From Sphingopyxis sp. (GTDB lineage Bacteria; Pseudomonadota; Alphaproteobacteria; Sphingomonadales; Sphingomonadaceae), in contig NZ_JAEMQX010000010.1 in the NCBI RefSeq assembly GCF_016463645.1, positions 1,165 through 65,164 of the forward strand: a stretch of DNA of 64,000 bases, given 5' to 3'. The notes under the pieces were generated by a model. It saw nothing but the letters and a program-made list of their open reading frames with translations. It did no database searches and was not told the origin of the DNA. Made by a program: the position numbers and the translations under genes. Below, in pieces: positions 1 to 64,000 of this stretch (the first letter of the stretch is position 1; each line of letters begins with the position of its first letter).

Positions 1-252
1 ATGCCCCATCGCGGCATGTTCCGGCGGGCAACTCGAAGGCTCGGGCGCCATGTCCATCCCTTGCATGCTGCCATGATCCATCGGCTCTTCGGCAGGCGCG
101 GTCGGCGGCGGCGACGCTACCGGTGCGGGCGTGGGGGCCGGCGTCGGCGCGGGCGCCGAGCCGTGCATCGAATGATCCATCGATTGCGCAGCGGCCGGAA
201 CCGCGAAAGCGAGCGGCGCGATGCCGGCGAGGAGGAACGCGATCCGGGTCAT
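1..252 (-). CDS. copB: Copper resistance protein B, N-terminal part (gene runs off the left edge)
   Basis: ATG at 252 overlaps the copA stop (ATGA). Translation MTRIAFLLAGIAPLAFAVPAAAQSMDHSMHG...MDHGSMQGMDM...CPPEHAAMGH gives a signal peptide plus a Met/His-rich N-terminus typical of CopB downstream of copA. Not in the ORF track because it is truncated. Confidence 0.8.
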   Translation of the reverse strand, partial: MTRIAFLLAGIAPLAFAVPAAAQSMDHSMHGSAPAPTPAPTPAPVASPPPTAPAEEPMDHGSMQGMDMAPEPSSCPPEHAAMGH

Positions 253-2096
253 TGCGCGTCCTCCTTCGGACGGACGCTGACGACGCGCATCATCCCGGCG
301 TGCATATGGTAGAGAAGGTGGCAGTGGAACGCCCAGTCGCCGAGCGCGTCGGCGGTGAAATCGAAACTCGCGGTTCCGCCCGGCTGGACGAGCACCGTAT
401 GCTTGCGCGGCGAGCGGTCGCCTTTGCCCGTCACCAGCTCGAAGAAATGGCCGTGCAGATGGATCGGATGGCTCATCATCGAATCGTTGATCAGGTTGAT
501 CCGCACCCGTTCGCCTTCGATGAAGGGGATCGGCTCATGATAGTCGGACATCTTGATGCCGTCGAACGACCACATGAAGCGCTCCATGTTGCCGGTCAGA
601 TGGATGTCGAGCGAGCGCGACGCCGCGCGCACGTCGGGATTGCGTTCAAGCGCGACCAGGTCGTGGTAGGTCAGCACTTTGTGCCCGACATCTTCGAGCC
701 CCTGCCCCGGCTCGCCCATACGATCCATCGGCATCGGCGATATCGTCTGGACGCTCGGATCGCGCTTGACCTGCGGCGCGACGCTGAAATCGCGCATGCT
801 GTGCTGCATGCCGCCGGACCCATGATCCATGCCCGCCATCGCGCCGCCTTCGCCGGCGGGTGTGCAGTGACCCATCTTGGCGTGTTCCGGGGGGCAGGAA
901 GGATTGGCCGCAGGCATGGGCATGGCGCCCATGTCACCGCCGCCCGAATGGTCCATGCCCGCCATGGAGCCGCCCGACATGTCCATGTCGCCCATGCCCA
1001 TGTCCTTCATCGTGGCAAGCGGGCGTTCGCGAAGCGGTGGCACCTCGGCGATCATGCCGGCGCGCGGCGCGAGCGTCGCGCGGCCCATGCCCGACCGGTC
1101 ATTGGCCTCGGCGACGAGCGCATAGGCGCGGTCCTCGACCGGGGTCACGATGACATCATAGGTTTCGGCGACGGCGATCTGGAATTCGTCGATTTCGGTC
1201 GGCACGACATTCAGCCCGTCGGCCTGCACCACCGTCATGCGAAGACCCGGGATACGCACGTTGAAGATGGTCATCGCCGAGGCGTTGACGATGCGCAGCC
1301 GCACGCGTTCGCCGGGATTGAAGAGCGCCGTCCAATTGTCGCGCGGCCCATGGCCGTTGACGAGAAATGTGTAGGTCGACCCGTTGACGTCGGCGACGTC
1401 GGTCGGGTCCATCCGCATCTTGCCCCAGTCGATTCGCTCCTTCAGCGGCTGGTCCTTGCCAGCGAGCAGTCCGGAAAGCGTCTGGCGCTGCATGTTGAAA
1501 TGGCCGGGATTGACCTTGAGCTTGCGAAAGATCGCCTCGGGCGACAGCTGGCTGTGGTCCGACAACACGACCACATGTTCGCGGTCGTAGCCGATCGGAT
1601 CGGGTCCGGCAGGATCGATCACGATCGGCCCATAATGGCCGAGTTGCTCCTGCAGTCCCGAATGGCTGTGATACCAATAGGTGCCCGACTGGACGACGGG
1701 AAATTCATAGACAAAGGTCGAGCGCGGCTTGATGCCGGGGAAGCTGACGCCGGGCACGCCGTCCATCTGGAACGGCAGAATCAGTCCGTGCCAGTGAATC
1801 GAGCTGTCCTCGTCGAGATCGTTGACGACGGTCAGGCGCGCTGTCTGCCCTTCCTTCAGCCGGACGAGCGGCGCGGGCACGGTGCCGTTAATCCCGATTG
1901 CACGGCTGACCTTGCCATCGATGCGCATCGTCTGGCGCGCGATGCGCAGCGTGATGTCGTTACCGGATACGGTCGGGAGGGGCGCGGTAATGCCGGACGA
2001 CACCGGCTGGGCCCAGGCCGGGAACCATGCGGCCATCGCCGCAGCCGCCCCTCCGCCTAAAGCTCCACTGACGAACCGACGCCTTTCCATCTGCAT
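249..2096 (-). CDS. copA: Copper resistance multicopper oxidase CopA (Tat-exported)
   Basis: Twin-arginine signal (ERRRFV); multicopper oxidase motifs HWHG, WYHSH, HPIHLHGH, HCHLLYHM; Met-rich loop. Confidence 0.95.
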   Translation of the reverse strand: MQMERRRFVSGALGGGAAAAMAAWFPAWAQPVSSGITAPLPTVSGNDITLRIARQTMRIDGKVSRAIGINGTVPAPLVRLKEGQTARLTVVNDLDEDSSIHWHGLILPFQMDGVPGVSFPGIKPRSTFVYEFPVVQSGTYWYHSHSGLQEQLGHYGPIVIDPAGPDPIGYDREHVVVLSDHSQLSPEAIFRKLKVNPGHFNMQRQTLSGLLAGKDQPLKERIDWGKMRMDPTDVADVNGSTYTFLVNGHGPRDNWTALFNPGERVRLRIVNASAMTIFNVRIPGLRMTVVQADGLNVVPTEIDEFQIAVAETYDVIVTPVEDRAYALVAEANDRSGMGRATLAPRAGMIAEVPPLRERPLATMKDMGMGDMDMSGGSMAGMDHSGGGDMGAMPMPAANPSCPPEHAKMGHCTPAGEGGAMAGMDHGSGGMQHSMRDFSVAPQVKRDPSVQTISPMPMDRMGEPGQGLEDVGHKVLTYHDLVALERNPDVRAASRSLDIHLTGNMERFMWSFDGIKMSDYHEPIPFIEGERVRINLINDSMMSHPIHLHGHFFELVTGKGDRSPRKHTVLVQPGGTASFDFTADALGDWAFHCHLLYHMHAGMMRVVSVRPKEDAQ

Positions 2097-2131
2097 ATTC
2101 TTTCCGACCGTTACTGACTGTTCCTAAAGCT

Positions 2132-2158
2132 ATACGCAGGCGGCACGGCTGCCCCTCA
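2132..2158 (-). promoter_or_regulatory. Putative ECF (CnrH-like) promoter of copAB
   Basis: Minus strand reads TGAGGGG-N13-TGCGTAT, about 35 bp upstream of the copA start; three further copies occur in the window. Confidence 0.65.
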
Positions 2159-2209
2159 ACAAAAATGCCGGACGATGAGGAGATGACGCCTGAACGAGCG
2201 GTCGAACCG

Positions 2210-2794
2210 TCAACCCTCCGCACTCGCGGACGTTCCCGCGAGTAATTCCCGGAGCCTGGTCCGCGCTCGGTAGAGGCGCGTTTCGACCGTCTTCTCGCTG
2301 ACGCGCAAAATGACCGCGGTTTCGGCCTGGCTGACCTCGTCGACACCGCGGAGGAGCAAGACTTCGCGCAAATTCTGCGGCAGCTGGTCGATCGCCCCGC
2401 GAACCTTGGCGAGTTCTCGCCTGTCGGTCGCCTCGGAATCGGGCGCCGGACCATCGCTTGCTACGTGATGCGCATTTTCGAGCGGGAGCGCGCGGGAGAA
2501 AAAGGCGCGCACCTTTCGCCGTCTTGCCCAGTCGCGACATTTGTTGAGCGCGATACGGGCGATCCACGTGCGGAAGGGGCGTTCGCCATCATAGCGGTCG
2601 AGCGCCGAAAAACCGGAGACGAACGTCTCCTGCGTCAAATCCATCGCCTCGTCGGCATCGCCGATCTGCTTTACGATGAGCCGGTAGACACCCGTTTTGT
2701 AGCGGCGCAGCAACTCGCGATAGGCATCGTCACGTTGCGCGCGGGCGAGAACCGCCAAATCCTGGTCGCTACATTGCGATAAGTCGGCGCTCAC
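2210..2794 (-). CDS. ECF RNA polymerase sigma-70 factor, CnrH-like
   Basis: Region 2 (DAEAMDLTQETF-like, WIARIALNKCRD) and region 4 (SQAETAVILRVSEKTVETRLYRAR); third gene of a cnrYXH-like triad. Confidence 0.9.
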   Translation of the reverse strand: MSADLSQCSDQDLAVLARAQRDDAYRELLRRYKTGVYRLIVKQIGDADEAMDLTQETFVSGFSALDRYDGERPFRTWIARIALNKCRDWARRRKVRAFFSRALPLENAHHVASDGPAPDSEATDRRELAKVRGAIDQLPQNLREVLLLRGVDEVSQAETAVILRVSEKTVETRLYRARTRLRELLAGTSASAEG

Positions 2795-3228
2795 CGCGCG
2801 TCGGCGGTCAGCGCCTTGACCACGCTCCTGTCGAACATTTCCGCCTGGTCGGGGTTGAGAACCCCGCGCATCGCGAAGAGATGCTGGAGCGTTTCCTTCT
2901 GCAACGTCCCCATCACCTCATGCGTCTCGTCGATCGCCTCCGTGACGCGCGGTCCATAGCCATGCTCGGCTTCGATCGCCTGCGCGAGCCGGACATTGGC
3001 GGCGCGCATCTCAAGCTCAAGCGCCTGCCGGCGACCGGCAAAGTCGGCTTCGATCCGCTCGAGTTTCGTTTCCTGCTCCGGGGTCAGATCGAGTTGACCG
3101 TGAAGAAGCGCATGAAGTTCGGTTTCGCTGGCTCTGGGCGCATCGGCCACCAGACGACCGACGAACACGCCGGCAATCGCCGCGGCGAAAGCAATGAGCC
3201 CCACGAGAAGAAGACGGCGCGACGGCAT
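2791..3228 (-). CDS. Periplasmic heavy-metal sensor, CnrX-like
   Basis: N-terminal TM helix; LHALLHGQLDL, ERIEADF and QHLFAM give the His/His/Glu/His/Met ligand pattern of CnrX-type sensors. Confidence 0.8.
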   Translation of the reverse strand: MPSRRLLLVGLIAFAAAIAGVFVGRLVADAPRASETELHALLHGQLDLTPEQETKLERIEADFAGRRQALELEMRAANVRLAQAIEAEHGYGPRVTEAIDETHEVMGTLQKETLQHLFAMRGVLNPDQAEMFDRSVVKALTADAR

Positions 3229-3230
3229 CG

Positions 3231-3497
3231 TTACTGCACGTCCAGCAAGGTGGAAGGCGCCAATGCGCTCGGCGGACCGAACGGGGTAAGGGGACTTGCC
3301 GCGACCGCTGGCTGGGAAATCGCGCTCCCCGCAAAAATACCGCCGCCAAGGGAGACAAAGGCCGCGAGCGCCATCAGGCGGCGCGTTGCTACCGCTTCGC
3401 GCCGGCGGATCGCCAATGCGCCCATGATGCGATCGTCGAGCGCGTCGAGCGCTGCGGGCAGATCGATCCTGTTCAAAATGCGAAGCTCCTCATCCAT
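3231..3497 (-). CDS. Small single-TM anti-sigma factor, CnrY-like
   Basis: About 88 aa with one hydrophobic segment (LMALAAFVSLGGGIFAG); first gene of the triad; start moved to MDEELR. Confidence 0.65.
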   Translation of the reverse strand: MDEELRILNRIDLPAALDALDDRIMGALAIRRREAVATRRLMALAAFVSLGGGIFAGSAISQPAVAASPLTPFGPPSALAPSTLLDVQ

Positions 3498-3530
3498 CGA
3501 TCGTCTCTTCAAACCTTTCCATCATTGTAC

Positions 3531-3557
3531 ATACGCGCCGAAGCGCTTCACCCCTCA
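3531..3557 (-). promoter_or_regulatory. Putative ECF promoter of the cnrYXH-like operon (autoregulation)
   Basis: Minus strand reads TGAGGGG-N13-CGCGTAT. Confidence 0.65.
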
Positions 3558-3582
3558 CACTGGAATATTATACCGGAATATT

Positions 3583-3609
3583 TGAGGGCCATGCCGATAT
3601 CCTGCGTAT
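3583..3609 (+). promoter_or_regulatory. Putative ECF promoter of copCD
   Basis: TGAGGGC-N13-TGCGTAT, 20 bp upstream of the copC ATG; GGAATATT direct repeats (3562-3569, 3575-3582) lie between the divergent promoters. Confidence 0.65.
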
Positions 3610-3628
3610 TAGCAGGACAGACACGCAT

Positions 3629-4024
3629 TTGGAGGTGTTCATGTTCAAGTCTCTTCTCCCCTCTGCAGTGGCGGCTTTCGCACTGCTTATCACGCCGGTC
3701 GCAGCGAGCGCGCACACCAAGCTCGTCAGCTCGACGCCGGCCGCCAATTCGACCGTTTCGAAGGTCACGTCGGTCAATCTGCAGTTCAACGAAAAGATCG
3801 TCGCCTCGACCCTCAAGACCGAGCTGGTCATGACCGGAATGCCCGGCATGGCCAATCATGCACCGATGAAGGTGCCCTACTCGTCGATGATGGGCAAAGA
3901 GGGCAAGTCGGCGATGCTGATGCTCAAGCGGCCGCTGACGCCCGGAACCTACAAGGTCACATGGTCCGCGGCCGGCGCCGATACCCATCGCATGGGTAGC
4001 GAATTCAGCTTCACCGTTAAGTAA
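3629..4024 (+). CDS. copC: Periplasmic copper-binding protein CopC
   Basis: Signal peptide then AHTKLVSSTPAANS; Met-rich MPGMANH; C-terminal WSAAGADTHRM. The true start may be the downstream MFKSL. Confidence 0.9.
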   Translation: MEVFMFKSLLPSAVAAFALLITPVAASAHTKLVSSTPAANSTVSKVTSVNLQFNEKIVASTLKTELVMTGMPGMANHAPMKVPYSSMMGKEGKSAMLMLKRPLTPGTYKVTWSAAGADTHRMGSEFSFTVK

Positions 4025-4028
4025 AGCG

Positions 4029-5000
4029 GTGGGGGACCCCGTCCTGATCGGCATCAGGTTCGCACTTTATGCGGACCTGATGCTCATCGCTGGCCTTGCT
4101 GCGTTCCCGCTCTATGCGCTGACACGAAGCGAACGCCTTGCGCCGCAGTCGATGATGGCCTCGATCTGGCGCGCAGAGCGATGGCTCTGCGCCGCCGGAC
4201 TGCTTCTCTCCATCTTGGGGATGGGCGTGCTCGCGGCTTCAATGCAGGGTGTGGGGCTCCTCTCCCTGGAACTCCAGCCTTTCTGGGACCTTGTTCGCGA
4301 GACCGAGGTCGGCACAGCCTGGGTCTACCGGAGCGCAGCGCTACTGCTCGCGCTGGCCGTCGCGATCTGGATGGTCCGCTGGCCGACAACGTCGGCCGCC
4401 GTACTCGCGGCCGCAGGCTCGGTGGCCGTCGCGAGTCTGGTCTGGTCCGGCCACGCCGGCGCGACCGAAGGCGCCGCAGGCACCGCGCACCGGATCAGCG
4501 ACATCTTGCACCTGATCGCAGCCGCGGTCTGGATCGGCGCGATCGGCGCCTTCCTGATCCTGATCTCACCACGTCGTGTCCGCGAATGGCCGGGCGGGCC
4601 CCAAATTGCGGCGCGGAGCCTCGAACAATTCTCGCGCGTCGGCACGATCTGCGTCCTCGTCATCGCCGCCACCGGCCTCATCAATAGCCAGATGATCGTC
4701 GGCGCCGAGAATCTCGGCCGGTCTCTCGGGTCGCCCTATGGACAATTGCTCCTTGCCAAGCTCGCTCTGTTTGGACTGATGCTTGCGCTCGCGGCCGCCA
4801 ATCGCTGGCGACTGACGCCTGCGCTCGCGGCGGCGACGGCGGCAAGCGACGATGCAGAAAGCGTCGATTCCGATCCAGATGCGGCGCTCGCGGCCATGCG
4901 CAGGAGCCTCATCATCGAAGCGTCGGCCGCGCTCGCCATACTCGCGCTGGTTGCCTGGTTCGGGACGCTCGAGCCGTTCGTCGCCGCCGATCCGGTTTGA
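4029..5000 (+). CDS. copD: Copper homeostasis membrane protein CopD
   Basis: Multi-TM; WSGHAGA, LHLIAAAVWIG, YGQLLLAKL and LAAANRWRLTP motifs; follows copC. Confidence 0.9.
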   Translation: MGDPVLIGIRFALYADLMLIAGLAAFPLYALTRSERLAPQSMMASIWRAERWLCAAGLLLSILGMGVLAASMQGVGLLSLELQPFWDLVRETEVGTAWVYRSAALLLALAVAIWMVRWPTTSAAVLAAAGSVAVASLVWSGHAGATEGAAGTAHRISDILHLIAAAVWIGAIGAFLILISPRRVREWPGGPQIAARSLEQFSRVGTICVLVIAATGLINSQMIVGAENLGRSLGSPYGQLLLAKLALFGLMLALAAANRWRLTPALAAATAASDDAESVDSDPDAALAAMRRSLIIEASAALAILALVAWFGTLEPFVAADPV

Positions 5001-5722
5001 CGCTCAACACCGTCTCCTGGTCCGGCTCGATCATGCTCGGGACCGGCTGGGCATTGATCGATGCGCGCATCGGGAACAGCCGTCCTCATGGCCATGTGGC
5101 GCATCAGGTCAGCCTCGCCGTCGAACGCGACCTCGAAATTTCCGGCGATGCCGACATGATAGTCCCTGCCGGACATGCGGTAGCCATTGCGTCGCAAGTC
5201 CGGCACCGCCTGGGGCCGCCAGGCGCCCTCGTGCGATCATTTTATCTCGACCCGCTTTTTCGCGCCGACGCGCGGCTGTCCGTCGGATCGGCGCCTGTCC
5301 TGTTGACACCGGTAGAGACAGCCGGACTATGCGATATCGCTAGCGGCGCAGACGCAAAGCGCTGGGCGTCCGGCTATCTCGACCGGTCGCAGGCGCGTCC
5401 GGTGGATGCACGCCTGTCCGAAGCGCTCGCGGCCCCCGATGATTTGTCGAGTGCCCGCGCCCTGGCCGACGTTGCCTGCCTCTCACCCTCGCGCCTGCGC
5501 GAAATCGTCAGCCGCGACTTCGGCGTGCCTCCGGCCAAATTGCTGCAATGGCTCCAGCTTCAACGCGCAGTGCGGGCGCTGGTCGGCGGCGGAAGCCTCG
5601 CCGCCGCCGCCGCCGCGGGCGGCTTTGCCGATCAGTCGCACTTCACGCGCCGCTGCGCCCAATGGCTCGGCGTCACGCCTTCGGCCGGCCTCAGCGCTTT
5701 CGCTTTCGAAATCGTGCCCTGA
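4997..5722 (+). CDS. AraC-family transcriptional regulator (copy 1)
   Basis: C-terminal LSPSRLR...GFADQSHFTR double HTH; N-terminal HGHVAHQ; TTG start overlaps the copD stop. Confidence 0.85.
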   Translation: MTLNTVSWSGSIMLGTGWALIDARIGNSRPHGHVAHQVSLAVERDLEISGDADMIVPAGHAVAIASQVRHRLGPPGALVRSFYLDPLFRADARLSVGSAPVLLTPVETAGLCDIASGADAKRWASGYLDRSQARPVDARLSEALAAPDDLSSARALADVACLSPSRLREIVSRDFGVPPAKLLQWLQLQRAVRALVGGGSLAAAAAAGGFADQSHFTRRCAQWLGVTPSAGLSAFAFEIVP

Positions 5723-5845
5723 GCCACACGCGCCTAGCTCCGGCGAAACATTCAAGACCGGCGCGCCAGCTCGCGCCTAAACGTCTCGTCGAGACTCGCG
5801 CAGCCGCAATCCAGCGGCAAGCCAAAGCGTCGAAAGGAGACGGCC

Positions 5846-6523
5846 ATGCCCGACCCGATACCCGTAGCGAGTTCCTACACGCCAGCGGCAGGATATCACT
5901 TCTTGACGCCCTTTTATGATTTCGGCGTCGCGGTGACGACGCGCGAGCGCGTGTGGCGCGACCGTCTCGTTCGCCATATGGCGCTCGGCGAGGGTGACGT
6001 TATTCTCGACATCGGTTCGGGTACGGGAAATCTCGCGCTGGCGATCGGCCGCCATAGCCGGGACGTCCGCTATCTCGGTATCGACCCCGACGAAGCTGCG
6101 ACGCGAATTGCCCGAACCAAGACCGCGCAGATTGTTCCGCCGCCGGAGTTTCGCGTTGGCTTTTTCGCGGCTTCGGCGATCGATGACTGGCCCTCGCCTG
6201 CCAGGATTGCGATCTGCCTCGTCCTTCATCAGGTCGGGCTTGAGGAAAAGGCACGTCTGCTACGCGAGGCCTGGCAGGTGCTCGCGCCGGGCGGCAAACT
6301 CTATGTCGCCGACTATGGGGAACAGCGCAGCCGCCTCATGCGGTTGTTGTTCCGCCTCACGATCCAGCAGCTCGATGGCGTCCAGGACACCCAGCCCAAC
6401 GCCGATGGATTGCTACCGGTGCTGATGAGAGAGGCTGGCTTTCGCGATATTTGCGAGCTTGAGACATTTCGCACGCTAACCGGTGCGATCGCCATCATCG
6501 AGGCCGGCAAGCCCCGGATCTGA
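5846..6523 (+). CDS. Class I SAM-dependent methyltransferase (copy 1)
   Basis: Motif I VILDIGSGTG; LAPGGKLYVADY; GGAG RBS. Confidence 0.9.
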   Translation: MPDPIPVASSYTPAAGYHFLTPFYDFGVAVTTRERVWRDRLVRHMALGEGDVILDIGSGTGNLALAIGRHSRDVRYLGIDPDEAATRIARTKTAQIVPPPEFRVGFFAASAIDDWPSPARIAICLVLHQVGLEEKARLLREAWQVLAPGGKLYVADYGEQRSRLMRLLFRLTIQQLDGVQDTQPNADGLLPVLMREAGFRDICELETFRTLTGAIAIIEAGKPRI

Positions 6524-6544
6524 TTGGACGGGGCAAAGAAAATC

Positions 6545-6571
6545 CGAGGGATAATCACCTTCCTTGCGTAT
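6545..6571 (+). promoter_or_regulatory. Putative ECF promoter of the Cu-ATPase
   Basis: CGAGGGA-N13-TGCGTAT, about 120 bp upstream of the ATPase start. Confidence 0.6.
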
Positions 6572-6689
6572 CGATAGGAGCGGCTCCATTCTGGAGCCGC
6601 CAGGAAAGCCACCAACGGCGAACACGGCCGGCGGCGTTCGGACGGCTCCGCCATAGGGTGGGCATCCGATATGGACGGGAGCGGCGACG

Positions 6690-9011
6690 ATGCACGATCA
6701 TCAAGGCGCGGAAAATGGCAGCGGGAGTACGACCGATCCGGTCTGCGGCATGATGGTCGACCCGGCCACCACGCCGTACATGGCGACGCACGGCGGCAAA
6801 CACCATCATTTTTGCAGCGCAGGTTGCCTCGCCAAATTCGAGGCCGATCCCGATCTTTATGCCGCAAAGCGCGAGCCGGCCATAGCCGATGCACCCGAGG
6901 GCGCCATCTGGACCTGCCCGATGCATCCCGAGATCCAGCGCCCCGGCCCTGGAAGCTGCCCGATCTGCGGCATGGCACTCGAGCCCGTCATGCCAGCCGC
7001 ATCCGACGGCCCGAGCGAAGAATATCGCGACATGCGGCAGCGCTTCTGGATCGGGCTCCTTCTCGCCCTCCCGGTGGTTGCGCTCGAAATGGGCGGTCAT
7101 CTGACGGGCCTCCACCAATATGTCGGCCGCCAGACGAACAACTGGATCCAGATGCTGCTTGCGACCCCCGTCGTGCTATGGGCGGGCTGGCCCTTCTTCG
7201 AGCGCGCGTGGCTCTCGATCCGCAACAAAAGCCTCAACATGTTCACTCTCATCGCGATGGGGACGGGGGTCGCGTGGGGCTACAGCATGATCGCGGCGAT
7301 AGCCCCGCAAATCTTCCCTGCCGCCTTCCGCGCCGCCGACGGCTCTGTCGCGGTATATTTCGAGGCCGCCGCGGTCATCACGGTGCTGGTGCTGCTCGGG
7401 CAGGTACTCGAACTCAGGGCGCGCGAGACGACGAGCGGCGCGATCCGCGCGCTTCTGGACCTCACGCCCAAGCTCGCCCGCCGCGTCCGCAGCGACGGAA
7501 GCGACGAGGAGGTCGCGCTCGAGGAAGTCGCGGTCGGCGACATGCTGCGCATTCGTCCGGGCGAAAAAGTCCCGGTCGATGGCATCGTCGTGGAAGGCCG
7601 CGGCTCGGTCGACGAATCGATGGTCACGGGCGAGTCGATGCCGGTGACCAAGGAGGCCGGCGCGGCGCTGATCGGCGGGACAATCAACCAGACCGGCGGC
7701 CTGCTCATGCGCAGCGAGAAGGTCGGGCGCGATACGATGCTCGCGCGGATCGTACAGATGGTCGCCGACGCGCAGCGCAGCCGCGCCCCGATCCAGCGCC
7801 TCGCCGATACGGTTTCGGGCTGGTTCGTGCCGGGCGTCATCGCCGTCGCCGTCGCGGCTTTCATCATCTGGTCGCTCGTCGGACCGGCGCCCGCAATGGC
7901 CTATGGCCTGATCGCCGCCGTCTCGGTGCTCATCATCGCCTGTCCCTGCGCGCTCGGCCTAGCGACGCCGATGTCGATCATGGTCGGCGTGGGGCGCGGC
8001 GCCGAAGCCGGCGTGCTGATCAAGAATGCCGAGGCGCTTGAACGGATGGAGAAGGTCGACACGCTCGTCGTCGACAAGACCGGGACGCTGACCGAAGGCA
8101 GACCCTCGGTCGTCGCGATCGAAGTCGCCGACGGCTTCGAAGAGCAGGATTTGCTGCGGATTGCCGCGAGCCTCGAGCGTAGCAGCGAACATCCATTGGC
8201 GGCGGCGATCGTCAAGGCCGCCGACGACCGGGGCCTCGCGCTGGTCGAGCCATCGGGGGTCGATCAGCCAGTCGGCAAGGGCATCGTCGGGGTCGTAGAC
8301 GACAAGGCGATTGTCCTCGGCAATGCGAACTTTCTCGAAGAATATGACGTCGATCTGGGCGCGCTCGCCGAGGCAGCCGACCGCCTTCGCACAGACGGCG
8401 CGACGGCGATCTACATCGCGGTCAACGGCAAGGCGGCCGGCGTCATCGCCATCGCCGATCCGGTCAAGGAGACGACAAGCGCAGCACTCGCGGCGCTGCG
8501 CGAAGCCGGAATCAAGGTCATCATGCTCACCGGCGACAATCGCGTCACCGCCGAGGCGATCGCACGGCGGCTCGGCATCGACAATGTCGAGGCCGACGTC
8601 CTCCCCGACCAGAAGAGCGCCGTCGTCCAGCGGCTGCGCGAAGAGGGCGGGATCGTCGCCATGGCCGGCGACGGGGTCAACGACGCCCCGGCGCTTGCCG
8701 CCGCCGATGTCGGCATCGCCATGGGTTCGGGAACCGACGTCGCCATCGAAAGCGCAGGCGTCACGCTGCTGCGCGGCGACCTTATGGGTATCGTCCGGGC
8801 GCGGCACCTCAGCCATGCGACGATGGGGAACATCCGGCAAAACCTTTTCTTCGCCTTCGCCTATAATGTCGCGGGCATTCCGGTCGCGGCGGGGGTGCTC
8901 TATCCGGTCTTCGGGCTGCTCTTGTCACCGATCATCGCCGCCGCCGCGATGGCGCTTTCGTCGGTGAGCGTCATCGCCAATTCGCTGCGGCTGCGGTTCG
9001 TGAAAATCTGA
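6690..9011 (+). CDS. Cu(I)/Ag(I)-translocating P1B-1 ATPase with YHS and CPMHP metal-binding domains
   Basis: DPVCGM...HFCSAGC (YHS); CPMHPEI...CPICGM; CPC; DKTGTLT; SEHP; GDGVNDAP; YN and MALSS in the last TMs. Confidence 0.95.
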
Positions 9012-9058
9012 TCGAAGCGTCGCCGCGCCGTTCGGCGGCGGGTATTGAAAAAGGGAGA

Positions 9059-9523
9059 ATGGGGATGAGAGGTTTCACTGCAGCGGCGATCGGGCTGGCG
9101 CTGGCCATGGCGGTTCCCGCCCACGCGGCCGCAACCCCGGATTATCAGGCGGCCGCCGCGACGCTGGCGCAATATAAGCAGGCGATCGAGAGCCGCGACC
9201 TGTCGGGCGTCGAAGCCTTGTTCGCGCCCGACGCCCAGATCTTCGAGTCGGGTGGCGTCGAAGGAAATTTCGCGCATTATCGCGACCATCATCTTGCCCC
9301 TGAATTGAAGGCGTTCAAATCCTTCGCGTTTAGCGACTATAAAATCTCGGTGCGCGGCGAAGGCGAGGTCGCGCTCGCCACCGAAACCTATAATTATACG
9401 ATCGTCCTCACCAATGGCGAGACGATCGTGCGCGCGGGCGTCGCGACCAGCGTGCTCAAAAGGACCGACGGCCAATGGCGGATCATCAGCTTGCACAGCT
9501 CCTCGCGTAAGCCGAAGGCGTGA
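9059..9523 (+). CDS. Secreted NTF2/SnoaL-like protein (DUF4440-like)
   Basis: Signal peptide; ...LFAPDAQIFE...YRDHHL...WRIISLHSS pattern of the NTF2-like fold. Confidence 0.7.
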   Translation: MGMRGFTAAAIGLALAMAVPAHAAATPDYQAAAATLAQYKQAIESRDLSGVEALFAPDAQIFESGGVEGNFAHYRDHHLAPELKAFKSFAFSDYKISVRGEGEVALATETYNYTIVLTNGETIVRAGVATSVLKRTDGQWRIISLHSSSRKPKA

Positions 9524-9703
9524 GCGGCGAGCGCGCGATAGGGTGCCTGTTCGCCGCGGCGCGATCAGCCCCGCTCGAAGACCGAAATAATCGGGCAGTG
9601 CGTCCGGTGGATCGTAACCGCGGCGGGGTCAGCCGCGAACTGCACATTTGACCCGCCCGAGTTTGGAATTGACGGCAAGTTGGACAAGGATCATGTGTCG
9701 ACC

Positions 9704-10072
9704 GTGAAGCGTTGGCTTTCCCTCTTGCTCCTTCTGGGAGCGATGCTGGGCCTTTTGGCCCAGGAAGCGGCGTTCGCATCGGCGCCTGCCATGCCCATGC
9801 CGGCGGACACCACCATTGCCGCATCGGCGATGAGCGATGAATGCGCGGAAATGATGGGGATCGACACGTCCCAAGATAAGGCGCCCTGCAAGGGCCTGAC
9901 ACTCGACTGCATCGCCAAGATGGGCTGCGCATTGCCGCCAACGGTCGTGACTCCTGCCACCTTGTTGGCGACGTCCGACCATAGCGCCGAGCCGACCGAC
10001 CAATTGCCGATCGCGCGTCTGCGCGGCCGCACCTTCGGACCCGAGCCCGACCCGCCCCTATTGCCCGGCTGA
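9704..10072 (+). CDS. Small secreted Cys/Met-rich leader protein ending GPEPDPP (DUF2946/CutF-like)
   Basis: Hydrophobic N-terminus; ECAEMM; CKGLTLDCIAKMGC; Pro-rich C-terminus; first gene of the cus cluster. GTG start is uncertain (track start 9680). Confidence 0.7.
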   Translation: MKRWLSLLLLLGAMLGLLAQEAAFASAPAMPMPADTTIAASAMSDECAEMMGIDTSQDKAPCKGLTLDCIAKMGCALPPTVVTPATLLATSDHSAEPTDQLPIARLRGRTFGPEPDPPLLPG

Positions 10073-10138
10073 AACGCGCGATGCGCGGTGACCGTCGTCG
10101 CCGCGCATCCTTCTGCTTTTCAACCGAGGATATTCGAC

Positions 10139-10402
10139 ATGAAGACGATCATTGCGATGGCCGCAGCGCTTGCGGCTTTCACCACCGTGCCCTCCTTCGC
10201 CCAGGAGGCGGGCGGCCATTATGAATGGCAATCGCGGCAGGTCCCGGGCCCGAACAAGTCGGGCGCCACCACGAGGGTTCGCGTGTGGGTCGCGGACAAG
10301 CCCGAGCAGATGGCGAACTGCGACTGCGCCATGATGAAGACCGACGCGGCCGGCTGCATGCAAGCCATGCCCGGGCAGCGCATGTCGCCCTCCAAGGGCT
10401 GA
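10139..10402 (+). CDS. Small secreted hypothetical protein with CDCAMM...CM motif
   Basis: GAGG RBS; signal peptide MKTIIAMAAALAAFTTVPSFA; Cys/Met-rich C-terminal half. Confidence 0.7.
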   Translation: MKTIIAMAAALAAFTTVPSFAQEAGGHYEWQSRQVPGPNKSGATTRVRVWVADKPEQMANCDCAMMKTDAAGCMQAMPGQRMSPSKG

Positions 10403-10466
10403 CGGCTTCCGTCCCCCGGCCGCCCGGCCGGGGGACATTCCCGCCTGTCTCGAAAGAGGGGGACAT

Positions 10467-11696
10467 ATGCGCATATATCTTGCGGCAATTTTGCTGATCC
10501 CGATGCCCGCGGCGCTGCGTGCCGAGCCGATGACGCTCGATGCGGCGCTCGTCCGCGCGGCATCGGAGGCGCCCGAATTGCAGGGCCGCGAAGCCGGCAT
10601 CGATGCCGCCCAATCGGCGGCGATCGCCGCCGATCGGCTGCCCGACCCGAAACTCAATATCGTCCTGCAGGATTTCCCGGTGACGGGTCCCGATGCAGGC
10701 CGGTTCAATCGTGACAACTTCACGATGCAGGTCGTCGGTATCAGCCAGGATTTTCCGAACCCCGCCAAGCGGCGCGCGCGTGCAACGCGCGCGCAGGCCG
10801 ACATCGGCATCGCCCGCGCCGACGAAGCGGTCACCGCGCAGGACATCCGGCTCTCGACCGCTCTCGCCTGGGTCGATCTCTATTATGCCAAGAAGCGGCT
10901 GAAGGAACTCGACCTGCTCGATGACGGCCTCGAGGATCTTCAATCGACGGTGACGGCACGGCTCGCGAGCGGCGCCGCGCGCCCGGCGCAGGCGCTCGAA
11001 CCCGACCAGCTTCGCGCCGCGATCAACGATCGCCGCAGCGCGCTCGCGGCCGAGATTGCCCGCGCCCGCGCGCAGCTCGCGCGCTTTACCGGCGACGCGG
11101 CCGCCGACACGCTGGGCGATTTGCCGCCGCAGGCGATCGACGAGCAAGGATTGCGCGCCGGGATTGATGCCTTGCCAAGGCTGCGGGCGCTCGACGCCCG
11201 CGCCATCGCCGCCGACGCCGAAACCGGCCTCGCGCGCGCCGACAAGCGCCCCGACTGGAGCGTCAACGCGGCCTATGGGCGGCGCGAGCCCAATTATGGC
11301 GACCTCGTCACGGTCGGGGTTACCGTCGACCTACCCTTCTTCTCGAAAAAGCGGCAGGACCCGAAGATCGCCGCACGCGCCAGCGAAGCGACGCGCGCCC
11401 GGCTCGACCGCGAGGCCGCGAAGCGCGACATCGCCGCGGCGCTCGACGCTGATCTCGCCGACCATCGCATGCATCATGAGCAGCTTGGCAATGCACGGTC
11501 ACGGCTGGTGCCGCTCGCCAAGAAGCGCGCCGAACTCGATCTTGCAAGTTACGCCGCCGGAAAGCTCGACCTCGGGACTGCGCTCCTGTCGACTCTCGCG
11601 CTCGCAGAGGCCGAAGTCGATGCGCTCGCACGCGAAGCCGAGGTCGCGCGCGACGCGATCCGGATCAACTATATTTATGGGGAGGCAGGTCGATGA
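10467..11696 (+). CDS. cusC: TolC-family outer membrane factor (CusC/SilC-like)
   Basis: OEP repeats (RLPDPKL, KRPDWSV, VDLPFF); first gene of the RND triad. Confidence 0.85.
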   Translation: MRIYLAAILLIPMPAALRAEPMTLDAALVRAASEAPELQGREAGIDAAQSAAIAADRLPDPKLNIVLQDFPVTGPDAGRFNRDNFTMQVVGISQDFPNPAKRRARATRAQADIGIARADEAVTAQDIRLSTALAWVDLYYAKKRLKELDLLDDGLEDLQSTVTARLASGAARPAQALEPDQLRAAINDRRSALAAEIARARAQLARFTGDAAADTLGDLPPQAIDEQGLRAGIDALPRLRALDARAIAADAETGLARADKRPDWSVNAAYGRREPNYGDLVTVGVTVDLPFFSKKRQDPKIAARASEATRARLDREAAKRDIAAALDADLADHRMHHEQLGNARSRLVPLAKKRAELDLASYAAGKLDLGTALLSTLALAEAEVDALAREAEVARDAIRINYIYGEAGR

Positions 11697-12919
11697 CCGA
11701 TGCAACATCAGCGGCGCGTTGGCGCGCCGGAATCCTGACCGCGGTACTGATCGCGGGCGGCGGCGGCTATTGGCTCGGACAGAGCGGTCAGAGCGACGCA
11801 CCAACCGAGGCCGGAAGCGGCGGGCGGAAGATCCTCTATTATTATGACCCGATGTTCCCGAACCAGAAGTTCGACAAGCCCGGCAAGTCGCCCTTCATGG
11901 ACATGCAGCTCGAGCCCAAATATGCCGACGAGGGCAGCGGTGCGGCGCCAGGCGTGTCGGTCGACCCGGCGGCGCGGCAAAGCCTTGGCATAAGGGTGGT
12001 CGCCGCAGAAATGGGCAGCCTTGCCGCGACCTTCGACGTCAACGGCAGCATCGATTTCAACCAGCGCGACGTCGCGATCGTCCAGGCGCGCTCGGGCGGT
12101 TTCGTCGAGCGCGTCTATCGCCTCGCGCCCGGCGATGTGATTGGCGTCGGCACACCGATCGCCGACCTGCAATTGCCCGAATGGGGCAGCGCGCAGACCG
12201 AATATCTGAGCGTCAAAAAGCTCGGAAAACCCGACCTCACCGCGGCGGCGCGGCAGCGGCTGCGGTTGATGGGCATGCCCGAAGGCGTGATCGCCGAGGT
12301 CGACCGGACCGGGCGCACCGGCGGCAAGCTGACGGTGCGCGCGCCAATCGGCGGGGTCGTCCAGACACTCAATGCGCGCGCAGGCGTGACACTCGCCACA
12401 GGCCAGACGCTCACCGAAATCTCCGGGCTCGAAACGGTGTGGCTCAACGCCGCTCTTCCCGAAGCGCAGGCCGACTTGGTGAAGATCGGCCAGCGGGCGA
12501 GCGCGACCCTCACCGCTTTCCCCGGCGAAATCTTCACCGGCCGGGTCATTGCCATCCTGCCGACCGCATCGGCGGACAGCCGGACGCTGACAGTGCGCGT
12601 TGAGCTCGCCAATCGCGGCGGGCGCCTGCGCCCCGGCATGTTCGCGGTGGTGGCGCTCGGCGGCGACACGAAACCGGCGCTGCTGGTTCCGAGCGAAGCG
12701 GTGATCCGCACCGGTACGCGCAGTATCGTGATGCTCGAGAAGGGCGACGGACGCTACCATCCTGCCGAAGTGGTTGCCGGACGCGAAGGCGGTGGCAAGA
12801 CCGAGATATTGCAGGGGCTCGCCCCCGGCGAGAAGGTCGTCGCGTCGGGCCAGTTCCTGCTCGATTCCGAAGCAAGCCTGACCGGCCTCACCGTCCGCCC
12901 GCTGGAGGCGGCGCAATGA
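11693..12919 (+). CDS. cusB: RND periplasmic adaptor CusB
   Basis: YYYDPMFP...[14 protein letters not shown] heavy-metal-binding domain; LRPGMF; [17 protein letters not shown]. Confidence 0.9.
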
Positions 12920-15900
12920 TCGCGAAGATCATTCATGCCTCGGTCGCGGCACGCGGGCTCGTCGTTGCGGCGGCGCTGATCCTGACATTGCTCGGGATCG
13001 TCGCGGTGCGCACGACGCCGGTCGATGCCCTACCTGACCTGTCGGATGTCCAGGTCATCATCCGCACCACCTATGCGGGCCAGGCGCCGCGGATCGTCGA
13101 GGACCAGGTCACCTATCCGATCACGACAACGATGCTCTCGGTGCCGGGCGCGCGCGTGGTGCGCGGCTATAGCTTCGTCGGCGACAGCTTCGTCTATGTC
13201 CTGTTCGACGACGGCACCGATCCCTATTGGGCGCGCAGCCGCGTGCTCGAATATCTAAGCCAGGTGCAAAGCCGGCTTCCCGAGAGCGCACGCGCAAGCC
13301 TCGGCCCCGACGCGACCGGGGTCGGCTGGATCTATGAATATGCGCTCGTCGACAAGAGCGGCCGCCACGATCTCGCCGAGCTGCGCAGCCTTCAGGACTG
13401 GTTCCTCCGCTTCGAGCTCAAGTCGGTTCCCGGCGTCGCCGAGGTCGCGAGTATCGGCGGCATGGTGCGCCAATATCAGATCATCGTAGATCCACAGAAG
13501 CTCGCCGCCTTCGGCGTGACCGCATCCGAAGTGGCAGACGCCCTCAAGCGCGCCAACCAGGAAAGCGGCGGCGGCTCCCTCGAGCTCGCAGAGGCCGAAT
13601 ATATCGTCCGCGCGAGCGGCTATCTGAAATCGCTCGACGACTTCCGCGCGGTGCCCGTTCGCACCGCCGCCGGCGGCGTCTCGGTAACGGTCGGCGATGT
13701 CGCGACGGTCCAGATCGGCCCCGACACAAGGCGCGGCATCGCCGAACTCAACGGCAAGGGCGAAGTCGCGGGCGGCGTGATCGTGATGCGCGAAGGCAAG
13801 AATGCCCGCGAGGTCATCGACGGCGTCCGCACCAAGCTCGCCGAGCTCAAACGCAGCCTGCCGCCCGGCGTCGAGATCGTCACCACCTATGACCGTTCGG
13901 GGCTGATCGACCGCGCGGTCGACAATCTTACCTCGAAGCTCGTCGAAGAGTTCATCATCGTCGGGCTCGTCTGCGCGCTCTTCCTCTGGCACGCGCGCTC
14001 GGCACTGGTCGCGATCCTGACGCTGCCGCTCGGCATCCTCATCGCCTTCATCGTGATGCGGCTGCAGGGACTCAACGCCAATATATTGTCGCTCGGCGGC
14101 ATCGCCATCGCGGTCGGTGCGATGGTCGACGCTGCGGTGGTGATGATCGAAAATGCCCATAAGCATCTCGAACATTGGGAGCGCGATCATCCGGGCGAGG
14201 AACTGAAAGGCGCCGAACGCTGGCGCGTCATCACCGACGCCGCCGCCGAGGTTGGGCCCGCCCTCTTCCTCAGCCTCCTCATCATCACCTTCTCCTTCCT
14301 CCCCATCTTCACGCTCGAAGGCCAGGAGGGACGGCTCTTCTCGCCGCTCGCCTTCACCAAAACCTATGCGATGGCGGCCGCCGCGATCCTCTCGATCACG
14401 CTCATCCCGGTGCTGATGGGCTGGCTGATCCGCGGTAAGATACCCGCCGAACAGAGTAATCCGGTCAACCGCTGGCTGACCCGCATCTATCGCCCGGCAC
14501 TCGACTGGGTGCTCGAACGGCCGAAAAAAGCGCTCGTGATCGCCGGCCTCGTCTTCGCCACCAGCCTGTGGCCGATGACCCAGATCGGCGGCGAGTTCAT
14601 GCCGCAGATGCACGAAGGCGACCTCCTTTACATGCCCTCGGCGCTACCCGGCATCTCGGCCGCAAGGGCATCGAGCCTGCTCCAGCAGACGGACCGACTG
14701 ATCAAGACCGTGCCCGAGGTCGAGAGCGTGTTCGGCAAGGCGGGGCGGGCCGACAGCGCGACCGACCCCGCGCCGCTCGAGATGTTCGAGACGACGATCC
14801 GCTTCAAGCCGAAGGACCGTTGGCGCCCCGGCATGACCGAGGAGAAATTGATCGAGGAGCTCGACGCGCGGGTCCGGGTTCCGGGGCTCGCCAATTTCTG
14901 GATTCCCCCGATCCGCAATCGCATCGACATGCTTGCGACCGGGATCAAGAGCCCGGTCGGCATCAAGGTCGCGGGCTCGGATCTTGCCGGGATCGATCGC
15001 ACCGCCAAGCGCATCGAAGCGGTCGTCAAGACCGTACCCGGCGTAGCGTCGGCGCTGGCCGAGCGGCTGACTGGTGGGCGCTATATCGATGTCGACATCG
15101 ATCGCGCCGCCGCAGCACGCTACGGCCTCAATGTCGCCGACGTGCAAGCGATCGTCTCGGGCGCGATCGGCGGCGAGACGATCGGCCAGACGGTCGAGGG
15201 GCTCGCCCGCTATCCGATCAGCGTCCGCTACCCGCGCGAGCTGCGCGACAGTATCGGCGAGCTCGCGAGCCTTCCGGTCCTGACGCCGTCGCGCCAGCAG
15301 ATCACGCTCGGCACGGTGGCCAGAGTCAAGGTCAGCGACGGGCCGCCAATGCTGCGCAGCGAGAATGGCCGCCCGGTGACCTGGATCTACGTCGACAGCC
15401 GCGGCCGCGATTTGCAGGGCCTCGTGCAGGACATCCAGCGGGCGATCGCGCGCGATGTCGATCTGCCGCCCGGCGTCAGCGTTTCCTACACCGGGCAGTT
15501 CGAGTTCCTCGTTCGTGCGACCGAGCGGATGAAGGTCGTCGTGCCGGTCACGCTCGCGATCATCTTCCTGCTGCTCTACCTGACCTTCCGCCGCTGGGAC
15601 GAGGCGCTGCTCATCATGGCGACCCTGCCCTTTGCGCTCACCGGCGGGCTCTGGCTCCTCTATCTGCTTGGCTATAACCAGTCGGTCGCGAGCGCGGTCG
15701 GGTTCATCGCGCTTGCGGGCGTTGCCGCCGAGTTCGGGGTCGTCATGCTCATCTATCTCAAGCATGCGCTCGCCGATCGCAGCGACGGCCACATATTGGC
15801 CGCGGTTCGCGAAGGCGCGCTGCTCCGCGTCCGCCCGAAGGCGATGACCGTTGCGGTTATCCTCGCGGGCCTGTTCCCGATCCTCGTCGGGACCGGCACC

Positions 15901-16050
15901 GGCTCCGAAGTGATGAGCCGCATCGCCGCGCCGATGATCGGCGGCATGCTCACCGCGCCGCTGCTGTCGATGCTTATCATTCCCGCCGCCTATCTGCTGA
16001 TGCGAAGGCGTGCGGCTCATCCCGTCCAACCCGAAGGAGAAACGACATGA
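12916..16050 (+). CDS. cusA: CusA/SilA Cu/Ag RND permease
   Basis: [11 protein letters not shown]; [13 protein letters not shown]; [18 protein letters not shown]; [14 protein letters not shown]; MLATGIK. Confidence 0.95.
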
Positions 16051-16415
16051 ATAAACTCACTGCGATTACGCTCAGCCTTGCGCTCGGCGCTGGACTTGTC
16101 GCCTGCGGCAAGCAAGGCGAAGCACCGAAGACGGAAGAAAAGGCCGCGATGGCCGATGACACAGGGACCATGGCGGCCCCGGCCGAAACGAAGCATGGCA
16201 AGGGCACGGCGACCGTGACCGCGATCGATACGGCAAAAGGCCAGGTCACGCTCGATCATGGCGCGATCGCCGAACTCGAATGGCCGCCGATGACGATGGG
16301 TTTTGCGGCGAAACCCGAGCTGCTGAAGGACATCAAGGTCGGCGACAAGGTCGCGTTCGAGCTCAATTGGGACGGCAAGGCCGGGACGATCACCAAGCTC
16401 GACAAGGCGCCGTAA
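16047..16415 (+). CDS. cusF: Periplasmic copper chaperone CusF-like lipoprotein
   Basis: Lipobox-like LVAC; [18 protein letters not shown] (CusF H-W-M-M site). Confidence 0.9.
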
Positions 16416-16421
16416 CGCGCC

Positions 16422-16466
16422 GCCATTGCGCGCGGTGGCCCTAGTTGCCGCGCGCAATGGCTGCTT
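16422..16466 (+). terminator. Probable intrinsic terminator after cusF
   Basis: Perfect 14-bp inverted repeat GCCATTGCGCGCGG / CCGCGCGCAATGGC followed by TGCTTT, between convergent genes. Confidence 0.65.
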
Positions 16467-16499
16467 TGGGGCGCTGGCGGAAGACGGCTGTACTCGAAC

Positions 16500-16901
16500 C
16501 TAGTCGGACAGCGCCTCCAGAAGCGGGCAGCCCCCGGCATCGCCGGCGCCGCACGCCTCGACAAGATCGCCCAAGACAGCGGCCATCCGGTCGAGGTCGG
16601 CGCGCTTGGCGAGGACGTCGGCAAGCTGGCTCTCGGCCATATGGCGCGCCTGATCGCAGCTATGGCCGCCGCCTTCGGCAAGAAGGAGCAAAGTCCGGAC
16701 CGTATCGAGGGGAAACCCCAGTTCGCGCGCGCGGCGCACAAATGCAAGGCGCCGCACACCAGCTGAATCATAACGGCGAAATCGCCCGTACCGGACCGGC
16801 GCGGGCAGAATGCCGATGCGCTCATAATAGCGGATCGTCTCGATATTGCAGCCGGTAAGCCGAGAAAGCTCGCCGATGGGGATGGTGCTTGAGGGGGCCA
16901 T
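16500..16901 (-). CDS. MerR-family metalloregulator (three conserved Cys)
   Basis: IGELSRLTGCNIETIRYYERIG HTH; HSC, EAC and GCP Cys triad; start taken at MAPSS. Confidence 0.9.
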   Translation of the reverse strand: MAPSSTIPIGELSRLTGCNIETIRYYERIGILPAPVRYGRFRRYDSAGVRRLAFVRRARELGFPLDTVRTLLLLAEGGGHSCDQARHMAESQLADVLAKRADLDRMAAVLGDLVEACGAGDAGGCPLLEALSD

Positions 16902-16912
16902 TGCGATTCCGC

Positions 16913-16943
16913 TTGCATCTGTAGTCACTACAGATGGTAGACT
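16913..16943 (+). promoter_or_regulatory. MerR-type promoter/operator for merT-like and GDCCVxC genes
   Basis: TTGCAT-19 nt-TAGACT with a perfect dyad CATCTGTAGT-C-ACTACAGATG (16916-16936). Confidence 0.85.
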
Positions 16944-16967
16944 TGCCGCTACCGCGAAACAAGGAGT

Positions 16968-17333
16968 TTGAATTTGGCTGGAGATGCAAGGCGTCCAAAA
17001 GGATTTGGGGCCATTTCGCTGGCGCTTGGCGGGATCGCATCGGGCTTTCTCGCAGCCACCTGCTGCGCCCTCCCCATGCTGCTGGCCTCGGCGGGGCTCG
17101 GGTCCGCCTGGCTCGTCGGCATAGCGGTCCCGGCCGCGCCCTACCGGCTCTGGTTCGTCGCATTCGGCGCAATTTCGCTCGTCGCCGGTGGCGTCCTGCT
17201 GGCGCGCCAGCAGATGCGCGCGGCGCGCTGCGGCGCCGATGGCCTGTGCGTGCCCGCGTCGCTGCGCTTTGTGACCCTGATCGGACTGCTCCTCGCCGCC
17301 GTCCTCCTCTGGCTCGGCTATCGCTATGCTTGA
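16968..17333 (+). CDS. merT: MerT-like mercury/metal transporter
   Basis: Three TMs; ATCCALP Cys pair; second Cys pair RCGADGLC; TTG start after AAGGAG (16968 or 16974). Confidence 0.75.
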   Translation: MNLAGDARRPKGFGAISLALGGIASGFLAATCCALPMLLASAGLGSAWLVGIAVPAAPYRLWFVAFGAISLVAGGVLLARQQMRAARCGADGLCVPASLRFVTLIGLLLAAVLLWLGYRYA

Positions 17334-17553
17334 TCCCTCGCCGGTCCTGCAATCGACGCTGACGTGTCCGCTCTGCGGTCAAATCGCCGACGAAATCATG
17401 CCCACCGATGCGTGTCAGTATTTCTACGACTGCAAGGGATGCGGCGCGCTGCTCAAGCCGCTGCCAGGAGACTGCTGTGTCTTCTGTTCCTATGGCACGG
17501 TACCCTGCCCGCCAATACAGGTTGACGGCGGCAAGGGCAGTTGCTGCGGCTGA
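17326..17553 (+). CDS. GDCCVxC-motif Cys-rich small protein
   Basis: 11 Cys in 75 aa: CPLC, CKGC, GDCCVFCSYG, PCPP, terminal CCG. Confidence 0.85.
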   Translation: MLDPSPVLQSTLTCPLCGQIADEIMPTDACQYFYDCKGCGALLKPLPGDCCVFCSYGTVPCPPIQVDGGKGSCCG

Positions 17554-17588
17554 GCCGCAAGCCGCCGACAGTCCCGATAGCGCGGCGG

Positions 17589-18002
17589 CTAGGCATTTCC
17601 GGCGGCGATGGCCTCGATGACCCGGCAATCCGACACCGGCCCGCCATCGCAGAGCTGGACGATACGGGCAAGTTCAGCACGGAGCCGCGCCATCCGTTCC
17701 AGCTTTTCATCGACATCGAGCAGGTGACGCGCCGCAACTGCGCGGATTTCGGCGCAGTCCTGCCCCGGCCCCAAGGCCAGCGCCGTCAACGACCGGATTT
17801 CATCGATCGAAAAGCCGAGGCCGCGGGCATTGCGGATGAATGCGAGGCGCCCGACATCCTCATCCCCGTAGGTGCGCCGGCCAGAGGCTGTGCGCGCTGC
17901 GCAAGGCAGCAATCCGATATCCTCATAGAAGCGGATCGTGTTTACCTTGGTGCCGGTGCGTTTCGCCAGGCCGCCGATCGGCAGCCGCGTGTCGCGCGCC
18001 AT
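17589..18002 (-). CDS. MerR-family metalloregulator (Zn/Cd/Pb-type)
   Basis: IGGLAKRTGTKVNTIRFYEDIG HTH; QDC, QLC and SDC Cys triad. Confidence 0.9.
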   Translation of the reverse strand: MARDTRLPIGGLAKRTGTKVNTIRFYEDIGLLPCAARTASGRRTYGDEDVGRLAFIRNARGLGFSIDEIRSLTALALGPGQDCAEIRAVAARHLLDVDEKLERMARLRAELARIVQLCDGGPVSDCRVIEAIAAGNA

Positions 18003-18035
18003 CTCCCTTCCTCTCAGTCTCGTTTCGATTTCAGC

Positions 18036-18066
18036 TTGCTTCTACAGTTACTGTAGAATGTAGAAC
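18036..18066 (+). promoter_or_regulatory. MerR-type promoter/operator for CDF and FTR1 genes
   Basis: TTGCTT-19 nt-TAGAAC with dyad TTCTACAGT-T-ACTGTAGAA (18040-18058). Confidence 0.85.
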
Positions 18067-18072
18067 AGGGGA

Positions 18073-18714
18073 ATGAGCAACGACAGCAATTGCGGCTGCA
18101 CGGGCGACACCGTCAGGGCCGAACGCGATCCCGCCTATCGAAGGGCCTTGTGGATCGTCGTAATTCTCAATCTCGGCTTCGGCGCGATCGAGATCGTCGG
18201 CGGGTTCATCGCCAACAGCCAGGCGCTGAAAGCCGACTCGCTCGACTTTATCGGCGACGGCACGATCACGTTGGCCGGCCTCGTCGCGATAGGCTGGACT
18301 GCGCTCGCCCGCACGCGTATCGCCTTGGCCCAAGGCCTGTTCCTGCTGTCGCTTGGCATAGGGGTCATCGGCGTCGCGCTGTGGCGTGCCCTGACCGCGG
18401 TTCCGCCCGAAGCCGAGCTGATGGGCGGCATCGGCGCCGCCGCCCTCCTCGTCAACCTCACCTCGGCCGCGGTCCTCTCGCGGTTCCGCGAAGGCGACGC
18501 CAATGTCCGGGCGGTGTGGCTGTTCAGCCGCAACGACGCGATCGCCAATGTGGCGGTGATCATCGCCGCCGGCCTCGTCGCATGGACCGGGCAAGCCTGG
18601 CCCGACCTTGCAGTCGCCGCCATCATTGCCACGCTTTTCCTGCATTCGGCCTATGAGATTCTACGCAGCGCGCGGACCGAATTGCGCGAACTGTCGACTG
18701 TGCCCGGACAATAG
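18073..18714 (+). CDS. Short cation diffusion facilitator (CDF) family transporter
   Basis: SQALKADSLDF; WLFSRNDAIANVAV; WPDLAVA; N-terminal CGC; no long C-terminal domain. Confidence 0.85.
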   Translation: MSNDSNCGCTGDTVRAERDPAYRRALWIVVILNLGFGAIEIVGGFIANSQALKADSLDFIGDGTITLAGLVAIGWTALARTRIALAQGLFLLSLGIGVIGVALWRALTAVPPEAELMGGIGAAALLVNLTSAAVLSRFREGDANVRAVWLFSRNDAIANVAVIIAAGLVAWTGQAWPDLAVAAIIATLFLHSAYEILRSARTELRELSTVPGQ

Positions 18715-18719
18715 GGCCA

Positions 18720-20666
18720 ATGCCCCCCGCCCGCCGCTTTCTCTCTCTGCTGATCGCGCTCGCTGCAATCTGCGGCCTCGTCGTGCCGACGGCACAGGCC
18801 CGCACTGATGCCGGCGAAGTCCAGACCATCTGGCGCCTGCTGGACTATGTTGCGGTCGACTATGGTGGAGCGGTCTCGAATGGCGCGGTGACGAGCACGG
18901 TCGAATATGCCGAGATGACCGAGTTTTCCGCCACCGTTCGCAAGGGGATCGAAGCGCTTCCGGTATCCCCGGCGCGGGCTCGCCTTGTCAGTGAAGCGGG
19001 ACAACTCCAGACGGCGATCGCATCGAAGGCGGACCCCGGCAAGGTGGCTGGCCAGGCGCGCGGACTCGCGGCGGACCTCCTCGCCGCCTACCCTGTGCCC
19101 CTCGCGCCGCGCAACGCTCCAGATCCCCGGCGCGGAGCCCAAGTCTATCTGGAAAATTGCGCCAGCTGTCACGGCGCGCGCGGCGATGGCAATGGACCTC
19201 AGGCCAAGGGGCTCGACCCGGCACCTATCGATTTCACCGACGCCGGACGCGCTCGCAAGCGCAGTCTGTTCGCGCTCTATCAGGTGATAGGACAGGGGCT
19301 CGAAGGCACGTCCATGCCCAGTTTTGCCCATTTGCCCTCCGACGACCGCTGGGCGGTAGCAGCCTATGCCGGTGGATTTGCCTTTCGCGACGTCGCAGCC
19401 GGCCGGCGTGTCTGGAACCAGACCCCTGCGGCGCGCGAACTGGTCCCCGACCTGCAAGCCTTCACGAGTCTCAGCCCGGAAGTGCTTGGTCGTGGGCTGG
19501 GATCGGAGCAGGCCGACGCGCTTACCGCCTATTTGCGCTCAGATCCCCAAGCATTGACAACCGCTTCGCCCGCGACGCTTGCGGTTGCCCGTGACAAATT
19601 GGCGCAAAGCCTTGCCGCGTACCGCAAGGGAAATCGGAGCGAGGCAGAGCGTCTCGCGCTGTCCGCCTATCTCGACGGTTTCGAACCGATTGAGCCGATC
19701 CTGACGACGCGCGATTCCGCCCTTATGGCGCAAATCGAATCCGCGATGTCCGATTATCGCGTGTCCATCGCGCGAGGTGTGCCGGTCGATGCGGTCGCGG
19801 GTAAAGCCGCCGCAGTCGAAACCCTTTTCGCCGATGCCGAAGCTGCACTGTCTCCCGATGCAGCCAGCGACGCATCGACCTTTGTCGGGGCGCTTACCAT
19901 CTTGCTGCGCGAGGGTCTCGAAGCGCTTCTGATCATCGTGGCGATGATCGCCTTCTTGCGAAAGGCCGAACGGCCTGAGGTCCTACCCTATGTCCATGGC
20001 GGCTGGATCGCAGCCCTGGCAGCCGGCGGCGCAACCTGGGCAGTCGCGACCTATGCAATCTCGATCAGCGGAGCGAACCGCGAGTTGACAGAGGGATTTG
20101 GCTCGCTTTTCGCCGCAGTCGTTCTCGTCTGGGTCGGCATCTGGATGCACGGAAAGTCACATGCGGAGAGCTGGCAGCGCTATATTCGCGAAGCGATGGG
20201 CAAAGCGCTTTCACGTCGCTCGGCCTGGTTCCTGTTCGGGCTCGCTTTCCTCGTGGTCTATCGGGAAGTCTTTGAGACCATCCTGTTTTTCGCAGCTCTC
20301 GCCGCGCAAGGAAGCCGCAGCGCGATCGCCGCCGGAGCCGGAACCGCAGTGGTGATCCTGGCAGCAATCGCATGGGTCATGCTTCGTTACAGCCGGGTCC
20401 TGCCGATCGGAAGATTTTTCGCTTACAGCTCTTCGCTCATCGCTATCCTCGCGGTTGTCCTGGCCGGCAAGGGCGCGGGCGCGCTACAGGAAGCCGGCCT
20501 CCTCGGCATCACCCCGCTAGCTCATTTTCCCCGCTTCCCGGCGATGGGGATATTTCCTTCGCTCGAACCGTTGTTGCTCCAGCTTCTCGCGCTTGCAATC
20601 CTCTGGATCGGCTATCGTTACAACAGTCGGCAACATCGCCGCATCGAGACAGCGCCCGGTCGATGA
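18720..20666 (+). CDS. Cytochrome c / FTR1 permease fusion (PbrT-like)
   Basis: CASCH heme motif; ILLREGLEA and VYREVFET FTR1 REGxE motifs. Confidence 0.9.
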   Translation: MPPARRFLSLLIALAAICGLVVPTAQARTDAGEVQTIWRLLDYVAVDYGGAVSNGAVTSTVEYAEMTEFSATVRKGIEALPVSPARARLVSEAGQLQTAIASKADPGKVAGQARGLAADLLAAYPVPLAPRNAPDPRRGAQVYLENCASCHGARGDGNGPQAKGLDPAPIDFTDAGRARKRSLFALYQVIGQGLEGTSMPSFAHLPSDDRWAVAAYAGGFAFRDVAAGRRVWNQTPAARELVPDLQAFTSLSPEVLGRGLGSEQADALTAYLRSDPQALTTASPATLAVARDKLAQSLAAYRKGNRSEAERLALSAYLDGFEPIEPILTTRDSALMAQIESAMSDYRVSIARGVPVDAVAGKAAAVETLFADAEAALSPDAASDASTFVGALTILLREGLEALLIIVAMIAFLRKAERPEVLPYVHGGWIAALAAGGATWAVATYAISISGANRELTEGFGSLFAAVVLVWVGIWMHGKSHAESWQRYIREAMGKALSRRSAWFLFGLAFLVVYREVFETILFFAALAAQGSRSAIAAGAGTAVVILAAIAWVMLRYSRVLPIGRFFAYSSSLIAILAVVLAGKGAGALQEAGLLGITPLAHFPRFPAMGIFPSLEPLLLQLLALAILWIGYRYNSRQHRRIETAPGR

Positions 20667-20792
20667 GGGGAATCATCACGGGGTCGGCGCACTCCTCCTT
20701 GGCCGTAAGACGGCTTCCGAAAAGAGCCTCCGAGCCAGAGTGCTTACCCGGCGCCCGTTACGCACACGAGTTAGGCCTGCTATTGCGACCCG

Positions 20793-21482
20793 ATGCCCGA
20801 AACGTCCAACTGGAACGGCCGACTTAGCCTCGGCGACTATCATGCTCTCTGGTCGGGTTCGGTTGGCGATGCCGCCGCGCACCGCCATTTTGCGGCGCAG
20901 GCAGTGTTTTGTGCCGAGCCGCTTACCGTGGTCGATGCTGATGGCGCGCGCCTGTCGGGGCGTTGCTTGCTCATCGAACCCGATACCGTGCACCGGCTGC
21001 TCCCCGCGCCCACGGCTGAATTATGGTTCGTCGAGCCGACAGTGGTCTTCGGTCCGCCGGTAGATCTGAAAGACCGGCTGATCTGCTCCGATCCGATTCA
21101 TGTCGCGCTGCCGGGACAGCGGTCCTTCTGGAAAAACTGGCTCACGCGAGGCGCCCGACCCCCGCTCGATCCGCGCATCACCCGCGCCGCCGCCTCGATT
21201 GACCGCCTGATCCCCATGGGCTCTGTCCGTCTCGCGGCTGTGGCGGAGGAGAGCCGCCTTTCGCTCGGCCGCTTCCGGCATCTCTTTGCCGCCGAGATCG
21301 GCATGCCCTTCCAGCGCTTTGTGCTCTGGCGAAGGTTGATTATCGCCTTCGACGAATTGGGAATGCGCCGCAGCGCGACCGAGGCCGCACACATGGCAGG
21401 GTTCAGCGACAGCGCGCATTTCGCCCGCACGATCAAGGCGATGTTCGGTATCCGGGCAAGCGACCTTTTCATCGAATCATAG
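20793..21482 (+). CDS. AraC-family transcriptional regulator (copy 2)
   Basis: LSLGRFRHLF...GFSDSAHFART double HTH; N-terminal HRHFAAQ. Confidence 0.85.
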   Translation: MPETSNWNGRLSLGDYHALWSGSVGDAAAHRHFAAQAVFCAEPLTVVDADGARLSGRCLLIEPDTVHRLLPAPTAELWFVEPTVVFGPPVDLKDRLICSDPIHVALPGQRSFWKNWLTRGARPPLDPRITRAAASIDRLIPMGSVRLAAVAEESRLSLGRFRHLFAAEIGMPFQRFVLWRRLIIAFDELGMRRSATEAAHMAGFSDSAHFARTIKAMFGIRASDLFIES

Positions 21483-21529
21483 CCTCTCCGTTCAAGCCGG
21501 TGCGTGATCGCGCCTGGTAGAGGCGCATC

Positions 21530-22189
21530 ATGTCAGACGCACACAGAGACTTCGTCCCGGCACTCGGCAAGAGCGGATCGCTCGACCGCTACGATGCCGC
21601 CATAGCCCTCATGACCAGAGAGAAAAGATGGCGAAGCGACTTGCTGCGCTTCGCCGAACCGCGGCCGGGCGAGCGGATCGTCGATATCGGGTGCGGCACG
21701 GGAACCTTTGCGATCGCCCTCAAGCAGGCGGCGCCGGAGAGCATCGTTCTGGCGGTCGATCCCGACCCCGCCGTGCTGGAAATCGCGCGCGCCAAGGCTG
21801 AGGTTGCCGATGCCGAGATTCGATGGTTCGAGGCTATGGGCGACGAGCTGGACGGCATCGACGCACTCCGGCAATGCGACAAGATCGTATCGAGCCTGGT
21901 CCTTCACCAGTGCCCGATGGCCGTTAAGGAAGCGATTGCCGCGCAGATGTTCAGGCTCCTGAGGCCGGGCGGGACCCTTTTCATAGCCGACTATGGCGAG
22001 CAGCGCTCGCTGCTGATGCGCATGCTTTTTCGACAGATCCAGCTGCTCGACGGGTTCGAATATACCGAACCCAACGCTAAGGGCTGCGTCCCGGTGATCC
22101 TTAAAGCCGCGGGTTTCGAGGCGGTCGAAGAGATGAGAGTCATCCCGACGCCGACCGGCTCGATTTCAATCTATGGGGCGAAGCGGTAG
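21530..22189 (+). CDS. Class I SAM-dependent methyltransferase (copy 2)
   Basis: Motif I IVDIGCGTG; LRPGGTLFIADYGEQRS; clear paralog of 5846-6523. Confidence 0.9.
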   Translation: MSDAHRDFVPALGKSGSLDRYDAAIALMTREKRWRSDLLRFAEPRPGERIVDIGCGTGTFAIALKQAAPESIVLAVDPDPAVLEIARAKAEVADAEIRWFEAMGDELDGIDALRQCDKIVSSLVLHQCPMAVKEAIAAQMFRLLRPGGTLFIADYGEQRSLLMRMLFRQIQLLDGFEYTEPNAKGCVPVILKAAGFEAVEEMRVIPTPTGSISIYGAKR

Positions 22190-22216
22190 TTTCTCGCCCG
22201 GCCCGCGCGGTCGCGG

Positions 22217-22522
22217 CTAGCCGCGCCAGTGACGCCCGCGGTGATGGTGGTGCATCCGGCGCTTCTGATAGCGCCGCTCGTAGCGGTCCCGCCGTTCATA
22301 GCGGCGATCATGGCCGCGGTAGTAGGGATCGTAGCCACGATAGCCACGATCATAGCCATAATTGGGCACGCCGTGGCGTGAGGAACGATAGTCGCGGTCA
22401 TGACCACGTGGCGCGTCATGTCCGCGGCTATATCCCCCGCGATCGCCATGGTGCTGGGCAAGCGCTGTTCCGGGGAGCGCGAAGGCGAGCATCGCGGCCG
22501 CGATCGTCATCAGTTTTCGCAT
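22217..22522 (-). CDS. Secreted low-complexity Arg/Gly/Tyr/Asp/His-rich protein
   Basis: Signal peptide ending ALA; repeated RGHD/RGYD/RYERR units; HHHH near the C-terminus; GGAG RBS. Confidence 0.7.
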   Translation of the reverse strand: MRKLMTIAAAMLAFALPGTALAQHHGDRGGYSRGHDAPRGHDRDYRSSRHGVPNYGYDRGYRGYDPYYRGHDRRYERRDRYERRYQKRRMHHHHRGRHWRG

Positions 22523-22713
22523 GTCAGTCTCTCCTTTTCGTGGCGTTCAAAATCCCCCTTCATGTTTGAATGCGCTGTGAATATTGGCTCCGATGCTGCC
22601 GATCGGACGGTGACCCGGCGTCTCCATGCGACAGGCCGATGGCGGGAGAGACAGTATCGCGCCGCATGGTGGGCACCCGTCCCGCGTGGACGAAGCGGGA
22701 CGGGTGCGGGCCC

Positions 22714-23358
22714 TCATTTGCCCTTTGCCGCTACCGCGGCCTGGACTCGGGCCTCGACCTGTTCGGGGCTCGGCTGGACGAGCATCTCGCCATTGACGAA
22801 GAAGGTCGGCGTGCCCCGGACGCCGACCGCACGCGCGTCGGCGATGTCCTGCTCCATCCAGGCCATCGCATCGGTTGTCGGCATCGCGCGCGCCTTCGCG
22901 ACATTGAGGCCGGCCTTCTCGGCGGCCGCCCAGGCACCGTCCATCTTGCCGTCGTGCCATTCGGGCTGCGCTTCGAGCAGGGCGGCCGTCACCGGCTCGA
23001 GCTTGCCCTGGACGCGGGCGGCTTCGAGGATCACGATCGCCTCGGCCGAGCCGGGGTGCAGCGGCAGGTAGCGCATAACGAGACGCACATCCTTGGGATA
23101 TTTGGCAACGATGCCCTTCACCGTGGGATAGAAGGCGCGGCAGGCCTCGCACGACGGGTCGAAAAATTCGACGATGGTGACCGGGGCATTTTTCGGTCCG
23201 ATGATCGGCGAATGCGGGCGAATGAGGCTGTCGACGGGCCCCGCCACGACCTTCTTCGTGGGTTCGCCCTCGGCGGTTCCGCTGTAGAGCATCGCGCCGC
23301 CGGTGAAAGCGAGTGCGGAAACGACAAGCGTGGCCACCACTCCGATGCGTTTGTTCAT
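22714..23358 (-). CDS. dsbA: DsbA-family thiol:disulfide oxidoreductase (BdbD-like)
   Basis: VTIVEFFDPSCEAC; GVRGTPTFFVNG; start corrected to MNKRIG, overlapping the dsbB stop. Confidence 0.85.
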   Translation of the reverse strand: MNKRIGVVATLVVSALAFTGGAMLYSGTAEGEPTKKVVAGPVDSLIRPHSPIIGPKNAPVTIVEFFDPSCEACRAFYPTVKGIVAKYPKDVRLVMRYLPLHPGSAEAIVILEAARVQGKLEPVTAALLEAQPEWHDGKMDGAWAAAEKAGLNVAKARAMPTTDAMAWMEQDIADARAVGVRGTPTFFVNGEMLVQPSPEQVEARVQAAVAAKGK

Positions 23359-23789
23359 GATTTCAGTCTCCTTTGGAAGTTGAGCAAGAGGGTGAGGATG
23401 AGCGCGAACGCGGTCAGCGACGGGAGGGGCAGCGGCACGCCTCCGATTGCCATGCTCTCTCCCGAGCATGATGGACCGCCGGTGCAGGGGACGATCGGGG
23501 CCGGAATGACGCCGACGTAGAGCAGGCTATGATAGAAAGCGACGAGACCACCGCCCGCAGCCAGCGCCAGCCCATAAGGAACGATGGCGCGGTCCGACCT
23601 GAACGCCGCGATGCCGAGAATGATCGCAAGCGGGAACATGAAGCTACGCTGGAACCAGCAGAGGTCGCACGGCGCCTGGCCCATGACCTCGCCGACGAAG
23701 AGGACGGCCAGGCTCGACAGGAGGGCGATTGCCCAGGCCGCGCCGAGCGGACGCCATTTGTGCGGCGCGAGCAGCGGAAAGCTCGTCAT
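23355..23789 (-). CDS. dsbB: Disulfide bond formation protein B (BdbC-like)
   Basis: PCDLCWFQR; second pair PCTGGPSC; four TMs; start corrected to MTSFPL. Confidence 0.88.
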   Translation of the reverse strand: MTSFPLLAPHKWRPLGAAWAIALLSSLAVLFVGEVMGQAPCDLCWFQRSFMFPLAIILGIAAFRSDRAIVPYGLALAAGGGLVAFYHSLLYVGVIPAPIVPCTGGPSCSGESMAIGGVPLPLPSLTAFALILTLLLNFQRRLKS

Positions 23790-24271
23790 CGCCGGCCACC
23801 TTTGAACTTGGACTTGGGCCGTCGCGGCGGCGGTGGCGGCTTGCTGTATTTGGACTTGAGGTAGCTGAGCAGGATGCCGTCGATCGACGCGATCATTCGC
23901 TGGAAGCTGGTCTTGATGCCGGGAAGCCGGAGCCAGGCAAAGGGCCCGCGGCAACGATAGCGGTGAACGAACTTCGTCCCGCTCGCCGTCGGCGTCAGGA
24001 TATAACTCTCCTCGAACTGGAGGATGAAGCTCGGCTTGACGTCGAGTATCAGCTCCTCGCCCGGGCGCGCGGAGAGCACCGCCGCGGAGACTTCGAGAAA
24101 CTTGGGCTTGTGCGGATCCATGCGCATCGAATAGCGGATCGCGATCGGGTCCTCGGCAAGCTGCTCGATCCGGACATAGGGATTCCAGATCCGGTGGTTC
24201 TCGAAATCGCCGAGGACCGCCCATATCTGCTCCGGACTATAGGGGAGGTCATGCTCCCGCTCGAACTCCAT
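23786..24271 (-). CDS. SRPBCC/START-like protein (copy 1)
   Basis: YSPEQIWAVLGDFENHRIWNPY; FEESYILTP...TKFVHRYRC; basic Pro-rich tail. Confidence 0.75.
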   Translation of the reverse strand: MEFEREHDLPYSPEQIWAVLGDFENHRIWNPYVRIEQLAEDPIAIRYSMRMDPHKPKFLEVSAAVLSARPGEELILDVKPSFILQFEESYILTPTASGTKFVHRYRCRGPFAWLRLPGIKTSFQRMIASIDGILLSYLKSKYSKPPPPPRRPKSKFKGGRR

Positions 24272-24284
24272 CAGCTTAACTCCT

Positions 24285-27200
24285 CTATCGATCGGCCGCC
24301 GGGCTTTGCCCCGCGCCGATGTCGGTGACGCCCGCAGGCGATGGGTCGGCGTGCGCGCCGCCCGTCGTGAACCAGCGGCGCAAGCGCGGGACCATCCGGC
24401 GTTCGAAGCCCGCCGCGAGGCTGAAGGACGCCGGCACGATCAGCAGTGTCAGCATCGTCGACAGGATGAGCCCGCCGATCACCGTGACCGCCATCGGCGC
24501 GCGCCATGCGCCGTCGCCGGTGAGCGACAGCGCGGTCGGGATCATGCCCGCGACCATCGCGACCGTGGTCATCAGGATCGGCTGCGCGCGCTTGTGTCCG
24601 GCGTCGACAATCGCCTCGTCGCGCGGCACCCCCGACGCCATTTCCTCGATCGCGAAGTCGACGAGAAGGATGCTGTTCTTGCCGACGATACCGAGCAGCA
24701 TCAGCACGCCGATGAACACGGGAAGCGAGAGCGGATAGCCCGTCAGCAGCAACGCGACCGCCCCGCCGAGCGGGGCGAGCAGAAGCGAGCCCATGTTGAC
24801 GAAGGGCGGGATGATCTTGCGATAGAGTAGGATCAGCACAGCGAGCACGAGAAAAATCCCCGATACGACCGCGATCGCGAAGTTGCGCAGCATCTCGGCC
24901 TGCCACTTGGCGCTCCCGAGTACCAGCCGCGTGACCCCGGCGGGCAGCGCCTTGAGCGCCGGCAGCGCCTCGACCTTGTCCATCGCCTGACCGGTCACGA
25001 GACCCGGAGCCAGGTCGGCCCCGATGGTGAGCTGGCGCACCTGGTTGGTCCGATTGATCTGGGTCGGGCCGGCGCCGAAGCCGATCTCGGCCACAACCGA
25101 GAGCGGCACCGTTCCCCCGTTCCGGGTCGGAACAGGCATATTGCGCAGCGTATCGAGCCGCTCGCGCGCGGTTTCCGCAAGCGCGACGCGCACCGGTATC
25201 TGCCGGTCGGACAGCGAGAATTTCGCGCTATTCTGGTCGATCTCGCCCAATGTCGCGACGCGGATCGACTGGCTGAGCGCCTGCGTCGTCACGCCGAGCT
25301 GCGCCGCGAGCGCGAAGCGCGGGCGAATGACGATCTCGGGGCGCTGAAGATTGCCCTCGACACGCGGCGACCGGATTTCCTTCACGCGGGCCATCTCGGC
25401 AAGCAGCCGGTTGCCGACATCTTCGAGCTTCTTCGGGTCGTCGCTGCCGAGCGTGATCGAGATGTCGCGGCTGCTGCCGCCGCCGCCGCCATGCTGCGAC
25501 TGGAAGTTGATTCGGGCATCGGGAACCTGCGCTAGCCGCGGCGCGCGGTCCTTTTCGAACTCGGTCGAGGTCAGCTCGCGGTCCTTGCGCAATTTCAGAT
25601 AGACCGTCGCCGTGCCGACATCGATCCGCGACAGGGCGGATTCGACGAGCGGGTCGCGCTTCATGAGATCGGTCACCTCGTCGGCCACTGCCTCGGTCTG
25701 TTCGAGCGTTGCGCCCGGGGCGAGCTGGATGGCCACGCGGCTCGTGTCGGAATCGATCGACGGCTGGAAGGTCATCGGGAGCAGCGAGAAGCTGAAAATG
25801 GTCGCAAAGAGCGCCAGCACACCGATGCCGACCACCCAGACGCGATGGTCCTTGATGTAACCGAGCCATTTCCAGCGCCCGCCGCGCGCACGCGCGGCAG
25901 CGGCCCCGCTGGTGTCGAGGCTCCAGCGCAAGATGCGCATATAGGTGTCGATCAGCGGGCCCTCGCCATGCTTTTGCGGACCCTGCGCAGAGAGAAAATA
26001 GGCGGCGAGCATGGGTGTGATCATGCGCGCGACCGCGAGGCTCATCAGCACCGCGGCCACGACCGTCAGTCCGAAATTCTTGAAATATTGCCCGGCGACG
26101 CCCGGCATCAGCCCGACCGGCAGGAACACCGCGACGATCGTCATGGTTGTCGCGAGCACCGCGAGGCCGATCTCGTCGGCCGCATCGATCGAGGCCTGAT
26201 AGGCCGATTTGCCCATCCGCATGTGGCGCACGATATTCTCGATCTCGACGATCGCATCGTCGACCAGCACGCCGGCAACGAGGCTGAGCGCGAGCAAGGT
26301 CATCATGTTGAGCGAGAAGCCCATGAGGTCCATGAACAGGAAGGTCGGGACCGCCGACAGCGGGATGGCGAGCGCCGAGATCAACGTCGCCCGCCAGTCG
26401 CGCAAGAAAAGGAAGACGACGACGACCGCGAGGATCGCGCCCTCGACCATCGCATTGATCGCCGAATGATATTGGCCTTTGGTATATTCGATATCGCTGA
26501 ACAGCTCGGTGAATTTGACCTTGGGGTTTTCCTTCTCGAGTTTTCGCAGCTCCTCGACCGCAGCGTCATAGACGGTCACATCCGAGGCGCCCTTGGCGCG
26601 CTCGAAGCCGAAGGTCAGCACCTGCCGCCCGTCCTGCTTCGAGACCGAGCGCTGCTCGGCGTAGAGATCCTTGACCTCGGCGATATCGGCGAGGCGCACG
26701 GTCCGGTTCGTCCCGACCGAGATTAGCGTTTCGCCGAGCGCGTTGGCGCTGCTCGCGTTCCCGAGGATACGCACCGCCTGCTCGGAGCCCGCGACCTCCA
26801 TCCGGCCGCCGGCCGCATTGACATTGAGCTGGACGAGCTGGGTGTTCACCGCGGCGGCGGTAAGGCCGTAGGCGCGCATGCGTTCGGGGTTGAGGATGAC
26901 GCGGATTTCGCGGCTGACGCCGCCCCGGCGATAGGCGTCGCCCATGCCGGGGACCGCGATCAGCCGCTTCGCGACGACATTGTCGACATACCAGCTCAAT
27001 TCCTCGAGCGTCATATCGGTGGCCGAAGCCGACCAATAGGCAAGCGTGTTGCCCGAGGTAGAGAGGCGGATAACCTGCGGTTCGAGGATGCCGTTCGGCA
27101 GGTTGCTGCGGATCTGGGTGATCTTGTCGCGAATGTCAGTCACCGCCCGGTCGATCGGCGTGCCGATCGCGAACTGGACGAAGGTCTGCGACTGGCCTTC

Positions 27201-27464
27201 GGTAACCGTCGAATTGAGCTCGTCGATCCCCTCGATCGTCCGCACCGCCGCCTCGACACGCTGCGTGACCTGCGTTTCGAGTTCGGTGGGCGCGGCGCCC
27301 GGCTGGGCGATGATGACGATGGCGCCCGGAAAATCGATGTCGGGATCGCTCTGGACCCCCATCATGAGGAAGGAGACGATGCCCGCCACCGTCAGACCGA
27401 AGAACATGACGAGCGGCGGGATCGGGTTCCGGATGGACCAGGCCGAGATATTCTTGAAGTTCAT
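24285..27464 (-). CDS. AcrB/AcrD/AcrF-type RND permease (not HME type), with no adjacent adaptor gene
   Basis: PDIDFP; GVLVDDAIVEIENI; GIVGKNSILLVDF; RAQPILMTT. Confidence 0.92.
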   Translation of the reverse strand: MNFKNISAWSIRNPIPPLVMFFGLTVAGIVSFLMMGVQSDPDIDFPGAIVIIAQPGAAPTELETQVTQRVEAAVRTIEGIDELNSTVTEGQSQTFVQFAIGTPIDRAVTDIRDKITQIRSNLPNGILEPQVIRLSTSGNTLAYWSASATDMTLEELSWYVDNVVAKRLIAVPGMGDAYRRGGVSREIRVILNPERMRAYGLTAAAVNTQLVQLNVNAAGGRMEVAGSEQAVRILGNASSANALGETLISVGTNRTVRLADIAEVKDLYAEQRSVSKQDGRQVLTFGFERAKGASDVTVYDAAVEELRKLEKENPKVKFTELFSDIEYTKGQYHSAINAMVEGAILAVVVVFLFLRDWRATLISALAIPLSAVPTFLFMDLMGFSLNMMTLLALSLVAGVLVDDAIVEIENIVRHMRMGKSAYQASIDAADEIGLAVLATTMTIVAVFLPVGLMPGVAGQYFKNFGLTVVAAVLMSLAVARMITPMLAAYFLSAQGPQKHGEGPLIDTYMRILRWSLDTSGAAAARARGGRWKWLGYIKDHRVWVVGIGVLALFATIFSFSLLPMTFQPSIDSDTSRVAIQLAPGATLEQTEAVADEVTDLMKRDPLVESALSRIDVGTATVYLKLRKDRELTSTEFEKDRAPRLAQVPDARINFQSQHGGGGGSSRDISITLGSDDPKKLEDVGNRLLAEMARVKEIRSPRVEGNLQRPEIVIRPRFALAAQLGVTTQALSQSIRVATLGEIDQNSAKFSLSDRQIPVRVALAETARERLDTLRNMPVPTRNGGTVPLSVVAEIGFGAGPTQINRTNQVRQLTIGADLAPGLVTGQAMDKVEALPALKALPAGVTRLVLGSAKWQAEMLRNFAIAVVSGIFLVLAVLILLYRKIIPPFVNMGSLLLAPLGGAVALLLTGYPLSLPVFIGVLMLLGIVGKNSILLVDFAIEEMASGVPRDEAIVDAGHKRAQPILMTTVAMVAGMIPTALSLTGDGAWRAPMAVTVIGGLILSTMLTLLIVPASFSLAAGFERRMVPRLRRWFTTGGAHADPSPAGVTDIGAGQSPAADR

Positions 27465-27508
27465 CCTCTCTCCCCCTTCCGGTTCGATCCCACCGCGACT
27501 GTGCGCCC

Positions 27509-30049
27509 TCAGCCCATGCTGCGATCGCGATAGGCGAGCAGGCGAAGCGCGTTGGCGACGACGACGAGGGTCGAGCCTTCGTGCGCCGCGACCGCCGCAC
27601 CGATTCCGAGTCCGAAGATCGTCGCCGGCACGAGGACCACGACGACGCCGAGGCTGACCACCAGATTCTGGCGGATGATGCGGCGCGTCTGGCGGCTAAG
27701 TCCGATCGCGAACGGCAGATGAGCGAGGTCATCGGCCATCAGCGCGACGTCGGCGGTTTCGAGGGCAACATCGGACCCCGCGGCGCCCATCGCGATCCCG
27801 ACGGTGGCGCTCGCCATCGCCGGTGCGTCATTGACGCCGTCACCGACCATGGCGACCGGCTGCTGCGCCTTGAGGTCGCGAATGGCGTCGACCTTCTGAT
27901 CGGGCATCAGGTCGCCCCAGGCCTCGTCGATCCCGACCTCGGCGGCAATCGATTCCGCGACCTTCTGGTGATCGCCCGAAATCATGATCATCCGGCCGAT
28001 GCCGAGCTCGCGCAGTTTGGCGATCGCGGTGCGCGCCGCTTCGCGCGGCGTGTCCATCAGACCGATCGCGCCAAGATCGCGGTCGCCCATACGAACGACC
28101 ATCGTCGTGCGGCCCTGCTCGCGGAGGCCGGCGATCGCAGCCGCCACTTCGCCGCCGATCGGCGCGATGCCGTCGGCACCGAACATTTCGGCCTTGCCGA
28201 TCAGGACGGTTTCGCCCTCGACCTTTGCCGTGACGCCGCGACCCGTCAGGCTGTTAAGGTCGTCCGCCACCGGTACGCGCGTCGACGTCAGCATGGCCTC
28301 GCCATCGCGCGCGATGGCAGCGGCAAGCGGATGATCGCTCAGCCGCTCGACCGCCACCGCGATCCGCAGCAGTTCCTCCTTCGGCACGCCGCTGGCCGGC
28401 AGGACGTCGGTGATGCGCGGCTTTCCTTCGGTGAGCGTTCCCGTCTTGTCGAACGCCAGCGCGGTCAGCGAGCCGAGATTTTCGAGCGGGCCACCGCCTT
28501 TGACCAGCACGCCGCCGCGCGCCGCACGCGCAACGCCCGACAGGACGGCACTCGGCGTCGCGATCGCGAGCGCGCACGGGCTTGCCGCGACAAGGACCGC
28601 CATGGCGCGATAGAAGCTGTCGCGGAACGGCTCGTCGACAACGACCCAGGCGAAGAGCAGGACGAACACAAGCGCGAGCACGCTCGGCACGAAGATGCGC
28701 TCGAACTTGTCGGTGAAGCGCTGGGTCGGCGATTTCTGCGTTTCCGCCTCGCTCACCATCTTCACGACCTTAGCGAGCGTGGTATCGGCCGCAAGACGGG
28801 TTACCGCGATCTCGATCGCGCCATAGCCGTTGATGGTGCCCGCGAAGACGCGATATTTTGCGTCGAGTGCATCGGGCTTTGCCGCGGCCTGCGCACGATC
28901 GGCCACCGGTTCCTTGTCGACGGGGACGCTCTCGCCGGTCACCGGAGCCTGATCTATCGCCGTGCGGCCAACGACGACGAAGCCGTCGGCGGCAAGACGC
29001 TCGTTGGGCTTGACGATGACGGTGTCGCCAATCGCCAGCTGCTCGACCGGGACTTCGCGAGCCGTCCCGTCGGCATCCTTCACCGTCGCGGTCTGCGGCG
29101 CCAGCTCCGCAAGCGCCTCGATTGCGCGCTTGGCGCGGCCCATGGCATAATGTTCGAGCGCATGGCCGAGGCTGAAGAGGAAGAGGAGCAGCGCGCCTTC
29201 GGCCCACGCACCAAGCGCGGCAGCGCCGGCCGCGGCGACGAGCATCAGCGTGTCGATCTCGAAGCGCTTGAGCTTCAGATTCTCGATGGCCTCGCGGACA
29301 GTGAACCAGCCACCGAAGCCATAAGCGGCAATATAGAATGCGAGCGGCACCCACTCCGGCGCCGCGGCGAGCTTCTCGATCGCAAAGCCGATGCCGAGGA
29401 CGAGACCGCACAGCAGCGCGAAGATCAGCTCGGTCCGCTCGCCGAAGATGCCGCCATGATCATGGCCATGGTCGTGGCTATCCTCGCCCGTATGGCCATG
29501 TTTGTGATCTGGCCCATGCGCGTGATCCGGACCATGGTCATGGCCATCATCGCCATGTTGGTGGGCGGCTTGTGCCGGGGCAGCCGCGGCGACGGCAGTC
29601 GATTTCTGAGTGACGCCCATATCCGAGAGTGTCTTTCTGATCATTTCGATGGAGGTCTCCGAGCGCTGGAACTCGGCGCGCAGCGTACCGGCGGCGCCGA
29701 CTTCGGCCTCGATCACGCCCGGCATTTCGCGAAGCTTCAGTCCGATCGTCCGCGCGCGACGGGCGTGGCCGACGCCTTCGAGGTCATCCCAGAAGAGATG
29801 CTGATACTGGCCGGTGAGCTCGGCACCGGCGCTGCGCGCGAGCTGCCGCACGCGTTCGAGCGGGAGAATATCCGGACGGTAATGGATGCAGAGCTGTGGC
29901 GGCGAACCGTCGCTTGAGCGGACAACATGGACCTTGTCGACGCCTTCGCGTCCTTCGAGTTCGCTCGTCAGGCGCGCGACGCAGCGGTCGGCGGTATCGG
30001 CGACTTCGGGGAGGAGAAGCGGAATATCGAGCCGCAACTGGTCACTCAT
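27509..30049 (-). CDS. czcP: P1B-4 Zn/Cd/Co ATPase, CzcP-like, with His-rich N-terminal extension
   Basis: SPC in the TM site; HEGST in the last TM; DKTGTLT; SDHP; His-rich linker HQHGDDGHDHGPDHAHGPDHKHGH. Confidence 0.85.
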   Translation of the reverse strand: MSDQLRLDIPLLLPEVADTADRCVARLTSELEGREGVDKVHVVRSSDGSPPQLCIHYRPDILPLERVRQLARSAGAELTGQYQHLFWDDLEGVGHARRARTIGLKLREMPGVIEAEVGAAGTLRAEFQRSETSIEMIRKTLSDMGVTQKSTAVAAAAPAQAAHQHGDDGHDHGPDHAHGPDHKHGHTGEDSHDHGHDHGGIFGERTELIFALLCGLVLGIGFAIEKLAAAPEWVPLAFYIAAYGFGGWFTVREAIENLKLKRFEIDTLMLVAAAGAAALGAWAEGALLLFLFSLGHALEHYAMGRAKRAIEALAELAPQTATVKDADGTAREVPVEQLAIGDTVIVKPNERLAADGFVVVGRTAIDQAPVTGESVPVDKEPVADRAQAAAKPDALDAKYRVFAGTINGYGAIEIAVTRLAADTTLAKVVKMVSEAETQKSPTQRFTDKFERIFVPSVLALVFVLLFAWVVVDEPFRDSFYRAMAVLVAASPCALAIATPSAVLSGVARAARGGVLVKGGGPLENLGSLTALAFDKTGTLTEGKPRITDVLPASGVPKEELLRIAVAVERLSDHPLAAAIARDGEAMLTSTRVPVADDLNSLTGRGVTAKVEGETVLIGKAEMFGADGIAPIGGEVAAAIAGLREQGRTTMVVRMGDRDLGAIGLMDTPREAARTAIAKLRELGIGRMIMISGDHQKVAESIAAEVGIDEAWGDLMPDQKVDAIRDLKAQQPVAMVGDGVNDAPAMASATVGIAMGAAGSDVALETADVALMADDLAHLPFAIGLSRQTRRIIRQNLVVSLGVVVVLVPATIFGLGIGAAVAAHEGSTLVVVANALRLLAYRDRSMG

Positions 30050-30239
30050 GATGCCATCCTTTTCTGTTGGCGGTCGGCAATGCGATCCGGGCGCATGTTA
30101 AACGCGCGGCAGGATGAGGTGCGGGAGCCATTGCGGGATGCGACCCGGCTCCCGCACCTCCCTGACAGCCGGAAATCCCTGCCCGTGGTGAGGGGGGCGA
30201 TTGAGAGGGGCCTCCGACGGCCAGGTTTCGAATTCAAGA

Positions 30240-30710
30240 TCATGCGCGGCGCCCGCTTGGCCGCGCGTAGCGGGACTGAACTGTCGTGCGACGGAGTTGC
30301 TGTTCGAGCGCCATGTTCGAGCGCTTGAGAAAAACGCTGCAAACCCGCCGCAGAATGGGATAGCCGAGCCATGAGAAGAGACCCGCGCATTCCAGGCGAT
30401 GGGTAACCTCCACCCCTTGGCCGAGCTTTTCGAGCCGGTAGCTCTCCTCGATGACGAGCAGCCCGCGCGTGCCTGTCCGCCAGGAGAAGCCCGTCAGCCA
30501 GTCGAGGCCGGTTATCCGCCCCTCGGATGCAAATTCCGGACCCCGCTTCCCGCGCGGAGAATAGACATAGCCTACGCGCTCATCATCTCCCGGACGATCG
30601 GTGAAACGGAGCGTCGGATGCCAGTCGTCGTACCGCTCGATATCGACGAGCAGTCGCCAGACCCGCCCGATCGGGACCGGCAAGCGGAGCGAGGTGCCTA
30701 CCGAGAACAT
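30240..30710 (-). CDS. SRPBCC/START-like protein (copy 2)
   Basis: PIGRVWRLLVDIERYDDWHP; IEESYRLE...VEVTHRLEC; paralog of 23786-24271. Confidence 0.7.
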   Translation of the reverse strand: MFSVGTSLRLPVPIGRVWRLLVDIERYDDWHPTLRFTDRPGDDERVGYVYSPRGKRGPEFASEGRITGLDWLTGFSWRTGTRGLLVIEESYRLEKLGQGVEVTHRLECAGLFSWLGYPILRRVCSVFLKRSNMALEQQLRRTTVQSRYARPSGRRA

Positions 30711-30791
30711 CGGAGACCTCCTCGCTCGCACGAGCTGGTCCGCGACGCAGGCCGGGGACCTGCGCCGCGGTGTAGACCGGCAAGATGCCGG

Positions 30792-31136
30792 TCAGCTCTG
30801 AACATCGGGGGGCTCCGCGGCGGATTTCCCGCCGAGGATTTCGACCGCTTCGAGCGTGATGAGCCCGATGTCCGGTATTTCGGTCAGCTGCGCCGCAAAG
30901 TCGCGGAGCCGCTGCTCCTCGTCGATGATCTCGATCACGACCGCCCGGTCATTCTCCAGCGCATGCTTGCGGTGGAGATGCGCCGAGCGACCGAAACCGA
31001 GAACCGCTTCGAGCACCGTAACGCCTGCCAGCTTTTGCTGGCGAGCGAGTTCGGAAATGAACTCGAAGACCCGCTGATCACCGAAGAAGGCGGATTCATC
31101 GGTGTAGATGCGCAAGAGCTTGGATGCTTTTGTCAT
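30792..31136 (-). CDS. DUF190-domain (PII-like) protein
   Basis: LLRIYTDE; AGVTVLEAVLGFG; VVIEIID; GLITLEAVE. Confidence 0.85.
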   Translation of the reverse strand: MTKASKLLRIYTDESAFFGDQRVFEFISELARQQKLAGVTVLEAVLGFGRSAHLHRKHALENDRAVVIEIIDEEQRLRDFAAQLTEIPDIGLITLEAVEILGGKSAAEPPDVQS

Positions 31137-31148
31137 GACAGTCTCTCC

Positions 31149-34100
31149 CTATTCCGTGACCGGCTGGACCGCCGACTCCGCTTTTCGCTTGAGGAACTTC
31201 GGCTGCCAGTTCGCCCCGAGGACGACTTTTGCGATCGCGGGGAGAACGAGCAGCGTCAGGATGGTCGCCGCGATGAGACCGCCGATGACGGTCGTCGCGA
31301 GAGGCTTCTGCACCTCGGCACCCGTGCCGGTCGCGATCGCCATCGGCACGAAGCCGATCGCGGGCACGAAGCCGGTCATGATCACCGCACGCATCTTCTC
31401 GGTCATGCCCTCGCGGATTGCCTCCGTGAGCGGGACATCATTCTCGAGCCGTTCGCGGATCGCCGTCATGACGACGAGACCGTTGAGCACCGCGACGCCG
31501 GCAAGGCAGATGAAGCCCACCGCCGCCGACACCGAGAAGTTGATGCCCGTAAGCGCGAGAGTGAACACCCCGCCCGCGAGCCCAAGCGGCACGGCGAGGA
31601 ACACGGCGGTCGCGCGCCCGAACGTGCCGAGCGCCATGTAAAGCAGGATGAAGATGCCCGCGAAGCAGAGCGGCACCACGATCGAGAGCCGCTGCGATGC
31701 GGCCTGCAGACTTTCGAACTGCCCGCCCCATTCGAGGTAATAGCCCGCCGGAAGCTTCACATTGGCGATCTTCGCCTGCGCTTCGGCCACGAAGGATCCC
31801 GCATCGCGGCCTTCGAGGTTCACCTGCACGACGACGCGCCGCTTGCCATTTTCGCGGCTGATCTGGTTGAGCCCTTCGGTCAGCCGGATCTGCGCCACCT
31901 GGGCGAGCGGTATCTGTCCGCGATTGCCGCCCTCGGAGGGCAGCAACACGGGCAGCGCGCGGATGTCGTCGAGATTGACCCGGGTCGCGTCGGGGACGCG
32001 AACCGTGATGTCGAAGCGCCTGTCGCCCTCATAGAGCAGGCCGGATTCCCGCCCGCCGAGCGCCGCCGACACCGTATCGGCAACCTCCTGTACCGAGAGA
32101 CCGTAGCGCGCGATCGCATTGCGATCGAGCTTCACGTCGAGCGTCGGAGCGCCGCCCACTTGGTCGGCCTTGACGCTGCCCGCACCCGGTATGCCCTGGA
32201 GCACGCGCACCATCTCGTTCGCCGCGAGCGACATCTTGTCGAGGTCGTCCCCGTAGAGCTTGATGGCCACGTCGCCGCGAACGCCCGCGATCAGTTCGTT
32301 GAAACGAAGCTGGATCGGCTGGCTGACTTCATAAAGCTGGCCGAGCTGGCCGCCAGCGGCTTTCTCGATACGCTCGACGACATCGGCCTTCGAATCGACA
32401 CCTGCCGGCCACTGATCCTGGGGTTTCAGGATCACGAAACCGTCGGAGATGTTCGGCGGCATCGGGTCGGTCGCCACCTCGGCCGTACCCGTCTTCGAAA
32501 ACATCAGCTCGACTTCGGGCAGGCTCGAGATCGCCGTCTCGACGTTGCGCTGCATGACCAGAGACTGTTCGAGGCTCACCGAAGGCACGCGCGTCGAGGC
32601 AAGCGCCATATTCTTCTCGTCGAGCTGCGGAATGAATTCCGAGCCGAGCAGTCCGAACGCCGGGATCGCAAGGACGAAGAAGGCAAAGCCGCCGGCGATG
32701 AAAGCCCACGGCTTGGCGAGCGCCTTGTCGAGCAAGGGCAGGTAGCGCTCCTTCGACTTGCGGATCGCCCAGACTTCCTTCTCGGCAACCTTGCCGCGAA
32801 TCATCAGCGCGACAAGCGCCGGAACCAGGGTGATCGCGAGAATGAAGGCCGCAACGAGCGCGAGCATGATGGTGATGGCCATCGGCGAGAAGGTCTTCCC
32901 CTCGACGCCCGTAAACATCAGCAACGGCGCGAAGGCCAGTAGGATGATCGCCTGGCCGAAGACGGTCGGTTTGATCATCTCCTGGCTCGCGCGCATCGTC
33001 TCCTCGAGACGTTCGCGAAGGTTGAGCAATCTCCCTTCATGCTCCTGCCGGTGCGCCAGTCTGGCGAGGCAGTTTTCGATGATGATCACCGCCCCGTCGA
33101 CGATCAGACCGAAGTCGAGCGCGCCGAGGCTCATCAGGTTACCGGGGACCCGGAAGGCGTTCATGCCCATCGCCATCATCAGGAAGGAGAAGGGAATGAC
33201 GAGCACCGCGATGATCGCGGCGCGCCAGTTGCCGAGCAGGAAGAAGAGCGCGGCCGCTACGAGCAGCGCGCCTTCGGTGAGGTTCTTTTCAACCGTGCCG
33301 ACGGTTGCGTTCACGAGCTTGGCGCGGTCGAGTACCACCTTCACTTCGACGCCGGGCGGCAGGGTCTTCGACACCTGCGCGATCTTCGCCGAAACATCCT
33401 CCGCAACAGTGCGGCTGTTCTGCCCGATCAGCATGAGCACGGTCCCGATGACCGCCTCCTTGCCGTTCATGCTGCCCGCACCGGTTCTGAGGTCGCCGCC
33501 GATCTTCACATTGGCGAGCTGTCCAACCGTCACGGGCACGCCGCCGCGCGTCGCGACGACGGCGTTGCGGATTTCGTCGACCGAGCGGACGCGTGCATCG
33601 ACGCGCACGAGATAGGCCTCGCCTGCCCGGTTATAGTAGTTGGCACCGACCGCGAGGTTGGCGCGTTCAAGGGCTTCGCCCAGTTCGCTATAGGAAATGC
33701 CGTAGCTGGTGAGGCGGGTCGGATCGGGTTCGACCACGAAGGTCTTGGCATAGCCGCCGATCGAGTCGACGCCGGCGACGCCGCCGACCGACTTCAATTG
33801 CGGGCTGACGATCCAGTCCTGGACCGTGCGAAGATAGCCCGATTTGGCGATCTCGTCGGTGAGGATATCGCCCTCGGGGGTCAGATAGCTGCCGTCGGGT
33901 TGCCAACCTGGTTGGCCCGCGACCTTCTTGGCGCCCTTCCCGTCGGGATTTTTGTAGCCGACGGTGTACATGACGACCTCGCCGAGACCCGTCGTGACGG
34001 GACCGATCTGCGGCTGGGCCCCGTCGGGAAGATTCTCGCCCGCCTGGAGAAGCCGTTCGCCCACCTGCTGGCGCGCGAAATAGAGGTCGGTTTCATCGGT

Positions 34101-34391
34101 GAAGATTGCCGTCACCTGGCTGAAGCCGTTGCGCGAGATCGAGCGTGTCGTCTCGAGCCCCGGAATGCCGGCGAGCGAGATTTCGATCGGATAGGTTACG
34201 AGCTTCTCGATTTCGACCGGCGAGAGACGCGGATCGATCGTGTTGATTTGCACCTGCTTGTTGGTGATGTCGGGAACCGCGTCGATCGGCAGCTTGGTGA
34301 GCTGCCATACGCCGAGTCCCGCGATCACGAGGAAGAGAAAGAGTACCGCCCAGCGCGCGCGGACGGATAGCGCCATCAGTTTCGCGATCAC
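31149..34391 (-). CDS. czcA: CzcA/NccA-type heavy-metal RND permease (system 1)
   Basis: [14 protein letters not shown]; [23 protein letters not shown]; EFIPQLDE; KPLATTVIGG; periplasmic insertion YKNPDG...GDIL. Confidence 0.93.
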   Translation of the reverse strand: MIAKLMALSVRARWAVLFLFLVIAGLGVWQLTKLPIDAVPDITNKQVQINTIDPRLSPVEIEKLVTYPIEISLAGIPGLETTRSISRNGFSQVTAIFTDETDLYFARQQVGERLLQAGENLPDGAQPQIGPVTTGLGEVVMYTVGYKNPDGKGAKKVAGQPGWQPDGSYLTPEGDILTDEIAKSGYLRTVQDWIVSPQLKSVGGVAGVDSIGGYAKTFVVEPDPTRLTSYGISYSELGEALERANLAVGANYYNRAGEAYLVRVDARVRSVDEIRNAVVATRGGVPVTVGQLANVKIGGDLRTGAGSMNGKEAVIGTVLMLIGQNSRTVAEDVSAKIAQVSKTLPPGVEVKVVLDRAKLVNATVGTVEKNLTEGALLVAAALFFLLGNWRAAIIAVLVIPFSFLMMAMGMNAFRVPGNLMSLGALDFGLIVDGAVIIIENCLARLAHRQEHEGRLLNLRERLEETMRASQEMIKPTVFGQAIILLAFAPLLMFTGVEGKTFSPMAITIMLALVAAFILAITLVPALVALMIRGKVAEKEVWAIRKSKERYLPLLDKALAKPWAFIAGGFAFFVLAIPAFGLLGSEFIPQLDEKNMALASTRVPSVSLEQSLVMQRNVETAISSLPEVELMFSKTGTAEVATDPMPPNISDGFVILKPQDQWPAGVDSKADVVERIEKAAGGQLGQLYEVSQPIQLRFNELIAGVRGDVAIKLYGDDLDKMSLAANEMVRVLQGIPGAGSVKADQVGGAPTLDVKLDRNAIARYGLSVQEVADTVSAALGGRESGLLYEGDRRFDITVRVPDATRVNLDDIRALPVLLPSEGGNRGQIPLAQVAQIRLTEGLNQISRENGKRRVVVQVNLEGRDAGSFVAEAQAKIANVKLPAGYYLEWGGQFESLQAASQRLSIVVPLCFAGIFILLYMALGTFGRATAVFLAVPLGLAGGVFTLALTGINFSVSAAVGFICLAGVAVLNGLVVMTAIRERLENDVPLTEAIREGMTEKMRAVIMTGFVPAIGFVPMAIATGTGAEVQKPLATTVIGGLIAATILTLLVLPAIAKVVLGANWQPKFLKRKAESAVQPVTE

Positions 34392-34394
34392 GGT

Positions 34395-35564
34395 TTATTC
34401 CTCCTCGCCCGCGCCCTTGCCGAGTTCGGCCTTGAGCAGGAATGCGTTCTTGGTCGCGACGATCTGGCCCGGCTTCAGCCCGGCGAGGATTTCGACACGG
34501 CCCGCGCTGCGCTGGCCGACGGTCACCTGCTGCGCGCGGAAGCCGTCCTTCGTGCGGACGAACACCACGTCGCGGCCTTCGAGCGTCTGGAGGGCTTCGT
34601 CCGCGATCACGATCCGGGCCGGCCCACCGGTTTCGGCGCCGCGGCTCGGAAGCAGCCGCACCCGGACCGCCAAGCCCGGCTGGAGCGCCCCGGGCACATC
34701 GAGCACGGCGGTTGCCGAGCGCGTGTCGCCCGACAGGCCGGGCGTGACGGCGCGCACGCGGGCATCGATCGTCCGTCCGTCGGGAAGTTCGATGATCGCA
34801 CGGTCTCCGGGCGAGAGCCGCTGGGCATCGGCCGGACCGACGGCGGCCTCGATCTGCACCTTGCTGGGATCGGCAACGCGGAACAATTCGGTTTCGGGCT
34901 GAACGAAGGCGCCAAGGCTGGCGTTCTCGGCCGTGATCCGTCCCGAGATCGGGCTTGCCACGATGACGCTGCTGCCATCGCGCGTGACCTGCGCGGCGCT
35001 CGCTGCGGCACGCGCGCGCTGCGCTTCGGCCGCGGCGGCCGCGGCTTCGGCTTGCGCCTGCTCATAGTCGACGCGCGCCGACACCTTCTGGTCGAACAGG
35101 GTCTTCTCGCGGTGGAGATTTTTCTGCGCGAGCGTCGAGCGCGCATCGGCGGCAATCCGTTCGGCCGCAATCTGGGCGGCGTCGCGGCTTTGCACGATCG
35201 CGATCGTCTCACCGGCGCTGACCGGATCGCCGAGCCGCTTGAAGAGACGGGTGACCGCGCCGCCCGCGCGGGCGGTGACGATCGCCTCGCCGCTCGGCGC
35301 GGCGGTAACGGTCGCTTGCGAGATGATTTCCGAACCGAGTCCGCCGGCGCCGATCGTCTCGACGCCGATCTCGGCGGCCTTGATCGCTTCGGGCGTGATG
35401 GCGAGGCTGCTCGGAAGGGCTTCGCTCGCCGCTTCCTTTTCGCCTTCGGCAGCCGGCGCGGCGGCCGGGTCGGCGGTGCAGCGTGCAACGCCGAAGCCCG
35501 TGACGGCAGCGAGTATCATGGCGCCCGCGACAGTGCCGAGGAGACGCTTGTCCTTGGTGATCAT
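34395..35564 (-). CDS. czcB: CzcB-type RND periplasmic adaptor (system 1)
   Basis: N-terminal TM; SPISGRI; ELFRVAD; GRVEILAGLKPG..VAT.NAFLLKAEL. Confidence 0.9.
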   Translation of the reverse strand: MITKDKRLLGTVAGAMILAAVTGFGVARCTADPAAAPAAEGEKEAASEALPSSLAITPEAIKAAEIGVETIGAGGLGSEIISQATVTAAPSGEAIVTARAGGAVTRLFKRLGDPVSAGETIAIVQSRDAAQIAAERIAADARSTLAQKNLHREKTLFDQKVSARVDYEQAQAEAAAAAAEAQRARAAASAAQVTRDGSSVIVASPISGRITAENASLGAFVQPETELFRVADPSKVQIEAAVGPADAQRLSPGDRAIIELPDGRTIDARVRAVTPGLSGDTRSATAVLDVPGALQPGLAVRVRLLPSRGAETGGPARIVIADEALQTLEGRDVVFVRTKDGFRAQQVTVGQRSAGRVEILAGLKPGQIVATKNAFLLKAELGKGAGEEE

Positions 35565-35673
35565 ATTCTATCTCCGCTGTTGATGCGGTTCGCGCGCCGA
35601 CCGGCGGCGCACCCCTGTTGACTTGGAAGGACGATGGCGAAGGCGCCTCCGTCCACTGGAAGGCTCGGCGCGC

Positions 35674-36981
35674 TCATGGCTGATGATCCGCATCGCCGTC
35701 GGCGGCTGCCTGGCGCGATAGGATGGCGCGGGCTTCGGCCCGGGCCTGGCGCGCCGCGATCAGTTCGGCCTGCGTTGCCGCATAGGCCTGCTGCGCGTCG
35801 ATATATTCGACGAGCGAGGACTTGCCGGCGCGGTAGCTGAGTTCGGCGAGCCGGACACCTTCGCGCGCCTGCTCGATGCCGCTACCCTCAAGCGCCGCGA
35901 GGCGGGCCTCTGCGGCTTCGAGTTCGGCCTGCGCATTGGCGATCTCCGCCTGAGCATTGACCACTGCATTCTCGCGCCGCGCAATGGCGGCGGCGACATC
36001 GGATTTGGCTGCCGAGATGTTGCCGCGGTTGCGGTCGAAGACGGGGAGCGGCACGGAAACATTGGCGATCAATGCGCGATCGCCGGTGTCGCGAAGCTGA
36101 CGCACCCCGAAGCCGACCGACGGATCGAGCCGGCCATCGGCGCGCTGCCCCTGGAGCCGCGCTTCAGCAATCAGCTTCTCGGTTTCTGCCAAGCGAACGT
36201 CGAGCGTCGCGAGCGAGTCCACCGTCTCCGGTGCCACCCACATATCGCCTTCCATCAACTCGGCAGGCGGGACCGAGCTTCCAAGGAGCGCCGCGAGCGA
36301 ACGCCGGGCGGTCCTTTCTTCGGCCTCGGCCGTGCGTAGCTCGGCGGTGGCCTGAACGAGAGCCGCATTGGCGCGGAACGCACGGAGCGGCGGCTCGTTG
36401 CCGGTATCGACCATGGCCTGTGCCACGCGGACGAGTTCGCGGGCACGCGCTTCATTTTCGCGTGCGAGCGCGAGGCTATCGCGGGCCGCGAGAGCGGTCG
36501 CGAACTGGTTGCGGACATCGAGCGCAAGATCTGCGCGTGCAATCTCCAACTTGTACTTCGCGGCCAGAAACTCGGCGTCGGCGAGCGTCATGCGCGACCG
36601 GCGCCGGCCCCCGATATCGAGACGCTGATTGACCGACACGGTCGTTTCGAGACCGTTCAGGCCCGAGTAGGGGCCGGTGCCTGCGAAATTCTCGACATCG
36701 ACATTGAGCGTCGGATTGTAGCGATAGCCCGCCTGACGCTGGCGACCGCGAGCGGCCTCCACTTCGGCTTCGGCGGCAACCACGCGCGGCGAGCGCGCGT
36801 CGGCTTCCTCCATCGCCTGCGCGAGGGACAATCGAGCGGGAAGCGGGCCGGTACGCACGGCCTCGCCTGCGGAAGAAGGCGGTCCCACCAGCTCCGTCGC
36901 TGCCGACTGGGCAGCGGCGGGCGCGGAATTTGAGCCTGCAACGAGCGCCACGAGACTCGCGGCGACAACTATGGATTTCAT
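35674..36981 (-). CDS. czcC: CzcC-type TolC-family outer membrane factor (system 1)
   Basis: YRYNPTL; VSVPLPVFDRNRGNI; YRAGKSSLVEYIDAQ. Confidence 0.9.
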   Translation of the reverse strand: MKSIVVAASLVALVAGSNSAPAAAQSAATELVGPPSSAGEAVRTGPLPARLSLAQAMEEADARSPRVVAAEAEVEAARGRQRQAGYRYNPTLNVDVENFAGTGPYSGLNGLETTVSVNQRLDIGGRRRSRMTLADAEFLAAKYKLEIARADLALDVRNQFATALAARDSLALARENEARARELVRVAQAMVDTGNEPPLRAFRANAALVQATAELRTAEAEERTARRSLAALLGSSVPPAELMEGDMWVAPETVDSLATLDVRLAETEKLIAEARLQGQRADGRLDPSVGFGVRQLRDTGDRALIANVSVPLPVFDRNRGNISAAKSDVAAAIARRENAVVNAQAEIANAQAELEAAEARLAALEGSGIEQAREGVRLAELSYRAGKSSLVEYIDAQQAYAATQAELIAARQARAEARAILSRQAAADGDADHQP

Positions 36982-37046
36982 GAAAAGGAGACTCCTGACG
37001 TTTCCAGGGAGAAGCGCACGCGAAGGGCACGCGCAGACCTAGAGCG

Positions 37047-37409
37047 TCAGGCGATTGGAGGGCGGAACGTCCCGATATAGGCGACGGGCGGCAAGGCGGC
37101 CGTCAGGATGCGCGTATGCGCTTCAGGGGCAGGCGTTTCGGTCGCTGCCGACAGCGATTCCGCCGGGACGCCCGAATGGTGACCGTGGCAGCCATGAGCG
37201 GCGGCAGGCACCTGCTGCTTTTCGCCGGGAGAGGATTTTTTCTTGTCGACTTCGGCGCCTTCGATCGCCGGTGCGGGAACGCAGCCGGCTTCGATCACAG
37301 CAACGAAAAGGCTCGCCTCGGCCCGATCCTCGGTCGCATGTGCGAGCGACCCCGCAACCGTTCCGGATGCAAGGAGAAGGGTCAGGAGGAAGAGGATCAC
37401 CCGTCGCAT
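37047..37409 (-). CDS. Small secreted His/Cys leader protein ending FRPPIA (DUF2946/CzcI-like)
   Basis: Signal peptide; HGCHGHH; immediately upstream of czcC1. Confidence 0.7.
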   Translation of the reverse strand: MRRVILFLLTLLLASGTVAGSLAHATEDRAEASLFVAVIEAGCVPAPAIEGAEVDKKKSSPGEKQQVPAAAHGCHGHHSGVPAESLSAATETPAPEAHTRILTAALPPVAYIGTFRPPIA

Positions 37410-37764
37410 TGAAACCGGCCCCTAGCATCGAAACGGCGCGGTGAAAAGTAGAAGATTTTCAATCAACTTCGGCGGCACTCTTCGAACCCCCGAACCGGCT
37501 CCGTAATTTTATCTCATGGAGGTAAGAGAGCAGTGCACCTTGCCCCTCTATAGTTGCAGATGCGCCTCAAGAAACAGGATATCGGCCGAACAATCACGCG
37601 TTAAGCACAATAATTCTACAATTGTCTTTCACTCTTATTTCTATCGCTTCGCTATTGGCTCCCGCCTCCTTTGTTCGGGACGACATTCGAGCGATATGCT
37701 TCCCGTGAGACGAGGGGGTAAATCGGACGCAGAGCGGCACAGCGTCCTGCCGGAACATCAGGGC

Positions 37765-37795
37765 TTGACCCTGTATCTACTACAGGGTGCAAGAG
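37765..37795 (+). promoter_or_regulatory. MerR-type promoter/operator upstream of DUF3703 and czc system 2
   Basis: TTGACC-19 nt-CAAGAG with dyad ACCCTGTA-N5-TACAGGGT (37768-37788). Confidence 0.75.
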
Positions 37796-37825
37796 CCTGC
37801 CCTGCACAAAAAAGGGGGAAAGAGG

Positions 37826-38230
37826 ATGGTGCCGCCGACAGTAAATCCCGTGAGCATGGCCGTCATCGAGCCGCTGCTGCGCGAGCAATATCGCCTGTTT
37901 TGCGAATCACGCCGAATCGGAGATGAAGCCGCTGCGTGGCAGGCGCTGGAATGGGAACATATATTGAGCCAGCCCTATATGGGCGCGCATCTCGCCTCCC
38001 ACTGGCACATGTTTCGCTATGCGATCGAGCTCGGCGATGCCCGTGAAGCTACCGGTCAGGCAATGCGGTTCCTGCTCGTCCCGCTCGGTTCGCTGACCGG
38101 CCGCCTCCCCGCAGGGAATAATGGTCGCGCGCGGGTGAGCGCCTTCGAGCCGATGCCGATGCCGCAGGCCCTCGAAGCGCTGATCGAAACGGCCCGGTCG
38201 ACGGAGAGCCGCGCTGCGCGAACCGATTGA
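37826..38230 (+). CDS. DUF3703-like protein
   Basis: AWQALEWEHILSQPY...HLASHWHM...GRLPAGNNGRARVSAF.PMP pattern; GAGG RBS. Confidence 0.8.
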   Translation: MVPPTVNPVSMAVIEPLLREQYRLFCESRRIGDEAAAWQALEWEHILSQPYMGAHLASHWHMFRYAIELGDAREATGQAMRFLLVPLGSLTGRLPAGNNGRARVSAFEPMPMPQALEALIETARSTESRAARTD

Positions 38231-38279
38231 TCCGGTTTTGGACTTCCGGAACGGGTCATTCGCTGTTAGGGGCGCGACC

Positions 38280-38618
38280 ATGTCCGGCGCTACCCTTCGC
38301 CTGTTGCTTGTGTTCATCCTGCTGCTCAGCGGGCTCCACAATGCTGCGCCGGCGATGGCGGGCATGACGCACCATGCGACGGATTCGCATCTTTCGCACC
38401 ATGTCGAGCCGGGCCATGCGTCGGACAAGGACACGCAAAAAGGTCAGCAGGACGCCGACCTCCACGGCAGTCACCATAATTGCCCGGTCGCATCCGATCA
38501 GGCCCTTTCGGGTCATGACGATCTGTCCTGTTTTTCCGGCGGCCTGCACTTTGCGTTGCCCGCGACGCGCCTCGCTTCGCGCGCGCTCGCACCGCCCCTG
38601 AACCCTCCCCTCGCCTGA
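38280..38618 (+). CDS. Small secreted His-rich leader protein ending LNPPLA (DUF2946/CzcI-like)
   Basis: Signal peptide; MTHH, HLSHH, HGSHHNCP; immediately upstream of czcC2. Confidence 0.7.
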   Translation: MSGATLRLLLVFILLLSGLHNAAPAMAGMTHHATDSHLSHHVEPGHASDKDTQKGQQDADLHGSHHNCPVASDQALSGHDDLSCFSGGLHFALPATRLASRALAPPLNPPLA

Positions 38619-38683
38619 ACGCCGCCTGCCGCGCGGCCCCTTTTCGGCCTGCGCTCAGTCGAATCGTTCAGGAGTGATCATTC

Positions 38684-39915
38684 ATGCATATCCATATGCG
38701 CGCCGCCCTGTTGGCCGGGGCTGCGCTGCTGGCGGGGTCCGTTTGGGCCCAGCCGCTAACGCTCGACCAGGCGGTCGAGCGGGCCATCGCTGCATCGCCC
38801 GAGCTTAGAGCGGGCGAAGCGGGGGTCGACGCCGCGCGCGCCGACCAGCTGCAAGCCCGCGTCCGTCCCAATCCGACCGTGTCGGTCGACATGGACAATG
38901 GCGTCGGGACGGGCGGCTATGGCCTGTTCCGGCAATCGGAACTCACCGTCACCTATTCGCAGCCGCTCGAACGCGGGGGCAAGCGCGAGGCGCGAATGGC
39001 GCTTGCCGAGCGCGGTGTCGTTCTCGCCGAGGCGCAGTGGCGGCTCGTCCGGCTCGACATCGCCCAGGAAGTGCAGCGCGCCTATATCGACGTCCAGATC
39101 GCCGAGCAGATGGTCTGGATCGCAGAGGATCGCGTCAAACTTGAAAAGGAGATGCGGACCGAAGCGATCAGGCGCGTGCGCGGCTACAAGGATCCGCTCT
39201 TCGTCGAGACGCGCGCCGATGCCCGCATTCTCGAAGCCGAACTGGCCCTGAAGGAAGCCCAGGCGAAGCGGCAGTCCGCACGCGCATTGCTCACCTCCTT
39301 CTGGGGCGGCACGCCTGACAGCCTCGTTATCGCCGAGGGGATCGAGAAACCCGATCCGCGCGATCCGCCGCTCGCCGAAGCCGACGCGGCGGTCTTCGAC
39401 GCCGCCGTCGACCGGGCCCGCGCGCAGGTCGTCGTCGAGCAGAGCCGTGCGCACCAGGACTATACGGTCTCGGGCGGCACGCGCTTTCTTCGCGAGACCA
39501 ATGATGTCGCCGTTCTTGGCGGCATCTCGATCCCGCTCGGACGGTTCGACCGCAACCAGGGCAATATCGCCCGGGCGCAGGCCGAACGGCGGCAGCTCGA
39601 GTTCCAATCCGAAGCGAGCCGGCTCGAGCGGCTGCGGCGCCTCGCGTCGCTGCGCGCCGATGCCGACGCCGCACGCGTCCGGGCCGAGGGCATCATGAAC
39701 GACGTCTATCCCAAGGCGGTGAAGACGCTCGGCCAGGTGCGCGAAGGCTATGCCCGCGGCGGGTTCCTGTTCGCCGACGTACAGGATGCCGCCGACGTCA
39801 TCATCCAGATCCAGGGTCAGTGGGCCGAGGCCATGACACGCTACCGCGATTTGCTCGCGGAGATCGATCGCCTGACCGGCCGCTTCGATGCGGCTCCCCT
39901 TGCGGAGAATATTCC

Positions 39916-39919
<4 letters not shown>
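38684..39919 (+). CDS. czcC: CzcC-type TolC-family outer membrane factor (system 2)
   Basis: RPNPTVS; YSQPLERGGKREAR; SIPLGRFDRNQGNI. Confidence 0.9.
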
Positions 39920-44357
<4,438 letters not shown>

Positions 44358-44415
44358 GACACTCCCGGATGGCCGCCATTCCCCCCTGTCGGCGGCAACC
44401 GAGAGTGCTGACTGG

Positions 44416-44446
44416 GGCGGAACCCAAGCGGGTTCCGCCTCCTTTT
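44416..44446 (+). terminator. Intrinsic terminator after czcA2
   Basis: GGCGGAACCC-AAGC-GGGTTCCGCC followed by TCCTTTT. Confidence 0.75.
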
Positions 44447-44474
44447 AGGGATGGTGAGGATTGAGGAGCTTGCA

Positions 44475-45071
44475 ATGAATGAAAAAGCATCCGGGAGCGA
44501 ACGCGAAAAGCGAACGCTCCAGATCGTTCTCGTCCTGAACTCGGCTATCGCGATCGCCTTCCTCGTAACCGGCGGGCTCGGCGATTCGAGCGCGCTCATC
44601 GCCAATGGGCTCGACAATCTGTCCGACGCCGCGGTCTATGCCTTGAGCCTCGTTGCGCTCAGCCACGGCCTGAAATGGAAAACCCGTGCTGCCACGGCAT
44701 CGGGTGTCATGCTGCTGGTCTTCGCGGCCGGCGTCCTGTTCGATGTAGGACGGCGCTATTTCGAAGGCAGCGAACCGATCGGTCCGACAATGATGATCAT
44801 GTCGGCCGTCGCTGCGGTGGTGAACTATGCTTGTCTGAAGCTCTTGCAGCGCATTCAGGATCCGGACGTCAACCTCAGAGCCGCGACAACCTTCAGCTAC
44901 AACGACTTCATCTCGAACGGCGGCATCCTGATCGCGGGTGTCCTCGTCTGGTGGCTCGGTACGAACTGGCCGGACCTTCTGGTTGGATTTGCGACTGCGC
45001 TGATCGCGATCAAGGGCGGCATCGAAATCCTTCGCGACGCCCGCCAAGAGGCCAAACAGCAGAAAGATTAG
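44475..45071 (+). CDS. Short CDF-family cation transporter (copy 2)
   Basis: SSALIANGLDNLSDA; FSYNDFISN; WPDLLVG; no C-terminal domain. Confidence 0.85.
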   Translation: MNEKASGSEREKRTLQIVLVLNSAIAIAFLVTGGLGDSSALIANGLDNLSDAAVYALSLVALSHGLKWKTRAATASGVMLLVFAAGVLFDVGRRYFEGSEPIGPTMMIMSAVAAVVNYACLKLLQRIQDPDVNLRAATTFSYNDFISNGGILIAGVLVWWLGTNWPDLLVGFATALIAIKGGIEILRDARQEAKQQKD

Positions 45072-45266
45072 AGCATGTGAGGCGTGTCGGATCGGCGGAA
45101 GAATGTTCGGACCTCTGCGAACAACGTCGCCGATCCTGCCCTAGAGGCACCCGACAGCTCGCTCCCATCATATTACGTCCTTATTACGCGAGGCAAAAAT
45201 CGAGCCCACGTAACGACGCGTATTACGCCGCCATTCGGCGTAAGTGTCTGAAATTGTTAGGAAAAC

Positions 45267-45341
45267 TGGAGCGGGCGAAGGGATTCGAACCCTCGACCCC
45301 AACCTTGGCAAGGTTGTGCTCTACCCCTGAGCTACGCCCGC
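45267..45341 (-). tRNA. tRNA-Gly (GCC)
   Basis: Minus strand GCGGGCGTAGCTCAGGGGTAGAGCACAACCTTGCCAAGGTTGGGGTCGAGGGTTCGAATCCCTTCGCCCGCTCCA: cloverleaf, anticodon GCC, TTCGAA T-loop, encoded CCA. Confidence 0.98.
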
Positions 45342-45613
45342 TCTGGCGGCTGGAAACGAGTGGTTCCCAGCGGGTGAGGCGGGCGATTAGCACCGGCTTT
45401 TGGACTCGGCAAGCCCTGATTGCGCATTTTCTGCGAAGGGTTGGCATATCGGCGACAAATCCCACATAAGCGGGACAAGAGTCCTTTCCGTTTATGCGGA
45501 AGCGGCGCCGGTCCGCTCCCCACCAGGGCTTCCCATACGACAGTCGCCTTTGGGAGGCGGGCGGGAGAGCGGACCGGCGCCGGACTCGCAGATAAAACAA
45601 GGAGCATGTTTTC

Positions 45614-46525
45614 GTGGCCACTCTCGGTCTGAACCCTCAGGAAAAGGAAGCCGTCGAAGCCTTCCGCCGCGATGTCGTCGAACCGTCGATGACCAACCTC
45701 GTCATCCTCGATTTCTGGGCCGAATGGTGCGGACCGTGCAAACAGCTTGGCCCCGTGCTCGAAAAGGTCGCCGAGGATTATGCCGACAAGGGCGTTGTGC
45801 TGGTCAAGGTCGATGTTGATGCGAATCGCTTCATCGCCGGCCAGTTTCAGGTCCAGTCGATCCCGACCGTCTACGCGATATTTCAGGGCCAGCCGGTGGC
45901 GAACCTGACGAACGCCCGGACCGAAAGCCAGCTCAAGGCGATTCTCGATCAGCTGCTCGCGCAGCTCCCCATCGAAAGCGAAGCGTCGGCGCGCGCGGTC
46001 GAGATCGCACCGCTCATTGAAATGGGCGAGGGCGTGCTCGCCGAAGGCGACGGCGCGCGCGCCATGAGCATCTTTGCGCAGATCCTCGACATGGCACCCG
46101 ACAATGCCGCCGCACATGCGGGCCTGATTCGCGCGCTGGTCCTCGCGGGCGATATCGAGGGCGCACAAGCGTCGCTCGACACCCTGCCCGCCGATATTGC
46201 CGCGGACCCCGCTATCGCCCAGGCCAAAAGCGCGCTCGCGCTCGCTGCCGATGCCCCCGACGCCAATGAACTCGCGGCCTTTGAAGCCGCTGTTGCCGCG
46301 AATCCCGAGGATCATCAGGCACGCTTCGACCTCGCCGCGGCGCAGATCGGCGCGGGGCAGCGCGATGCCGCCGCCGACAATCTGCTCCACATCGTCGCCG
46401 CCGACCGCGAATGGCAGGACGGGGCGGCGCGCGCGAAGCTGCTCGCGCTGTTCGAAGCCGTCGGGCTTGAGGACGCATGGGTTGCGGCGCAGCGCCGCCG
46501 CCTGTCGCTGATCCTGTTCGGCTAG
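45614..46525 (+). CDS. Thioredoxin-TPR chaperedoxin (CnoX/YbbN-like)
   Basis: DFWAEWCGPCKQL thioredoxin domain plus C-terminal TPR (ARFDLA...RRRLSLILF). Confidence 0.9.
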   Translation: MATLGLNPQEKEAVEAFRRDVVEPSMTNLVILDFWAEWCGPCKQLGPVLEKVAEDYADKGVVLVKVDVDANRFIAGQFQVQSIPTVYAIFQGQPVANLTNARTESQLKAILDQLLAQLPIESEASARAVEIAPLIEMGEGVLAEGDGARAMSIFAQILDMAPDNAAAHAGLIRALVLAGDIEGAQASLDTLPADIAADPAIAQAKSALALAADAPDANELAAFEAAVAANPEDHQARFDLAAAQIGAGQRDAAADNLLHIVAADREWQDGAARAKLLALFEAVGLEDAWVAAQRRRLSLILFG

Positions 46526-46533
46526 GGCGGACC

Positions 46534-47184
46534 ATGGGCGAAACCGCGCCTTTGACCATCCAGCGGATCGCGATCTTTCCGCTTACCGGCGCGGTGCTGT
46601 TTCCCGGGCTGCACCTGCCGCTGCATATCTTCGAACCGCGCTATTCGGCGATGGTACAGGAGGTGCTCGCGCGCGATCGCCAGATCGGGATGATCCAGCC
46701 ACGTCATATTCCCGGCGAAGAGGACCGCGAGCCGCCGGCGCTCTACGACATCGGCTGCGTCGGACGCATCGTCGATGTCGAGGCACTCGACGAGGGGCGT
46801 TTCAATCTCGTCCTCGAAGGCGTCGCACGTTTTCGCGTCCGCCGCGAACTCGACGTCACGACGCCGTTCCGGCAAGTCGAGGCCGAAATCGAGATCGAAG
46901 CCGAGGGTGACGCCGTGCTGGCGAGCATCGAGCGCGCGAGCCTGGAACGCGAAGCCAAGCGCTTTGCGCAGCGCCAGGGCTATGTCGTCGACTGGGATTC
47001 GGTCGGCCAGCTCGACGACGCGACGCTCGTCAACGGCATCGCGCAGGTCGCGCCGTTCGACGCGGCGGCGAAACAGGCGCTGCTCGAAGCCTCGCCGATC
47101 GACGCGCGCGCCGAACTGGTCGTCCAGATGATGCAGTTCTTCGGTCGTTTCGACGGCGACGACGGGCGCGCGACGCTCCAGTAA
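46534..47184 (+). CDS. LON peptidase substrate-binding domain protein
   Basis: IFPLTGAVLFPG..LPLHIFEPRY; DGRFNLVLEG..RF; KQALLEA. Confidence 0.9.
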   Translation: MGETAPLTIQRIAIFPLTGAVLFPGLHLPLHIFEPRYSAMVQEVLARDRQIGMIQPRHIPGEEDREPPALYDIGCVGRIVDVEALDEGRFNLVLEGVARFRVRRELDVTTPFRQVEAEIEIEAEGDAVLASIERASLEREAKRFAQRQGYVVDWDSVGQLDDATLVNGIAQVAPFDAAAKQALLEASPIDARAELVVQMMQFFGRFDGDDGRATLQ

Positions 47185-47190
47185 TCGCGA

Positions 47191-47889
47191 TCAGTGGCGT
47201 TTGCGGACCGGCGCGTGATGGACGATGTCGGCGAGCGCGCGGCGCACGATATGGCGGTCGCTTTCGCGCAGCCGTTCGGCGGTCCCGCTCACCATCAGAT
47301 GATGACGAACGAGCTTTGCCTCGACCGCGATGCGCGCTTCCTGCCGCGCGCCATCGCCGCGCGATGTACCGAGCCTTGTCCGGCGACGATCCGCCCATTC
47401 CTCGACCAGACGGTCCGCAAGAAGCGCGGCGAGATTGTCGGCCGCAGCGCGCTCGGTTTCCTCTTCCGCCGCCGGGTCGACCAGCCATTCGTCGTCGCCC
47501 TCCTCCTGCAAGGCATCGAGCGAGAAGATGGCCGCGACCTCGCGCCGTCCGGCGCAACGCTGGTCGCCGTGAAGCCGGAGCCGCAGCGCCTGCAGTTCGG
47601 CGCGGAATTGCCAGTTCACATAGGTCGTGAAGCGCGCACGTGCCGGATCATAGCGCTCGGCGGCGCGATGAAGCGCGATCGCGCAGACCTGCGCGGCGTC
47701 CTCGGCGACGTCGCTCAGCCCGTAGCTGCGCGTGAAATAGCGGATGCGGGGCGCCGCCAGCGCCGCGAGACGCGCAAAGGCGCGATCGGCGAGCAGCCGT
47801 GCGCGCGCGTCCGGCGCAGCCTCGAGTGCGGTTCGCGCCTGGATATAATCTGTGACCGCCGTTTCGAGCGCATCGCTTTTTGCCGACAT
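47191..47889 (-). CDS. Sigma-70 region-2-like hypothetical protein
   Basis: AEDAAQ...ALHRAAERYDPARARFTTYVNWQFRAEL resembles sigma region 2; region 4 not recognisable. Confidence 0.6.
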   Translation of the reverse strand: MSAKSDALETAVTDYIQARTALEAAPDARARLLADRAFARLAALAAPRIRYFTRSYGLSDVAEDAAQVCAIALHRAAERYDPARARFTTYVNWQFRAELQALRLRLHGDQRCAGRREVAAIFSLDALQEEGDDEWLVDPAAEEETERAAADNLAALLADRLVEEWADRRRTRLGTSRGDGARQEARIAVEAKLVRHHLMVSGTAERLRESDRHIVRRALADIVHHAPVRKRH

Positions 47890-47985
47890 GGTCCTGCCCC
47901 AATCCTGCCGCGGCATGGTTGCCGCGCTCGCAGGGATAGGACATCATGATTAGCGACGGGCTGCCGGCCATTTAGGTGATAACAC

Positions 47986-49227
47986 CTAGATTTCCGCTCC
48001 CGCGAGCAGGCGCGGCAGGTCGCCCGCCTCGCCGCGCGCCTCGTCCATGAAGAAACGCTTGAGCATCGGCATGCGCTGCACCGCGCCGAGCCCGGTACGT
48101 CGCACCGCGGCGGCAGTGCGCCCGGGAATGCCGAACAACCGCGTCAGCCCGTCGGTTGCAAGGCTGACCATCATATTGTCGAGCCCGCGCCAGCGCTGAT
48201 AGCGGGCGAGGAGCGCGGCGTCGCCAAGGTCGAGCCCGAGCCGCGCTCCCTCGACGAGCACTTCGGTCAGCGCCGCGACGTCGCGGAGGCCGAGGTTGAG
48301 TCCCTGCCCCGCGATCGGATGGATGCCGTGCGCAGCATCGCCGACAAGCGCGATACGGTCGGCAACGATCGACGCGCTGTGATGGAAACCGAGCGGATAG
48401 GTCATGCGCGGTGCGACCAGTTCCATGGCGCCGAGTACGCCGCCCGCGCGTTTCTGCAATTCGGCGATGAAGCCACGCTCGCCAAGCTTGGCAAAACCGG
48501 GACCGTCCTTTTCCGAAACGGTCCATACGAAGGCCGAACGGTGGCGCCCCCGATCGTCGTCGACGAGCGGCAGCAGCGCGAAAGGCCCCGACGGATAGAA
48601 GATTTCGTGTGCGACATTGCCATGCGGCTTTTCGTGCGCGACCGCGCCGATCATCGCATGATGGTGATACGACCAGTTGGCGATGCTGAACCCTGCGGCG
48701 TCGCGCGTCGGCGAACGTCGCCCCTCGGCGACGATCAGGAGCGGCGCTGCAAGCCGCGTACCGTCGGCGAGCGCCAGCGTGACGCCATGGCGGTCGATCT
48801 CGCGCGACAAGACCGTGGCGGGCATCGAAAGCCGCGCCAGCGGCGCGTCGGCAAGCGCCGCTGCGAGCGCAAGGCGCAGCTGGCGATTCTCGACCATCGT
48901 ACCGAGCGGCGGATCGCCGTCGGCAGTGACGAAGTCGAGTTCGCCGCCGCGGCCGCTGTCGGGCGCGCCGTCGCCCACCCTGATGGCGCGGATAGGGCAG
49001 CCGTGACCCGCAAGACGCTCGGCGATTCCCAGCACCTCGAACATCTGCCAGGTCGCGCTGGCGATCGCCGAGGCGCGGCCATCGAAGCCCGGGGCGATCG
49101 TCGCCACCGGATCGGCCGGATCGACGATCCGGACCGACAGGCCATGGCGGGCAAGGGCAAGGGCGAGCGCCTGGCCGACCAGACCACCACCCGAAATCAG
49201 GACATCGCTGCGCAGCGTTTCGCTCAT
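47986..49227 (-). CDS. UbiH/UbiF/VisC/COQ6-family FAD-dependent ubiquinone hydroxylase
   Basis: GGGLVG FAD motif; AEGRRS; ALVGDAAHGIHPIAGQGLNLGLRD. Confidence 0.92.
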   Translation of the reverse strand: MSETLRSDVLISGGGLVGQALALALARHGLSVRIVDPADPVATIAPGFDGRASAIASATWQMFEVLGIAERLAGHGCPIRAIRVGDGAPDSGRGGELDFVTADGDPPLGTMVENRQLRLALAAALADAPLARLSMPATVLSREIDRHGVTLALADGTRLAAPLLIVAEGRRSPTRDAAGFSIANWSYHHHAMIGAVAHEKPHGNVAHEIFYPSGPFALLPLVDDDRGRHRSAFVWTVSEKDGPGFAKLGERGFIAELQKRAGGVLGAMELVAPRMTYPLGFHHSASIVADRIALVGDAAHGIHPIAGQGLNLGLRDVAALTEVLVEGARLGLDLGDAALLARYQRWRGLDNMMVSLATDGLTRLFGIPGRTAAAVRRTGLGAVQRMPMLKRFFMDEARGEAGDLPRLLAGAEI

Positions 49228-49352
49228 CGCTTCGCCCTAGCGTGCGACAGGACGGTTGGAAAGGCTGTGGGCGAGCGCGGGGCCGCGCTTGACGGCGAGT
49301 CCGGCGCATGCGCATATCGCCGGGGTTAACTGACAGGGACCGGAAAAAGAGC

Positions 49353-51668
49353 ATGGCTAGCCGCAAGGCCGCACCCGCAAAGGCCGATTGGCGCACGGTT
49401 TTCCGCCAAAGTATCGCGCGATCGCTCGTTATCGCGGCGGCGGTGGCGCTCGGCCTGTTCACCCTGTTCCTGACCCTCGCGCTCGTCACCTACGACAGCA
49501 CCGACGCGGCGCTGAATACGGCTGCCGACGGGGTTGCCGCCAACTGGATGGGCAGCGCGGGTGCATGGTTCGCCGACCTTGGCCTGTCGATCGGCGGCGT
49601 CGGCGTCGCGCTGCTGCTGCCGCTGCTCGGCATCATCGCCTGGCGGCTCTGGGCCGGCGAAGCGCAACCCTATTGGCCGCGCCAGCTCGCCTACAGCTTT
49701 ATCGGCATCCTGCTCGTCGGGCTGGGCGCCGAGCTCTGGTCGCCCGCGACCAATTCGCCCATGCCCGCGGGCTGGGGCGGGATCATCGCGTTGCTCGTCG
49801 GCGGCGCGATCGCGCCGCTCTTTGCGAGCGCGGGCGAGCCCGCTGCGGCGCTGATCCGCTTTGCGACCATCCTCCTGCTGGTCGGCATCGGCCTCACGCT
49901 CGCGTGGCGCGCGCTGCGGCTCGAAAAGGGCTGGGCGTCGCGCCTGAAGCTGCCGGCGGCCGAGAGCAGCCGCGTCGTCGAACCCGCACGCGCGGCGCCG
50001 GCCGACGCCGCGAAGGCGCCCAATCTGATGGAACGCGTCGTGCGGCCGCGCGCCGTCGCCGAACCCGTAGACCGCGCCCCGCCCGAGATTGCCGATCCGG
50101 CGCAGCGCAGCGCGCCATCGAAGCCCAAACCCAAGCCGCAGACCGAGTTGTTCACCAATTATCAGCTGCCGTCGATCGATCTGCTCGCCCCTGCGCCCGA
50201 CCGCCCCGCGGGGCAGATCGACAAGGCGGCGCTCGAACGCAACGCGCGCCTGCTGGAATCGGTGCTCGAGGATTTCCAGGTCAAGGGCGTCGTCACCGCG
50301 GTGCGCCCCGGGCCGGTCGTCACCATGTACGAGCTCGAACCCGCGCCCGGTACCAAGGCGAGCCGCGTATCGAATCTCGCCGACGATATCGCGCGCAACA
50401 TGTCGGCGCTGTCGGCACGCATCGCCCCGATCCCCGGCCGCACCGTCATCGGCATCGAACTGCCCAACGCGCATCGCGAATCGGTGGTGCTGCACGAGAT
50501 CATCGGAAGCGCGCTGTTTCAGGATCACAACGGATCGCTGCCGATCATCCTCGGCAAGAATATCAGCGGCGACGCGATGATCGCCGACCTCGCCCCGATG
50601 CCGCACCTGCTGATCGCGGGCACGACGGGCTCGGGTAAATCGGTCGGCCTCAATGCAATGATCCTCTCGCTCCTCTATCGCCTCGGTCCCGACCAGGTGA
50701 AGATGATCATGATCGACCCCAAGATGCTGGAACTCAGCGTCTATGACGACATCCCGCATCTGCTCGCCCCGGTGGTGACCGAACCCAAGAAGGCGATCCG
50801 CGCCCTCAAATGGGCGGTCGAGCAGATGGAGGACCGCTACCGGATGATGTCGTCGCTGTCGGTGCGCAACCTAGCGAGCTACAACGACAAGGTCCGCGGC
50901 GCGCTGTCCAAGGGCAAGTCGCTCGGGCGCCGTGTCCAGACGGGCTATGATCCCGACACCGGCCAGCCGGTTTATGAGGAAGAGACACTCGACTATCAGC
51001 CGCTGCCGCAGATCGTCGTCGTCGTCGACGAACTCGCCGACCTGATGATGACCGCGGGCAAGGAAGTCGAATTCCTGATCCAGCGCCTCGCGCAAAAGGC
51101 GCGCGCGGCGGGCATCCACCTGATCCTCGCGACGCAGCGTCCTTCGGTCGACGTCATCACCGGCGTGATCAAGGCGAACCTGCCGACGCGCATCAGCTTC
51201 AACGTGACGTCGAAAATCGACAGCCGCACGATCCTTGGCGAAGCGGGCGCCGAACAATTGCTCGGCAAGGGCGACATGCTCTACGTCCCCGGCGGCAAGC
51301 AGATCACGCGCATCCACGGCCCCTTCGTCTCCGACGACGAGGTGCGTGCGGTCGCCGACCACTGGAAGGGACAGGGCCGTCCCGACTATGTCGAAAGCGT
51401 CACCGAGGACCCCGAGGATGGCGGCTTCGCGATGGAAGGCGCCCCCGCGGGCGGCGACAGCGCCGAAGACCGCATGTATGCCAAGGCCTGCCAGATCGTC
51501 GCCGAAAGCCAGAAGGCCTCGACCAGCTGGCTGCAACGCCAGCTCCGCATCGGCTATAACAGCGCGGCGCGCCTCATCGAGCGGATGGAGGAGGAAGGCA
51601 TCGTCAGCCCCCCGAACCATGTCGGCCGCCGCGACGTGCTCACCGATCAATATGGCCAGCCGCGCTGA
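49353..51668 (+). CDS. ftsK: DNA translocase FtsK
   Basis: N-terminal 4TM; HLLIAGTTGSGKS; DELADLMM; LATQRPSVDV; gamma domain SWLQRQLRIGYNSAARLIE. Confidence 0.97.
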   Translation: MASRKAAPAKADWRTVFRQSIARSLVIAAAVALGLFTLFLTLALVTYDSTDAALNTAADGVAANWMGSAGAWFADLGLSIGGVGVALLLPLLGIIAWRLWAGEAQPYWPRQLAYSFIGILLVGLGAELWSPATNSPMPAGWGGIIALLVGGAIAPLFASAGEPAAALIRFATILLLVGIGLTLAWRALRLEKGWASRLKLPAAESSRVVEPARAAPADAAKAPNLMERVVRPRAVAEPVDRAPPEIADPAQRSAPSKPKPKPQTELFTNYQLPSIDLLAPAPDRPAGQIDKAALERNARLLESVLEDFQVKGVVTAVRPGPVVTMYELEPAPGTKASRVSNLADDIARNMSALSARIAPIPGRTVIGIELPNAHRESVVLHEIIGSALFQDHNGSLPIILGKNISGDAMIADLAPMPHLLIAGTTGSGKSVGLNAMILSLLYRLGPDQVKMIMIDPKMLELSVYDDIPHLLAPVVTEPKKAIRALKWAVEQMEDRYRMMSSLSVRNLASYNDKVRGALSKGKSLGRRVQTGYDPDTGQPVYEEETLDYQPLPQIVVVVDELADLMMTAGKEVEFLIQRLAQKARAAGIHLILATQRPSVDVITGVIKANLPTRISFNVTSKIDSRTILGEAGAEQLLGKGDMLYVPGGKQITRIHGPFVSDDEVRAVADHWKGQGRPDYVESVTEDPEDGGFAMEGAPAGGDSAEDRMYAKACQIVAESQKASTSWLQRQLRIGYNSAARLIERMEEEGIVSPPNHVGRRDVLTDQYGQPR

Positions 51669-51775
51669 ACCTTCGCCGGCCTCGCGACTTGAACAGCCTC
51701 TGACGGCGGGGTTCAGGGCGGGTTCAATGCGTGGCCGCCATGACCCGGCCGACTATCGGAAAAGATGAGAAGCAG

Positions 51776-52417
51776 ATGATCAAAACCAAACTGACCCGCC
51801 TCGCCGCCTGGACGCTGGCCCCCGTTGCCGCCGCGAGCCTCGCCGTCGGCGTTCCCGCGATCGCCCAGTCGGCGAATGCGCTGGCGTCGGTGCAGTCGCA
51901 TCTCAAATCGACGAACTCGATGACCGCAAGTTTCGTGCAGACAGACCGCAACGGCCAACGGCTGAGCGGGCAGCTGACGCTCAAGCGCCCGGGCAAGATC
52001 CGCTTCCAGTATCAGAAGGACGTGCCCCTGCTGATCGTCGGCGACGGCAGCCGGCTGACCATGATCGACTATCAGGTGAAACAGGTGCAGAGCTGGCCGG
52101 TGAAGAATTCGCCGCTCGGCGCCTTGCTCGACCCCGACCGCGACCTGTCGAAATATGCCAAGGTGTTGCCGACCGGGAACAACGACGTGCTGAGCATCGA
52201 GGTCAAGGATCCGAAGCGCCCCGAATATGGCACGATCACGATGGTGTTCGTCCGCGACGGCGCGGCGCCGGGCGGCCTGCGCCTGCGCGGCTGGGTCGCG
52301 CTCGATTCGCAGAACAACCGCACGCGGATCGACCTGTCGAACCAGAAATTCAACGTCGCGGTCGCCGATTCGGCGTTCCGATGGACCGATCCGCGCCCGG
52401 GCCGCCGCGGCCGTTAA
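51776..52417 (+). CDS. lolA: Outer-membrane lipoprotein carrier LolA
   Basis: TASFVQTD; LKRPGKIRFQY; LIVGDG; follows ftsK. Confidence 0.9.
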   Translation: MIKTKLTRLAAWTLAPVAAASLAVGVPAIAQSANALASVQSHLKSTNSMTASFVQTDRNGQRLSGQLTLKRPGKIRFQYQKDVPLLIVGDGSRLTMIDYQVKQVQSWPVKNSPLGALLDPDRDLSKYAKVLPTGNNDVLSIEVKDPKRPEYGTITMVFVRDGAAPGGLRLRGWVALDSQNNRTRIDLSNQKFNVAVADSAFRWTDPRPGRRGR

Positions 52418-52853
52418 GCTTCGCCCCGGGGGTGATGGCGCCGATCCCGACAGGAAAGGCGCCGATTTCCGGACCAACGGACGTCTCGTATCGACGAACT
52501 GCAAAAGGGCCCCCGGAGCGCGACTTTTCGTTCAGCTTGGCGACAGGGAAGAGCCGCTATTCCAGCACTCGAAGGCGCCAACACGGCCCCCGGATTTGGG
52601 TTTCCCCCTGTTGCCCCGCCCGGGCTGCCAGGCACCTTCATTCAAGAGCGTGACGAACGCTGACCTTGAACCCCCGTTCCACCGCCCCTGGGACGGGGGT
52701 TTAATTTGCCCGGCGCCATTTTCTGCCGCTGATACGGCATGCGACGCCGGCCCACTCTCCCACCGGGCCTCCCATTTCAGGATACACCGTGGGGGAGTCG
52801 GCTGGTGCCGCAACGCATTGCGAACGACGCCACGCGCCGATAGAGCCGACCCC

Positions 52854-53648
52854 ATGACTCGCACCAGCATCGCATCGTGGAACATCAACAGCGTTCGCGC
52901 CCGCATCGGCATCGTCGAGAAATTCCTGCGCGAAGAAGCCCCCGACATCCTTTGTCTTCAGGAGACGAAGGTCGAATGCGGCCTGTTTCCGCCCGAGATG
53001 TTCAAACGTCTTGGCTACGAGCATATCGTCACCCACGGCCAGCGGATGCATCACGGCGTCGCGATCGTCAGCAGGATACCGCTCGCCGAGGTGCGCAAAT
53101 ATGACTGGCAGGCGAACGGCGAGGCGCGCCACGTCGGCGTGACGCTGCCGTCGGGCGTGCGGCTCGACAATGTCTATATCCCCGCGGGGGGCGATATTCC
53201 CGACCGCGACCTCAACCCCAAATTCGGGCAGAAGCTCGATTTCTTCGGCCGCATGACCGAATGGTCGGGTGCGCTTGTCGATACGCCGACCGTGCTCACC
53301 GGCGACTTCAACGTTGCGCCGCTCGAAAGCGATGTGTGGAATCACAAGGCGCTGCTCGATGTCGTCAGCCACACGCCGATCGAGGTCGAAACGCTGGCGA
53401 AGCTGCAGGCGGCTTCGAACTGGGTCGACCTCGGACGCCACTTCATCGAGGCGCCGGCCCCGCTTTACACCTGGTGGAGCTACCGCGCGAAGGACTGGGA
53501 GGCGTCGAACCGCGGACGCCGGCTCGACCATATGTGGGTAACGCCCGACCTGATGGCGAAAGCGGTATCGCACCGCATCGTCCAGCCCGCGCGGAGCTGG
53601 GAGCGGCCGTCGGACCATATCCCGCTGATCACCGAGTTCGACTTTTGA
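52854..53648 (+). CDS. xth: Exodeoxyribonuclease III
   Basis: SWNINSVRAR; LCLQETK; TGDFNVAP; RRLDHMW; PSDHIP. Confidence 0.95.
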   Translation: MTRTSIASWNINSVRARIGIVEKFLREEAPDILCLQETKVECGLFPPEMFKRLGYEHIVTHGQRMHHGVAIVSRIPLAEVRKYDWQANGEARHVGVTLPSGVRLDNVYIPAGGDIPDRDLNPKFGQKLDFFGRMTEWSGALVDTPTVLTGDFNVAPLESDVWNHKALLDVVSHTPIEVETLAKLQAASNWVDLGRHFIEAPAPLYTWWSYRAKDWEASNRGRRLDHMWVTPDLMAKAVSHRIVQPARSWERPSDHIPLITEFDF

Positions 53649-54712
53649 GCGACCCCGCCGACCCCGGGGGTGCCAAGAGGGCGGCGCGCGCGATCGATGC
53701 GCTGCGCCGTGGATGGCCGTTCCGCATCGAAGGAAGCGACGGCGCGCTCGACCTGATCGCGGTCGAAAGCGCGCGCGACGCGGCGCTCGCAGACTTCGCC
53801 AGCCGCGATGTGCTGCTCTCGGGCGAACGCGCGATGACGCTTAAGCTCACCAACCAGCGCGCCGCCGCGACACCCGGCCCGGTGCGGCTGGCGAATGCTG
53901 CCGACAGCGTCGCCGCCGCGCTCGCGATCGCCGACCCCGCCCTCGACCTCGCGAATCCGCTCAAGGGCCCGTTTCGGACCATGGCAACCGGCGGCGAAAC
54001 CGCGGCCGCCGCGGCGATGACGATGGCCCGCCACGCGGGGCTGCTGCCCGCCTTCCTCGTGCGCGAGGCGACCGGCGATGCCGAGACAACCTGCTCGGTC
54101 GACGACGTTGCCACGCTGCTCGATCCGGCGCGGCTCGAAGTCGCGGCGCGCGCGCGCCTGCCGGTCGAAGCGAGCGAAACGGCCGAGATCGTCGCCTTCC
54201 GTTCGCCCGAGGAGGCGTCGGACCATGTCGCGCTGGTCATCGGCAGGCGCGATGCGAACCCGCCCGTCGTGCGGCTGCACAGCGAATGCCTGACCGGCGA
54301 CGTGCTCGGCAGTCTCAAATGCGATTGCGGGCCGCAACTCCACGCCGCGCTCCACGCGATGGCGGATGCCCCGTGGGGCGTGCTGCTCTATCTTCGGCAG
54401 GAAGGCCGCGGGATCGGCCTCGTCAACAAGCTGCGCGCCTATGCGCTGCAAGATCAGGGCTATGACACGGTCGACGCCAACCTCCGGCTCGGCTTCCCGG
54501 TCGAGGCGCGCGATTTTGCGATCGCGGGGCGGATGCTCGAACTGCTGAACATCCCACGCATCCGGTTGATGACGAACAATCCCGAAAAGGTCGCACGGCT
54601 CGAGAAGGAAGGCGTCGAAGTCGTCGAGCGCATCCCGCTCGCGCTGCCCACGAACAAATATAACGAGCAATATCTCGCGACGAAGCGCGACCGGACGGGG
54701 CACCAGCTCTGA
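53645..54712 (+). CDS. ribA: GTP cyclohydrolase II with degenerate RibB-like N-terminal domain
   Basis: VRLHSECLTGD..GSLKCDCG; QEGRGIGL.NK.RAY; MTNNP.K; probable TTG start overlapping the xth stop. Confidence 0.92.
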   Translation: MSDPADPGGAKRAARAIDALRRGWPFRIEGSDGALDLIAVESARDAALADFASRDVLLSGERAMTLKLTNQRAAATPGPVRLANAADSVAAALAIADPALDLANPLKGPFRTMATGGETAAAAAMTMARHAGLLPAFLVREATGDAETTCSVDDVATLLDPARLEVAARARLPVEASETAEIVAFRSPEEASDHVALVIGRRDANPPVVRLHSECLTGDVLGSLKCDCGPQLHAALHAMADAPWGVLLYLRQEGRGIGLVNKLRAYALQDQGYDTVDANLRLGFPVEARDFAIAGRMLELLNIPRIRLMTNNPEKVARLEKEGVEVVERIPLALPTNKYNEQYLATKRDRTGHQL

Positions 54713-54715
54713 ACG

Positions 54716-54742
54716 AAAAAGGCGCCGGACGATACCGGCGCC
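54716..54742 (-). terminator. Intrinsic terminator of the HK-LytTR operon (possibly bidirectional)
   Basis: AAAAA then GGCGCCGG-N6-CCGGCGCC between convergent genes. Confidence 0.65.
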
Positions 54743-54751
54743 TCCATCAAA

Positions 54752-55558
54752 TCAGTGCACGAAGCGCGCAACAACGTCGCGATAACTTCGGCTGACCTTC
54801 ACCTGCGCGCCCGATCCGAGCACGAGGAAACATTCGCCGTTGGTATGCGGCTTGACCTGTTTCACCTGCGACAGATTGACGATCGTCGAACGGTGAACGC
54901 GCTGGAAGTTGCGCGGATCAAGCCGCTTTTCCAGGTCCTTCATCGTCTCGCGCAGGATCAGGCTGTTGTCGGCGGTATAGATACACATATAGTCGCCCGC
55001 CGCGTCGATGCGTTCGATACTGTCGACATCGACGCGGAAAATCTGGCCGCGATCCTTGATGTTGATCATCTTTTCATAGCGGTCGGCAGCGTGCGCGTCG
55101 GGCTGGGTCTCGGCGTCATAATCCTCGACCGCCTCGGGCGCGACCTCGGCCAGCACGTTCTTGAGCCGTTCGACCTCCGCGGCGCCGCGCTTTTCGGCGA
55201 GGCGCTGGCGTACGCGGTCGAGCGCGTCGGCGAGCCGCTCGGGCTCGACCGGTTTCACCAGATAATCGACCGCCTGCGCCTCGAAGGCGCGGATGGCGTG
55301 ATCCGAATAGGCGGTGACGAAGACGACGAGCGGCGGCTCGACCTCCATCAGCCCCTGGATCACCGAAAAACCGTCGAACCCCGGCATCTGGATGTCGAGG
55401 AACACAAGGTCGGGTTTGTGCGTCTTGATCTTGCGGATGGCCTCGCGGCCATTCTGGGCGGTGTCGACGACTTCGACATCCGCGTGCGGCTCGAGCCGCA
55501 GTTGAAGGCCTTGGGTGGCCAGTTTTTCATCATCCACCAGGATGGTTCTGATCGTCAT
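54752..55558 (-). CDS. LytTR-family response regulator
   Basis: ILVDDE; LDIQMP; FVTAY; LVKP; LytTR domain FQRVHRSTIVN...VSRSY. Confidence 0.95.
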   Translation of the reverse strand: MTIRTILVDDEKLATQGLQLRLEPHADVEVVDTAQNGREAIRKIKTHKPDLVFLDIQMPGFDGFSVIQGLMEVEPPLVVFVTAYSDHAIRAFEAQAVDYLVKPVEPERLADALDRVRQRLAEKRGAAEVERLKNVLAEVAPEAVEDYDAETQPDAHAADRYEKMINIKDRGQIFRVDVDSIERIDAAGDYMCIYTADNSLILRETMKDLEKRLDPRNFQRVHRSTIVNLSQVKQVKPHTNGECFLVLGSGAQVKVSRSYRDVVARFVH

Positions 55559-56679
55559 GTTCTCTCGGTTCCAATCGTCATTTGCCCATCGGGCTGGAAC
55601 GGAAACTCGATTACCACCGTGAACCCGCCATCAGCGCCCACATGGACGTCGAACCGGTGCTGGTCGCCAAAAGCCTGCGCCAGCCGGTCCCTGATGTTGG
55701 CTAAACCCACACCGGTCGATTCCGTTGCAAGGCCAGTGGTGGGGTCGGTCGTTTCCGCTGACAATCCCGCGCCGGTGTCGGACACGGTGATGCGAACATT
55801 TTGACCGGCCAGCTGTGCGGAAATCGTGATATCGGCGCCATCTTCCTGCGGCGTCACCGCATATTTGATCGCATTTTCGATGAGCGGCTGGAGCAGGAGC
55901 GAGGGCAATCGCGCACGCGACACCGCGGGATCGATCGCAAAATGAGGCCGCAGCCGCTCCTCGAAACGCATCTTTTCGATGTCGAGATAGAGCTTCAGCG
56001 TCTCGATCTCCTGCGCCAGCGTCACCTGCGCGGTCGGCTCGTTCGCGAGCGTGTAGCGAAGAAAGGCCGACAGGCGCGACAGCATCGCATTGGCGGGCTC
56101 GGCCTGTTTCAGCAGCACGAGCGTCGAAATGCTGTTCAATGTGTTGAACAGGAAATGCGGGTTGAGCTGATAGCGCAGCATCGCGAGCTGCGCCGATGCC
56201 GCCTGCGCCTCCAGCCGGATGACGCGGTCATTCTGCTCCTCCAACTGGAGGAAATAGTTGATCGCGAAATAGAGCGCCGACCACGCCGCGAGCGAGGTCG
56301 CATCGATATACATGGCGCCGAGCAGCAGGCTGGTGAAGCCCGCCTCGCTCGCCGGGTTCTGGATTTGCGCGACCCAGGCATCGATAAAGGCCCAGAGCGC
56401 CGTCGCAACACCCGCGAGACCGAAGCTGACGCCCCACATCAGGAGCGGCCGGCGATTGATCAGCGAACGGTAGCAGACCGACAGGATCAGCGAGAGCGAG
56501 AAGCCGGTGATCGCCGAAATCGTCTGCGGGATCAGGAAGGTGAAGGACTGGCCGTTGGCCAGCCCCGATATCCCGCGCAGCCCGAGCCACGCGGCCCAGC
56601 CCAATATCTGCAGATTCCAGAAGGCCCGGACCTTGTTGTCGAAAAACGGGCCGGGCGAAGTCAGGCGAAACAGCGGCAT
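55555..56679 (-). CDS. LytS/YehU-type membrane sensor histidine kinase
   Basis: N-terminal TMs; LRYQLNPHFLFNTLN; LQPLIENAIKY; GVGLANIRDRL. Confidence 0.95.
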   Translation of the reverse strand: MPLFRLTSPGPFFDNKVRAFWNLQILGWAAWLGLRGISGLANGQSFTFLIPQTISAITGFSLSLILSVCYRSLINRRPLLMWGVSFGLAGVATALWAFIDAWVAQIQNPASEAGFTSLLLGAMYIDATSLAAWSALYFAINYFLQLEEQNDRVIRLEAQAASAQLAMLRYQLNPHFLFNTLNSISTLVLLKQAEPANAMLSRLSAFLRYTLANEPTAQVTLAQEIETLKLYLDIEKMRFEERLRPHFAIDPAVSRARLPSLLLQPLIENAIKYAVTPQEDGADITISAQLAGQNVRITVSDTGAGLSAETTDPTTGLATESTGVGLANIRDRLAQAFGDQHRFDVHVGADGGFTVVIEFPFQPDGQMTIGTERT

Positions 56680-56741
56680 GAAGGTCCGTATTGTCGAAAG
56701 TCAGCAGCCGCGCGCGCGGGATCGAAAAGCCGGGCGGCCGA

Positions 56742-57260
56742 TCATTCCGCCGCGACCGCCGCGGGATTGTCGCTACGCACGCGCGCCTGTCCCAGCGGCT
56801 GCAATTCGGAGCGGTGCTTCCACAGCAGTTCCTTGTAGCCGATCACCCGGCCGTCGTGCGCGGTCAGCGTGACGGGACCGATCGGCTGTTCGTCGCGGGC
56901 ATCGACGAGCACTGGTGTCGAGGGCACGCCGGCGCCCCATTTTTCGCCCCACTGGCGAAGCGCGATCATCGCGGGGAGGAGCTCGATACCCTTTTCGGTG
57001 AGCTGGTAGCGCACCTTGCGCCGGTCCTCTGCCATCACCTCGCGCGCCATGATGCCATGATCGACCAGCCGCGACAGCCGGTTCGACAGGATGTTGCGCG
57101 CGATATTCAGTTCCTGCTGGAACTCTTCGAAATGATGGACGCCGTTGAACGCCGCGCGAAGGATCATGAAGGACCATCGCTCGCCCATCGCTTCGAGAGC
57201 CAATGGCAGGGCACAATTGCCGCCGTCGAGATCATTCAGAAGTTCGCGTAATTTTCCCAT
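56742..57260 (-). CDS. HxlR-family winged-helix regulator
   Basis: CALPLALEAMGERWSFMILR; ILSNRL..LVD.GI; YQLTEKG. Confidence 0.9.
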   Translation of the reverse strand: MGKLRELLNDLDGGNCALPLALEAMGERWSFMILRAAFNGVHHFEEFQQELNIARNILSNRLSRLVDHGIMAREVMAEDRRKVRYQLTEKGIELLPAMIALRQWGEKWGAGVPSTPVLVDARDEQPIGPVTLTAHDGRVIGYKELLWKHRSELQPLGQARVRSDNPAAVAAE

Positions 57261-57385
57261 GACCAATGCCCTAACGTAAAATCGCCCCATGCGCCAAAAA
57301 AATATAGAGCCTCCGTTGCATTTCGCAACTCAAACGCTAGGTGGCGTTTCGCGACCTCGCGGTCGCGCAAAAACAGGAGGTCAAA

Positions 57386-57715
57386 ATGCCCGAGTTCAAG
57401 CTTTCTCCCCTCGTCCAGTCCCTCACGCTTGCCGGTGCCGCGCTGGCCGGCGCCCTTGCTCCCGCCTCGGCCACGGCGGCAGGCGGCGCCTTTTATAGCG
57501 CCGAGCTCGCCAGCCCGGCGCCCGAAGCGCGCTTTGTCGCACGCGACATCGTCTGGGCGTGCAAGGGAACGAGCTGCCTCGCCGGACAGGGAACAAGCCG
57601 TCCGCTGATCATGTGTTCGGCGCTCGTCAAGAAGGCCGGTCCGGTGACGCGTTTCACTGCGGGCGGAAAGGCGCTCGAAGCCGAAGAGCTCGCGCGCTGC
57701 AACGGCGCGAAGTAA
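57386..57715 (+). CDS. Small secreted protein, CC_3452-like family
   Basis: GGAGG RBS; signal peptide; VWACKGTSC...MCSALVKKAG.V..F...ELARCN with four Cys. Confidence 0.75.
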   Translation: MPEFKLSPLVQSLTLAGAALAGALAPASATAAGGAFYSAELASPAPEARFVARDIVWACKGTSCLAGQGTSRPLIMCSALVKKAGPVTRFTAGGKALEAEELARCNGAK

Positions 57716-57870
57716 CGCGCCGACGACTCTGGGCGGTCGCACTCCGACCGGCGCGGCCGCCCCCACGAACGAAGCTTCCAATCGGTCTTATCAAAATTGC
57801 CGATCTCCGGCGGTTCGACGCAAGCAAATTTCGCATTGCAATATTGCCGACATGAACGACATTGGGCGGG

Positions 57871-59964
57871 ATGCTGAGGCAATATGAACTTGTCGAGCGC
57901 GTGCGCGCTTATGATCCCGACGTCGACGAGGCGCTGCTCAACCGCGCCTATGTGTTCACCGTGCAGAAGCACGGCAGTCAGAAGCGCGCCTCGGGTGACC
58001 CCTATTTCAGCCATCCCGTCGAGGTGGCGGGCATTTTGACCGACCTTCATCTCGACAGCGAGACGATCGTCACCGCGCTGCTCCACGACACGCTGGAGGA
58101 CACGCTGACGACGCCCGAGGAGATCGAGCGGCTGTTCGGCAGCGACGTCGGCCGCCTCGTCGACGGGGTGACGAAGCTTTCGAAGATCGAGGCGCAGACC
58201 GAAAATGAGCGCGCCGCCGAGAATCTGCGCAAATTCCTGCTCGCCATGTCGGACGATATCCGCGTGCTGCTCGTCAAGCTCGCCGACCGGCTGCACAATA
58301 TGCGCACGCTGCATTTCATCACGAATCCCGACAAGCGCCGCCGCATCGCCAAGGAGACGATGGACATCTATGCCCCGCTCGCCGAGCGGATCGGCATGTA
58401 TGAATATATGCGCGAGATGCAGTTGCTTGCCTTCCGCGAGCTCGAGCCCGAGGCCTATGCCACGATCACCGGCCGCCTCGCCAAACTGACCGCGGGGGGC
58501 AAGGACAAGGTCGCGGCGATCAGCCGCGAGTTCAAGGATCTGCTGGCCGCCGCGGGGATCGAGGCCGAGGTTTCAGGGCGCGAGAAGCATCCCTATTCGA
58601 TCTGGCGCAAGATGCAGGAGCGCCACGTCAGCTTCGAGCAGGTGACCGACATCATCGCCTTTCGCATCGTCACCCCGACCGATGCCGACTGCTACGCCGC
58701 ATTGGGCCTGATCCATCGCAAATGGAAAATGGTCCCGGGGCGCTTCAAGGACTATATCTCGACCCCCAAACGCAACGGCTACAAGTCGCTGCACACGACG
58801 ATCATGCACCAGCAGAACATGCGGATCGAGATCCAGATCCGCAGCCTCGGCATGCATCAGCAGTCCGAATTCGGTCTCGCCGCGCACTGGGCGTACAAGC
58901 AAGGCGGCGCGGCGCCCGACGGGCAGGCCGGGTGGATTCGCGATTTGCTCGAAATCCTCGAGCAGACGCACGATCCCGAAGAGTTCCTCGAAAACACGCG
59001 CATCGCGATGTATCAGGACCGCATCTTCGCCTTCACCCCGAAAGGCAGCCTGCACCAGTTGCCCAAGGGCGCGACCCCGGTCGATTTCGCCTATGCCGTG
59101 CATACCGGGCTTGGCGACCGCACCGTGGGCGCCAAGGTCAACGGCCGGCTGGTGCCCCTGCGCACGCAGCTGGCCAACGGCGATACGGTCGAAATCCTCT
59201 CGTCCGACAAACAGACGCCTCAGCCCGCATGGCTCGGCTTTGCGGTGACCGGCAAGGCGCGCGCCGCGATCCGCCGCCATGTCCGCTCGAAGGAAAAGGT
59301 CGAACTCGCCGCGCTTGGCCGCAAGATGTACGACGAGATCGTCGCGCGGCTGCCCAACAAGGTCGGCGACAAGGCGCGCGCCGCGGCGCTGACCCGGCTC
59401 AAGCTCGACGACGATGCCGCGCTCTATGTCGCGATCGCCAAGCAGAGGCTGACCGACAATGCGGTACTCGAGGCGCTCGTCCCCGGTATCACCGCCGAAA
59501 TGAAGACCAAACCCGGCAAGCTCGTGCAGGGCGCCGCGGTGTCGATCGCGGGGCTGACTCCGGGCGTCGCCTATCAGCTCGCCGATTGCTGCCATCCGGT
59601 TCCGGGCGACCGTATCGTCGGCCTGTCGCGCCCCGGCGAGGGGATCGAGGTCCATGTCATCGACTGCCCGAAGCTCGCCGACGGGATCGACGCCGACTGG
59701 ATCGACCTGCGCTGGCAGGAGGACAGCGAGGGCGGCAATGCGCGGCTGTGCATCGTCATTCTCAACGAGCCCGGCACGCTCGCCGAAATGTCGGGCATCC
59801 TCGCCGCCAATTCGGCGAACATCACCAATTTGCGCCTGTCGAACCGCGAGGGCGGCTTCCATACCTATGACGTCGTCGTCGAGGTGCGCGATGTGCAGCA
59901 TGTGATGCGCATCCTGTCGGCGCTGCGTGCGTCGGACAGCGTGGTGCAGGCCGAGCGGCTTTAG
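57871..59964 (+). CDS. spoT: Bifunctional (p)ppGpp synthetase/hydrolase RelA/SpoT (Rsh)
   Basis: HD domain (ALLHDTLED); GREKHPYS; NGYKSLHT; TGS (TPVDFAYAVHT); CC.P.PGD; ACT. Confidence 0.97.
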   Translation: MLRQYELVERVRAYDPDVDEALLNRAYVFTVQKHGSQKRASGDPYFSHPVEVAGILTDLHLDSETIVTALLHDTLEDTLTTPEEIERLFGSDVGRLVDGVTKLSKIEAQTENERAAENLRKFLLAMSDDIRVLLVKLADRLHNMRTLHFITNPDKRRRIAKETMDIYAPLAERIGMYEYMREMQLLAFRELEPEAYATITGRLAKLTAGGKDKVAAISREFKDLLAAAGIEAEVSGREKHPYSIWRKMQERHVSFEQVTDIIAFRIVTPTDADCYAALGLIHRKWKMVPGRFKDYISTPKRNGYKSLHTTIMHQQNMRIEIQIRSLGMHQQSEFGLAAHWAYKQGGAAPDGQAGWIRDLLEILEQTHDPEEFLENTRIAMYQDRIFAFTPKGSLHQLPKGATPVDFAYAVHTGLGDRTVGAKVNGRLVPLRTQLANGDTVEILSSDKQTPQPAWLGFAVTGKARAAIRRHVRSKEKVELAALGRKMYDEIVARLPNKVGDKARAAALTRLKLDDDAALYVAIAKQRLTDNAVLEALVPGITAEMKTKPGKLVQGAAVSIAGLTPGVAYQLADCCHPVPGDRIVGLSRPGEGIEVHVIDCPKLADGIDADWIDLRWQEDSEGGNARLCIVILNEPGTLAEMSGILAANSANITNLRLSNREGGFHTYDVVVEVRDVQHVMRILSALRASDSVVQAERL

Positions 59965-62900
59965 TTCGCGTACAGCAAAGGCGGCCGCCAGGCATTCTGG
60001 TCGACCTCGTCGCTGACCTTGTAGACCATGCCCTTGCTGTTCAGGAACAGCTTCTCCATTTCGGGCCGCGTGAACGGCCGCGAGCCGACACGCCCGAAGA
60101 CCGCCATCTGGCCGCCCGTTTCGTCAACCGCGCGGTCGCGGTCGAGGCCCTTCGAGAGCGCGAGCGCAGGTGAGGGCGTCTTCGCCCAAGCAATCAGCTC
60201 GGGGGTCGGCTTCGGCGAGAAGCCGTAGAGGCCGGGATTGTCGGGGCTGGTCAGCTGCAGCACCTTGATGCCGTTCCGCCCGTCGGCGACGTAACCGAAG
60301 AGCGACGCGTTGGTCGATGCGACGATCACATCCTCGGCATCGTTGAGCGCGCCGCCGAACGTCAGCCCCGGCCACACGATCGGCGCCGCGGGGCGCGTCA
60401 CATCGACGATGACGAGCCCGTCGGCCTTCGCCGCGACATACATATAGGTGCGCGCGAGATAGATTTTCCGCGCATTGGCGAGCCGCACCGTGCCCGCGGG
60501 CACGGCGACCGGCTGCGCAAGATTGGTGACGTCGAACAGCTTCACCCCCTCGGCATCGGTGACCCAGAGATAGCGGAACTGGAGGGCACTCGCGCGCGCG
60601 TCGGTCAGCGGTAGCTGCGCCGTGACCTTCGGCTGGAGCGGGGTCGAGAGGTCGAGCACGACGAGCCCTGCATCGGTCGTGACATAGGCCATGCTGCCCG
60701 CGAGCGTCACATGCCGCGCGCCCGCGAGAACATTGCCCTCGTTCCATGTCAGCGCACGCTTGAACCTGTTGTTGCGGAATTCGCCGTCGGCCAGCGTGTC
60801 GATGTCGACGAGGACCAGCCCTTCGACGCTGTCGGTGATCACGGCGTAACGATAGATGTCGTGCATCACCTGTTCGTGATTCTCGGGGAAATTCTTTACG
60901 ATATTCTCGTTGCGGCTGACGCTGACCGGCTGCGTCGTCGCGATCGCCATGCAGGTTGCGTTGCTCGTTTTGACATGCGTGTTCTGGCCGAGCGGCGAGA
61001 AGGGCGCGCGGACGATGCGTTCGGAGAAGCCCTTGTTGCCGATCGACGCGATGTCATAAACGCGGAAACCGCCCTTGCCCTCGGCAACGAACATATATTC
61101 GCCGCGCTGCTGCAGGCAGTTCACCCGGCCGCTCGTGCCCTGAACGATATTGGCGAATTCCTCGAGCGCGTGCGTTTCGCCGGAGCCTTGTCTGTCGAAG
61201 GTCTTGCCGCGCACCCAGTTCTTGAGCTCGCGGCCGTTCTGTTCGACGTGCAGCTTCCAATAATCGGGATAGGCATATTTCTGCAGATAGCTGCCGATCA
61301 CCGCCTGCGGCTCGTCCCATTCGGTGACGCGCGTCGCCTGAAAGCCGCTATCGAGTCCCGACCAGACGTTCAAACCGACGAAGTTGACGAAATTGGTGCC
61401 GAGCAGATTGAGCTGCGCCATGATCGCATTATTGTCGTCGGCGGCCGACAAATGGCAATCGCTGCACTGCTTGGTTTCGGAGCGGCGTACCGTGTGCGGG
61501 AAATGCGGCGCGAAGGCCTGGCTCGAATAGCCCGCCGACGAGATCGGCGGCTGCTGCACATAGATGCGTTCGCGATTGATGTTGGTCGACGACAGCACGA
61601 GCGCCGAGGTCGAGCGCACCGGGGTGATGATACCGCGTGCTTCGCCATTCGGGCCCGGCTCACCGGGCTTGGTAAGCTGGTGCCGGCCGAGCTGGAACAT
61701 CTCGTCGCGCGCCACCTGCGGGTTGTAGGTCGCGAAGTTGCGCGTCTCCTCACCCTCGAAATGGTGCATCTTGGTCTTCCAGTTCGCCTCGATCGGCAAA
61801 TGGCAGCCGCCGCAGCTCGTGGTCCAACTTAGGTGACAGGTGAAACAGGTCATCTTGTCGTCGCCGTGCGCGCGATCCTCCTTGGCGACGCCCGGCCCCC
61901 ATTCGAACTTGCCGTCTTCCGACCCCGCGCGCGCCATCAACTTGGCGCGCGCCGCCTTGGCGTTGAAATGCGGCCCCGGCGTAACCGCCTGCTTGACGAG
62001 GCTGACCTGCCATTCGAGCTTCGGATCGACGATCGAACGCTGGATCAGCCCGATCACCTCGGCATCGTCATTATACTGGAATTCGAAACGTCGCCGCCCG
62101 TCGGGATTGCGCAGCAACGCGAGATTATTGCCCTGCGGCCGCGCCGCGACGTTCGAGGTCAAGAGGTTCGGGAAGGCGTCGGCGGTGCCGTGGCAATCCT
62201 TGCAGCTGATCTCGACCGCGTTCGCGACTTCGCCCTGGATATAGCCGTTGCCGTGGCTGTCCTGCGCGAAGTGACAGTCGGCGCATTGCATGCCCTTTTC
62301 GGCATGGATGTCCATCATATGGACGGCCTTGCCGGGATTGATCCCGGGCGGCACGAACTTGCCCTCGATCCCCGGCTGGCCCGGATCGGCGCTCGACAGG
62401 CAGAGGTCGCGCTCCTTGGGATCGGTATAATGGCTGCAGCTCTTGCGCCACTTTTCGGGGTCCTTCGGGTCGATGATGTTCGCGGTGTCGGTGCCATAGG
62501 TCGACATATTGCCGTCGGCGGTCAGCAGATTGCCGCTGCGGTCGCGCTTGAAGATGCCGCGGAAGTTCCAGCCGTGGCCATGATAATCGGCGAACTGCGT
62601 GTCCTTGTTGCTGTCGTTGACGTCATAGACGTCGCGCAGGAACTCGACGTCGGCCCAGAGGCCGCGCGCCGCCGCCGCCTCGGGATTGCGTTCGAGCACC
62701 TGATGCACCTCGGCAGCGGTGGGATAGCGCTGCTGTTTGTATTTCTTTCGATATTCCTCGTCGCCCATCCCCGGCGGACGCGGCGCGGTGTTGTCGGGAC
62801 CCGGCCACATCTGCGGCGCGTCGGACTCATAGTCCCACATCGTGTAGCCGAGATACGAGTTCAGGAAGATGTTCGGCTGGTGCATGTGGCACGACATGCA

Positions 62901-64000
62901 CTGCGATGTCGGGATCGCGCGGGTGAACGCATGACTGATCGGGTGACCCGATTCGCCGCGTGCCGGTGATCCGGGACGTGCCGGAACGTCGGGATCGGCA
63001 GGATCGATCAGCGCGCCATGGCCGCCACCGGCATCATGGCCGTCACCTGCACCATGCGCGTCACCGCCGTGCCCGCCTTCGGGCTTCCATTTCTTCCCCG
63101 GGATCGTTGGATCGACCGTCGCCGTCTCGCCGTCGCGGCCGAACTTCGCATAAGTCAGGCTGTGCCGTGGCTCGCGGTCGTTGGCGTAGATGACGTGGCA
63201 GCCCGAACAGCCCGAATGGCGATAGTCGCCGGGCTGGTCGTTCGTCCCCATGAACCATGACAGCGGATCGTTGAGGCGCGTCTTGTGGATGTTGAGCACC
63301 GGGATCGAGACGCGGAGACCGGTGCCGGGGCCGCGGTTCGATTGCTTGAGATCGGGGCGTCCCGGTTCCTCGAGCCGCTGGATGCTGCCGGTGGGGTTGG
63401 GCAGACCGATTTCGGGGAATTGCGTGTTGATGTTGCGCCCGCCGCGTTCGAACACGCGGAACACGTCGCCCGGCGGCAGCACGCTCCAGCGCGGCAGCGG
63501 ATACATTTTGGCGAGCGCGCCGCGTTTTTTCTCTTCGTCGGTCAGGATCTTGTCGAAACCGAAGCCCGGCTTGCACGCTTCCTTATATTCCTCGGCGGTC
63601 AGCCGCGACGAAGGCGAGAGGATGCAGGCGGGCTCGCCGGTGCGCGTATAGGCTTCGCCGAAGATATAATTTTTATAGGGGACGATGCCGTTGTTGTACG
63701 CGGCGCCGCCCCATAGCATCGCGCCCGTCGACATCATCGAACGCTCGGTCGCCTCGATCACCTCGAGGTGGCACGCACCGCACGCCTCGCGCGCGACGCG
63801 ATAGTCACCGGGGTTCACGAAGCGGATGAATTCGGGCGATTCCTTGTTGAGCAGCGTATAGCTGCGCTGCGGATTCGCCGAGCTGTCGTGCCACGCGCCG
63901 GGCAGCGTCGGCTGCGGATGCGCGAGTTTCATCACCGCCTTGTTCGTCGGGTGCTGGTAGCCGAGGCCGGGGGTGCCGTGCTGGCTCGCGTCGCCGCCGT
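59961..64000 (-). CDS. Very large multiheme c-type cytochrome with C-terminal LVIVD-repeat propeller (5'-truncated)
   Basis: Eight CxxCH motifs visible; about six LVIVD-like repeats; the frame stays open to the window edge (xAC-GGDASQH, probably the end of a further CxxCH). Confidence 0.88.
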   Translation of the reverse strand, partial: GGDASQHGTPGLGYQHPTNKAVMKLAHPQPTLPGAWHDSSANPQRSYTLLNKESPEFIRFVNPGDYRVAREACGACHLEVIEATERSMMSTGAMLWGGAAYNNGIVPYKNYIFGEAYTRTGEPACILSPSSRLTAEEYKEACKPGFGFDKILTDEEKKRGALAKMYPLPRWSVLPPGDVFRVFERGGRNINTQFPEIGLPNPTGSIQRLEEPGRPDLKQSNRGPGTGLRVSIPVLNIHKTRLNDPLSWFMGTNDQPGDYRHSGCSGCHVIYANDREPRHSLTYAKFGRDGETATVDPTIPGKKWKPEGGHGGDAHGAGDGHDAGGGHGALIDPADPDVPARPGSPARGESGHPISHAFTRAIPTSQCMSCHMHQPNIFLNSYLGYTMWDYESDAPQMWPGPDNTAPRPPGMGDEEYRKKYKQQRYPTAAEVHQVLERNPEAAAARGLWADVEFLRDVYDVNDSNKDTQFADYHGHGWNFRGIFKRDRSGNLLTADGNMSTYGTDTANIIDPKDPEKWRKSCSHYTDPKERDLCLSSADPGQPGIEGKFVPPGINPGKAVHMMDIHAEKGMQCADCHFAQDSHGNGYIQGEVANAVEISCKDCHGTADAFPNLLTSNVAARPQGNNLALLRNPDGRRRFEFQYNDDAEVIGLIQRSIVDPKLEWQVSLVKQAVTPGPHFNAKAARAKLMARAGSEDGKFEWGPGVAKEDRAHGDDKMTCFTCHLSWTTSCGGCHLPIEANWKTKMHHFEGEETRNFATYNPQVARDEMFQLGRHQLTKPGEPGPNGEARGIITPVRSTSALVLSSTNINRERIYVQQPPISSAGYSSQAFAPHFPHTVRRSETKQCSDCHLSAADDNNAIMAQLNLLGTNFVNFVGLNVWSGLDSGFQATRVTEWDEPQAVIGSYLQKYAYPDYWKLHVEQNGRELKNWVRGKTFDRQGSGETHALEEFANIVQGTSGRVNCLQQRGEYMFVAEGKGGFRVYDIASIGNKGFSERIVRAPFSPLGQNTHVKTSNATCMAIATTQPVSVSRNENIVKNFPENHEQVMHDIYRYAVITDSVEGLVLVDIDTLADGEFRNNRFKRALTWNEGNVLAGARHVTLAGSMAYVTTDAGLVVLDLSTPLQPKVTAQLPLTDARASALQFRYLWVTDAEGVKLFDVTNLAQPVAVPAGTVRLANARKIYLARTYMYVAAKADGLVIVDVTRPAAPIVWPGLTFGGALNDAEDVIVASTNASLFGYVADGRNGIKVLQLTSPDNPGLYGFSPKPTPELIAWAKTPSPALALSKGLDRDRAVDETGGQMAVFGRVGSRPFTRPEMEKLFLNSKGMVYKVSDEVDQNAWRPPLLYAN

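What the first reader, a model, noticed from the sequence alone, without database searches (positions are those of the whole stretch)
2132..6571. A CnrYXH-like ECF system apparently wired to copper genes: four matching promoters
Seen: YGAGGGN-N13-YGCGTAT with identical spacing upstream of copA (2132-2158, -), the cnrY-like gene (3531-3557, -), copC (3583-3609, +) and the Cu-ATPase (6545-6571, +). I did not find it upstream of either czc operon or the cus leader. Established: Cupriavidus CnrYXH is a Ni/Co-sensing cascade whose promoters have a similar AGGGG / CGTAT core and drive an RND pump. Inference: here the module is a periplasmic copper-sensing regulon, even though the sensor keeps the His-His-Glu-His-Met ligand pattern.
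Basis: partly seen in the sequence, partly recalled or inferred. Interest (0 to 1): 0.62.

Follow-up and report, generated by a model that had tools for sequence, protein, structure and literature searches.

The report
Sigma-factor switch wired to copper genes
A three-gene membrane sensor, anti-sigma and sigma-factor module related to the nickel/cobalt switch CnrYXH sits in the middle of a copper-resistance island in a Sphingopyxis genome, and its promoter signature precedes itself and three copper operons; the layout is shared by hundreds of alphaproteobacterial genomes, I found no paper on it, and the metal it senses is still unproven.

Summary
YGAGGG-N14-YGCGTAT occurs exactly four times in the window (0.02 expected), in front of copA, the cnrY-like gene, copC and a Cu P-type ATPase. 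In the whole 4.55-Mb genome the strict pattern occurs only six times. The other two copies lie in a second copy of the same cassette on another contig.

The three regulator genes are homologues of CnrYXH:
- The sigma factor's best solved relative is CnrH.
- The sensor matches NccX/CnrX and keeps all five metal ligands.
- The small first gene has CnrY's architecture but no detectable sequence similarity to it.

The mapped CnrH promoters of pMOL28 have the same two boxes, with a spacer 1 nt longer.

In 80 named species genomes the motif precedes cnrY in 79 of 80, copA in 71 of 77, copC in 64 of 76 and the ATPase in 32 of 44. The spacers are not conserved.

The wiring to copper genes is therefore well supported. 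The claim that the sensor detects copper is only inferred. The ligand set is the same in pump-linked and copper-linked relatives. The one relevant public transcriptome shows what looks like the same cassette induced by nickel.

This is a widespread variant of a known kind, and I found no description of it.

The parts
1..252 (-). copB, 3' part, cut by the window edge; follows copA in the same operon
   Evidence: ORF list. The homologous gene is annotated 'copper resistance protein B' on S. indica plasmid pMC4. The paralogue on C129 matches PF05275 CopB.
249..2096 (-). copA, periplasmic multicopper oxidase (615 aa)
   Evidence: TIGR01480 copper_res_A, 810 bits against a cut-off of 479; three Cu-oxidase Pfam domains.
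2132..2158 (-). PcopA, an ECF-type promoter (TGAGGG -35, GCGTAT -10). Predicted start site about 2124; the copA ATG is at 2096.
   Evidence: 26.0 bits. The same position carries the motif in 71 of 77 related loci. The start site is predicted by analogy with cnrYp and cnrCp.
2210..2794 (-). ECF sigma factor (194 aa), a CnrH homologue; its start overlaps the cnrX-like stop by 4 nt
   Evidence: Sigma70_r2 and r4_2 domains. Best solved relative is CnrH 4cxf, E = 3.4e-29. 45% identity to CnrH over 137 aa.
2791..3228 (-). CnrX-like membrane-anchored periplasmic metal sensor (145 aa)
   Evidence: PF13801 Metal_resist, 67 bits. NccX 4clv E = 3e-18 and CnrX 2y39 E = 6e-16, with H42, H46, E63, H119 and M123 all aligned and kept.
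3231..3497 (-). CnrY-like putative anti-sigma factor (88 aa from the ATG at 3497; an upstream TTG at 3512 is less likely). It has a cytoplasmic N-terminal part, one membrane helix and a periplasmic tail ending LAPSTLLDVQ.
   Evidence: It is the first gene of the operon, 2 nt before cnrX. Its size and architecture match the 95-aa CnrY. No sequence similarity to CnrY was found. It is conserved next to cnrX in 45 loci.
3531..3557 (-). PcnrY, the autoregulatory ECF promoter. Predicted start site about 3523.
   Evidence: 26.3 bits. Present in 79 of 80 related loci. Contigs from four RNA runs end at 3508-3518.
3583..3609 (+). PcopC, an ECF promoter divergent from PcnrY. Predicted start site about 3617; the copC ATG is at 3641.
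   Evidence: 24.7 bits. Present in 64 of 76 related loci. Contigs from four RNA runs start at 3624-3627.
3641..4024 (+). copC, periplasmic copper-binding protein
   Evidence: NF033814, 99.3 bits against a cut-off of 95; PF04234.
4029..5000 (+). copD, inner-membrane copper protein
   Evidence: NF033808, 290 bits against a cut-off of 195.
4997..6523 (+). Short AraC-family regulator (4997-5722) and a SAM-dependent methyltransferase (5846-6523) downstream of copD. They may be read through from PcopC. Whether they belong to the regulon is uncertain.
   Evidence: Pfam HTH_18 and Methyltransf domains. No motif of their own here. In Erythrobacter and Porphyrobacter loci the homologous methyltransferase has the motif directly upstream.
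6545..6571 (+). ECF promoter of the Cu-ATPase. Predicted start site about 6579, giving a leader of about 110 nt.
   Evidence: 23.7 bits. Present before the ATPase in 32 of 44 related loci. Absent in S. yanoikuyae pF1, where the ATPase sits beside cueR.
6580..6600 (+). 9-bp hairpin at the 5' end of the predicted ATPase mRNA
   Evidence: Predicted fold. Conserved in Sphingopyxis relatives, with one C-G to T-A compensatory change. Its function is not tested.
6690..9011 (+). Cu(I)-exporting P1B-type ATPase (773 aa) with N-terminal YHS and HMBD metal-binding domains
   Evidence: TIGR01511, 598 bits against a cut-off of 397; E1-E2_ATPase, YHS and HMBD domains.
9059..9523 (+). SnoaL/NTF2-like protein 47 nt after the ATPase, probably in the same transcript
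   Evidence: PF13474. The same gene order is annotated on pMC4.

Best explanation
The window carries a CnrYXH-type regulatory module (ECF group ECF291, formerly ECF20). It consists of a membrane-anchored periplasmic metal sensor (CnrX-like), a small single-pass anti-sigma protein (CnrY-like) and an ECF sigma factor (CnrH-like).

Proposed mechanism. At rest the anti-sigma protein holds the sigma factor at the membrane. Metal binding to the sensor's periplasmic His3-Glu(-Met) site changes the sensor/anti-sigma contact and frees the sigma factor. RNA polymerase carrying this sigma factor then starts transcription about 8 nt downstream of four promoters of the form TGAGGG-N14-YGCGTAT:
- its own operon (positive feedback), which can read through into copAB
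- copAB
- copCD, possibly with the downstream AraC and methyltransferase genes
- the Cu(I)-ATPase with its NTF2-like neighbour

A second, chromosomal copy of the cassette on contig C129 uses the same promoter type, so the two are likely to cross-talk.

What is shown: the homology of the sensor and sigma factor, the gene order, the promoter motif, its restriction to copper genes, and its conservation across genera. What is inferred: the anti-sigma role of the 88-aa protein, the exact start sites, and above all the inducing metal. Copper is the most likely signal because every target handles copper. Nickel or cobalt may also trigger it. The confidence given (0.8) is for the wiring, that is, that this sigma module drives these promoters. 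Given that wiring, I put copper as the physiological inducer at about 0.6.
For: Motif statistics:
- Four sites in the window against 0.02 expected.
- Six strict sites in 4.55 Mb, all in the two cop cassettes.
- The weight-matrix scan is bimodal, with 0 simulated hits above 18 bits.

Homology:
- Sensor against NccX and CnrX, E = 3e-18 and 6e-16, ligands kept.
- Sigma factor against CnrH, E = 3.4e-29, the best solved relative.
- Y-X-H gene order with overlapping or abutting reading frames.

Promoter identity:
- pMOL28 cnrYp and cnrCp read CAAGGGGG...CCGTAT and CGAGGGG...CCGTAT.
- Their published start sites lie 8 nt after CGTAT (PMC9045368).
- The ECF Hub consensus for ECF291, quoted in PMC13492112, is the reverse complement of TGAGGG/GCGTAT.

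Conservation across species:
- In 29 loci with sensor identity from 97% down to 53%, the two boxes are kept and the spacer is free. Positions the search did not fix are 84-96% conserved.
- In 80 named species the motif precedes cnrY in 79 of 80, copA in 71 of 77, copC in 64 of 76 and the ATPase in 32 of 44.
- The same pairing with copA occurs in three further alphaproteobacterial families.

Other support:
- Neither copper-regulator family I searched for reached its cut-off anywhere in the genome: CueR (TIGR02044) and CopS/CusS-type kinases (TIGR01386).
- In four RNA runs of a roughly 95%-identical relative, contigs start at 3624-3627 (copC) and end at 3508-3518 (cnrY). The promoter region between them is left uncovered.
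Against: - There is no direct start-site or induction data for this organism. The RNA evidence is contig ends from coded runs, not reads. One other run labelled RNA (X36) covers the intergenic region, and several 'RNA?' runs are clearly DNA-like.
- The CnrY-like protein has no detectable similarity to CnrY (BLASTP E = 12; hhalign probability 5.5%).
- The spacer is 1 nt shorter than in the cnr promoters.
- Metal specificity is open. The ligand set is identical in pump-linked and copper-linked relatives, and an apparently identical cassette in Sphingobium sp. ba1 was induced by 10 mM Ni.
- The link to the ATPase is lineage-specific: 32 of 44 loci, with CueR in its place on pF1.
Confidence: 0.8

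Rival explanations
1. The wiring is the same, but the sensor has kept its ancestral Ni(II)/Co(II) specificity. The module would switch on CopAB, CopCD and the ATPase in response to nickel or cobalt (or to several divalent metals), and copper would be at most a secondary inducer.
For: - All five CnrX ligands, including the Met that is decisive for the Ni/Co response, are kept.
- In Sphingobium sp. ba1, copB-MCO rose (listed value 2.24) and copC rose (listed value 5.93) in 10 mM Ni. These genes flank three unlisted genes, exactly as in this cassette (PMC5557971).
- A close Sphingobium plasmid has that exact layout, with a 125-aa CopC.
Against: - Every conserved target across more than 100 loci is a copper-handling gene, and none is a Ni/Co exporter.
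- The window has separate czc-type pumps without the motif.
- 10 mM Ni is an extreme dose that could act indirectly, and that study did not test copper.
- The identity of the three ba1 genes was not verified here.
- From memory: Cu(II) occupies the same site in CnrX crystals (PDB 3EPV), so the ligand set does not exclude copper.
Confidence: 0.25
2. The shared motif is the operator of a conventional DNA-binding regulator (for example a response regulator or a MerR- or AraC-type protein) and not a promoter read by the adjacent ECF sigma factor.
For: A short AraC-family gene lies downstream of copD. Conserved upstream motifs can be operators.
Against: - The motif is two asymmetric boxes with a fixed gap and a free spacer. 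It always points toward the gene, with its -10 end a median of about 35 nt before the start codon at copA and copC and about 119 nt at the ATPase.
- It matches the mapped CnrH-dependent promoters and the ECF291 consensus.
- It travels with the sigma/sensor pair across families even where the AraC gene is absent.
- No sigma-70-like promoter is found at these positions.
Confidence: 0.04
3. The module responds to general envelope or redox damage and not to a specific metal ion, and the cop genes are part of an envelope-stress regulon.
For: Many ECF systems sense envelope stress. The sensor fold belongs to the LTXXQ/Spy/CpxP-like superfamily (weak PF07813 hit). Induction at a very high Ni dose could be indirect.
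Against: The metal ligands are invariant or nearly so (H46, E63 and H119 in 52 of 52; H42 in 51; M123 in 50), which argues for direct metal binding. The regulon is confined to metal-handling genes, and no chaperone or protease targets were found.
Confidence: 0.06

Closest known systems
CnrYXH of Cupriavidus metallidurans CH34 (pMOL28) and NccYXH of strain 31A; ECF group ECF291 (formerly ECF20)
   Same: - Three-gene Y-X-H operon with coupled reading frames.
- PF13801 sensor with the H42/H46/E63/H119/M123 site.
- Sigma factor closest to CnrH.
- Small single-pass first-gene product of about 90 aa.
- Autoregulated promoter plus target promoter(s) with GAGGG/AAGGG and CGTAT boxes.
   Different: - The targets are copAB, copCD and a Cu P1B-ATPase instead of the CnrCBA RND pump and CnrT.
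- The spacer is 1 nt shorter.
- The sensor is only 32-38% identical and sits on a very long branch away from CnrX/NccX.
- It has an extra conserved HxxMG segment.
- The anti-sigma protein is not recognisably similar to CnrY in sequence.
- The inducer is unknown.
CopRS/PcoRS/CusRS-controlled copABCD (pco) systems of Pseudomonas, E. coli plasmids and Cupriavidus
   Same: The same structural genes (multicopper oxidase CopA, CopB, CopC, CopD) and periplasmic sensing of the metal.
   Different: No two-component system is present. No heavy-metal sensor kinase reaches its family cut-off anywhere in the genome. Control is by a sigma/anti-sigma switch.
CorE (ECF44) and CarQ/CarR of Myxococcus xanthus, the copper-responsive ECF sigma factors described so far (PMC6851896)
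   Same: An ECF sigma factor drives a multicopper oxidase and a Cu P-type ATPase.
   Different: CorE binds copper itself through a Cys-rich C-terminal extension and has no anti-sigma factor. The sigma factor here is a plain 194-aa sigma2-sigma4 protein with a separate periplasmic sensor and an anti-sigma protein. It is a different ECF group with a different promoter.
CueR (MerR family) control of the Cu(I)-ATPase CopA
   Same: The regulated gene is a Cu(I)-exporting P1B-ATPase.
   Different: No CueR reaches its cut-off in this genome and none is next to the ATPase. The ATPase carries the ECF motif instead. On S. yanoikuyae pF1 the reverse holds: cueR is present and the motif is absent.

Membership tests
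CnrYXH / ECF291 (CnrH-like ECF system) | ECF sigma factor (sigma2 + sigma4 only) whose closest characterised relative is CnrH | tested here: met
   Pfam r2 and r4_2 domains. CnrH 4cxf is the best solved match, E = 3.4e-29, ahead of SigW at 6e-22. 45% identity over 137 aa.
CnrYXH / ECF291 (CnrH-like ECF system) | Formal assignment to group ECF291 by the ECF Hub models | not testable with these tools
   The ECF Hub HMMs are not available here. The assignment is inferred from the CnrH match and the promoter consensus.
CnrYXH / ECF291 (CnrH-like ECF system) | CnrX-type sensor: N-terminal membrane anchor, periplasmic four-helix domain, ligands His42, His46, Glu63, His119 and Met123 | tested here: met
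   PF13801. NccX and CnrX hits with all five residues aligned. The residues are kept in 50-52 of 52 family members.
CnrYXH / ECF291 (CnrH-like ECF system) | CnrY-type class II anti-sigma factor encoded first in the operon | tested here: inconclusive
   The position, the size (88 vs 95 aa), the single membrane helix and the C-terminal xPxxLL tail agree. No sequence similarity was found by BLASTP (E = 12), hhalign (5.5%) or a profile search of the PDB.
CnrYXH / ECF291 (CnrH-like ECF system) | Autoregulated promoter before the Y gene with the CnrH-type -35 and -10 boxes | tested here: met
   TGAGGGG-N13-CGCGTAT at 3531-3557(-), compared with CAAGGGGG...CCGTAT at cnrYp. The gap between AGGG and CGTAT is 16 nt here and 17 nt in cnr.
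CnrYXH / ECF291 (CnrH-like ECF system) | Regulated output is an RND Ni/Co efflux pump (cnrCBA, with or without cnrT) | tested here: not met
   The motif precedes copA, copC and a Cu-ATPase only. None of the window's RND operons carries it.
CnrYXH / ECF291 (CnrH-like ECF system) | Induction by periplasmic Ni(II) or Co(II) | not testable with these tools
   There is only indirect evidence: Ni induction of a look-alike cassette in Sphingobium sp. ba1 (PMC5557971).
Cop/Pco copper-resistance determinant (copABCD) | CopA multicopper oxidase, CopB, CopC and CopD all present | tested here: met
   TIGR01480, NF033814 and NF033808 are all over their cut-offs. copB is partial at the window edge, and PF05275 matches the paralogue.
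Cop/Pco copper-resistance determinant (copABCD) | Adjacent CopRS/PcoRS two-component regulator | tested here: not met
   No TIGR01386-type kinase is over its cut-off in the genome, and none lies on the window's contig.
CorE-like copper-binding ECF sigma factors (ECF44) | Cys-rich C-terminal extension and no anti-sigma factor | tested here: not met
   The 194-aa protein ends with region 4. It has two Cys residues and no extension (sequence), and anti-sigma and sensor genes are adjacent.

The most novel reading that the evidence does not exclude
CnrX-type sensors of Alphaproteobacteria detect periplasmic copper using the same first-shell His3-Glu-Met site that reads Ni/Co in Cupriavidus. Specificity would be set by the second shell, for example by the clade-specific HxxMG segment. 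That would make this the first copper pathway built from a periplasmic sensor, an anti-sigma factor and an ECF sigma factor. It would also be the main copper regulator of Sphingomonadales and Caulobacterales, standing in for CopRS and, in Sphingopyxis, for CueR. At least 494 species genomes and 82 plasmids carry a CnrX-like sensor gene.
Probability: 0.5. Interest if true: 0.7.

Novelty: new variant of a known kind. Interest (0 to 1): 0.56.

Why it matters
Copper resistance in sphingomonads is usually annotated gene by gene, with no regulator named. These bacteria are common in copper plumbing biofilms, sludge and polluted soils. The analysis points to one dedicated switch with a simple, highly specific promoter, which explains how copAB, copCD and in some lineages the Cu-ATPase are co-ordinated.

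The system also offers a natural experiment in metal selectivity. The same five ligands sit in front of a Ni/Co pump in one lineage and in front of copper genes in another.

It could supply an orthogonal metal-inducible sigma/promoter pair for alphaproteobacterial engineering.

It may also explain a published oddity, nickel induction of cop genes in Sphingobium sp. ba1.

Finally, the ECF291 consensus used in a recent Cupriavidus start-site study appears to be the reverse complement of the real promoter. That could affect the study's 395 'ECF291' assignments.

Tried and rejected
- **Start sites from public RNA runs.** The runs that hold the exact sequence (X2, X12, X13, X17, X28, X34) gave long contigs spanning genes and promoters. 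They are DNA-like and uninformative. Only four low-depth runs of a relative (X29-X31, X33) gave usable contig ends. No raw reads were available.
- **Homology of the 88-aa protein to CnrY.** I tried phmmer against the PDB, BLASTP, hhalign with a 26-sequence profile, and a profile search of the PDB. All were negative.
- **A seventh site in the genome.** The 20.1-bit hit on C255 lies on the ATG of a TonB-dependent receptor and lacks the conserved G before CGTAT, so I judged it chance.
- **Rfam scan of 1-10500.** Nothing relevant was found. The ATPase leader as a whole is not unusually stable (z = -1.29).
- **Wide alignment for the genome scan.** It had no stretch conserved enough to search with, so I used a narrower one.
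- **Original cnr promoter papers.** Grass 2000 and Tibazarwa 2000 are not held. I read the promoters directly from pMOL28 instead.
- **Supplements of the ECF reclassification paper.** They are not held.
- **Literature searches** for any description of this cassette found none.

Full report
**Observation.** Dinucleotide-preserving shuffles give a mean of 0.02, and none of 100 reached four matches. Allowing one mismatch adds a single site, at 26767-26792, which lies inside an RND pump gene. In the whole assembly (4.55 Mb, 270 contigs, 65% G+C) the strict pattern occurs six times. The two extra copies are 1.3 kb apart on contig C129.

I built a weight matrix from 74 sites in relatives and scanned the genome with it. 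The result is bimodal:
- Six sites score 22-26 bits.
- One site scores 20.1 bits.
- Everything else scores 16 bits or less, which is what a simulated genome gives (0 simulated hits above 18 bits).

The 20-bit hit overlaps the ATG of a TonB-dependent receptor and lacks the conserved G before CGTAT, so I treat it as chance.

**Genes.** On the minus strand lie copB (cut by the window edge), copA, an ECF sigma factor, a PF13801 'Metal_resist' protein and a 93-aa ORF that is more probably 88 aa. copA is a multicopper oxidase (TIGR01480, 810 bits against a cut-off of 479). On the plus strand, divergently, lie copC, copD, a short AraC-family gene, a SAM-dependent methyltransferase, a Cu-type P1B-ATPase with YHS and HMBD domains, and an NTF2-like gene. 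The three regulator genes are packed like cnrYXH. There is a 2-nt gap between the first and second genes and a 4-nt overlap between the second and third.

Comparison with the Cupriavidus proteins:
- **Sensor.** It matches NccX (4clv, E = 3e-18) and CnrX (2y39, E = 6e-16). His42, His46, Glu63, His119 and Met123 are all aligned and kept.
- **Sigma factor.** Its best solved relative is CnrH (4cxf, E = 3.4e-29), with 45% identity over 137 residues.
- **Small first-gene product.** No similarity to CnrY appears by phmmer, BLASTP, hhalign or a profile search. It does have the same build as CnrY. A cytoplasmic segment of about 40 residues is followed by one membrane helix and a short periplasmic tail ending ...LAPSTLLDVQ, compared with ...SPFGLLIGK in CnrY.

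**Is the motif an ECF promoter?** I read the two CnrH-dependent promoters directly from pMOL28. cnrYp is CAAGGGGG-...-CCGTAT and cnrCp is CGAGGGG-...-CCGTAT. The published start sites lie 23-25 nt before cnrY and cnrC (PMC9045368). On the sequence they fall 8 nt after the last T of CGTAT in both promoters.

The boxes are therefore the same as in the window. The only difference is a gap of 17 nt between AGGG and CGTAT, against 16 nt here. A 2026 start-site study of C. metallidurans quotes the ECF Hub consensus for group ECF291, to which CnrH belongs, as '-35 ATACGC, -10 CCCTCA' (PMC13492112). That is the exact reverse complement of GCGTAT and TGAGGG. The family-level motif has thus been predicted before and was apparently entered on the wrong strand there.

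By analogy with cnr, the predicted start sites here are about 2124(-) for copA, 3523(-) for cnrY, 3617(+) for copC and 6579(+) for the ATPase. These give leaders of about 24-28 nt for the first three and about 110 nt for the ATPase.

**Comparative evidence.**
- *Same order, sampled.* A six-frame search of 300 genomes of the same order found the sensor in 83 of them, in 27 of 86 genera. I took 29 loci with sensor identity from 97% down to 53%. Most keep the full cassette copA<sigma<X<Y|copC>copD, and a few lack one side or carry the ATPase instead. Where those genes are present, a TGAGGG-N14-YGCGTAW site nearly always stands before cnrY, copC and copA.
- *Which positions are conserved.* Across 74 non-identical sites, the positions my search did not fix are strongly conserved: T/C then G before AGGG, and Y then G before CGTA. 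The 13-nt spacer and the flanks carry no information. About 4 loose matches would be expected by chance in these loci, and 81 were found.
- *Named genomes.* A scan of one genome per species returned at least 494 loci encoding a relative. The best 80 are named as Sphingopyxis (S. italica 99%), Sphingorhabdus, Sphingobium, Novosphingobium, Erythrobacter, Porphyrobacter, Altererythrobacter and Pelagerythrobacter. Among them the motif precedes cnrY in 79 of 80, copA in 71 of 77, copC in 64 of 76 and a Cu-ATPase in 32 of 44.
- *Outside the order.* The sensor/sigma pair again sits next to copA, with motif-like sites, in three more alphaproteobacterial families. Plasmid hits name Caulobacter and Asticcacaulis. 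In another family of the same order, in a second alphaproteobacterial family and in a Cupriavidus-like genome it sits next to RND pumps.
- *Tree.* On a sensor tree the genomic context is strongly clustered (0 of 500 shuffles as low). CnrX and NccX lie on a very long branch apart from all alphaproteobacterial members.

**Second cassette and mobility.** Contig C129 carries copB2-copA2-sigma2-X2-Y2|copC2-copD2 between housekeeping genes. sigma2 is 68% identical to the window's sigma factor and X2 is 78% identical to the window's sensor. Strict motifs precede copA2 and cnrY2. A weaker CAAGGGC-N13-CGCGTAC precedes copC2 at the same spacing.

The window's copy is 88.9% identical over 98% of 9.6 kb to the conjugative megaplasmid pMC4 of Sphingopyxis indica. 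There the genes are annotated only as 'RNA polymerase sigma factor', 'periplasmic heavy metal sensor' and 'hypothetical protein'. Eighty-two PLSDB plasmids carry a homologue of the sensor, and 56 of them are conjugative or mobilizable. Near-identical DNA occurs in many biofilm, sludge and freshwater metagenomes.

**Transcript evidence.** It is limited. Runs holding the exact sequence gave DNA-like contigs. Four low-depth RNA runs of one coded organism, with a cassette about 95% identical, gave consistent contig ends:
- The contig covering copC begins at 3624, 3627, 3627 and 3627.
- The contig covering cnrY ends at 3518, 3517, 3513 and 3508.
- The roughly 105 nt holding the two divergent promoters is left uncovered.
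- On the copA side the contigs end at 2100, 2097, 2134 and 2220. This suggests both a start near the predicted site and read-through from the sigma gene.

These ends are compatible with the predicted start sites, allowing the usual loss of a few bases at assembled ends. They are not proof.

The five ligands are conserved in 50-52 of 52 sensors whether the neighbour is a copper oxidase or an RND pump, so they do not discriminate. All alphaproteobacterial members share an additional HxxMG segment (window H103, M106, G107) that CnrX and NccX lack. It is also present in the pump-linked alphaproteobacterial clade.

The only relevant experiment I found is an RNA-seq study of Sphingobium sp. ba1 grown in 10 mM Ni(II). 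IL54_2270 (CopB) and IL54_2271 (multicopper oxidase) were up (listed value 2.24). IL54_2275 (CopC, 125 aa, first gene of a three-gene operon) was up (listed value 5.93). The authors called this unexpected (PMC5557971). The three unlisted genes in between fit sigma, X and Y. A Sphingobium yanoikuyae plasmid has exactly this layout, with a 125-aa CopC and three motifs. I could not verify the ba1 genes themselves.

Nickel can therefore apparently turn such a cassette on, at least at an extreme dose, and copper was not tested there. Against a purely Ni/Co role, every conserved target is a copper-handling gene. The same window also has separate czc-type pumps without the motif. In addition, the genome has no CueR and no CopS/CusS-type kinase over the family cut-offs. 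My split is:
- about 0.8 that the module drives these promoters;
- about 0.6 that copper is the physiological inducer, given that wiring;
- 0.25 for a mainly Ni/Co-responsive or broadly responsive sensor.

**Regulon edges.** The ATPase belongs to the regulon in Sphingopyxis and some other lineages (32 of 44). On S. yanoikuyae pF1 it instead sits beside cueR and has no motif. In relatives the motif also precedes other genes:
- a TonB-dependent receptor, in at least 15 Sphingopyxis loci, at 28-31 bits;
- the homologue of the window's methyltransferase, in Erythrobacter and Porphyrobacter;
- small His/Met-rich periplasmic proteins, in Novosphingobium.

In the window the AraC-family and methyltransferase genes have no site of their own and could only be reached by read-through from PcopC.

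**Comparison with known systems, and novelty.** The module works like CnrYXH and meets most of its defining features: the sigma factor, the sensor, the gene order and the promoter type. It fails the output feature, because no RND pump is controlled, and the anti-sigma homology is unresolved. It is unrelated in mechanism to the copper-responsive ECF factors reviewed so far. CorE binds copper itself and has no anti-sigma factor, and CarQ/CarR is a different group (PMC6851896). It also takes the place that CopRS and CueR hold next to these genes in the classical systems.

The ECF reclassification paper notes only 'a metal efflux pump' as the context of ECF291 (PMC7826278). Ten literature searches found no description of the copper-linked form. 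Earlier notes of this scan reached the same reading in other genomes. Those are not independent evidence, but they agree with what I tested here.

I class this as a new variant of a known kind. It is widespread and mobile, and I found no published test of it. The sensed metal is an open and directly testable question.

Noticed in passing
L001 (G000:C129:70000-88000) 5827-11528: A second, chromosomal-looking copy of the whole cassette (copB2-copA2-sigma2-X2-Y2|copC2-copD2) lies between a DUF2339 gene and aldehyde dehydrogenase/thiolase genes. Strict motifs are at L001 8761-8787(-) and 10095-10121(-). A degenerate CAAGGGC-N13-CGCGTAC is at 10158-10184(+) before copC2. The two sigma factors are 68% identical, so cross-talk between the cassettes is likely.
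   Followed up: partly
window 3231-3260 (C-terminus of the cnrY-like protein); alignment A1: The CnrY-like proteins of 26 diverse loci share almost nothing except a C-terminal periplasmic L-A-P-S-T-L-L motif (the Pro is invariant). CnrY of pMOL28 ends SPFGLLIGK. This may be the peptide that docks into the sensor dimer.
   Followed up: partly
window 2908-2922 (sensor residues H103-G107): All alphaproteobacterial CnrX-like sensors carry a conserved H-x-x-M-G segment where CnrX and NccX have E-R-A-A-G. It is present in both the copper-linked and the pump-linked alphaproteobacterial clades. It could be a second metal site or a selectivity element.
   Followed up: partly
L073, L075, L083, L087, L089-L092, L096, L097 and others (about 10-11.8 kb into each locus): In at least 15 Sphingopyxis genomes a very strong copy of the motif (28-31 bits) lies about 45-130 nt before a TonB-dependent receptor gene near the cassette. 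The window's contig has no such gene within reach. An outer-membrane receptor in a metal-excess regulon is odd.
   Followed up: no
L128 4374(-), L130 5614(-); window 5846-6523: In Erythrobacter and Porphyrobacter the motif directly precedes a SAM-dependent methyltransferase homologous to the one downstream of copD in the window. That enzyme therefore belongs to the regulon in some lineages. Its substrate is unknown.
   Followed up: no
window 6580-6600: A 9-bp hairpin (GCGGCUCC/GGAGCCGC core) starts 1-2 nt after the predicted ATPase start site. It is conserved in Sphingopyxis relatives, with a C-G to U-A compensatory change in three loci. More distant genera have a different, longer conserved leader that contains short ATG-initiated stretches.
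   Followed up: partly
literature: PMC13492112, Table 4: The ECF291 (CnrH) consensus used there, '-35 ATACGC / -10 CCCTCA', is the reverse complement of the real GCGTAT (-10) and TGAGGG (-35). That may explain why 395 start sites, including some in a plasmid-free strain lacking CnrH, were assigned to ECF291 while cnrYp itself was not.
   Followed up: partly
L135 (S. yanoikuyae pF1, NZ_CP033227.1 190870-203193): A widespread plasmid-borne version of the cassette has three motifs, before copC, cnrY and the oxidase gene. Its Cu-ATPase is paired with cueR and has no motif. The ATPase has therefore moved between two regulators in different lineages.
   Followed up: yes
G000:C255:65447-65473: A 20-bit match to the motif coincides with the start codon and signal-peptide codons of a TonB-dependent receptor (ATGAGGGTTCAG...). 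I judged it chance because it lies in coding sequence and lacks the conserved G.
   Followed up: yes
window 1-9600: Near-identical DNA (98-100% of sampled words) is present in many biofilm, sludge, freshwater, indoor and soil metagenomes. The region is 88.9% identical to a conjugative 404-kb plasmid of Sphingopyxis indica. The island appears to be mobile and common in engineered water systems.
   Followed up: partly

Follow-up and report, generated by a model that had tools for sequence, protein, structure and literature searches.

An unnamed methyltransferase family recurs in copper, zinc, cadmium and mercury resistance loci and is paired in sphingomonads with a putative cupin-AraC regulator

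Comparison across genomes shows that genes of one family of class I SAM methyltransferases, to which both methyltransferases (MT1, MT2) of a chromosomal Cu/Zn/Cd island in Sphingopyxis belong, turn up repeatedly as accessory genes in the Cu/Zn/Cd/Hg resistance loci of several phyla. Since it recurs beside metal-resistance genes in many phyla, the family is probably the sign of a so far overlooked branch of metal tolerance, which may involve membrane-lipid remodelling. The usual account of metal-resistance islands is one of pumps, oxidases, chaperones and sensors, which ignores the recurrent genes labelled ‘class I SAM-dependent methyltransferase’. New here is that one such gene is a member of a family that is coherent, widespread, unnamed and strongly associated with Cu/Zn/Cd/Hg loci across phyla, and that in sphingomonads this gene has a cupin-AraC regulator of its own and a defined operator-like box.

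Results

The window, i.e. the whole stretch of DNA analysed (64,000 nt), holds two cassettes within the island, each a regulator gene followed by a methyltransferase gene (AraC1 and MT1 in cassette 1, AraC2 and MT2 in cassette 2; Table 1). All four reading frames are present, with the translations quoted in an earlier annotation (the sequence-only reading), which had also described cassette 1 as translationally coupled to copD and cassette 2 as following a MerR-controlled CDF-FTR1 unit. Both descriptions hold: the copD stop (TGA, 4998-5000) overlaps the TTG start of AraC1 (4997-4999) within a 4-nt TTGA (4997-5000), and cassette 2 lies downstream of the CDF and cytochrome-c/FTR1 genes, with MerR divergent from them. 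For the AraC1 counterpart on an S. indica plasmid (92% identical), PGAP places the start at an ATG equivalent to position 5033; we take the long, copD-coupled frame to be the right one, because a start at that ATG would cut off the Trp and the Gly that are invariant in the subfamily. The order MT1 then P1B-type ATPase is kept across MT1-type loci, and RNA-labelled runs containing the locus behave like DNA.

Table 1. Features of the two cassettes and their surroundings in the window
Feature	Coordinates	Strand	Remarks
copC	3629-4024	+	Pfam CopC
copD	4029-5000	+	Pfam CopD; stop overlaps AraC1 start
AraC1, 241 aa, small N-terminal cupin and C-terminal double HTH (predicted)	4997-5722	+	Pfam HTH_18; aligns end to end with AraC2
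Operator-like box 1, GGCGAAACATTCAAGACC	5742-5759, core 5749-5758	+	97 nt ahead of MT1 ATG
MT1, 225-aa class I SAM methyltransferase, metal-island family	5846-6523	+	Shine-Dalgarno AAGGAG visible
P1B-type ATPase, N-terminal YHS and HMBD domains	6690-9011	+	Pfam; downstream of MT1
MerR	17589-18002	-	Divergent from CDF and cytochrome-c/FTR1; upstream of cassette 2
CDF	18073-18714	+	Upstream of cassette 2
Cytochrome-c/FTR1 fusion	18720-20666	+	Upstream of cassette 2
AraC2, 229-aa cupin-AraC regulator (predicted)	20793-21482	+	Pfam HTH_18; AF2 model
Operator-like box 2, TAGCCTCTCCGTTCAAGCC	21480-21498, core 21489-21498	+	41 nt ahead of MT2 ATG; begins at AraC2 stop codon
MT2, 219-aa class I SAM methyltransferase, family of MT1	21530-22189	+	AF2 model pLDDT 89.5

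MT1 and MT2 share 40% identity across 217 aa (E=6e-46), and a full-length alignment of AraC1 with AraC2 gives 27% identity (E=5e-15). Other genera have separate orthologues of either MT type, and the AraC type tracks the MT type. On these alignments we regard MT1/AraC1 and MT2/AraC2 as real paralogous pairs, old and diverged, in agreement with the sequence-only reading, which had seen paralogous cassettes and no recent duplication.

The MT1/MT2 family is large (467 clusters at E<=1e-30; proteins of ~220 aa). Neither for it nor for the AraC subfamily did curated family models or the literature yield a curated name or a paper, so the earlier label of an undescribed module stands. Class I enzymes are recognised by a GxGxG SAM motif, an acidic residue at the end of beta2 and a seven-strand Rossmann fold; throughout the family D52-x-G-C-G-T-G58 and D77 are invariant, MT1 and MT2 score above the Pfam Methyltransf_25/11/12 cut-offs, and the predicted structure of MT2 matches many class I methyltransferases with a Foldseek probability of 1.0. 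The segments quoted earlier as distinctive (YD..TRE..WR, ADYGEQRS.LMR.LFR, Q.LDG...T.PNA.G) are all present in MT1 and MT2 and most of their positions are family-invariant; the invariant active-site residues are charged (D22, R30, E31, H126, K133, D154, R164, D174).

Both MT proteins stay under the curated cut-offs for CpaM, UbiE and ArsM. With the model of the corrinoid-protein-associated methyltransferase CpaM (NF043040) the two enzymes score 89.5 and 62.8 bits against a cut-off of 180, and the surroundings of both cassettes are free of corrinoid protein genes. A quinone C-methyltransferase of the UbiE/Coq5 kind, changing the quinone pool in response to metal stress, could account for a Pfam Ubie_methyltran match, for Coq5 among the top folds, for a UbiB-family gene near one family member and for the N-terminal YD..WR motif, which we take to be reminiscent of UbiE. 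Even so it seems highly unlikely, as the scores stay far under the UbiE/MenG cut-offs (TIGR01934, 53.8 bits for MT2 and 40.5 for MT1 against 158.35; PRK00216, PRK00216.1-5, 50 and 43.6 against 216), the invariant residues of the pocket are not hydrophobic but charged, and no other quinone-biosynthesis genes recur near the MT genes. Direct methylation of a metal(loid) (As, Se, Te, Hg; compare ArsM, TehB and TPMT) would suit the metal-island context, a family member directly upstream of MerTP-GDCCVxC and weak NCBIfam matches to ArsM models, but to our minds it is hardly credible. The only conserved Cys of the family is that of the GCGTG SAM motif, much as the sequence-only reading had found no arsenite-methyltransferase Cys motifs; with ArsM (PRK11873) the enzymes reach 39.2 and 32.7 bits against 263 and lack its As(III)-binding cysteines; no ars, ter or tehB genes lie nearby; and the islands serve Cu, Zn and Cd, metals not biomethylated in this way.

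Beyond the window, Cu/Zn/Cd/Hg genes repeatedly have a family member next to them in Proteobacteria, Myxococcota, Gemmatimonadota, Bacteroidota and Bacillota, and the regulator at such loci is of the AraC, MerR, ArsR or CueR type. Among 39 sphingomonad MT clusters (<=90% identity), 27 lie no more than 5 kb from a homologue of one of the metal genes in the window and about ten have no metal gene, although these loci are not independent of each other because metal islands move as blocks. Eighteen contexts of other members (16 at 33-47% identity to MT2, two without a measured identity) include 11 with clear metal-resistance genes (among them P1B ATPases, multicopper oxidases, CusCBA/CzcCBA, CadD, MerTP, MerA), three with metalloregulator or iron-uptake genes only and four without a metal gene. 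Some MT genes even have a stop/start overlap with a multicopper oxidase gene or with MerTP, or only a few bases between them and a Cu-ATPase gene. The link to metal genes that the sequence-only reading had proposed, with a neighbourhood check to probe it, is thus upheld by both surveys. Roughly a quarter of the de-replicated sphingomonad loci, as well as nearly all distant MT members, have MerR, ArsR or CueR instead of the AraC, or the MT gene directly inside a cop or MCO operon.

Might the cassettes be passengers, a lipid or stress module without any role in metal tolerance that is carried on mobile metal islands? The MT contexts without a metal gene (four of the 18, some ten of the 39) fit this, as do distant AraC-hydroxylase pairs that sit in non-metal contexts. 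Independent recruitment under four regulator families in at least five phyla, the tight coupling of some members to oxidase, MerTP and Cu-ATPase genes and the retention of two separate copies in one island argue otherwise, and we deem a passenger role quite improbable.

AraC1 and AraC2 score 63.9 and 51.3 bits with HTH_18 (cut-off 33.6) and carry the C-terminal double HTH that defines AraC/XylS regulators. In the AF2 model of AraC2 (pLDDT 92.3) a beta-sandwich (residues 8-80), with cupin fold matches, is followed by seven helices that match AraC, SoxS and MarA-type DNA-binding domains; ToxT and Rns are among the fold matches, too. Metal-binding cupins combine a beta-barrel, HxH(x)3-4E/Q in motif 1, a His in motif 2 and a bound metal, and the predicted cupin of the N-domain has a ligand set of this pattern: H30, H32, Q36 and H67 are invariant, along with a Trp and a Gly, in 33 subfamily sequences down to 24-35% identity, and E81 is nearly so. 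The N-terminal HxHxAxQ motifs (HGHVAHQ, HRHFAAQ) singled out earlier as cupin-like are present and belong to this set.

In both cassettes a box of ~18 bp lies between the AraC and MT genes, with the core C(G/A)TTCAA(G/T)(A/C), also written C(G/A)TTCAAG(A/C)C. Where an AraC gene is adjacent, 27 of 29 de-replicated loci have the box; where there is none, zero of nine do, and the background is three matches per 641 kb. In de-replicated AraC2-type loci, down to 43% AraC identity, it sits at -38 to -42 in 17 of 20 and at -49 in one (L035), and is absent from two (L043, L044); it is conserved in all MT1-type loci and in Erythrobacteraceae stands upstream of a hydroxylase-MT pair. Through three different gene arrangements the box is kept, at a fixed distance from the MT start. 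Next to distant AraC homologues (Roseateles, a metagenome contig, a second site in L071) it is found 65-110 nt upstream of an OlsE-like hydroxylase gene, and Pseudomonas has a variant ahead of such a gene. Because this conserved operator-like box tracks the presence of the AraC subfamily, we consider the AraC-MT pair a regulatory unit; alternatively, some other factor could recognise the box as part of a promoter. Of the sense-and-methylate module proposed earlier, the paired unit therefore survives, whereas the MT family at large is not bound to AraC.

Hints at the substrate are borrowed from relatives, since there is no hydroxylase gene in the window. In Erythrobacteraceae an OlsE-like hydroxylase gene is inserted between AraC and MT, an arrangement counted in eight loci, with a 4-nt stop/start overlap onto MT, and in beta- and gammaproteobacteria the hydroxylase partners the AraC subfamily, again with the box upstream; outside metal islands, this lipid hydroxylase, not a methyltransferase, is the subfamily's usual partner. 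Its only NCBIfam match is OlsE (NF052566; full length, 141-162 bits, below the cut-off of 475), the His boxes of the FA_hydroxylase superfamily are present and Pfam FA_hydroxylase is on record, from which we infer a sister subfamily of OlsE rather than the equivalog. In Paenibacillus the gene next to MT encodes a fatty-acid peroxygenase of the CYP152 type (PDB 6fyj, E=2e-238), and a Microvirga metal island has a 46%-identical orthologue ~2 kb from MT. Other neighbours include a CFA-synthase-like methyltransferase, DedA/VTT, MAPEG and an AMP-binding acyl-activating enzyme, and some family members are fused to signal peptidase II (in both orders), with an N-terminal membrane domain in one fusion. 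The invariant charged pocket residues, moreover, fit a zwitterionic or acidic head group.

Against a lipid substrate count the predicted MT structure, which has no transmembrane or obvious amphipathic segment, and its nearest solved folds (TM ~0.7: MM_2633, Coq5, NovO/CouO, CysG/BelI, plant PMTs), all soluble small-molecule C-, O- or N-methyltransferases. A soluble substrate may therefore be envisaged: a low-molecular-weight thiol or sulfide, an ionophore or a metabolite that chelates metal, or a toxic intermediate that accumulates once Fe-S dehydratases have been destroyed by Cu or Cd and is disposed of by carboxyl methylation of the trans-aconitate/isopropylmalate type. A soluble enzyme with a charged pocket, nearest relatives by fold and sequence such as CysG/BelI, NovO/CouO, SgvM, DsyB and RebM, weak NCBIfam matches to BioC and trans-aconitate methyltransferase and the many contexts that hold no lipid gene, only transporters, oxidases and regulators, are all consistent with it. 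What such a substrate leaves unexplained is the translational coupling with an OlsE-like hydroxylase that is an integral membrane protein, the membrane-protein fusions and – unless a free fatty acid is the substrate – the CYP152 neighbours, and no thiol-metabolism genes recur beside MT; we rate it as rather unlikely, albeit a serious contender.

Discussion

The reading we favour, as a possibility short of a probability, is that under metal stress an AraC regulator switches on the methylation of a substrate of lipid or fatty-acyl type, each cassette being a self-contained switch. AraC would bind the box and activate the MT gene once its 3-His/Gln cupin site has taken up a metal ion, or a ligand that a metal holds in place. 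MT would then find its substrate, a lipid or a fatty-acyl-derived molecule, on the cytoplasmic side of the inner membrane. Its target would be an amino- or phospholipid, methylated on an amine, carboxylate or hydroxyl of the head group, or else a hydroxy fatty acid; in relatives, an OlsE-like or CYP152 hydroxylase would take part. The modification may reduce metal binding to, or metal damage of, the membrane, while neighbouring pumps export the ions. Of the substrates listed by the sequence-only reading, a metal(loid), an ionophore and a quinone are less favoured by genomic context than the lipid or fatty-acyl option.

A bolder version, which we regard as unlikely, has AraC as a new class of metal sensor whose minimal cupin (3 His + Gln) binds metal directly and switches on SAM-dependent methylation of hydroxy fatty acids or of amino- or phospholipid head groups – and in relatives lipid hydroxylation as well – so as to remove or mask metal-binding groups of the inner membrane. 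If true, envelope-lipid methylation would be a widespread and hitherto overlooked arm of Cu/Zn/Cd resistance, with the MT family present in at least five phyla. Should the favoured reading be correct, lipid methylation would join the mechanisms of metal tolerance and thousands of generically labelled genes would become annotatable. The handles gained are a candidate metalloregulator class, its candidate DNA site and an enzyme whose contexts point to membrane-lipid chemistry.

Among known systems, OlsE (Rhizobium tropici, Agrobacterium) is closest to the relatives' hydroxylase, a di-iron FA_hydroxylase-family membrane enzyme that is co-regulated and translationally coupled with MT, though far below the equivalog cut-off and absent from the window. 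According to a review (PMC12971839), hydroxylation and N-methylation of ornithine lipids are stress-linked lipid modifications; it reports no link to metals. The N-methyltransferase OlsG (Singulisphaera) likewise modifies the ornithine-lipid head group. PmtA and the plant and Plasmodium PMTs share the class I fold, and AtPMT1 and AtPMT2 are the best PDB sequence matches of the family profile (E=6e-24), reaching the post-beta5 ‘DY’ segment; the match is generic, however, with a best domain of 64 bits against 75 for RebM and 46.7 bits (E=2.8e-11) for the bacterial PE N-methyltransferase 8ys9, a score that dozens of unrelated class I enzymes equal or exceed. The Tyr of the N-terminal helix and the His after beta4 are presumably reminiscent of the PMT catalytic dyad. 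UbiE/MenG/Coq5 share the Pfam and fold matches noted above, but the MTs fall below all curated cut-offs and differ in their C-terminal lid motifs (ADYG/ADWG, LMR..F, Q.LDG..T..N..G). ArsM, like the MTs, is a SAM methyltransferase of resistance islands, yet its Cys triad is missing from them and their scores lie roughly 10-fold under the cut-off.

Two class I methyltransferase genes within a copper island, as with MT1 and MT2, are also found on Cupriavidus metallidurans pMOL30, where ubiE and ubiE2, reported to be Cu-induced, flank silDCBA (PMC7563307), ubiE2 being followed by envelope-modifying glycosyltransferase genes. They are not of the MT1/MT2 family: hhalign finds similarity in the core Rossmann fold only, without the N- and C-terminal family motifs, and the plasmid search gave no match at 1e-15.

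As for the regulators, ToxT/Rns/CsvR and MarA-type proteins combine a cupin-like N-domain with a double HTH, as AraC1 and AraC2 do, and the fatty-acid binders ToxT and Rns are the best full-length fold matches of AraC2, at a TM of only 0.4-0.5. We know of no His/His/Gln/His set in any of these regulators. The single asymmetric ~18-bp box near the promoter resembles, we presume, a MarA-type site, while the cupin of AraC1 and AraC2 (~80 aa) is much smaller than the ToxT/Rns/CsvR N-domain and carries the canonical His/His/Gln/His set of metal-binding cupins.

Two diverged AraC-methyltransferase cassettes in a metal island

About the first 44 kb of the window (G+C 65%) form a metal island (see table), which is chromosomal in this genome because housekeeping genes (FtsK, SpoT/RelA, thioredoxin-TPR) come after it. 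Bases 3600-9100 are 92% identical to S. indica plasmid pMC4, one MAG contig (L002) is 100% identical and the best relatives of MT2 are all from Sphingopyxis. The island holds two pairs of a small cupin-AraC regulator and a class I SAM methyltransferase (MT), and all four ORFs are real, their translations agreeing with the motifs quoted in a sequence-only reading of this DNA. That reading also saw cassette 1 as translationally coupled to copD, and the copD stop and the TTG start of AraC1 indeed overlap as TTGA. This coupled TTG is the correct start because W7 and G9 (AraC2 numbering), which are invariant across the AraC subfamily, fall upstream of the ATG chosen by PGAP in the S. indica orthologue. 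Public annotation of the latter (21432-22121 in the pMC4 locus, L001) thus begins at an internal ATG, which removes the first conserved beta-strand with its invariant Trp and Gly and conceals the copD overlap.

MT1 and MT2 are 40% identical (E=6e-46), AraC1 and AraC2 27% over their full length. Orthologues of the MT1 type occur in Erythrobacteraceae (51-57% identity) and those of the MT2 type in Phenylobacterium and Caulobacter (55-61%), while AraC identity declines in parallel with MT identity across loci. With orthologues of either type present in other genera and both identities falling together, the duplication is ancient, in agreement with the sequence-only reading, which had seen no recent one, and regulator and enzyme evolve as one unit.

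Features of the metal island, in island order
Feature	Position	Strand	Remarks
Multicopper oxidase, ECF sigma factor, periplasmic metal sensor			first genes of the island
copC-copD			
AraC1	4997-5722		
Box 1	5742-5759		core 5749-5758
MT1	5846-6523		
YHS/HMBD P1B ATPase, SnoaL-like gene			
cusCBAF			
MerR	16500-16928	-	faces MerT-like gene
MerT-like membrane protein	16968-17333		CCxxP motif
GDCCVxC-like protein	17326-17553		75 aa, Cys-rich
Second MerR			divergent from CDF and fusion
CDF			
Cytochrome c domain/FTR1-type iron permease fusion	18720-20666		648 aa; co-oriented with CDF under MerR
AraC2	20793-21482		
Box 2	21480-21498		core 21489-21498
MT2	21530-22189		
His-rich secreted protein	22217-22522	-	101 aa; convergent with MT2
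DsbA-like thioredoxin-fold protein	22714-23469	-	CEAC motif
DsbB-like membrane protein	~23355-23790	-	
161-aa protein	23786-24271	-	
RND pump	24285-27464		the three preceding genes lie upstream of it
Second P1B ATPase, two further RND systems			last genes of the island

Among the neighbours of cassette 2, the cytochrome c/FTR1 fusion is conserved, on either strand, beside the MT2-type genes of many sphingomonads, and the secreted protein of 101 aa, in which His, Arg, Asp, Tyr and Gly are extremely abundant (...QHHGDRGGYSRGHD...RRMHHHHRGRHWRG), may bind metals in the periplasm. Three ORFs (16934-17362, 17541-18056, 22570-23520) were rejected as genes, as they proved to shadow real ones (MerT-like, MerR and DsbA-like) by overlapping them, in a wrong frame or in antisense; the last, a long plus-strand ORF, is antisense to the DsbA-like region. 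Two RNA-labelled sequencing runs (X5, X6; window 16400-24400) were likewise dismissed as expression evidence because they behave like genomic DNA, with a uniform 9-kb contig over the locus and contigs of up to 140 kb.

An unnamed methyltransferase family of metal-resistance loci

MT family motifs retrieved 80 genomic loci, onto which we mapped the proteins of the window. De-replication at 90% MT identity left 39 clusters, and in 27 of these a homologue of a window metal gene lay within 5 kb of the MT. This count, from which the three shadow ORFs were left out, is an undercount, as loci such as L066 and L055 carry other copper genes that our queries missed. As these loci are mostly from sphingomonads and hence not independent, we examined 18 contexts of more distant members, whose identity to MT2, where measured, is 33-47%: eleven are clearly metal-related, three have metalloregulator or iron-uptake genes only and four are without metal genes. 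In Burkholderiaceae, the MT sits in an island with two P1B ATPases, multicopper oxidase, YHS, CFA-synthase-like MT, DedA/VTT and AdoMet synthetase; in a Myxococcales-type block, found three times, it overlaps the start of a multicopper oxidase; and in Gemmatimonadetes it lies between a YHS-P1B ATPase and CzcCBA. Plasmid contexts include Runella (MT-MerTP-GDCCVxC amid RND and Cu-ATPase genes), Paenibacillus (P1B-lspA-P450-MT-CadD-...-ArsR), Planococcus (CadD-ArsR-P1B...MT...merA-merR), Microvirga (CcdA-CDF-P450-MAPEG and ArsR-MT, with SCO and PCuAC), Novosphingobium (copC-copD-MT-P1B-cueR, without AraC) and Spirosoma (multicopper oxidase near MT). No constant small partner protein was found 5' of the distant MTs, whose upstream genes are heterogeneous. 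In this sample of neighbourhoods the family is a widespread, unnamed accessory of metal-resistance loci.

Two of these islands deserve separate mention. In the Burkholderiaceae copper island L082, the family MT is accompanied by a CFA-synthase-like methyltransferase of 452 aa (273-1631) and an archaeal-type AdoMet synthetase (PF01941; 11152-12336), so that the island appears to bring its own SAM supply. The MerTP-GDCCVxC pair directly downstream of the Runella MT (L092, 6651-7462) is the same kind of pair as the MerT-like and GDCCVxC-like genes in the window.

On MT1 and MT2, Pfam recognizes generic class I MT domains only and no NCBIfam model scores at or above its cut-off, the best being CpaM (89.5 and 62.8 bits versus 180), followed by UbiE/MenG and ArsM, both far under threshold. 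With all model scores far under their cut-offs, we rejected UbiE, MenG, ArsM, CpaM, BioC, Tam and RquA as identities. A profile built from ten family sequences and searched against 1.84 billion cluster representatives retrieved 467 clusters at E<=1e-30, a number that rises to 2,830 at E<=1e-10; almost all are ~220 aa long and aligned end to end. In a second profile search, 3,505 of the 8,000 candidates that were scored passed at E<=1e-10, every one of them generically named; their sources include Binatia, Myxococcales, Gemmatimonadetes, Burkholderiales and Rhizobium. Invariant or nearly so (MT2 numbering) are P10-A-L-G13, Y21, D22, R30 and E31 at the N-terminus, the SAM motif, D77 and D79, and further on H126, K133, A153-D154-x-G156, M163-R164, Q171, D174-G175, T179, N182, G185, T207 and G210. 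The Cys of GCGTG is the sole conserved Cys of the family, so the arsenite-methyltransferase Cys motifs that had not been evident earlier are in fact absent.

The AF2 model of MT2 (pLDDT 89.5) is confident except for residues 1-17, which nonetheless hold the conserved PALG motif. Foldseek and profile-versus-PDB searches returned generic class I neighbours at TM ~0.7 (MM_2633, Coq5, NovO/CouO, CysG/BelI, SgvM, DsyB, RebM and plant phosphoethanolamine MTs) and, by sequence or fold, no specific relative among solved structures; the solved bacterial PE N-methyltransferase reaches only 46.7 bits against the family profile. Homology, as far as sequence and model comparisons go, does not name the substrate.

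A cupin-type regulator and its operator-like box

Homologues of AraC2 extend from Sphingomonadales and Caulobacterales to Roseateles/Paucibacter (41-42%) and Pseudomonas (34-35%). An alignment of 33 sequences has W7, G9, G25, H30, H32, Q36 and H67 invariant and E81-P82 nearly so, with H30/H32/Q36/H67 forming the classical cupin metal-ligand pattern. The AF2 model of AraC2 (pLDDT 92.3) consists of a beta-sandwich of ~80 residues followed by seven helices, and its N-domain resembles small cupins, including Fe and Mn enzymes. This upholds the cupin-like N-terminus noticed from the motif and predicts that the subfamily carries a canonical cupin metal site. As a whole, the AraC2 fold is also like those of the fatty-acid-binding regulators ToxT and Rns, but at TM 0.4-0.5 only, and a sequence search of the PDB with AraC2 gave no match.

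Alignment of the short stretches between AraC2 and MT2 in 20 de-replicated loci brought out a conserved block, TAGCCnCTnCGTTCAAGC, which begins at the AraC stop codon and has variable flanks; MT1-type loci have GGCGAAAC(A/G)TTCAAGAC in the corresponding place, and in Erythrobacteraceae the box precedes an additional gene that is inserted between AraC and MT. Counted as C[GA]TTCAA[GT][AC] on the sense strand ahead of MT or the inserted gene, the box core occurs in 27 of the 29 de-replicated loci where AraC is adjacent, in none of nine without AraC and three times in 641 kb elsewhere. It precedes MT also in three loci where AraC lies downstream of, or convergent with, MT. Of the two exceptions, L044 has a variant box and L043 an inserted IS fragment; in the latter, a Phenylobacterium MAG locus (9398-9946), a transposase fragment (...GGLTTKIH) separates AraC from MT and no box was found in the scanned region 5' of MT. 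A match in loci L052/L055 was taken as chance because it lies inside a coding region. The copies at 5749 and 21489 are the only two occurrences of the 10-mer in the window, where the 9-mer is not over-represented (5 matches versus 3.75 expected); what makes it significant is solely its positional conservation across loci. In MT2-type loci the box sits at -38 to -42. We take the box as a putative AraC operator that would probably overlap the -35 region of the MT promoter; promoter and terminator scans found nothing exceeding shuffles.

A sense-and-methylate module linked to metal stress, as first suggested for these cassettes, is therefore supported in part, namely by a paired cassette present twice, an enzyme family of metal loci and a cupin regulator with its box; to that extent the cassette may be viewed as an AraC-switched methyltransferase unit.

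Lipid hydroxylases and a possible methylation substrate

Eight loci have this additional gene inserted between an AraC1-type and an MT1-type gene, with a 4-nt overlap of its stop and the MT start. The product, a membrane protein of ~298 aa, shows the His boxes that mark the fatty-acid hydroxylase superfamily. Its only NCBIfam match, over the full length, is ornithine-lipid hydroxylase OlsE (162 bits versus a cut-off of 475). Distant AraC homologues in Roseateles, Pseudomonas chlororaphis and a metagenome contig each adjoin a 47-52% identical hydroxylase orthologue, preceded by CCGGAACGTTCAAGCCAG at 65-80 nt in Roseateles and the metagenome contig and by a related box in Pseudomonas. Because distant AraCs thus adjoin hydroxylase orthologues with a box, the ancestral regulon of the AraC subfamily seems to have been the OlsE-like lipid hydroxylase. 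MT may have joined this AraC-hydroxylase regulon, with the hydroxylase later being lost from the Sphingopyxis cassette; the window has no OlsE-like hydroxylase. A Sphingopyxis copper island (L071, 15517-17283) has, in addition to AraC1-MT1, a third paralogue of AraC that is transcribed divergently from a gene for an OlsE-like hydroxylase, and this pair has a CCGTTCAAGCCAG box of its own.

A second hydroxylase type is the P450 beside the Paenibacillus MT, a CYP152 fatty-acid peroxygenase (E=2e-238 to 6fyj; next matches P450BSbeta, P450SPalpha and OleT). Orthologues 46% identical to each other lie in Cd/Zn islands on the Paenibacillus (L096, 2936-4195, by lspA/CadD) and Microvirga plasmids (L101, 1232-2509, by CDF); to our knowledge, P450 genes are no usual part of metal islands. 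Other MT neighbours include an AMP-binding enzyme, a CFA-synthase-like MT, DedA/VTT and MAPEG, and membrane-protein fusions occur with signal peptidase II in both orders, the family motifs being intact (LspA-MT in P0124, P0131 and P0154; MT-LspA in P0128), and with an N-terminal multi-pass domain weakly matching DUF6010 (P0232). Together, the OlsE-like and CYP152 hydroxylases, the other lipid-type neighbours and these fusions favour a fatty-acyl or lipid substrate, and the charged invariant residues of the predicted MT pocket would be compatible with an amine, carboxylate or phosphate in the head group. We nevertheless hold lipid methylation only tentatively, at somewhat below even chances. 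Its main rival, a soluble small-molecule substrate, seems less likely still to us.

Comparison with known systems

Our literature search found no published description of this MT family, the AraC subfamily, their pairing or the box; the family is unnamed and the box is newly defined here. A copper island on pMOL30 of C. metallidurans includes two methyltransferase genes that are induced by Cu, ubiE and ubiE2 (PMC7563307). We rejected them as family members since they have the core fold alone in common, which makes them an analogy and not homologues. Hydroxylation and N-methylation of ornithine lipids, represented by OlsE and OlsG, do exist and are stress-linked, and the review describing them gives no metal connection (PMC12971839). 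It is the relatives of MT1 and MT2 that tie the cassette to lipid hydroxylases.

What the first reader, a model, noticed from the sequence alone, without database searches (positions are those of the whole stretch)
36979..37409. The same leader-plus-SD-sequestering architecture in front of czcC1 on the opposite strand
Seen (minus strand): the leader ends CCT CCA ATC GCC TGA (RPPIA*). CCTGACG across the stop (37051-37045) pairs with CGTCAGG (37000-36994), which overlaps the SD AGGAG, with an inner GCGCG...GCGC hairpin. The two czc leaders share little visible protein similarity, yet both keep PPxA-stop, a CCTGA arm, an internal hairpin and TCAGGAG, and they differ at a paired position (AC/GT vs CG/CG), which looks like natural covariation. 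This one carries HGCHGHH as a candidate metal site. Inference: a conserved post-transcriptional switch rather than chance.
Basis: partly seen in the sequence, partly recalled or inferred. Interest (0 to 1): 0.75.

Follow-up and report, generated by a model that had tools for sequence, protein, structure and literature searches.

The report
Metal-sensor mini-gene gating a czc efflux pump
A small exported protein gene ends inside an RNA hairpin that hides the ribosome-binding site of the next gene, a heavy-metal efflux pump component; this matches the recently described CutF type of metal sensing by a stalled ribosome, so it is a well-supported new member of a known kind, not a new mechanism.

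Summary
The 120-aa ORF 37047..37409(-) ends CCT CCA ATC GCC TGA. CCUGACG (37051-37045) pairs with CGUCAGG (37000-36994), which overlaps the SD AGGAG of the czcC-like gene. The whole hairpin is -30.3 kcal/mol (z -3.2).

It is not chance. In 91 distinct homologous junctions from three divergent families, the stop-to-SD helix is predicted with P>0.5 in 98-100% (median P 1.00), with median z -3.9. Inner hairpins differ in sequence but keep pairing: 93% of cells are paired against 71% in shuffles, with 233 compensatory cells against 67.

The last Ala codon is GCC in 84/84 cases, against a 39% background, which shows RNA-level selection.

The "leader" is a conserved exported protein. It has a signal peptide, an invariant CHGHH-type motif exactly 43 residues before a C-terminal PP, and then two residues and the stop. 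This fits the published rule for CutF-like proteins (Rhodobacter CutF, 2023), whose commonest neighbours are czcC/cusC-type genes.

Most likely mechanism, by analogy and untested here: periplasmic metal binding to the nascent chain prolongs ribosome pausing at PP. That melts the outer helix and exposes the czcC ribosome-binding site. The predicted opening cost falls from 12.8 to 5.6 kcal/mol.

Verdict: new member of a known kind. Interest 0.5.

The parts
37047..37409 (-). CutF-like upstream ORF (uORF1), 120 aa, stop included.
   Evidence: ORF list. There are 32 homologues with conserved motifs and 71 remote representatives. There is no Pfam hit; NCBIfam CopL_fam is matched only below its cut-off.
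37335..37409 (-). Predicted Sec signal peptide: MRRVILFLLTLLLASGTVAGSLAHA, with a basic N-terminus, a hydrophobic core and an AHA cleavage-type site.
   Evidence: Read from the sequence. It is conserved across the family. It is the only helix AlphaFold2 predicts, at residues 2-15. No signal-peptide predictor was available.
37176..37196 (-). HGCHGHH, the conserved candidate metal-binding motif (residues 72-78).
   Evidence: C74, H75, G76 and H77 are invariant or nearly so in 28 relatives of 23-54% identity. The Cys lies exactly 43 residues before the first C-terminal Pro in 50 + 69 distinct proteins.
37050..37067 (-). C-terminal FRPPIA. The PP codons CCT CCA are at 37061-37056, followed by two codons and then the stop.
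   Evidence: R116, P117 and P118 are invariant. PPxA-stop ends almost every family member. The first Pro codon is the rare CCU in 65/91 junctions, and the last codon is GCC in 84/84 Ala cases.
37045..37051 (-). 5' arm of the outer helix, CCUGACG. It contains the last two bases of the Ala codon and the UGA stop.
37003..37043 (-). Middle helix (UCUAGG/CCUGGA) and inner GC hairpin (GCGCGUGC-CCUUC-GCGUGCGC).
   Evidence: MFE and centroid. Every middle- and inner-helix pair shows compensatory changes across families.
36994..37000 (-). 3' arm of the outer helix, CGUCAGG. It overlaps the first three bases of the SD.
36992..36996 (-). Shine-Dalgarno AGGAG of czcC1. The ATG is at 36981-36979, after a 10-nt pyrimidine-rich spacer.
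   Evidence: Read from the sequence. The predicted cost of opening the RBS is 12.1 kcal/mol for the free RNA, and 4.1 kcal/mol when the first 6 nt of the 5' arm are occupied.
35674..36981 (-). czcC-like outer-membrane factor (OEP).
   Evidence: Pfam OEP, E 1.7e-44.
31149..35564 (-). Membrane-fusion protein (34395..35564) and HME-RND pump (31149..34391) of the same operon.
   Evidence: Pfam HlyD_D23. The pump is 51% identical to the second RND and carries the [16 protein letters not shown] motif typical of divalent-cation pumps (the motif meaning is from my own knowledge).
38280..38686 (+). Paralogous unit. uORF2 is at 38280..38618 and contains ...LHGSHHNCPV...NPPLA*. The hairpin pairs CCUGAACG (38614-38621) with CGUUCAGG (38665-38672). 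The SD is at 38670-38674 and the czcC2 ATG at 38684.
   Evidence: The distance from the motif Cys to PP is 41 residues in all 29 distinct type-2 proteins.

Best explanation
uORF1 is a CutF-like, co-translationally exported sensor peptide. The hairpin that runs from its stop codon to the czcC Shine-Dalgarno sequence is the switch it operates.

When no ribosome sits at the 3' end of uORF1, the outer helix (CCUGACG/CGUCAGG) is clamped by two further helices. Together they hold the czcC ribosome-binding site closed.

A ribosome paused on the conserved Pro-Pro pair has Pro117 in the P site and Pro118 in the A site. Its mRNA channel reaches about 15 nt downstream, which is exactly over CC-UGA-C, so the outer helix cannot form and the SD is free.

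In the model, the length of this pause is set by the nascent chain. The invariant CHGHH motif lies exactly 43 residues upstream of the P-site Pro, so it has just emerged on the periplasmic side of SecYEG. Metal binding there is proposed to prolong the pause, as copper does for CutF, and so raise translation of czcC (and probably czcBA) when periplasmic metal rises.

Status of each step:
- Shown here: the structure, its conservation and covariation, its fixed register with the stop codon and SD, the fixed 43-residue spacing, and synonymous-site selection.
- Inferred from the geometry: that a ribosome at the uORF end opens the RBS.
- Inferred by analogy with CutF only: pausing at PP and its dependence on metal.
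For: Structure:
- searches give the MFE folds for both window copies.
- 91 distinct junctions have median z -3.9, and P(stop-U:SD-A pair) exceeds 0.5 in 98-100% (median 1.00).
- in an anchored register, 86/91 junctions have at least 6 contiguous pairs. The position after the stop is C-G in 70, A-U in 12 and U-G in 5. Partner shuffling never reaches the observed pairing.
- 93.2% of cells are paired against 71.2% in shuffles and 33-47% in slid registers. There are 233 compensatory cells against 67.
- a family-1 model finds the paralogue as the only other hit in the window, although the adjacent OMFs are only 33% identical and the uORF proteins are not BLAST-similar.

RNA-level selection inside coding sequence:
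- The last Ala codon is GCC in 84/84 cases, against 39% in neighbouring genes and 51% (26 of 51) at the Ala six codons upstream of it.
- Non-Ala replacements keep xCC or GUC.
- The stop is UGA in 90/91 junctions.

Sensor-like protein:
- The signal peptide, CHGHH motif and RPP are invariant.
- There are no gaps from the motif to the C-terminus in 28 relatives of 23-54% identity, while the N-terminal part is full of indels.
- The Cys-to-Pro distance is 43 in 119 distinct type-1 proteins and 41 in 29 type-2 proteins.
- AlphaFold2 predicts no structure beyond the signal peptide and a 4-residue helix (residues 29-32) (pLDDT 56).

Energetics: the cost of opening the RBS falls from a median 12.8 to 5.6 kcal/mol when the first 6 nt are occupied.

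Precedent:
- CutF of R. capsulatus has a Sec signal, a CxxxC motif about 45 residues before a C-terminal PPP-R-L-stop, and a stem-loop shielding the cutO SD. Each part was shown to be needed by mutation (PMC9973294; bioRxiv 10.1101/2025.02.05.636593).
- OEP (CusC/CzcC) is the commonest neighbour of CutF-like genes.
Against: - There are no expression data. The RNA runs found are assembled contigs with flat depth and say nothing.
- PP followed by I/Q-A is not a known strong arrest motif. It is not RAPP/RGPP. CutF's own Pro-rich tail did not stall on its own in a reporter.
- The window protein does not reach any Pfam or NCBIfam threshold for DUF2946, CopL or CzcI.
- With the 5' arm blocked, the SD is predicted to re-pair weakly elsewhere. 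In family 1 this is CCUGG/UCAGG. Mean unpaired probability therefore hardly changes, and only the opening energy drops.
- Sense and antisense hairpins are equally stable, so energetics alone do not prove an RNA-level structure on this strand.
- C. metallidurans CzcI sits in the same genomic position and is reported to act as a periplasmic protein that damps the pump (PMC10127602). The mature product here could therefore have a job of its own.
Confidence: 0.6

Rival explanations
1. Constitutive translational coupling. The hairpin only ties czcC translation to uORF1 translation, because any terminating ribosome melts it. There is no metal-dependent pause. The small protein is a functional periplasmic partner of the pump, like CzcI, and the coupling fixes stoichiometry.
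For: - The 5' arm contains the stop codon, so every terminating ribosome must open it.
- CzcI, in the same position in C. metallidurans, is described as a periplasmic modulator of CzcCBA (PMC10127602).
- The czcI-czcC spacer of pMOL30 also folds strongly (-34.2 kcal/mol, z -4.0), although CzcI has no PP.
Against: - It does not explain why PP sits exactly two codons before the stop in nearly every member.
- It does not explain why the Cys motif is exactly 43 (or 41) residues upstream in 148 distinct proteins while the sequence between is free to vary.
- It does not explain the rare CCU codon at the first Pro.
- The mature part is predicted to be unstructured.
Confidence: 0.2
2. Transcription attenuator or intercistronic stabiliser. 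The hairpin plus the U-rich tail AGUCUCCUUUUC acts as a leaky intrinsic terminator or a processing and stability barrier. It would yield abundant uORF1-only transcripts and fewer czcCBA transcripts. A ribosome at the uORF end would act as an antiterminator.
For: - The terminator-like scan flags CCTGGAAACGTCAGG followed by AGTCTCCTTT.
- 17 of 19 family-1 junctions have at least 5 U in 8 nt just after the stem.
- In C. metallidurans both a monocistronic czcI message and a czcICBA message exist, and abundance falls from czcI to czcC.
Against: - The U tail is absent in family 2 (0/11) and uncommon in the third family (7/61), although the hairpin is conserved in both.
- The tail is interrupted by C and starts 2 nt after the stem.
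- This does not explain why the 3' arm must be the SD itself.
Confidence: 0.12
3. CruR-type logic. The ribosome pauses at the C-terminal motif in the absence of metal and protects the transcript from Rho. Metal relieves the pause and Rho terminates before czcC.
For: CruR is a related kind of uORF with a metal motif and a C-terminal Pro motif (PMC9426467; PMC12992588).
Against: - It would switch an efflux pump off when metal rises, which is the wrong sign for a resistance operon.
- The spacer is short (65 nt) and almost fully base-paired, which leaves no room for an unstructured C-rich Rho loading site. CruR's spacer is 162 nt.
- The motif is RPPI, not RAPP.
Confidence: 0.04
4. Chance, or by-product of composition. 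GCC-UGA and AGGAG happen to be complementary in a GC-rich genome, and GC-rich spacers fold anyway.
For: CCUGA/UCAGG is partly made of constrained elements: an Ala codon, the commonest stop, and the SD.
Against: - Dinucleotide-shuffle z scores are below -2 in 90 of 91 junctions.
- The UC 5' of AGG is not required for an SD, yet it is nearly invariant.
- Positions beyond CCUGA covary.
- The synonymous third base of the last codon is fixed.
- The other RND operons in the window lack the element.
Confidence: 0.02

Closest known systems
CutF and the cutF-cutO stem-loop of Rhodobacter capsulatus (Ozturk et al. 2021, 2023; preprint 2025)
   Same: - Small (118 aa against 120 aa) upstream ORF in an alphaproteobacterium.
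- Sec signal peptide.
- Cys/His metal motif about 45 residues (here 43) before a C-terminal proline repeat.
- The repeat is followed by two residues and the stop: PPP-R-L-stop against PP-I-A-stop.
- Short spacer with a stem-loop that shields the SD of the next gene.
- The target is a periplasmic or envelope metal-detoxifying system.
   Different: - No detectable sequence similarity; Pfam DUF2946 is not matched.
- The motif is CHGHH (His-rich, one Cys), not CxxxC.
- PP, not PPP.
- The target is the outer-membrane factor of a divalent-cation-type HME-RND pump, not a multicopper oxidase.
- The metal is unknown.
- Nothing has been tested experimentally here.
CruR (Bordetella pertussis bp2923, DUF2946)
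   Same: An upstream ORF that senses metal through the nascent chain, with a C-terminal Pro-containing arrest motif.
   Different: - CruR has an RAPP motif and a 162-nt spacer.
- It works by Rho-dependent termination.
- Copper relieves the arrest and represses an importer.
- Its signal peptide is not needed.
- Here the spacer is a 65-nt SD-sequestering hairpin ahead of an exporter.
CopL (Xanthomonas / Stenotrophomonas)
   Same: - A small Cys/His-rich ORF immediately upstream of copper-resistance genes that acts only in cis.
- NCBIfam CopL_fam gives below-threshold hits for uORF2 (E 0.011) and for 12 of 28 family-1 relatives (best E 1e-4).
   Different: - The hits are below the curated cut-off (40 bits).
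- The target genes are copAB.
- No stop-to-SD hairpin has been described for CopL, to my knowledge.
CzcI / CzcI2 of Cupriavidus metallidurans
   Same: - The same genomic position, immediately upstream of czcC.
- Similar size (115 aa), a signal peptide and a His/Cys-rich sequence.
- The spacer to czcC also folds stably.
   Different: - CzcI ends ARAPDRPQWQRLA with no PP (also stated in PMC9973294).
- The NCBIfam CzcI model scores 15.9 bits against a cut-off of 100.
- CzcI is reported to act as a periplasmic damper of the pump.
SecM-secA, VemP-secDF2, MifM-yidC2 monitoring substrates
   Same: An exported nascent chain with a C-terminal arrest region close to the stop. The stalled ribosome melts a hairpin that hides the SD of the next gene.
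   Different: Those systems sense translocon activity and regulate translocon components. Here the conserved extra feature is a metal-type motif at a fixed distance, and the target is an efflux pump.
Classical translational coupling by hairpin unfolding
   Same: The RBS of the distal gene is base-paired to the end of the proximal gene and is opened by the translating ribosome.
   Different: Classical coupling needs no conserved peptide. Here the peptide end, its distance to a metal motif and its codon choice are all conserved.

Membership tests
CutF-like proteins (rule of Ozturk et al. 2023, PMC9973294) | Protein shorter than 150 aa | tested here: met
   120 aa. uORF2 is 112 aa.
CutF-like proteins (rule of Ozturk et al. 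2023, PMC9973294) | [quoted passage not shown] | tested here: met
   The protein ends ...FRPPIA. PP is invariant in the family.
CutF-like proteins (rule of Ozturk et al. 2023, PMC9973294) | N-terminal Sec (SPI) signal peptide predicted by SignalP | tested here: inconclusive
   The N-terminus has MRR, a hydrophobic core and AHA, and is conserved. AF2 predicts a helix at residues 2-15. No signal-peptide predictor was available.
CutF-like proteins (rule of Ozturk et al. 2023, PMC9973294) | [quoted passage not shown] | tested here: met
   The spacer to czcC1 is 65 nt. The median is 65 nt in 91 junctions.
CutF-like proteins (rule of Ozturk et al. 2023, PMC9973294) | [quoted passage not shown] | tested here: met
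   HGCHGHH, with C74 and H75 invariant and G76 and H77 nearly so. Metal binding itself was not tested.
CutF mechanism | Stem-loop that shields the SD of the downstream gene | tested here: met
   Predicted, conserved and covarying. This is in silico only.
CutF mechanism | [quoted passage not shown] | not testable with these tools
   This needs genetics and reporter assays.
Pfam DUF2946 (PF11162) | Match to the family HMM above the gathering score | tested here: not met
   No hit for the window protein. Only 6 of 28 relatives hit, at E >= 0.028.
NCBIfam CopL_fam (NF033807) | Score at or above 40 bits | tested here: not met
   10.5 bits for uORF1 and 16.3 bits for uORF2. 12 of 28 relatives match below the cut-off.
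NCBIfam CzcI (NF045614) | Score at or above 100 bits | tested here: not met
   15.9 bits for uORF2 and none for uORF1.
RAPP/RGPP arrest peptides | C-terminal R-A/G-P-P motif | tested here: not met
   The motif is (F/L)RPP(I/Q)A in type 1 and (N/D/E/Q)PPxA in type 2.
Intrinsic (Rho-independent) terminator | GC-rich hairpin directly followed by a U tract, conserved with the hairpin | tested here: inconclusive
   Present in family 1 (17/19) but in 0/11 and 7/61 of the other two families.
Any Rfam family | Match to a curated covariance model | tested here: not met
   There was no hit at all inside 36979-37055 or 38610-38686. The only matches in 35000-40000 lie elsewhere and have E >= 3.1.

The most novel reading that the evidence does not exclude
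The family is a set of divalent-metal (Zn/Co/Cd/Ni-type) nascent-chain sensors built on a strict molecular ruler. The ruler is 43 residues in type 1 and 41 in type 2, from the liganding Cys to the P-site Pro. It places the motif at the periplasmic mouth of SecYEG at the instant the ribosome reaches PP.

The hairpin would do more than mask the SD. By pairing the stop codon directly to the SD, it puts the pausing or terminating ribosome next to the czcC start, so the same 30S subunit could be handed over. In family 1 the same helix would double as a ribosome-controlled attenuator.

That would make RND efflux induction a fast, purely translational response to periplasmic metal, with specificity encoded in the uORF. 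In this reading, two differently tuned copies sit back to back in this island, and a third, Cys-rich copy sits ahead of the cus-like operon.
Probability: 0.3. Interest if true: 0.7.

Novelty: new member of a known kind. Interest (0 to 1): 0.5.

Why it matters
Heavy-metal RND pumps are usually described as controlled by two-component systems, ECF sigma factors or MerR-type regulators. If the CutF principle also governs czcCBA-type operons, part of their induction happens at the ribosome, responds directly to periplasmic metal and needs no regulator gene.

The comparative data here add three things to the published CutF work:
- a base-resolved, covarying RNA structure for the efflux-pump class;
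- an exact, family-wide spacing rule between metal motif and pause site;
- synonymous-site evidence that the last codon is shaped by RNA pairing.

These give clear mutational targets. They also offer a way to annotate such uORFs, which are currently called hypothetical proteins or missed altogether. Swapping uORFs between the two divergent operons would test whether metal specificity travels with the peptide.

Tried and rejected
- **RNA-seq evidence.** 19 runs hold the sequence, but all are kept as assembled contigs. Depth is flat across coding and non-coding DNA, so nothing can be said about 3' ends or attenuation.
- **Plasmid search.** Near-identical DNA was not found in the plasmid collection.
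- **Profile search for more uORF relatives with genomic context.** It returned only the same two families. A broad alignment (A4) was too diverse for the locus finder, so I used a tighter sub-family (A5), which gave 80 metagenome loci.
- **Strand of the structure from energetics.** Sense and antisense hairpins are equally stable (42/91, p 0.68). I therefore dropped my early note that G-U pairs prove a sense-strand RNA. G-U outnumber A-C 91 to 27 on the CM-fitted alignment, but that alignment is biased towards G-U.
- **Unpaired probability of the SD with the 5' arm blocked.** It hardly changes (0.37 to 0.41) because weak alternative pairings appear. The informative quantity is the opening energy.
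- **Dispersed repeat or REP-like element.** Rejected, because the model hits only the two junctions in 64 kb.
- **Known riboswitch or Rfam motif.** None found.
- **Membership in DUF2946, CopL or CzcI.** Tested by HMM and not met.
Full report
**1. What is in the sequence**

On the minus strand, the ORF 37047..37409 encodes 120 residues and ends TTC CGC CCT CCA ATC GCC TGA. Sixty-five bases later the czcC-like outer-membrane factor starts (ATG 36981-36979; Pfam OEP, E 1.7e-44). It is followed by a membrane-fusion protein and an RND pump.

RNAfold gives one long three-tier hairpin as both MFE and centroid:
- CCUGACG (37051-37045) pairs with CGUCAGG (37000-36994);
- UCUAGG pairs with CCUGGA;
- GCGCGUGC pairs with GCGUGCGC.

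The energy is -30.3 kcal/mol, z -3.2 against dinucleotide shuffles. The 5' arm contains the last two bases of the Ala codon and the UGA stop. The 3' arm contains the first three bases of the SD AGGAG.

The divergently transcribed second operon has the same arrangement (uORF2 38280..38618, hairpin 38614-38672, czcC2 ATG 38684; -32.7 kcal/mol, z -2.95).

**2. Is it more than chance?**

I collected related junctions in three ways:
- 20 genome loci from a scan with the uORF1 family;
- 17 loci from look-ups of distant uORF1 homologues;
- 80 metagenome loci from a sub-family only 23-32% identical to uORF1.

The first set also contains uORF2-type junctions on the other strand. After removing duplicates there are 91 distinct junctions: 19 of family 1, 11 of family 2 and 61 of family 3. 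Nine of ten family-3 downstream genes that I translated are about 420-aa OMF-like proteins or a truncated OMF-like one, and three of four scanned are Pfam OEP.

The results on these junctions were:
- Median z is -3.9, and z is below -2 in 90 of 91. The ensemble probability of the specific pair between the stop-codon U and the SD A exceeds 0.5 in 98-100%, with a median of 1.00.
- In a fixed, ungapped register anchored on the stop codon and on GGAG, 86 of 91 have at least 6 contiguous pairs. Two of the five exceptions were mis-anchored by my script.
- The first position after the stop is C-G in 70, A-U in 12 and U-G in 5. The next is G-C in 45, C-G in 10, A-U in 9 and G-U in 6.
- Pairing each 5' arm with the 3' arm of a random other locus gives 197 +/- 7 paired cells at the four variable positions, against 266 observed. 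None of 5000 shuffles reached the observed value.
- A covariance model built only from family 1 finds the uORF2 junction as the only other hit in the 64 kb window (24.6 bits). It recovers 76 junctions in the loci, always at the expected place apart from one antisense echo of the same hairpin (L013, E 0.79).
- On that alignment, 93.2% of cells are paired against 71.2% in column shuffles and 33-47% in slid registers. Fourteen of 19 pairs have compensatory changes, and 233 cells are compensatory against 67 expected.
- The inner hairpins of the three families are unrelated in sequence but always present.

Two caveats apply. The sequences are related, so the shuffle counts are not probabilities. 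The CM alignment also leans towards the model.

**3. Selection at the RNA level inside the coding sequence**

- The last sense codon is GCC in all 84 junctions where the residue is Ala.
- The same loci use GCC for only 26 of 51 Ala codons six codons upstream of the last codon. Neighbouring window genes use GCC for 39% of Ala codons.
- The seven non-Ala endings are ACC, CCC or GUC, all of which keep pairing with GG.
- The stop is UGA in 90 of 91 junctions.

So the first two pairs of the outer helix are maintained at a synonymous site.

**4. What the "leader" is**

It is not a short leader peptide. uORF1 has 32 close homologues and 71 remote representatives. All are 100-130 aa and share these features:
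- a basic and hydrophobic N-terminus ending in an AHA-type site;
- a variable, indel-rich segment;
- an invariant CH(G)H(H) motif;
- a stretch that is free in sequence but fixed in length;
- (F/L)RPP(I/Q)A-stop at the C-terminus.

The Cys lies exactly 43 residues before the first C-terminal Pro in 50 distinct database proteins and 69 distinct metagenome proteins. In the uORF2 type (HxHHxCP...PPxA) the distance is exactly 41 in 29 proteins.

AlphaFold2 predicts nothing but the signal-peptide helix and a 4-residue helix at 29-32 (pLDDT 56, pTM 0.17, shallow alignment).

HMM libraries give only sub-threshold hits to CopL_fam, CzcI, DUF2946 and DUF6153.

**5. What is known**

The literature search led to an almost exact precedent. 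In Rhodobacter capsulatus the 118-aa CutF has four relevant features:
- a Sec signal;
[quoted passage not shown] Translation of cutF, its Sec-dependent export, the Cu motif and the Pro motif are all needed for Cu-induced CutO synthesis. [quoted passage not shown] EF-P normally relieves the pause and Cu overrides it (PMC9973294; bioRxiv 10.1101/2025.02.05.636593).

The same authors defined CutF-like proteins by four criteria: under 150 aa, PP in the last 15 residues, a signal peptide, and a co-oriented downstream gene. They found 5,334 of them. The commonest neighbour is an OEP annotated CusC/CzcC/SilC. They measured spacer lengths but did not describe RNA structures for that class.

Related cases:
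- CruR of Bordetella has an RAPP arrest motif and works through Rho termination.
- RAPP/RGPP peptides upstream of metal genes have been catalogued (PMC12992588).
- C. metallidurans CzcI sits in the same position but lacks PP. It is described as a periplasmic damper of CzcCBA, and both a monocistronic czcI message and a czcICBA message exist (PMC10127602).

**6. Mechanism proposed**

The geometry fits the CutF model closely. With Pro117 in the P site and Pro118 in the A site, the mRNA channel covers about 15 nt from the P-site codon. That spans codons 118-120, the stop and about one more base, which is the CCUGAC of the 5' arm.

Blocking those six bases in the folding calculation lowers the predicted cost of opening the czcC ribosome-binding site (SD-3 to AUG+13):
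- from 12.1 to 4.1 kcal/mol for this locus;
- from a median 12.8 to 5.6 kcal/mol over 91 junctions.

A ribosome at the stop codon has a similar effect (6.6 kcal/mol).

The 43-residue ruler is about what is needed to fill the exit tunnel and cross SecYEG, as argued for CutF. It would therefore place the CHGHH motif at the periplasmic side when the ribosome is on PP.

I consider the RNA structure and its coupling geometry established in silico. Opening by the ribosome is a strong inference. Metal-dependent pausing is an inference by analogy.

The pump carries the [16 protein letters not shown] motif. From my own knowledge, this motif marks divalent-cation HME-RND pumps rather than Cus-type pumps. 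The metal sensed may therefore be Zn, Co, Cd or Ni rather than Cu, but this is unknown.

**7. Rivals**

- **Constitutive coupling with a functional periplasmic product.** This remains possible (0.2), but it leaves the ruler, the PP-x-x-stop rule and the rare CCU codon unexplained.
- **Attenuator or stability role.** This is plausible for family 1 only. A U-rich tail follows the stem in 17/19 family-1 junctions, but in 0/11 and 7/61 of the other families.
- **CruR-type Rho logic.** This has the wrong sign for an exporter and no room for a Rho loading site.
- **Chance.** Excluded as far as computation allows.

**8. Verdict**

The element is a new, well-documented member of the CutF-like class rather than a new kind of system. 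What is new is the following:
- the covarying stop-to-SD hairpin for czc-type pumps;
- the exact spacing rule;
- the synonymous-site signal;
- the presence of two, probably three, such units in one metal-resistance island.

Interest is 0.5.

Noticed in passing
window 9680-10145 (+): This looks like a third unit of the same kind. ORF 9680..10072 (130 aa) has a hydrophobic N-terminus, is Cys-rich, and ends PEPDPPLLPG*. Its UGA stop lies in the 5' arm of a hairpin of -38.5 kcal/mol (z -4.0). The 3' arm of that hairpin covers the GAGGA SD of an 87-aa ORF (10139..10402), which sits ahead of a cus-like OEP/MFP/RND operon (10467..16050). The family-1 covariance model did not detect it.
   Followed up: partly
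window 37056-37061 and homologous loci: The first Pro codon of the PP pair is the rare CCU in 65 of 91 distinct junctions across all three families, against 6% of Pro codons in neighbouring genes. The second Pro codon avoids CCG (16% against 62%). Together they often spell CCUCC, an anti-SD-like string. I have no explanation; slow decoding or an alternative pairing are possibilities.
   Followed up: partly
window 36982-37008 (-): When the 5' arm and the middle helix are blocked, family 1 can form an alternative small hairpin, CCUGG-AAACG-UCAGG. This hairpin still covers the SD and is followed by UCUCCUUUUC, so it looks like a terminator. The U-rich tail is specific to family 1 (17/19).
   Followed up: partly
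L118 45177-45610 (C. metallidurans pMOL30 czcI-czcC): CzcI ends ARAPDRPQWQRLA* with no PP. Its 75-nt spacer to czcC nevertheless folds to -34.2 kcal/mol (z -4.0), and in the MFE the czcI stop region pairs with the czcC start-codon region. This is a single sequence, and conservation was not examined.
   Followed up: partly
L042 1144-1544: A family-3 uORF with the same stop-to-SD hairpin (CCUGACAA/UUGUCAGG) sits ahead of a 192-aa cytochrome c'-like lipoprotein instead of an OEP. The module is therefore not restricted to efflux operons.
   Followed up: partly
window 37787-38230 (+): A DUF3703 gene (E 3e-33) lies directly upstream of uORF2 on the same strand. The same DUF3703-uORF-OEP order recurs in L028/L029. 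Its role is unknown.
   Followed up: no
window 1-64000: The window is a dense metal-resistance island from a Sphingopyxis-like genome; the closest locus is S. soli BL03. It carries two P-type ATPases (6690..9011 and 27509..30049), four RND pumps (12916, 24285, 31149, 41070) and a cytochrome c-FTR1 fusion (18720..20666). In relatives, a MerR/MerT pair is nearby (L035).
   Followed up: partly
L098 1706-1775: This is the only junction with a UAA stop. The resulting A-C mismatch in the outer helix comes with a longer helix (AAUUCC/GGAAUU), as if compensating.
   Followed up: no
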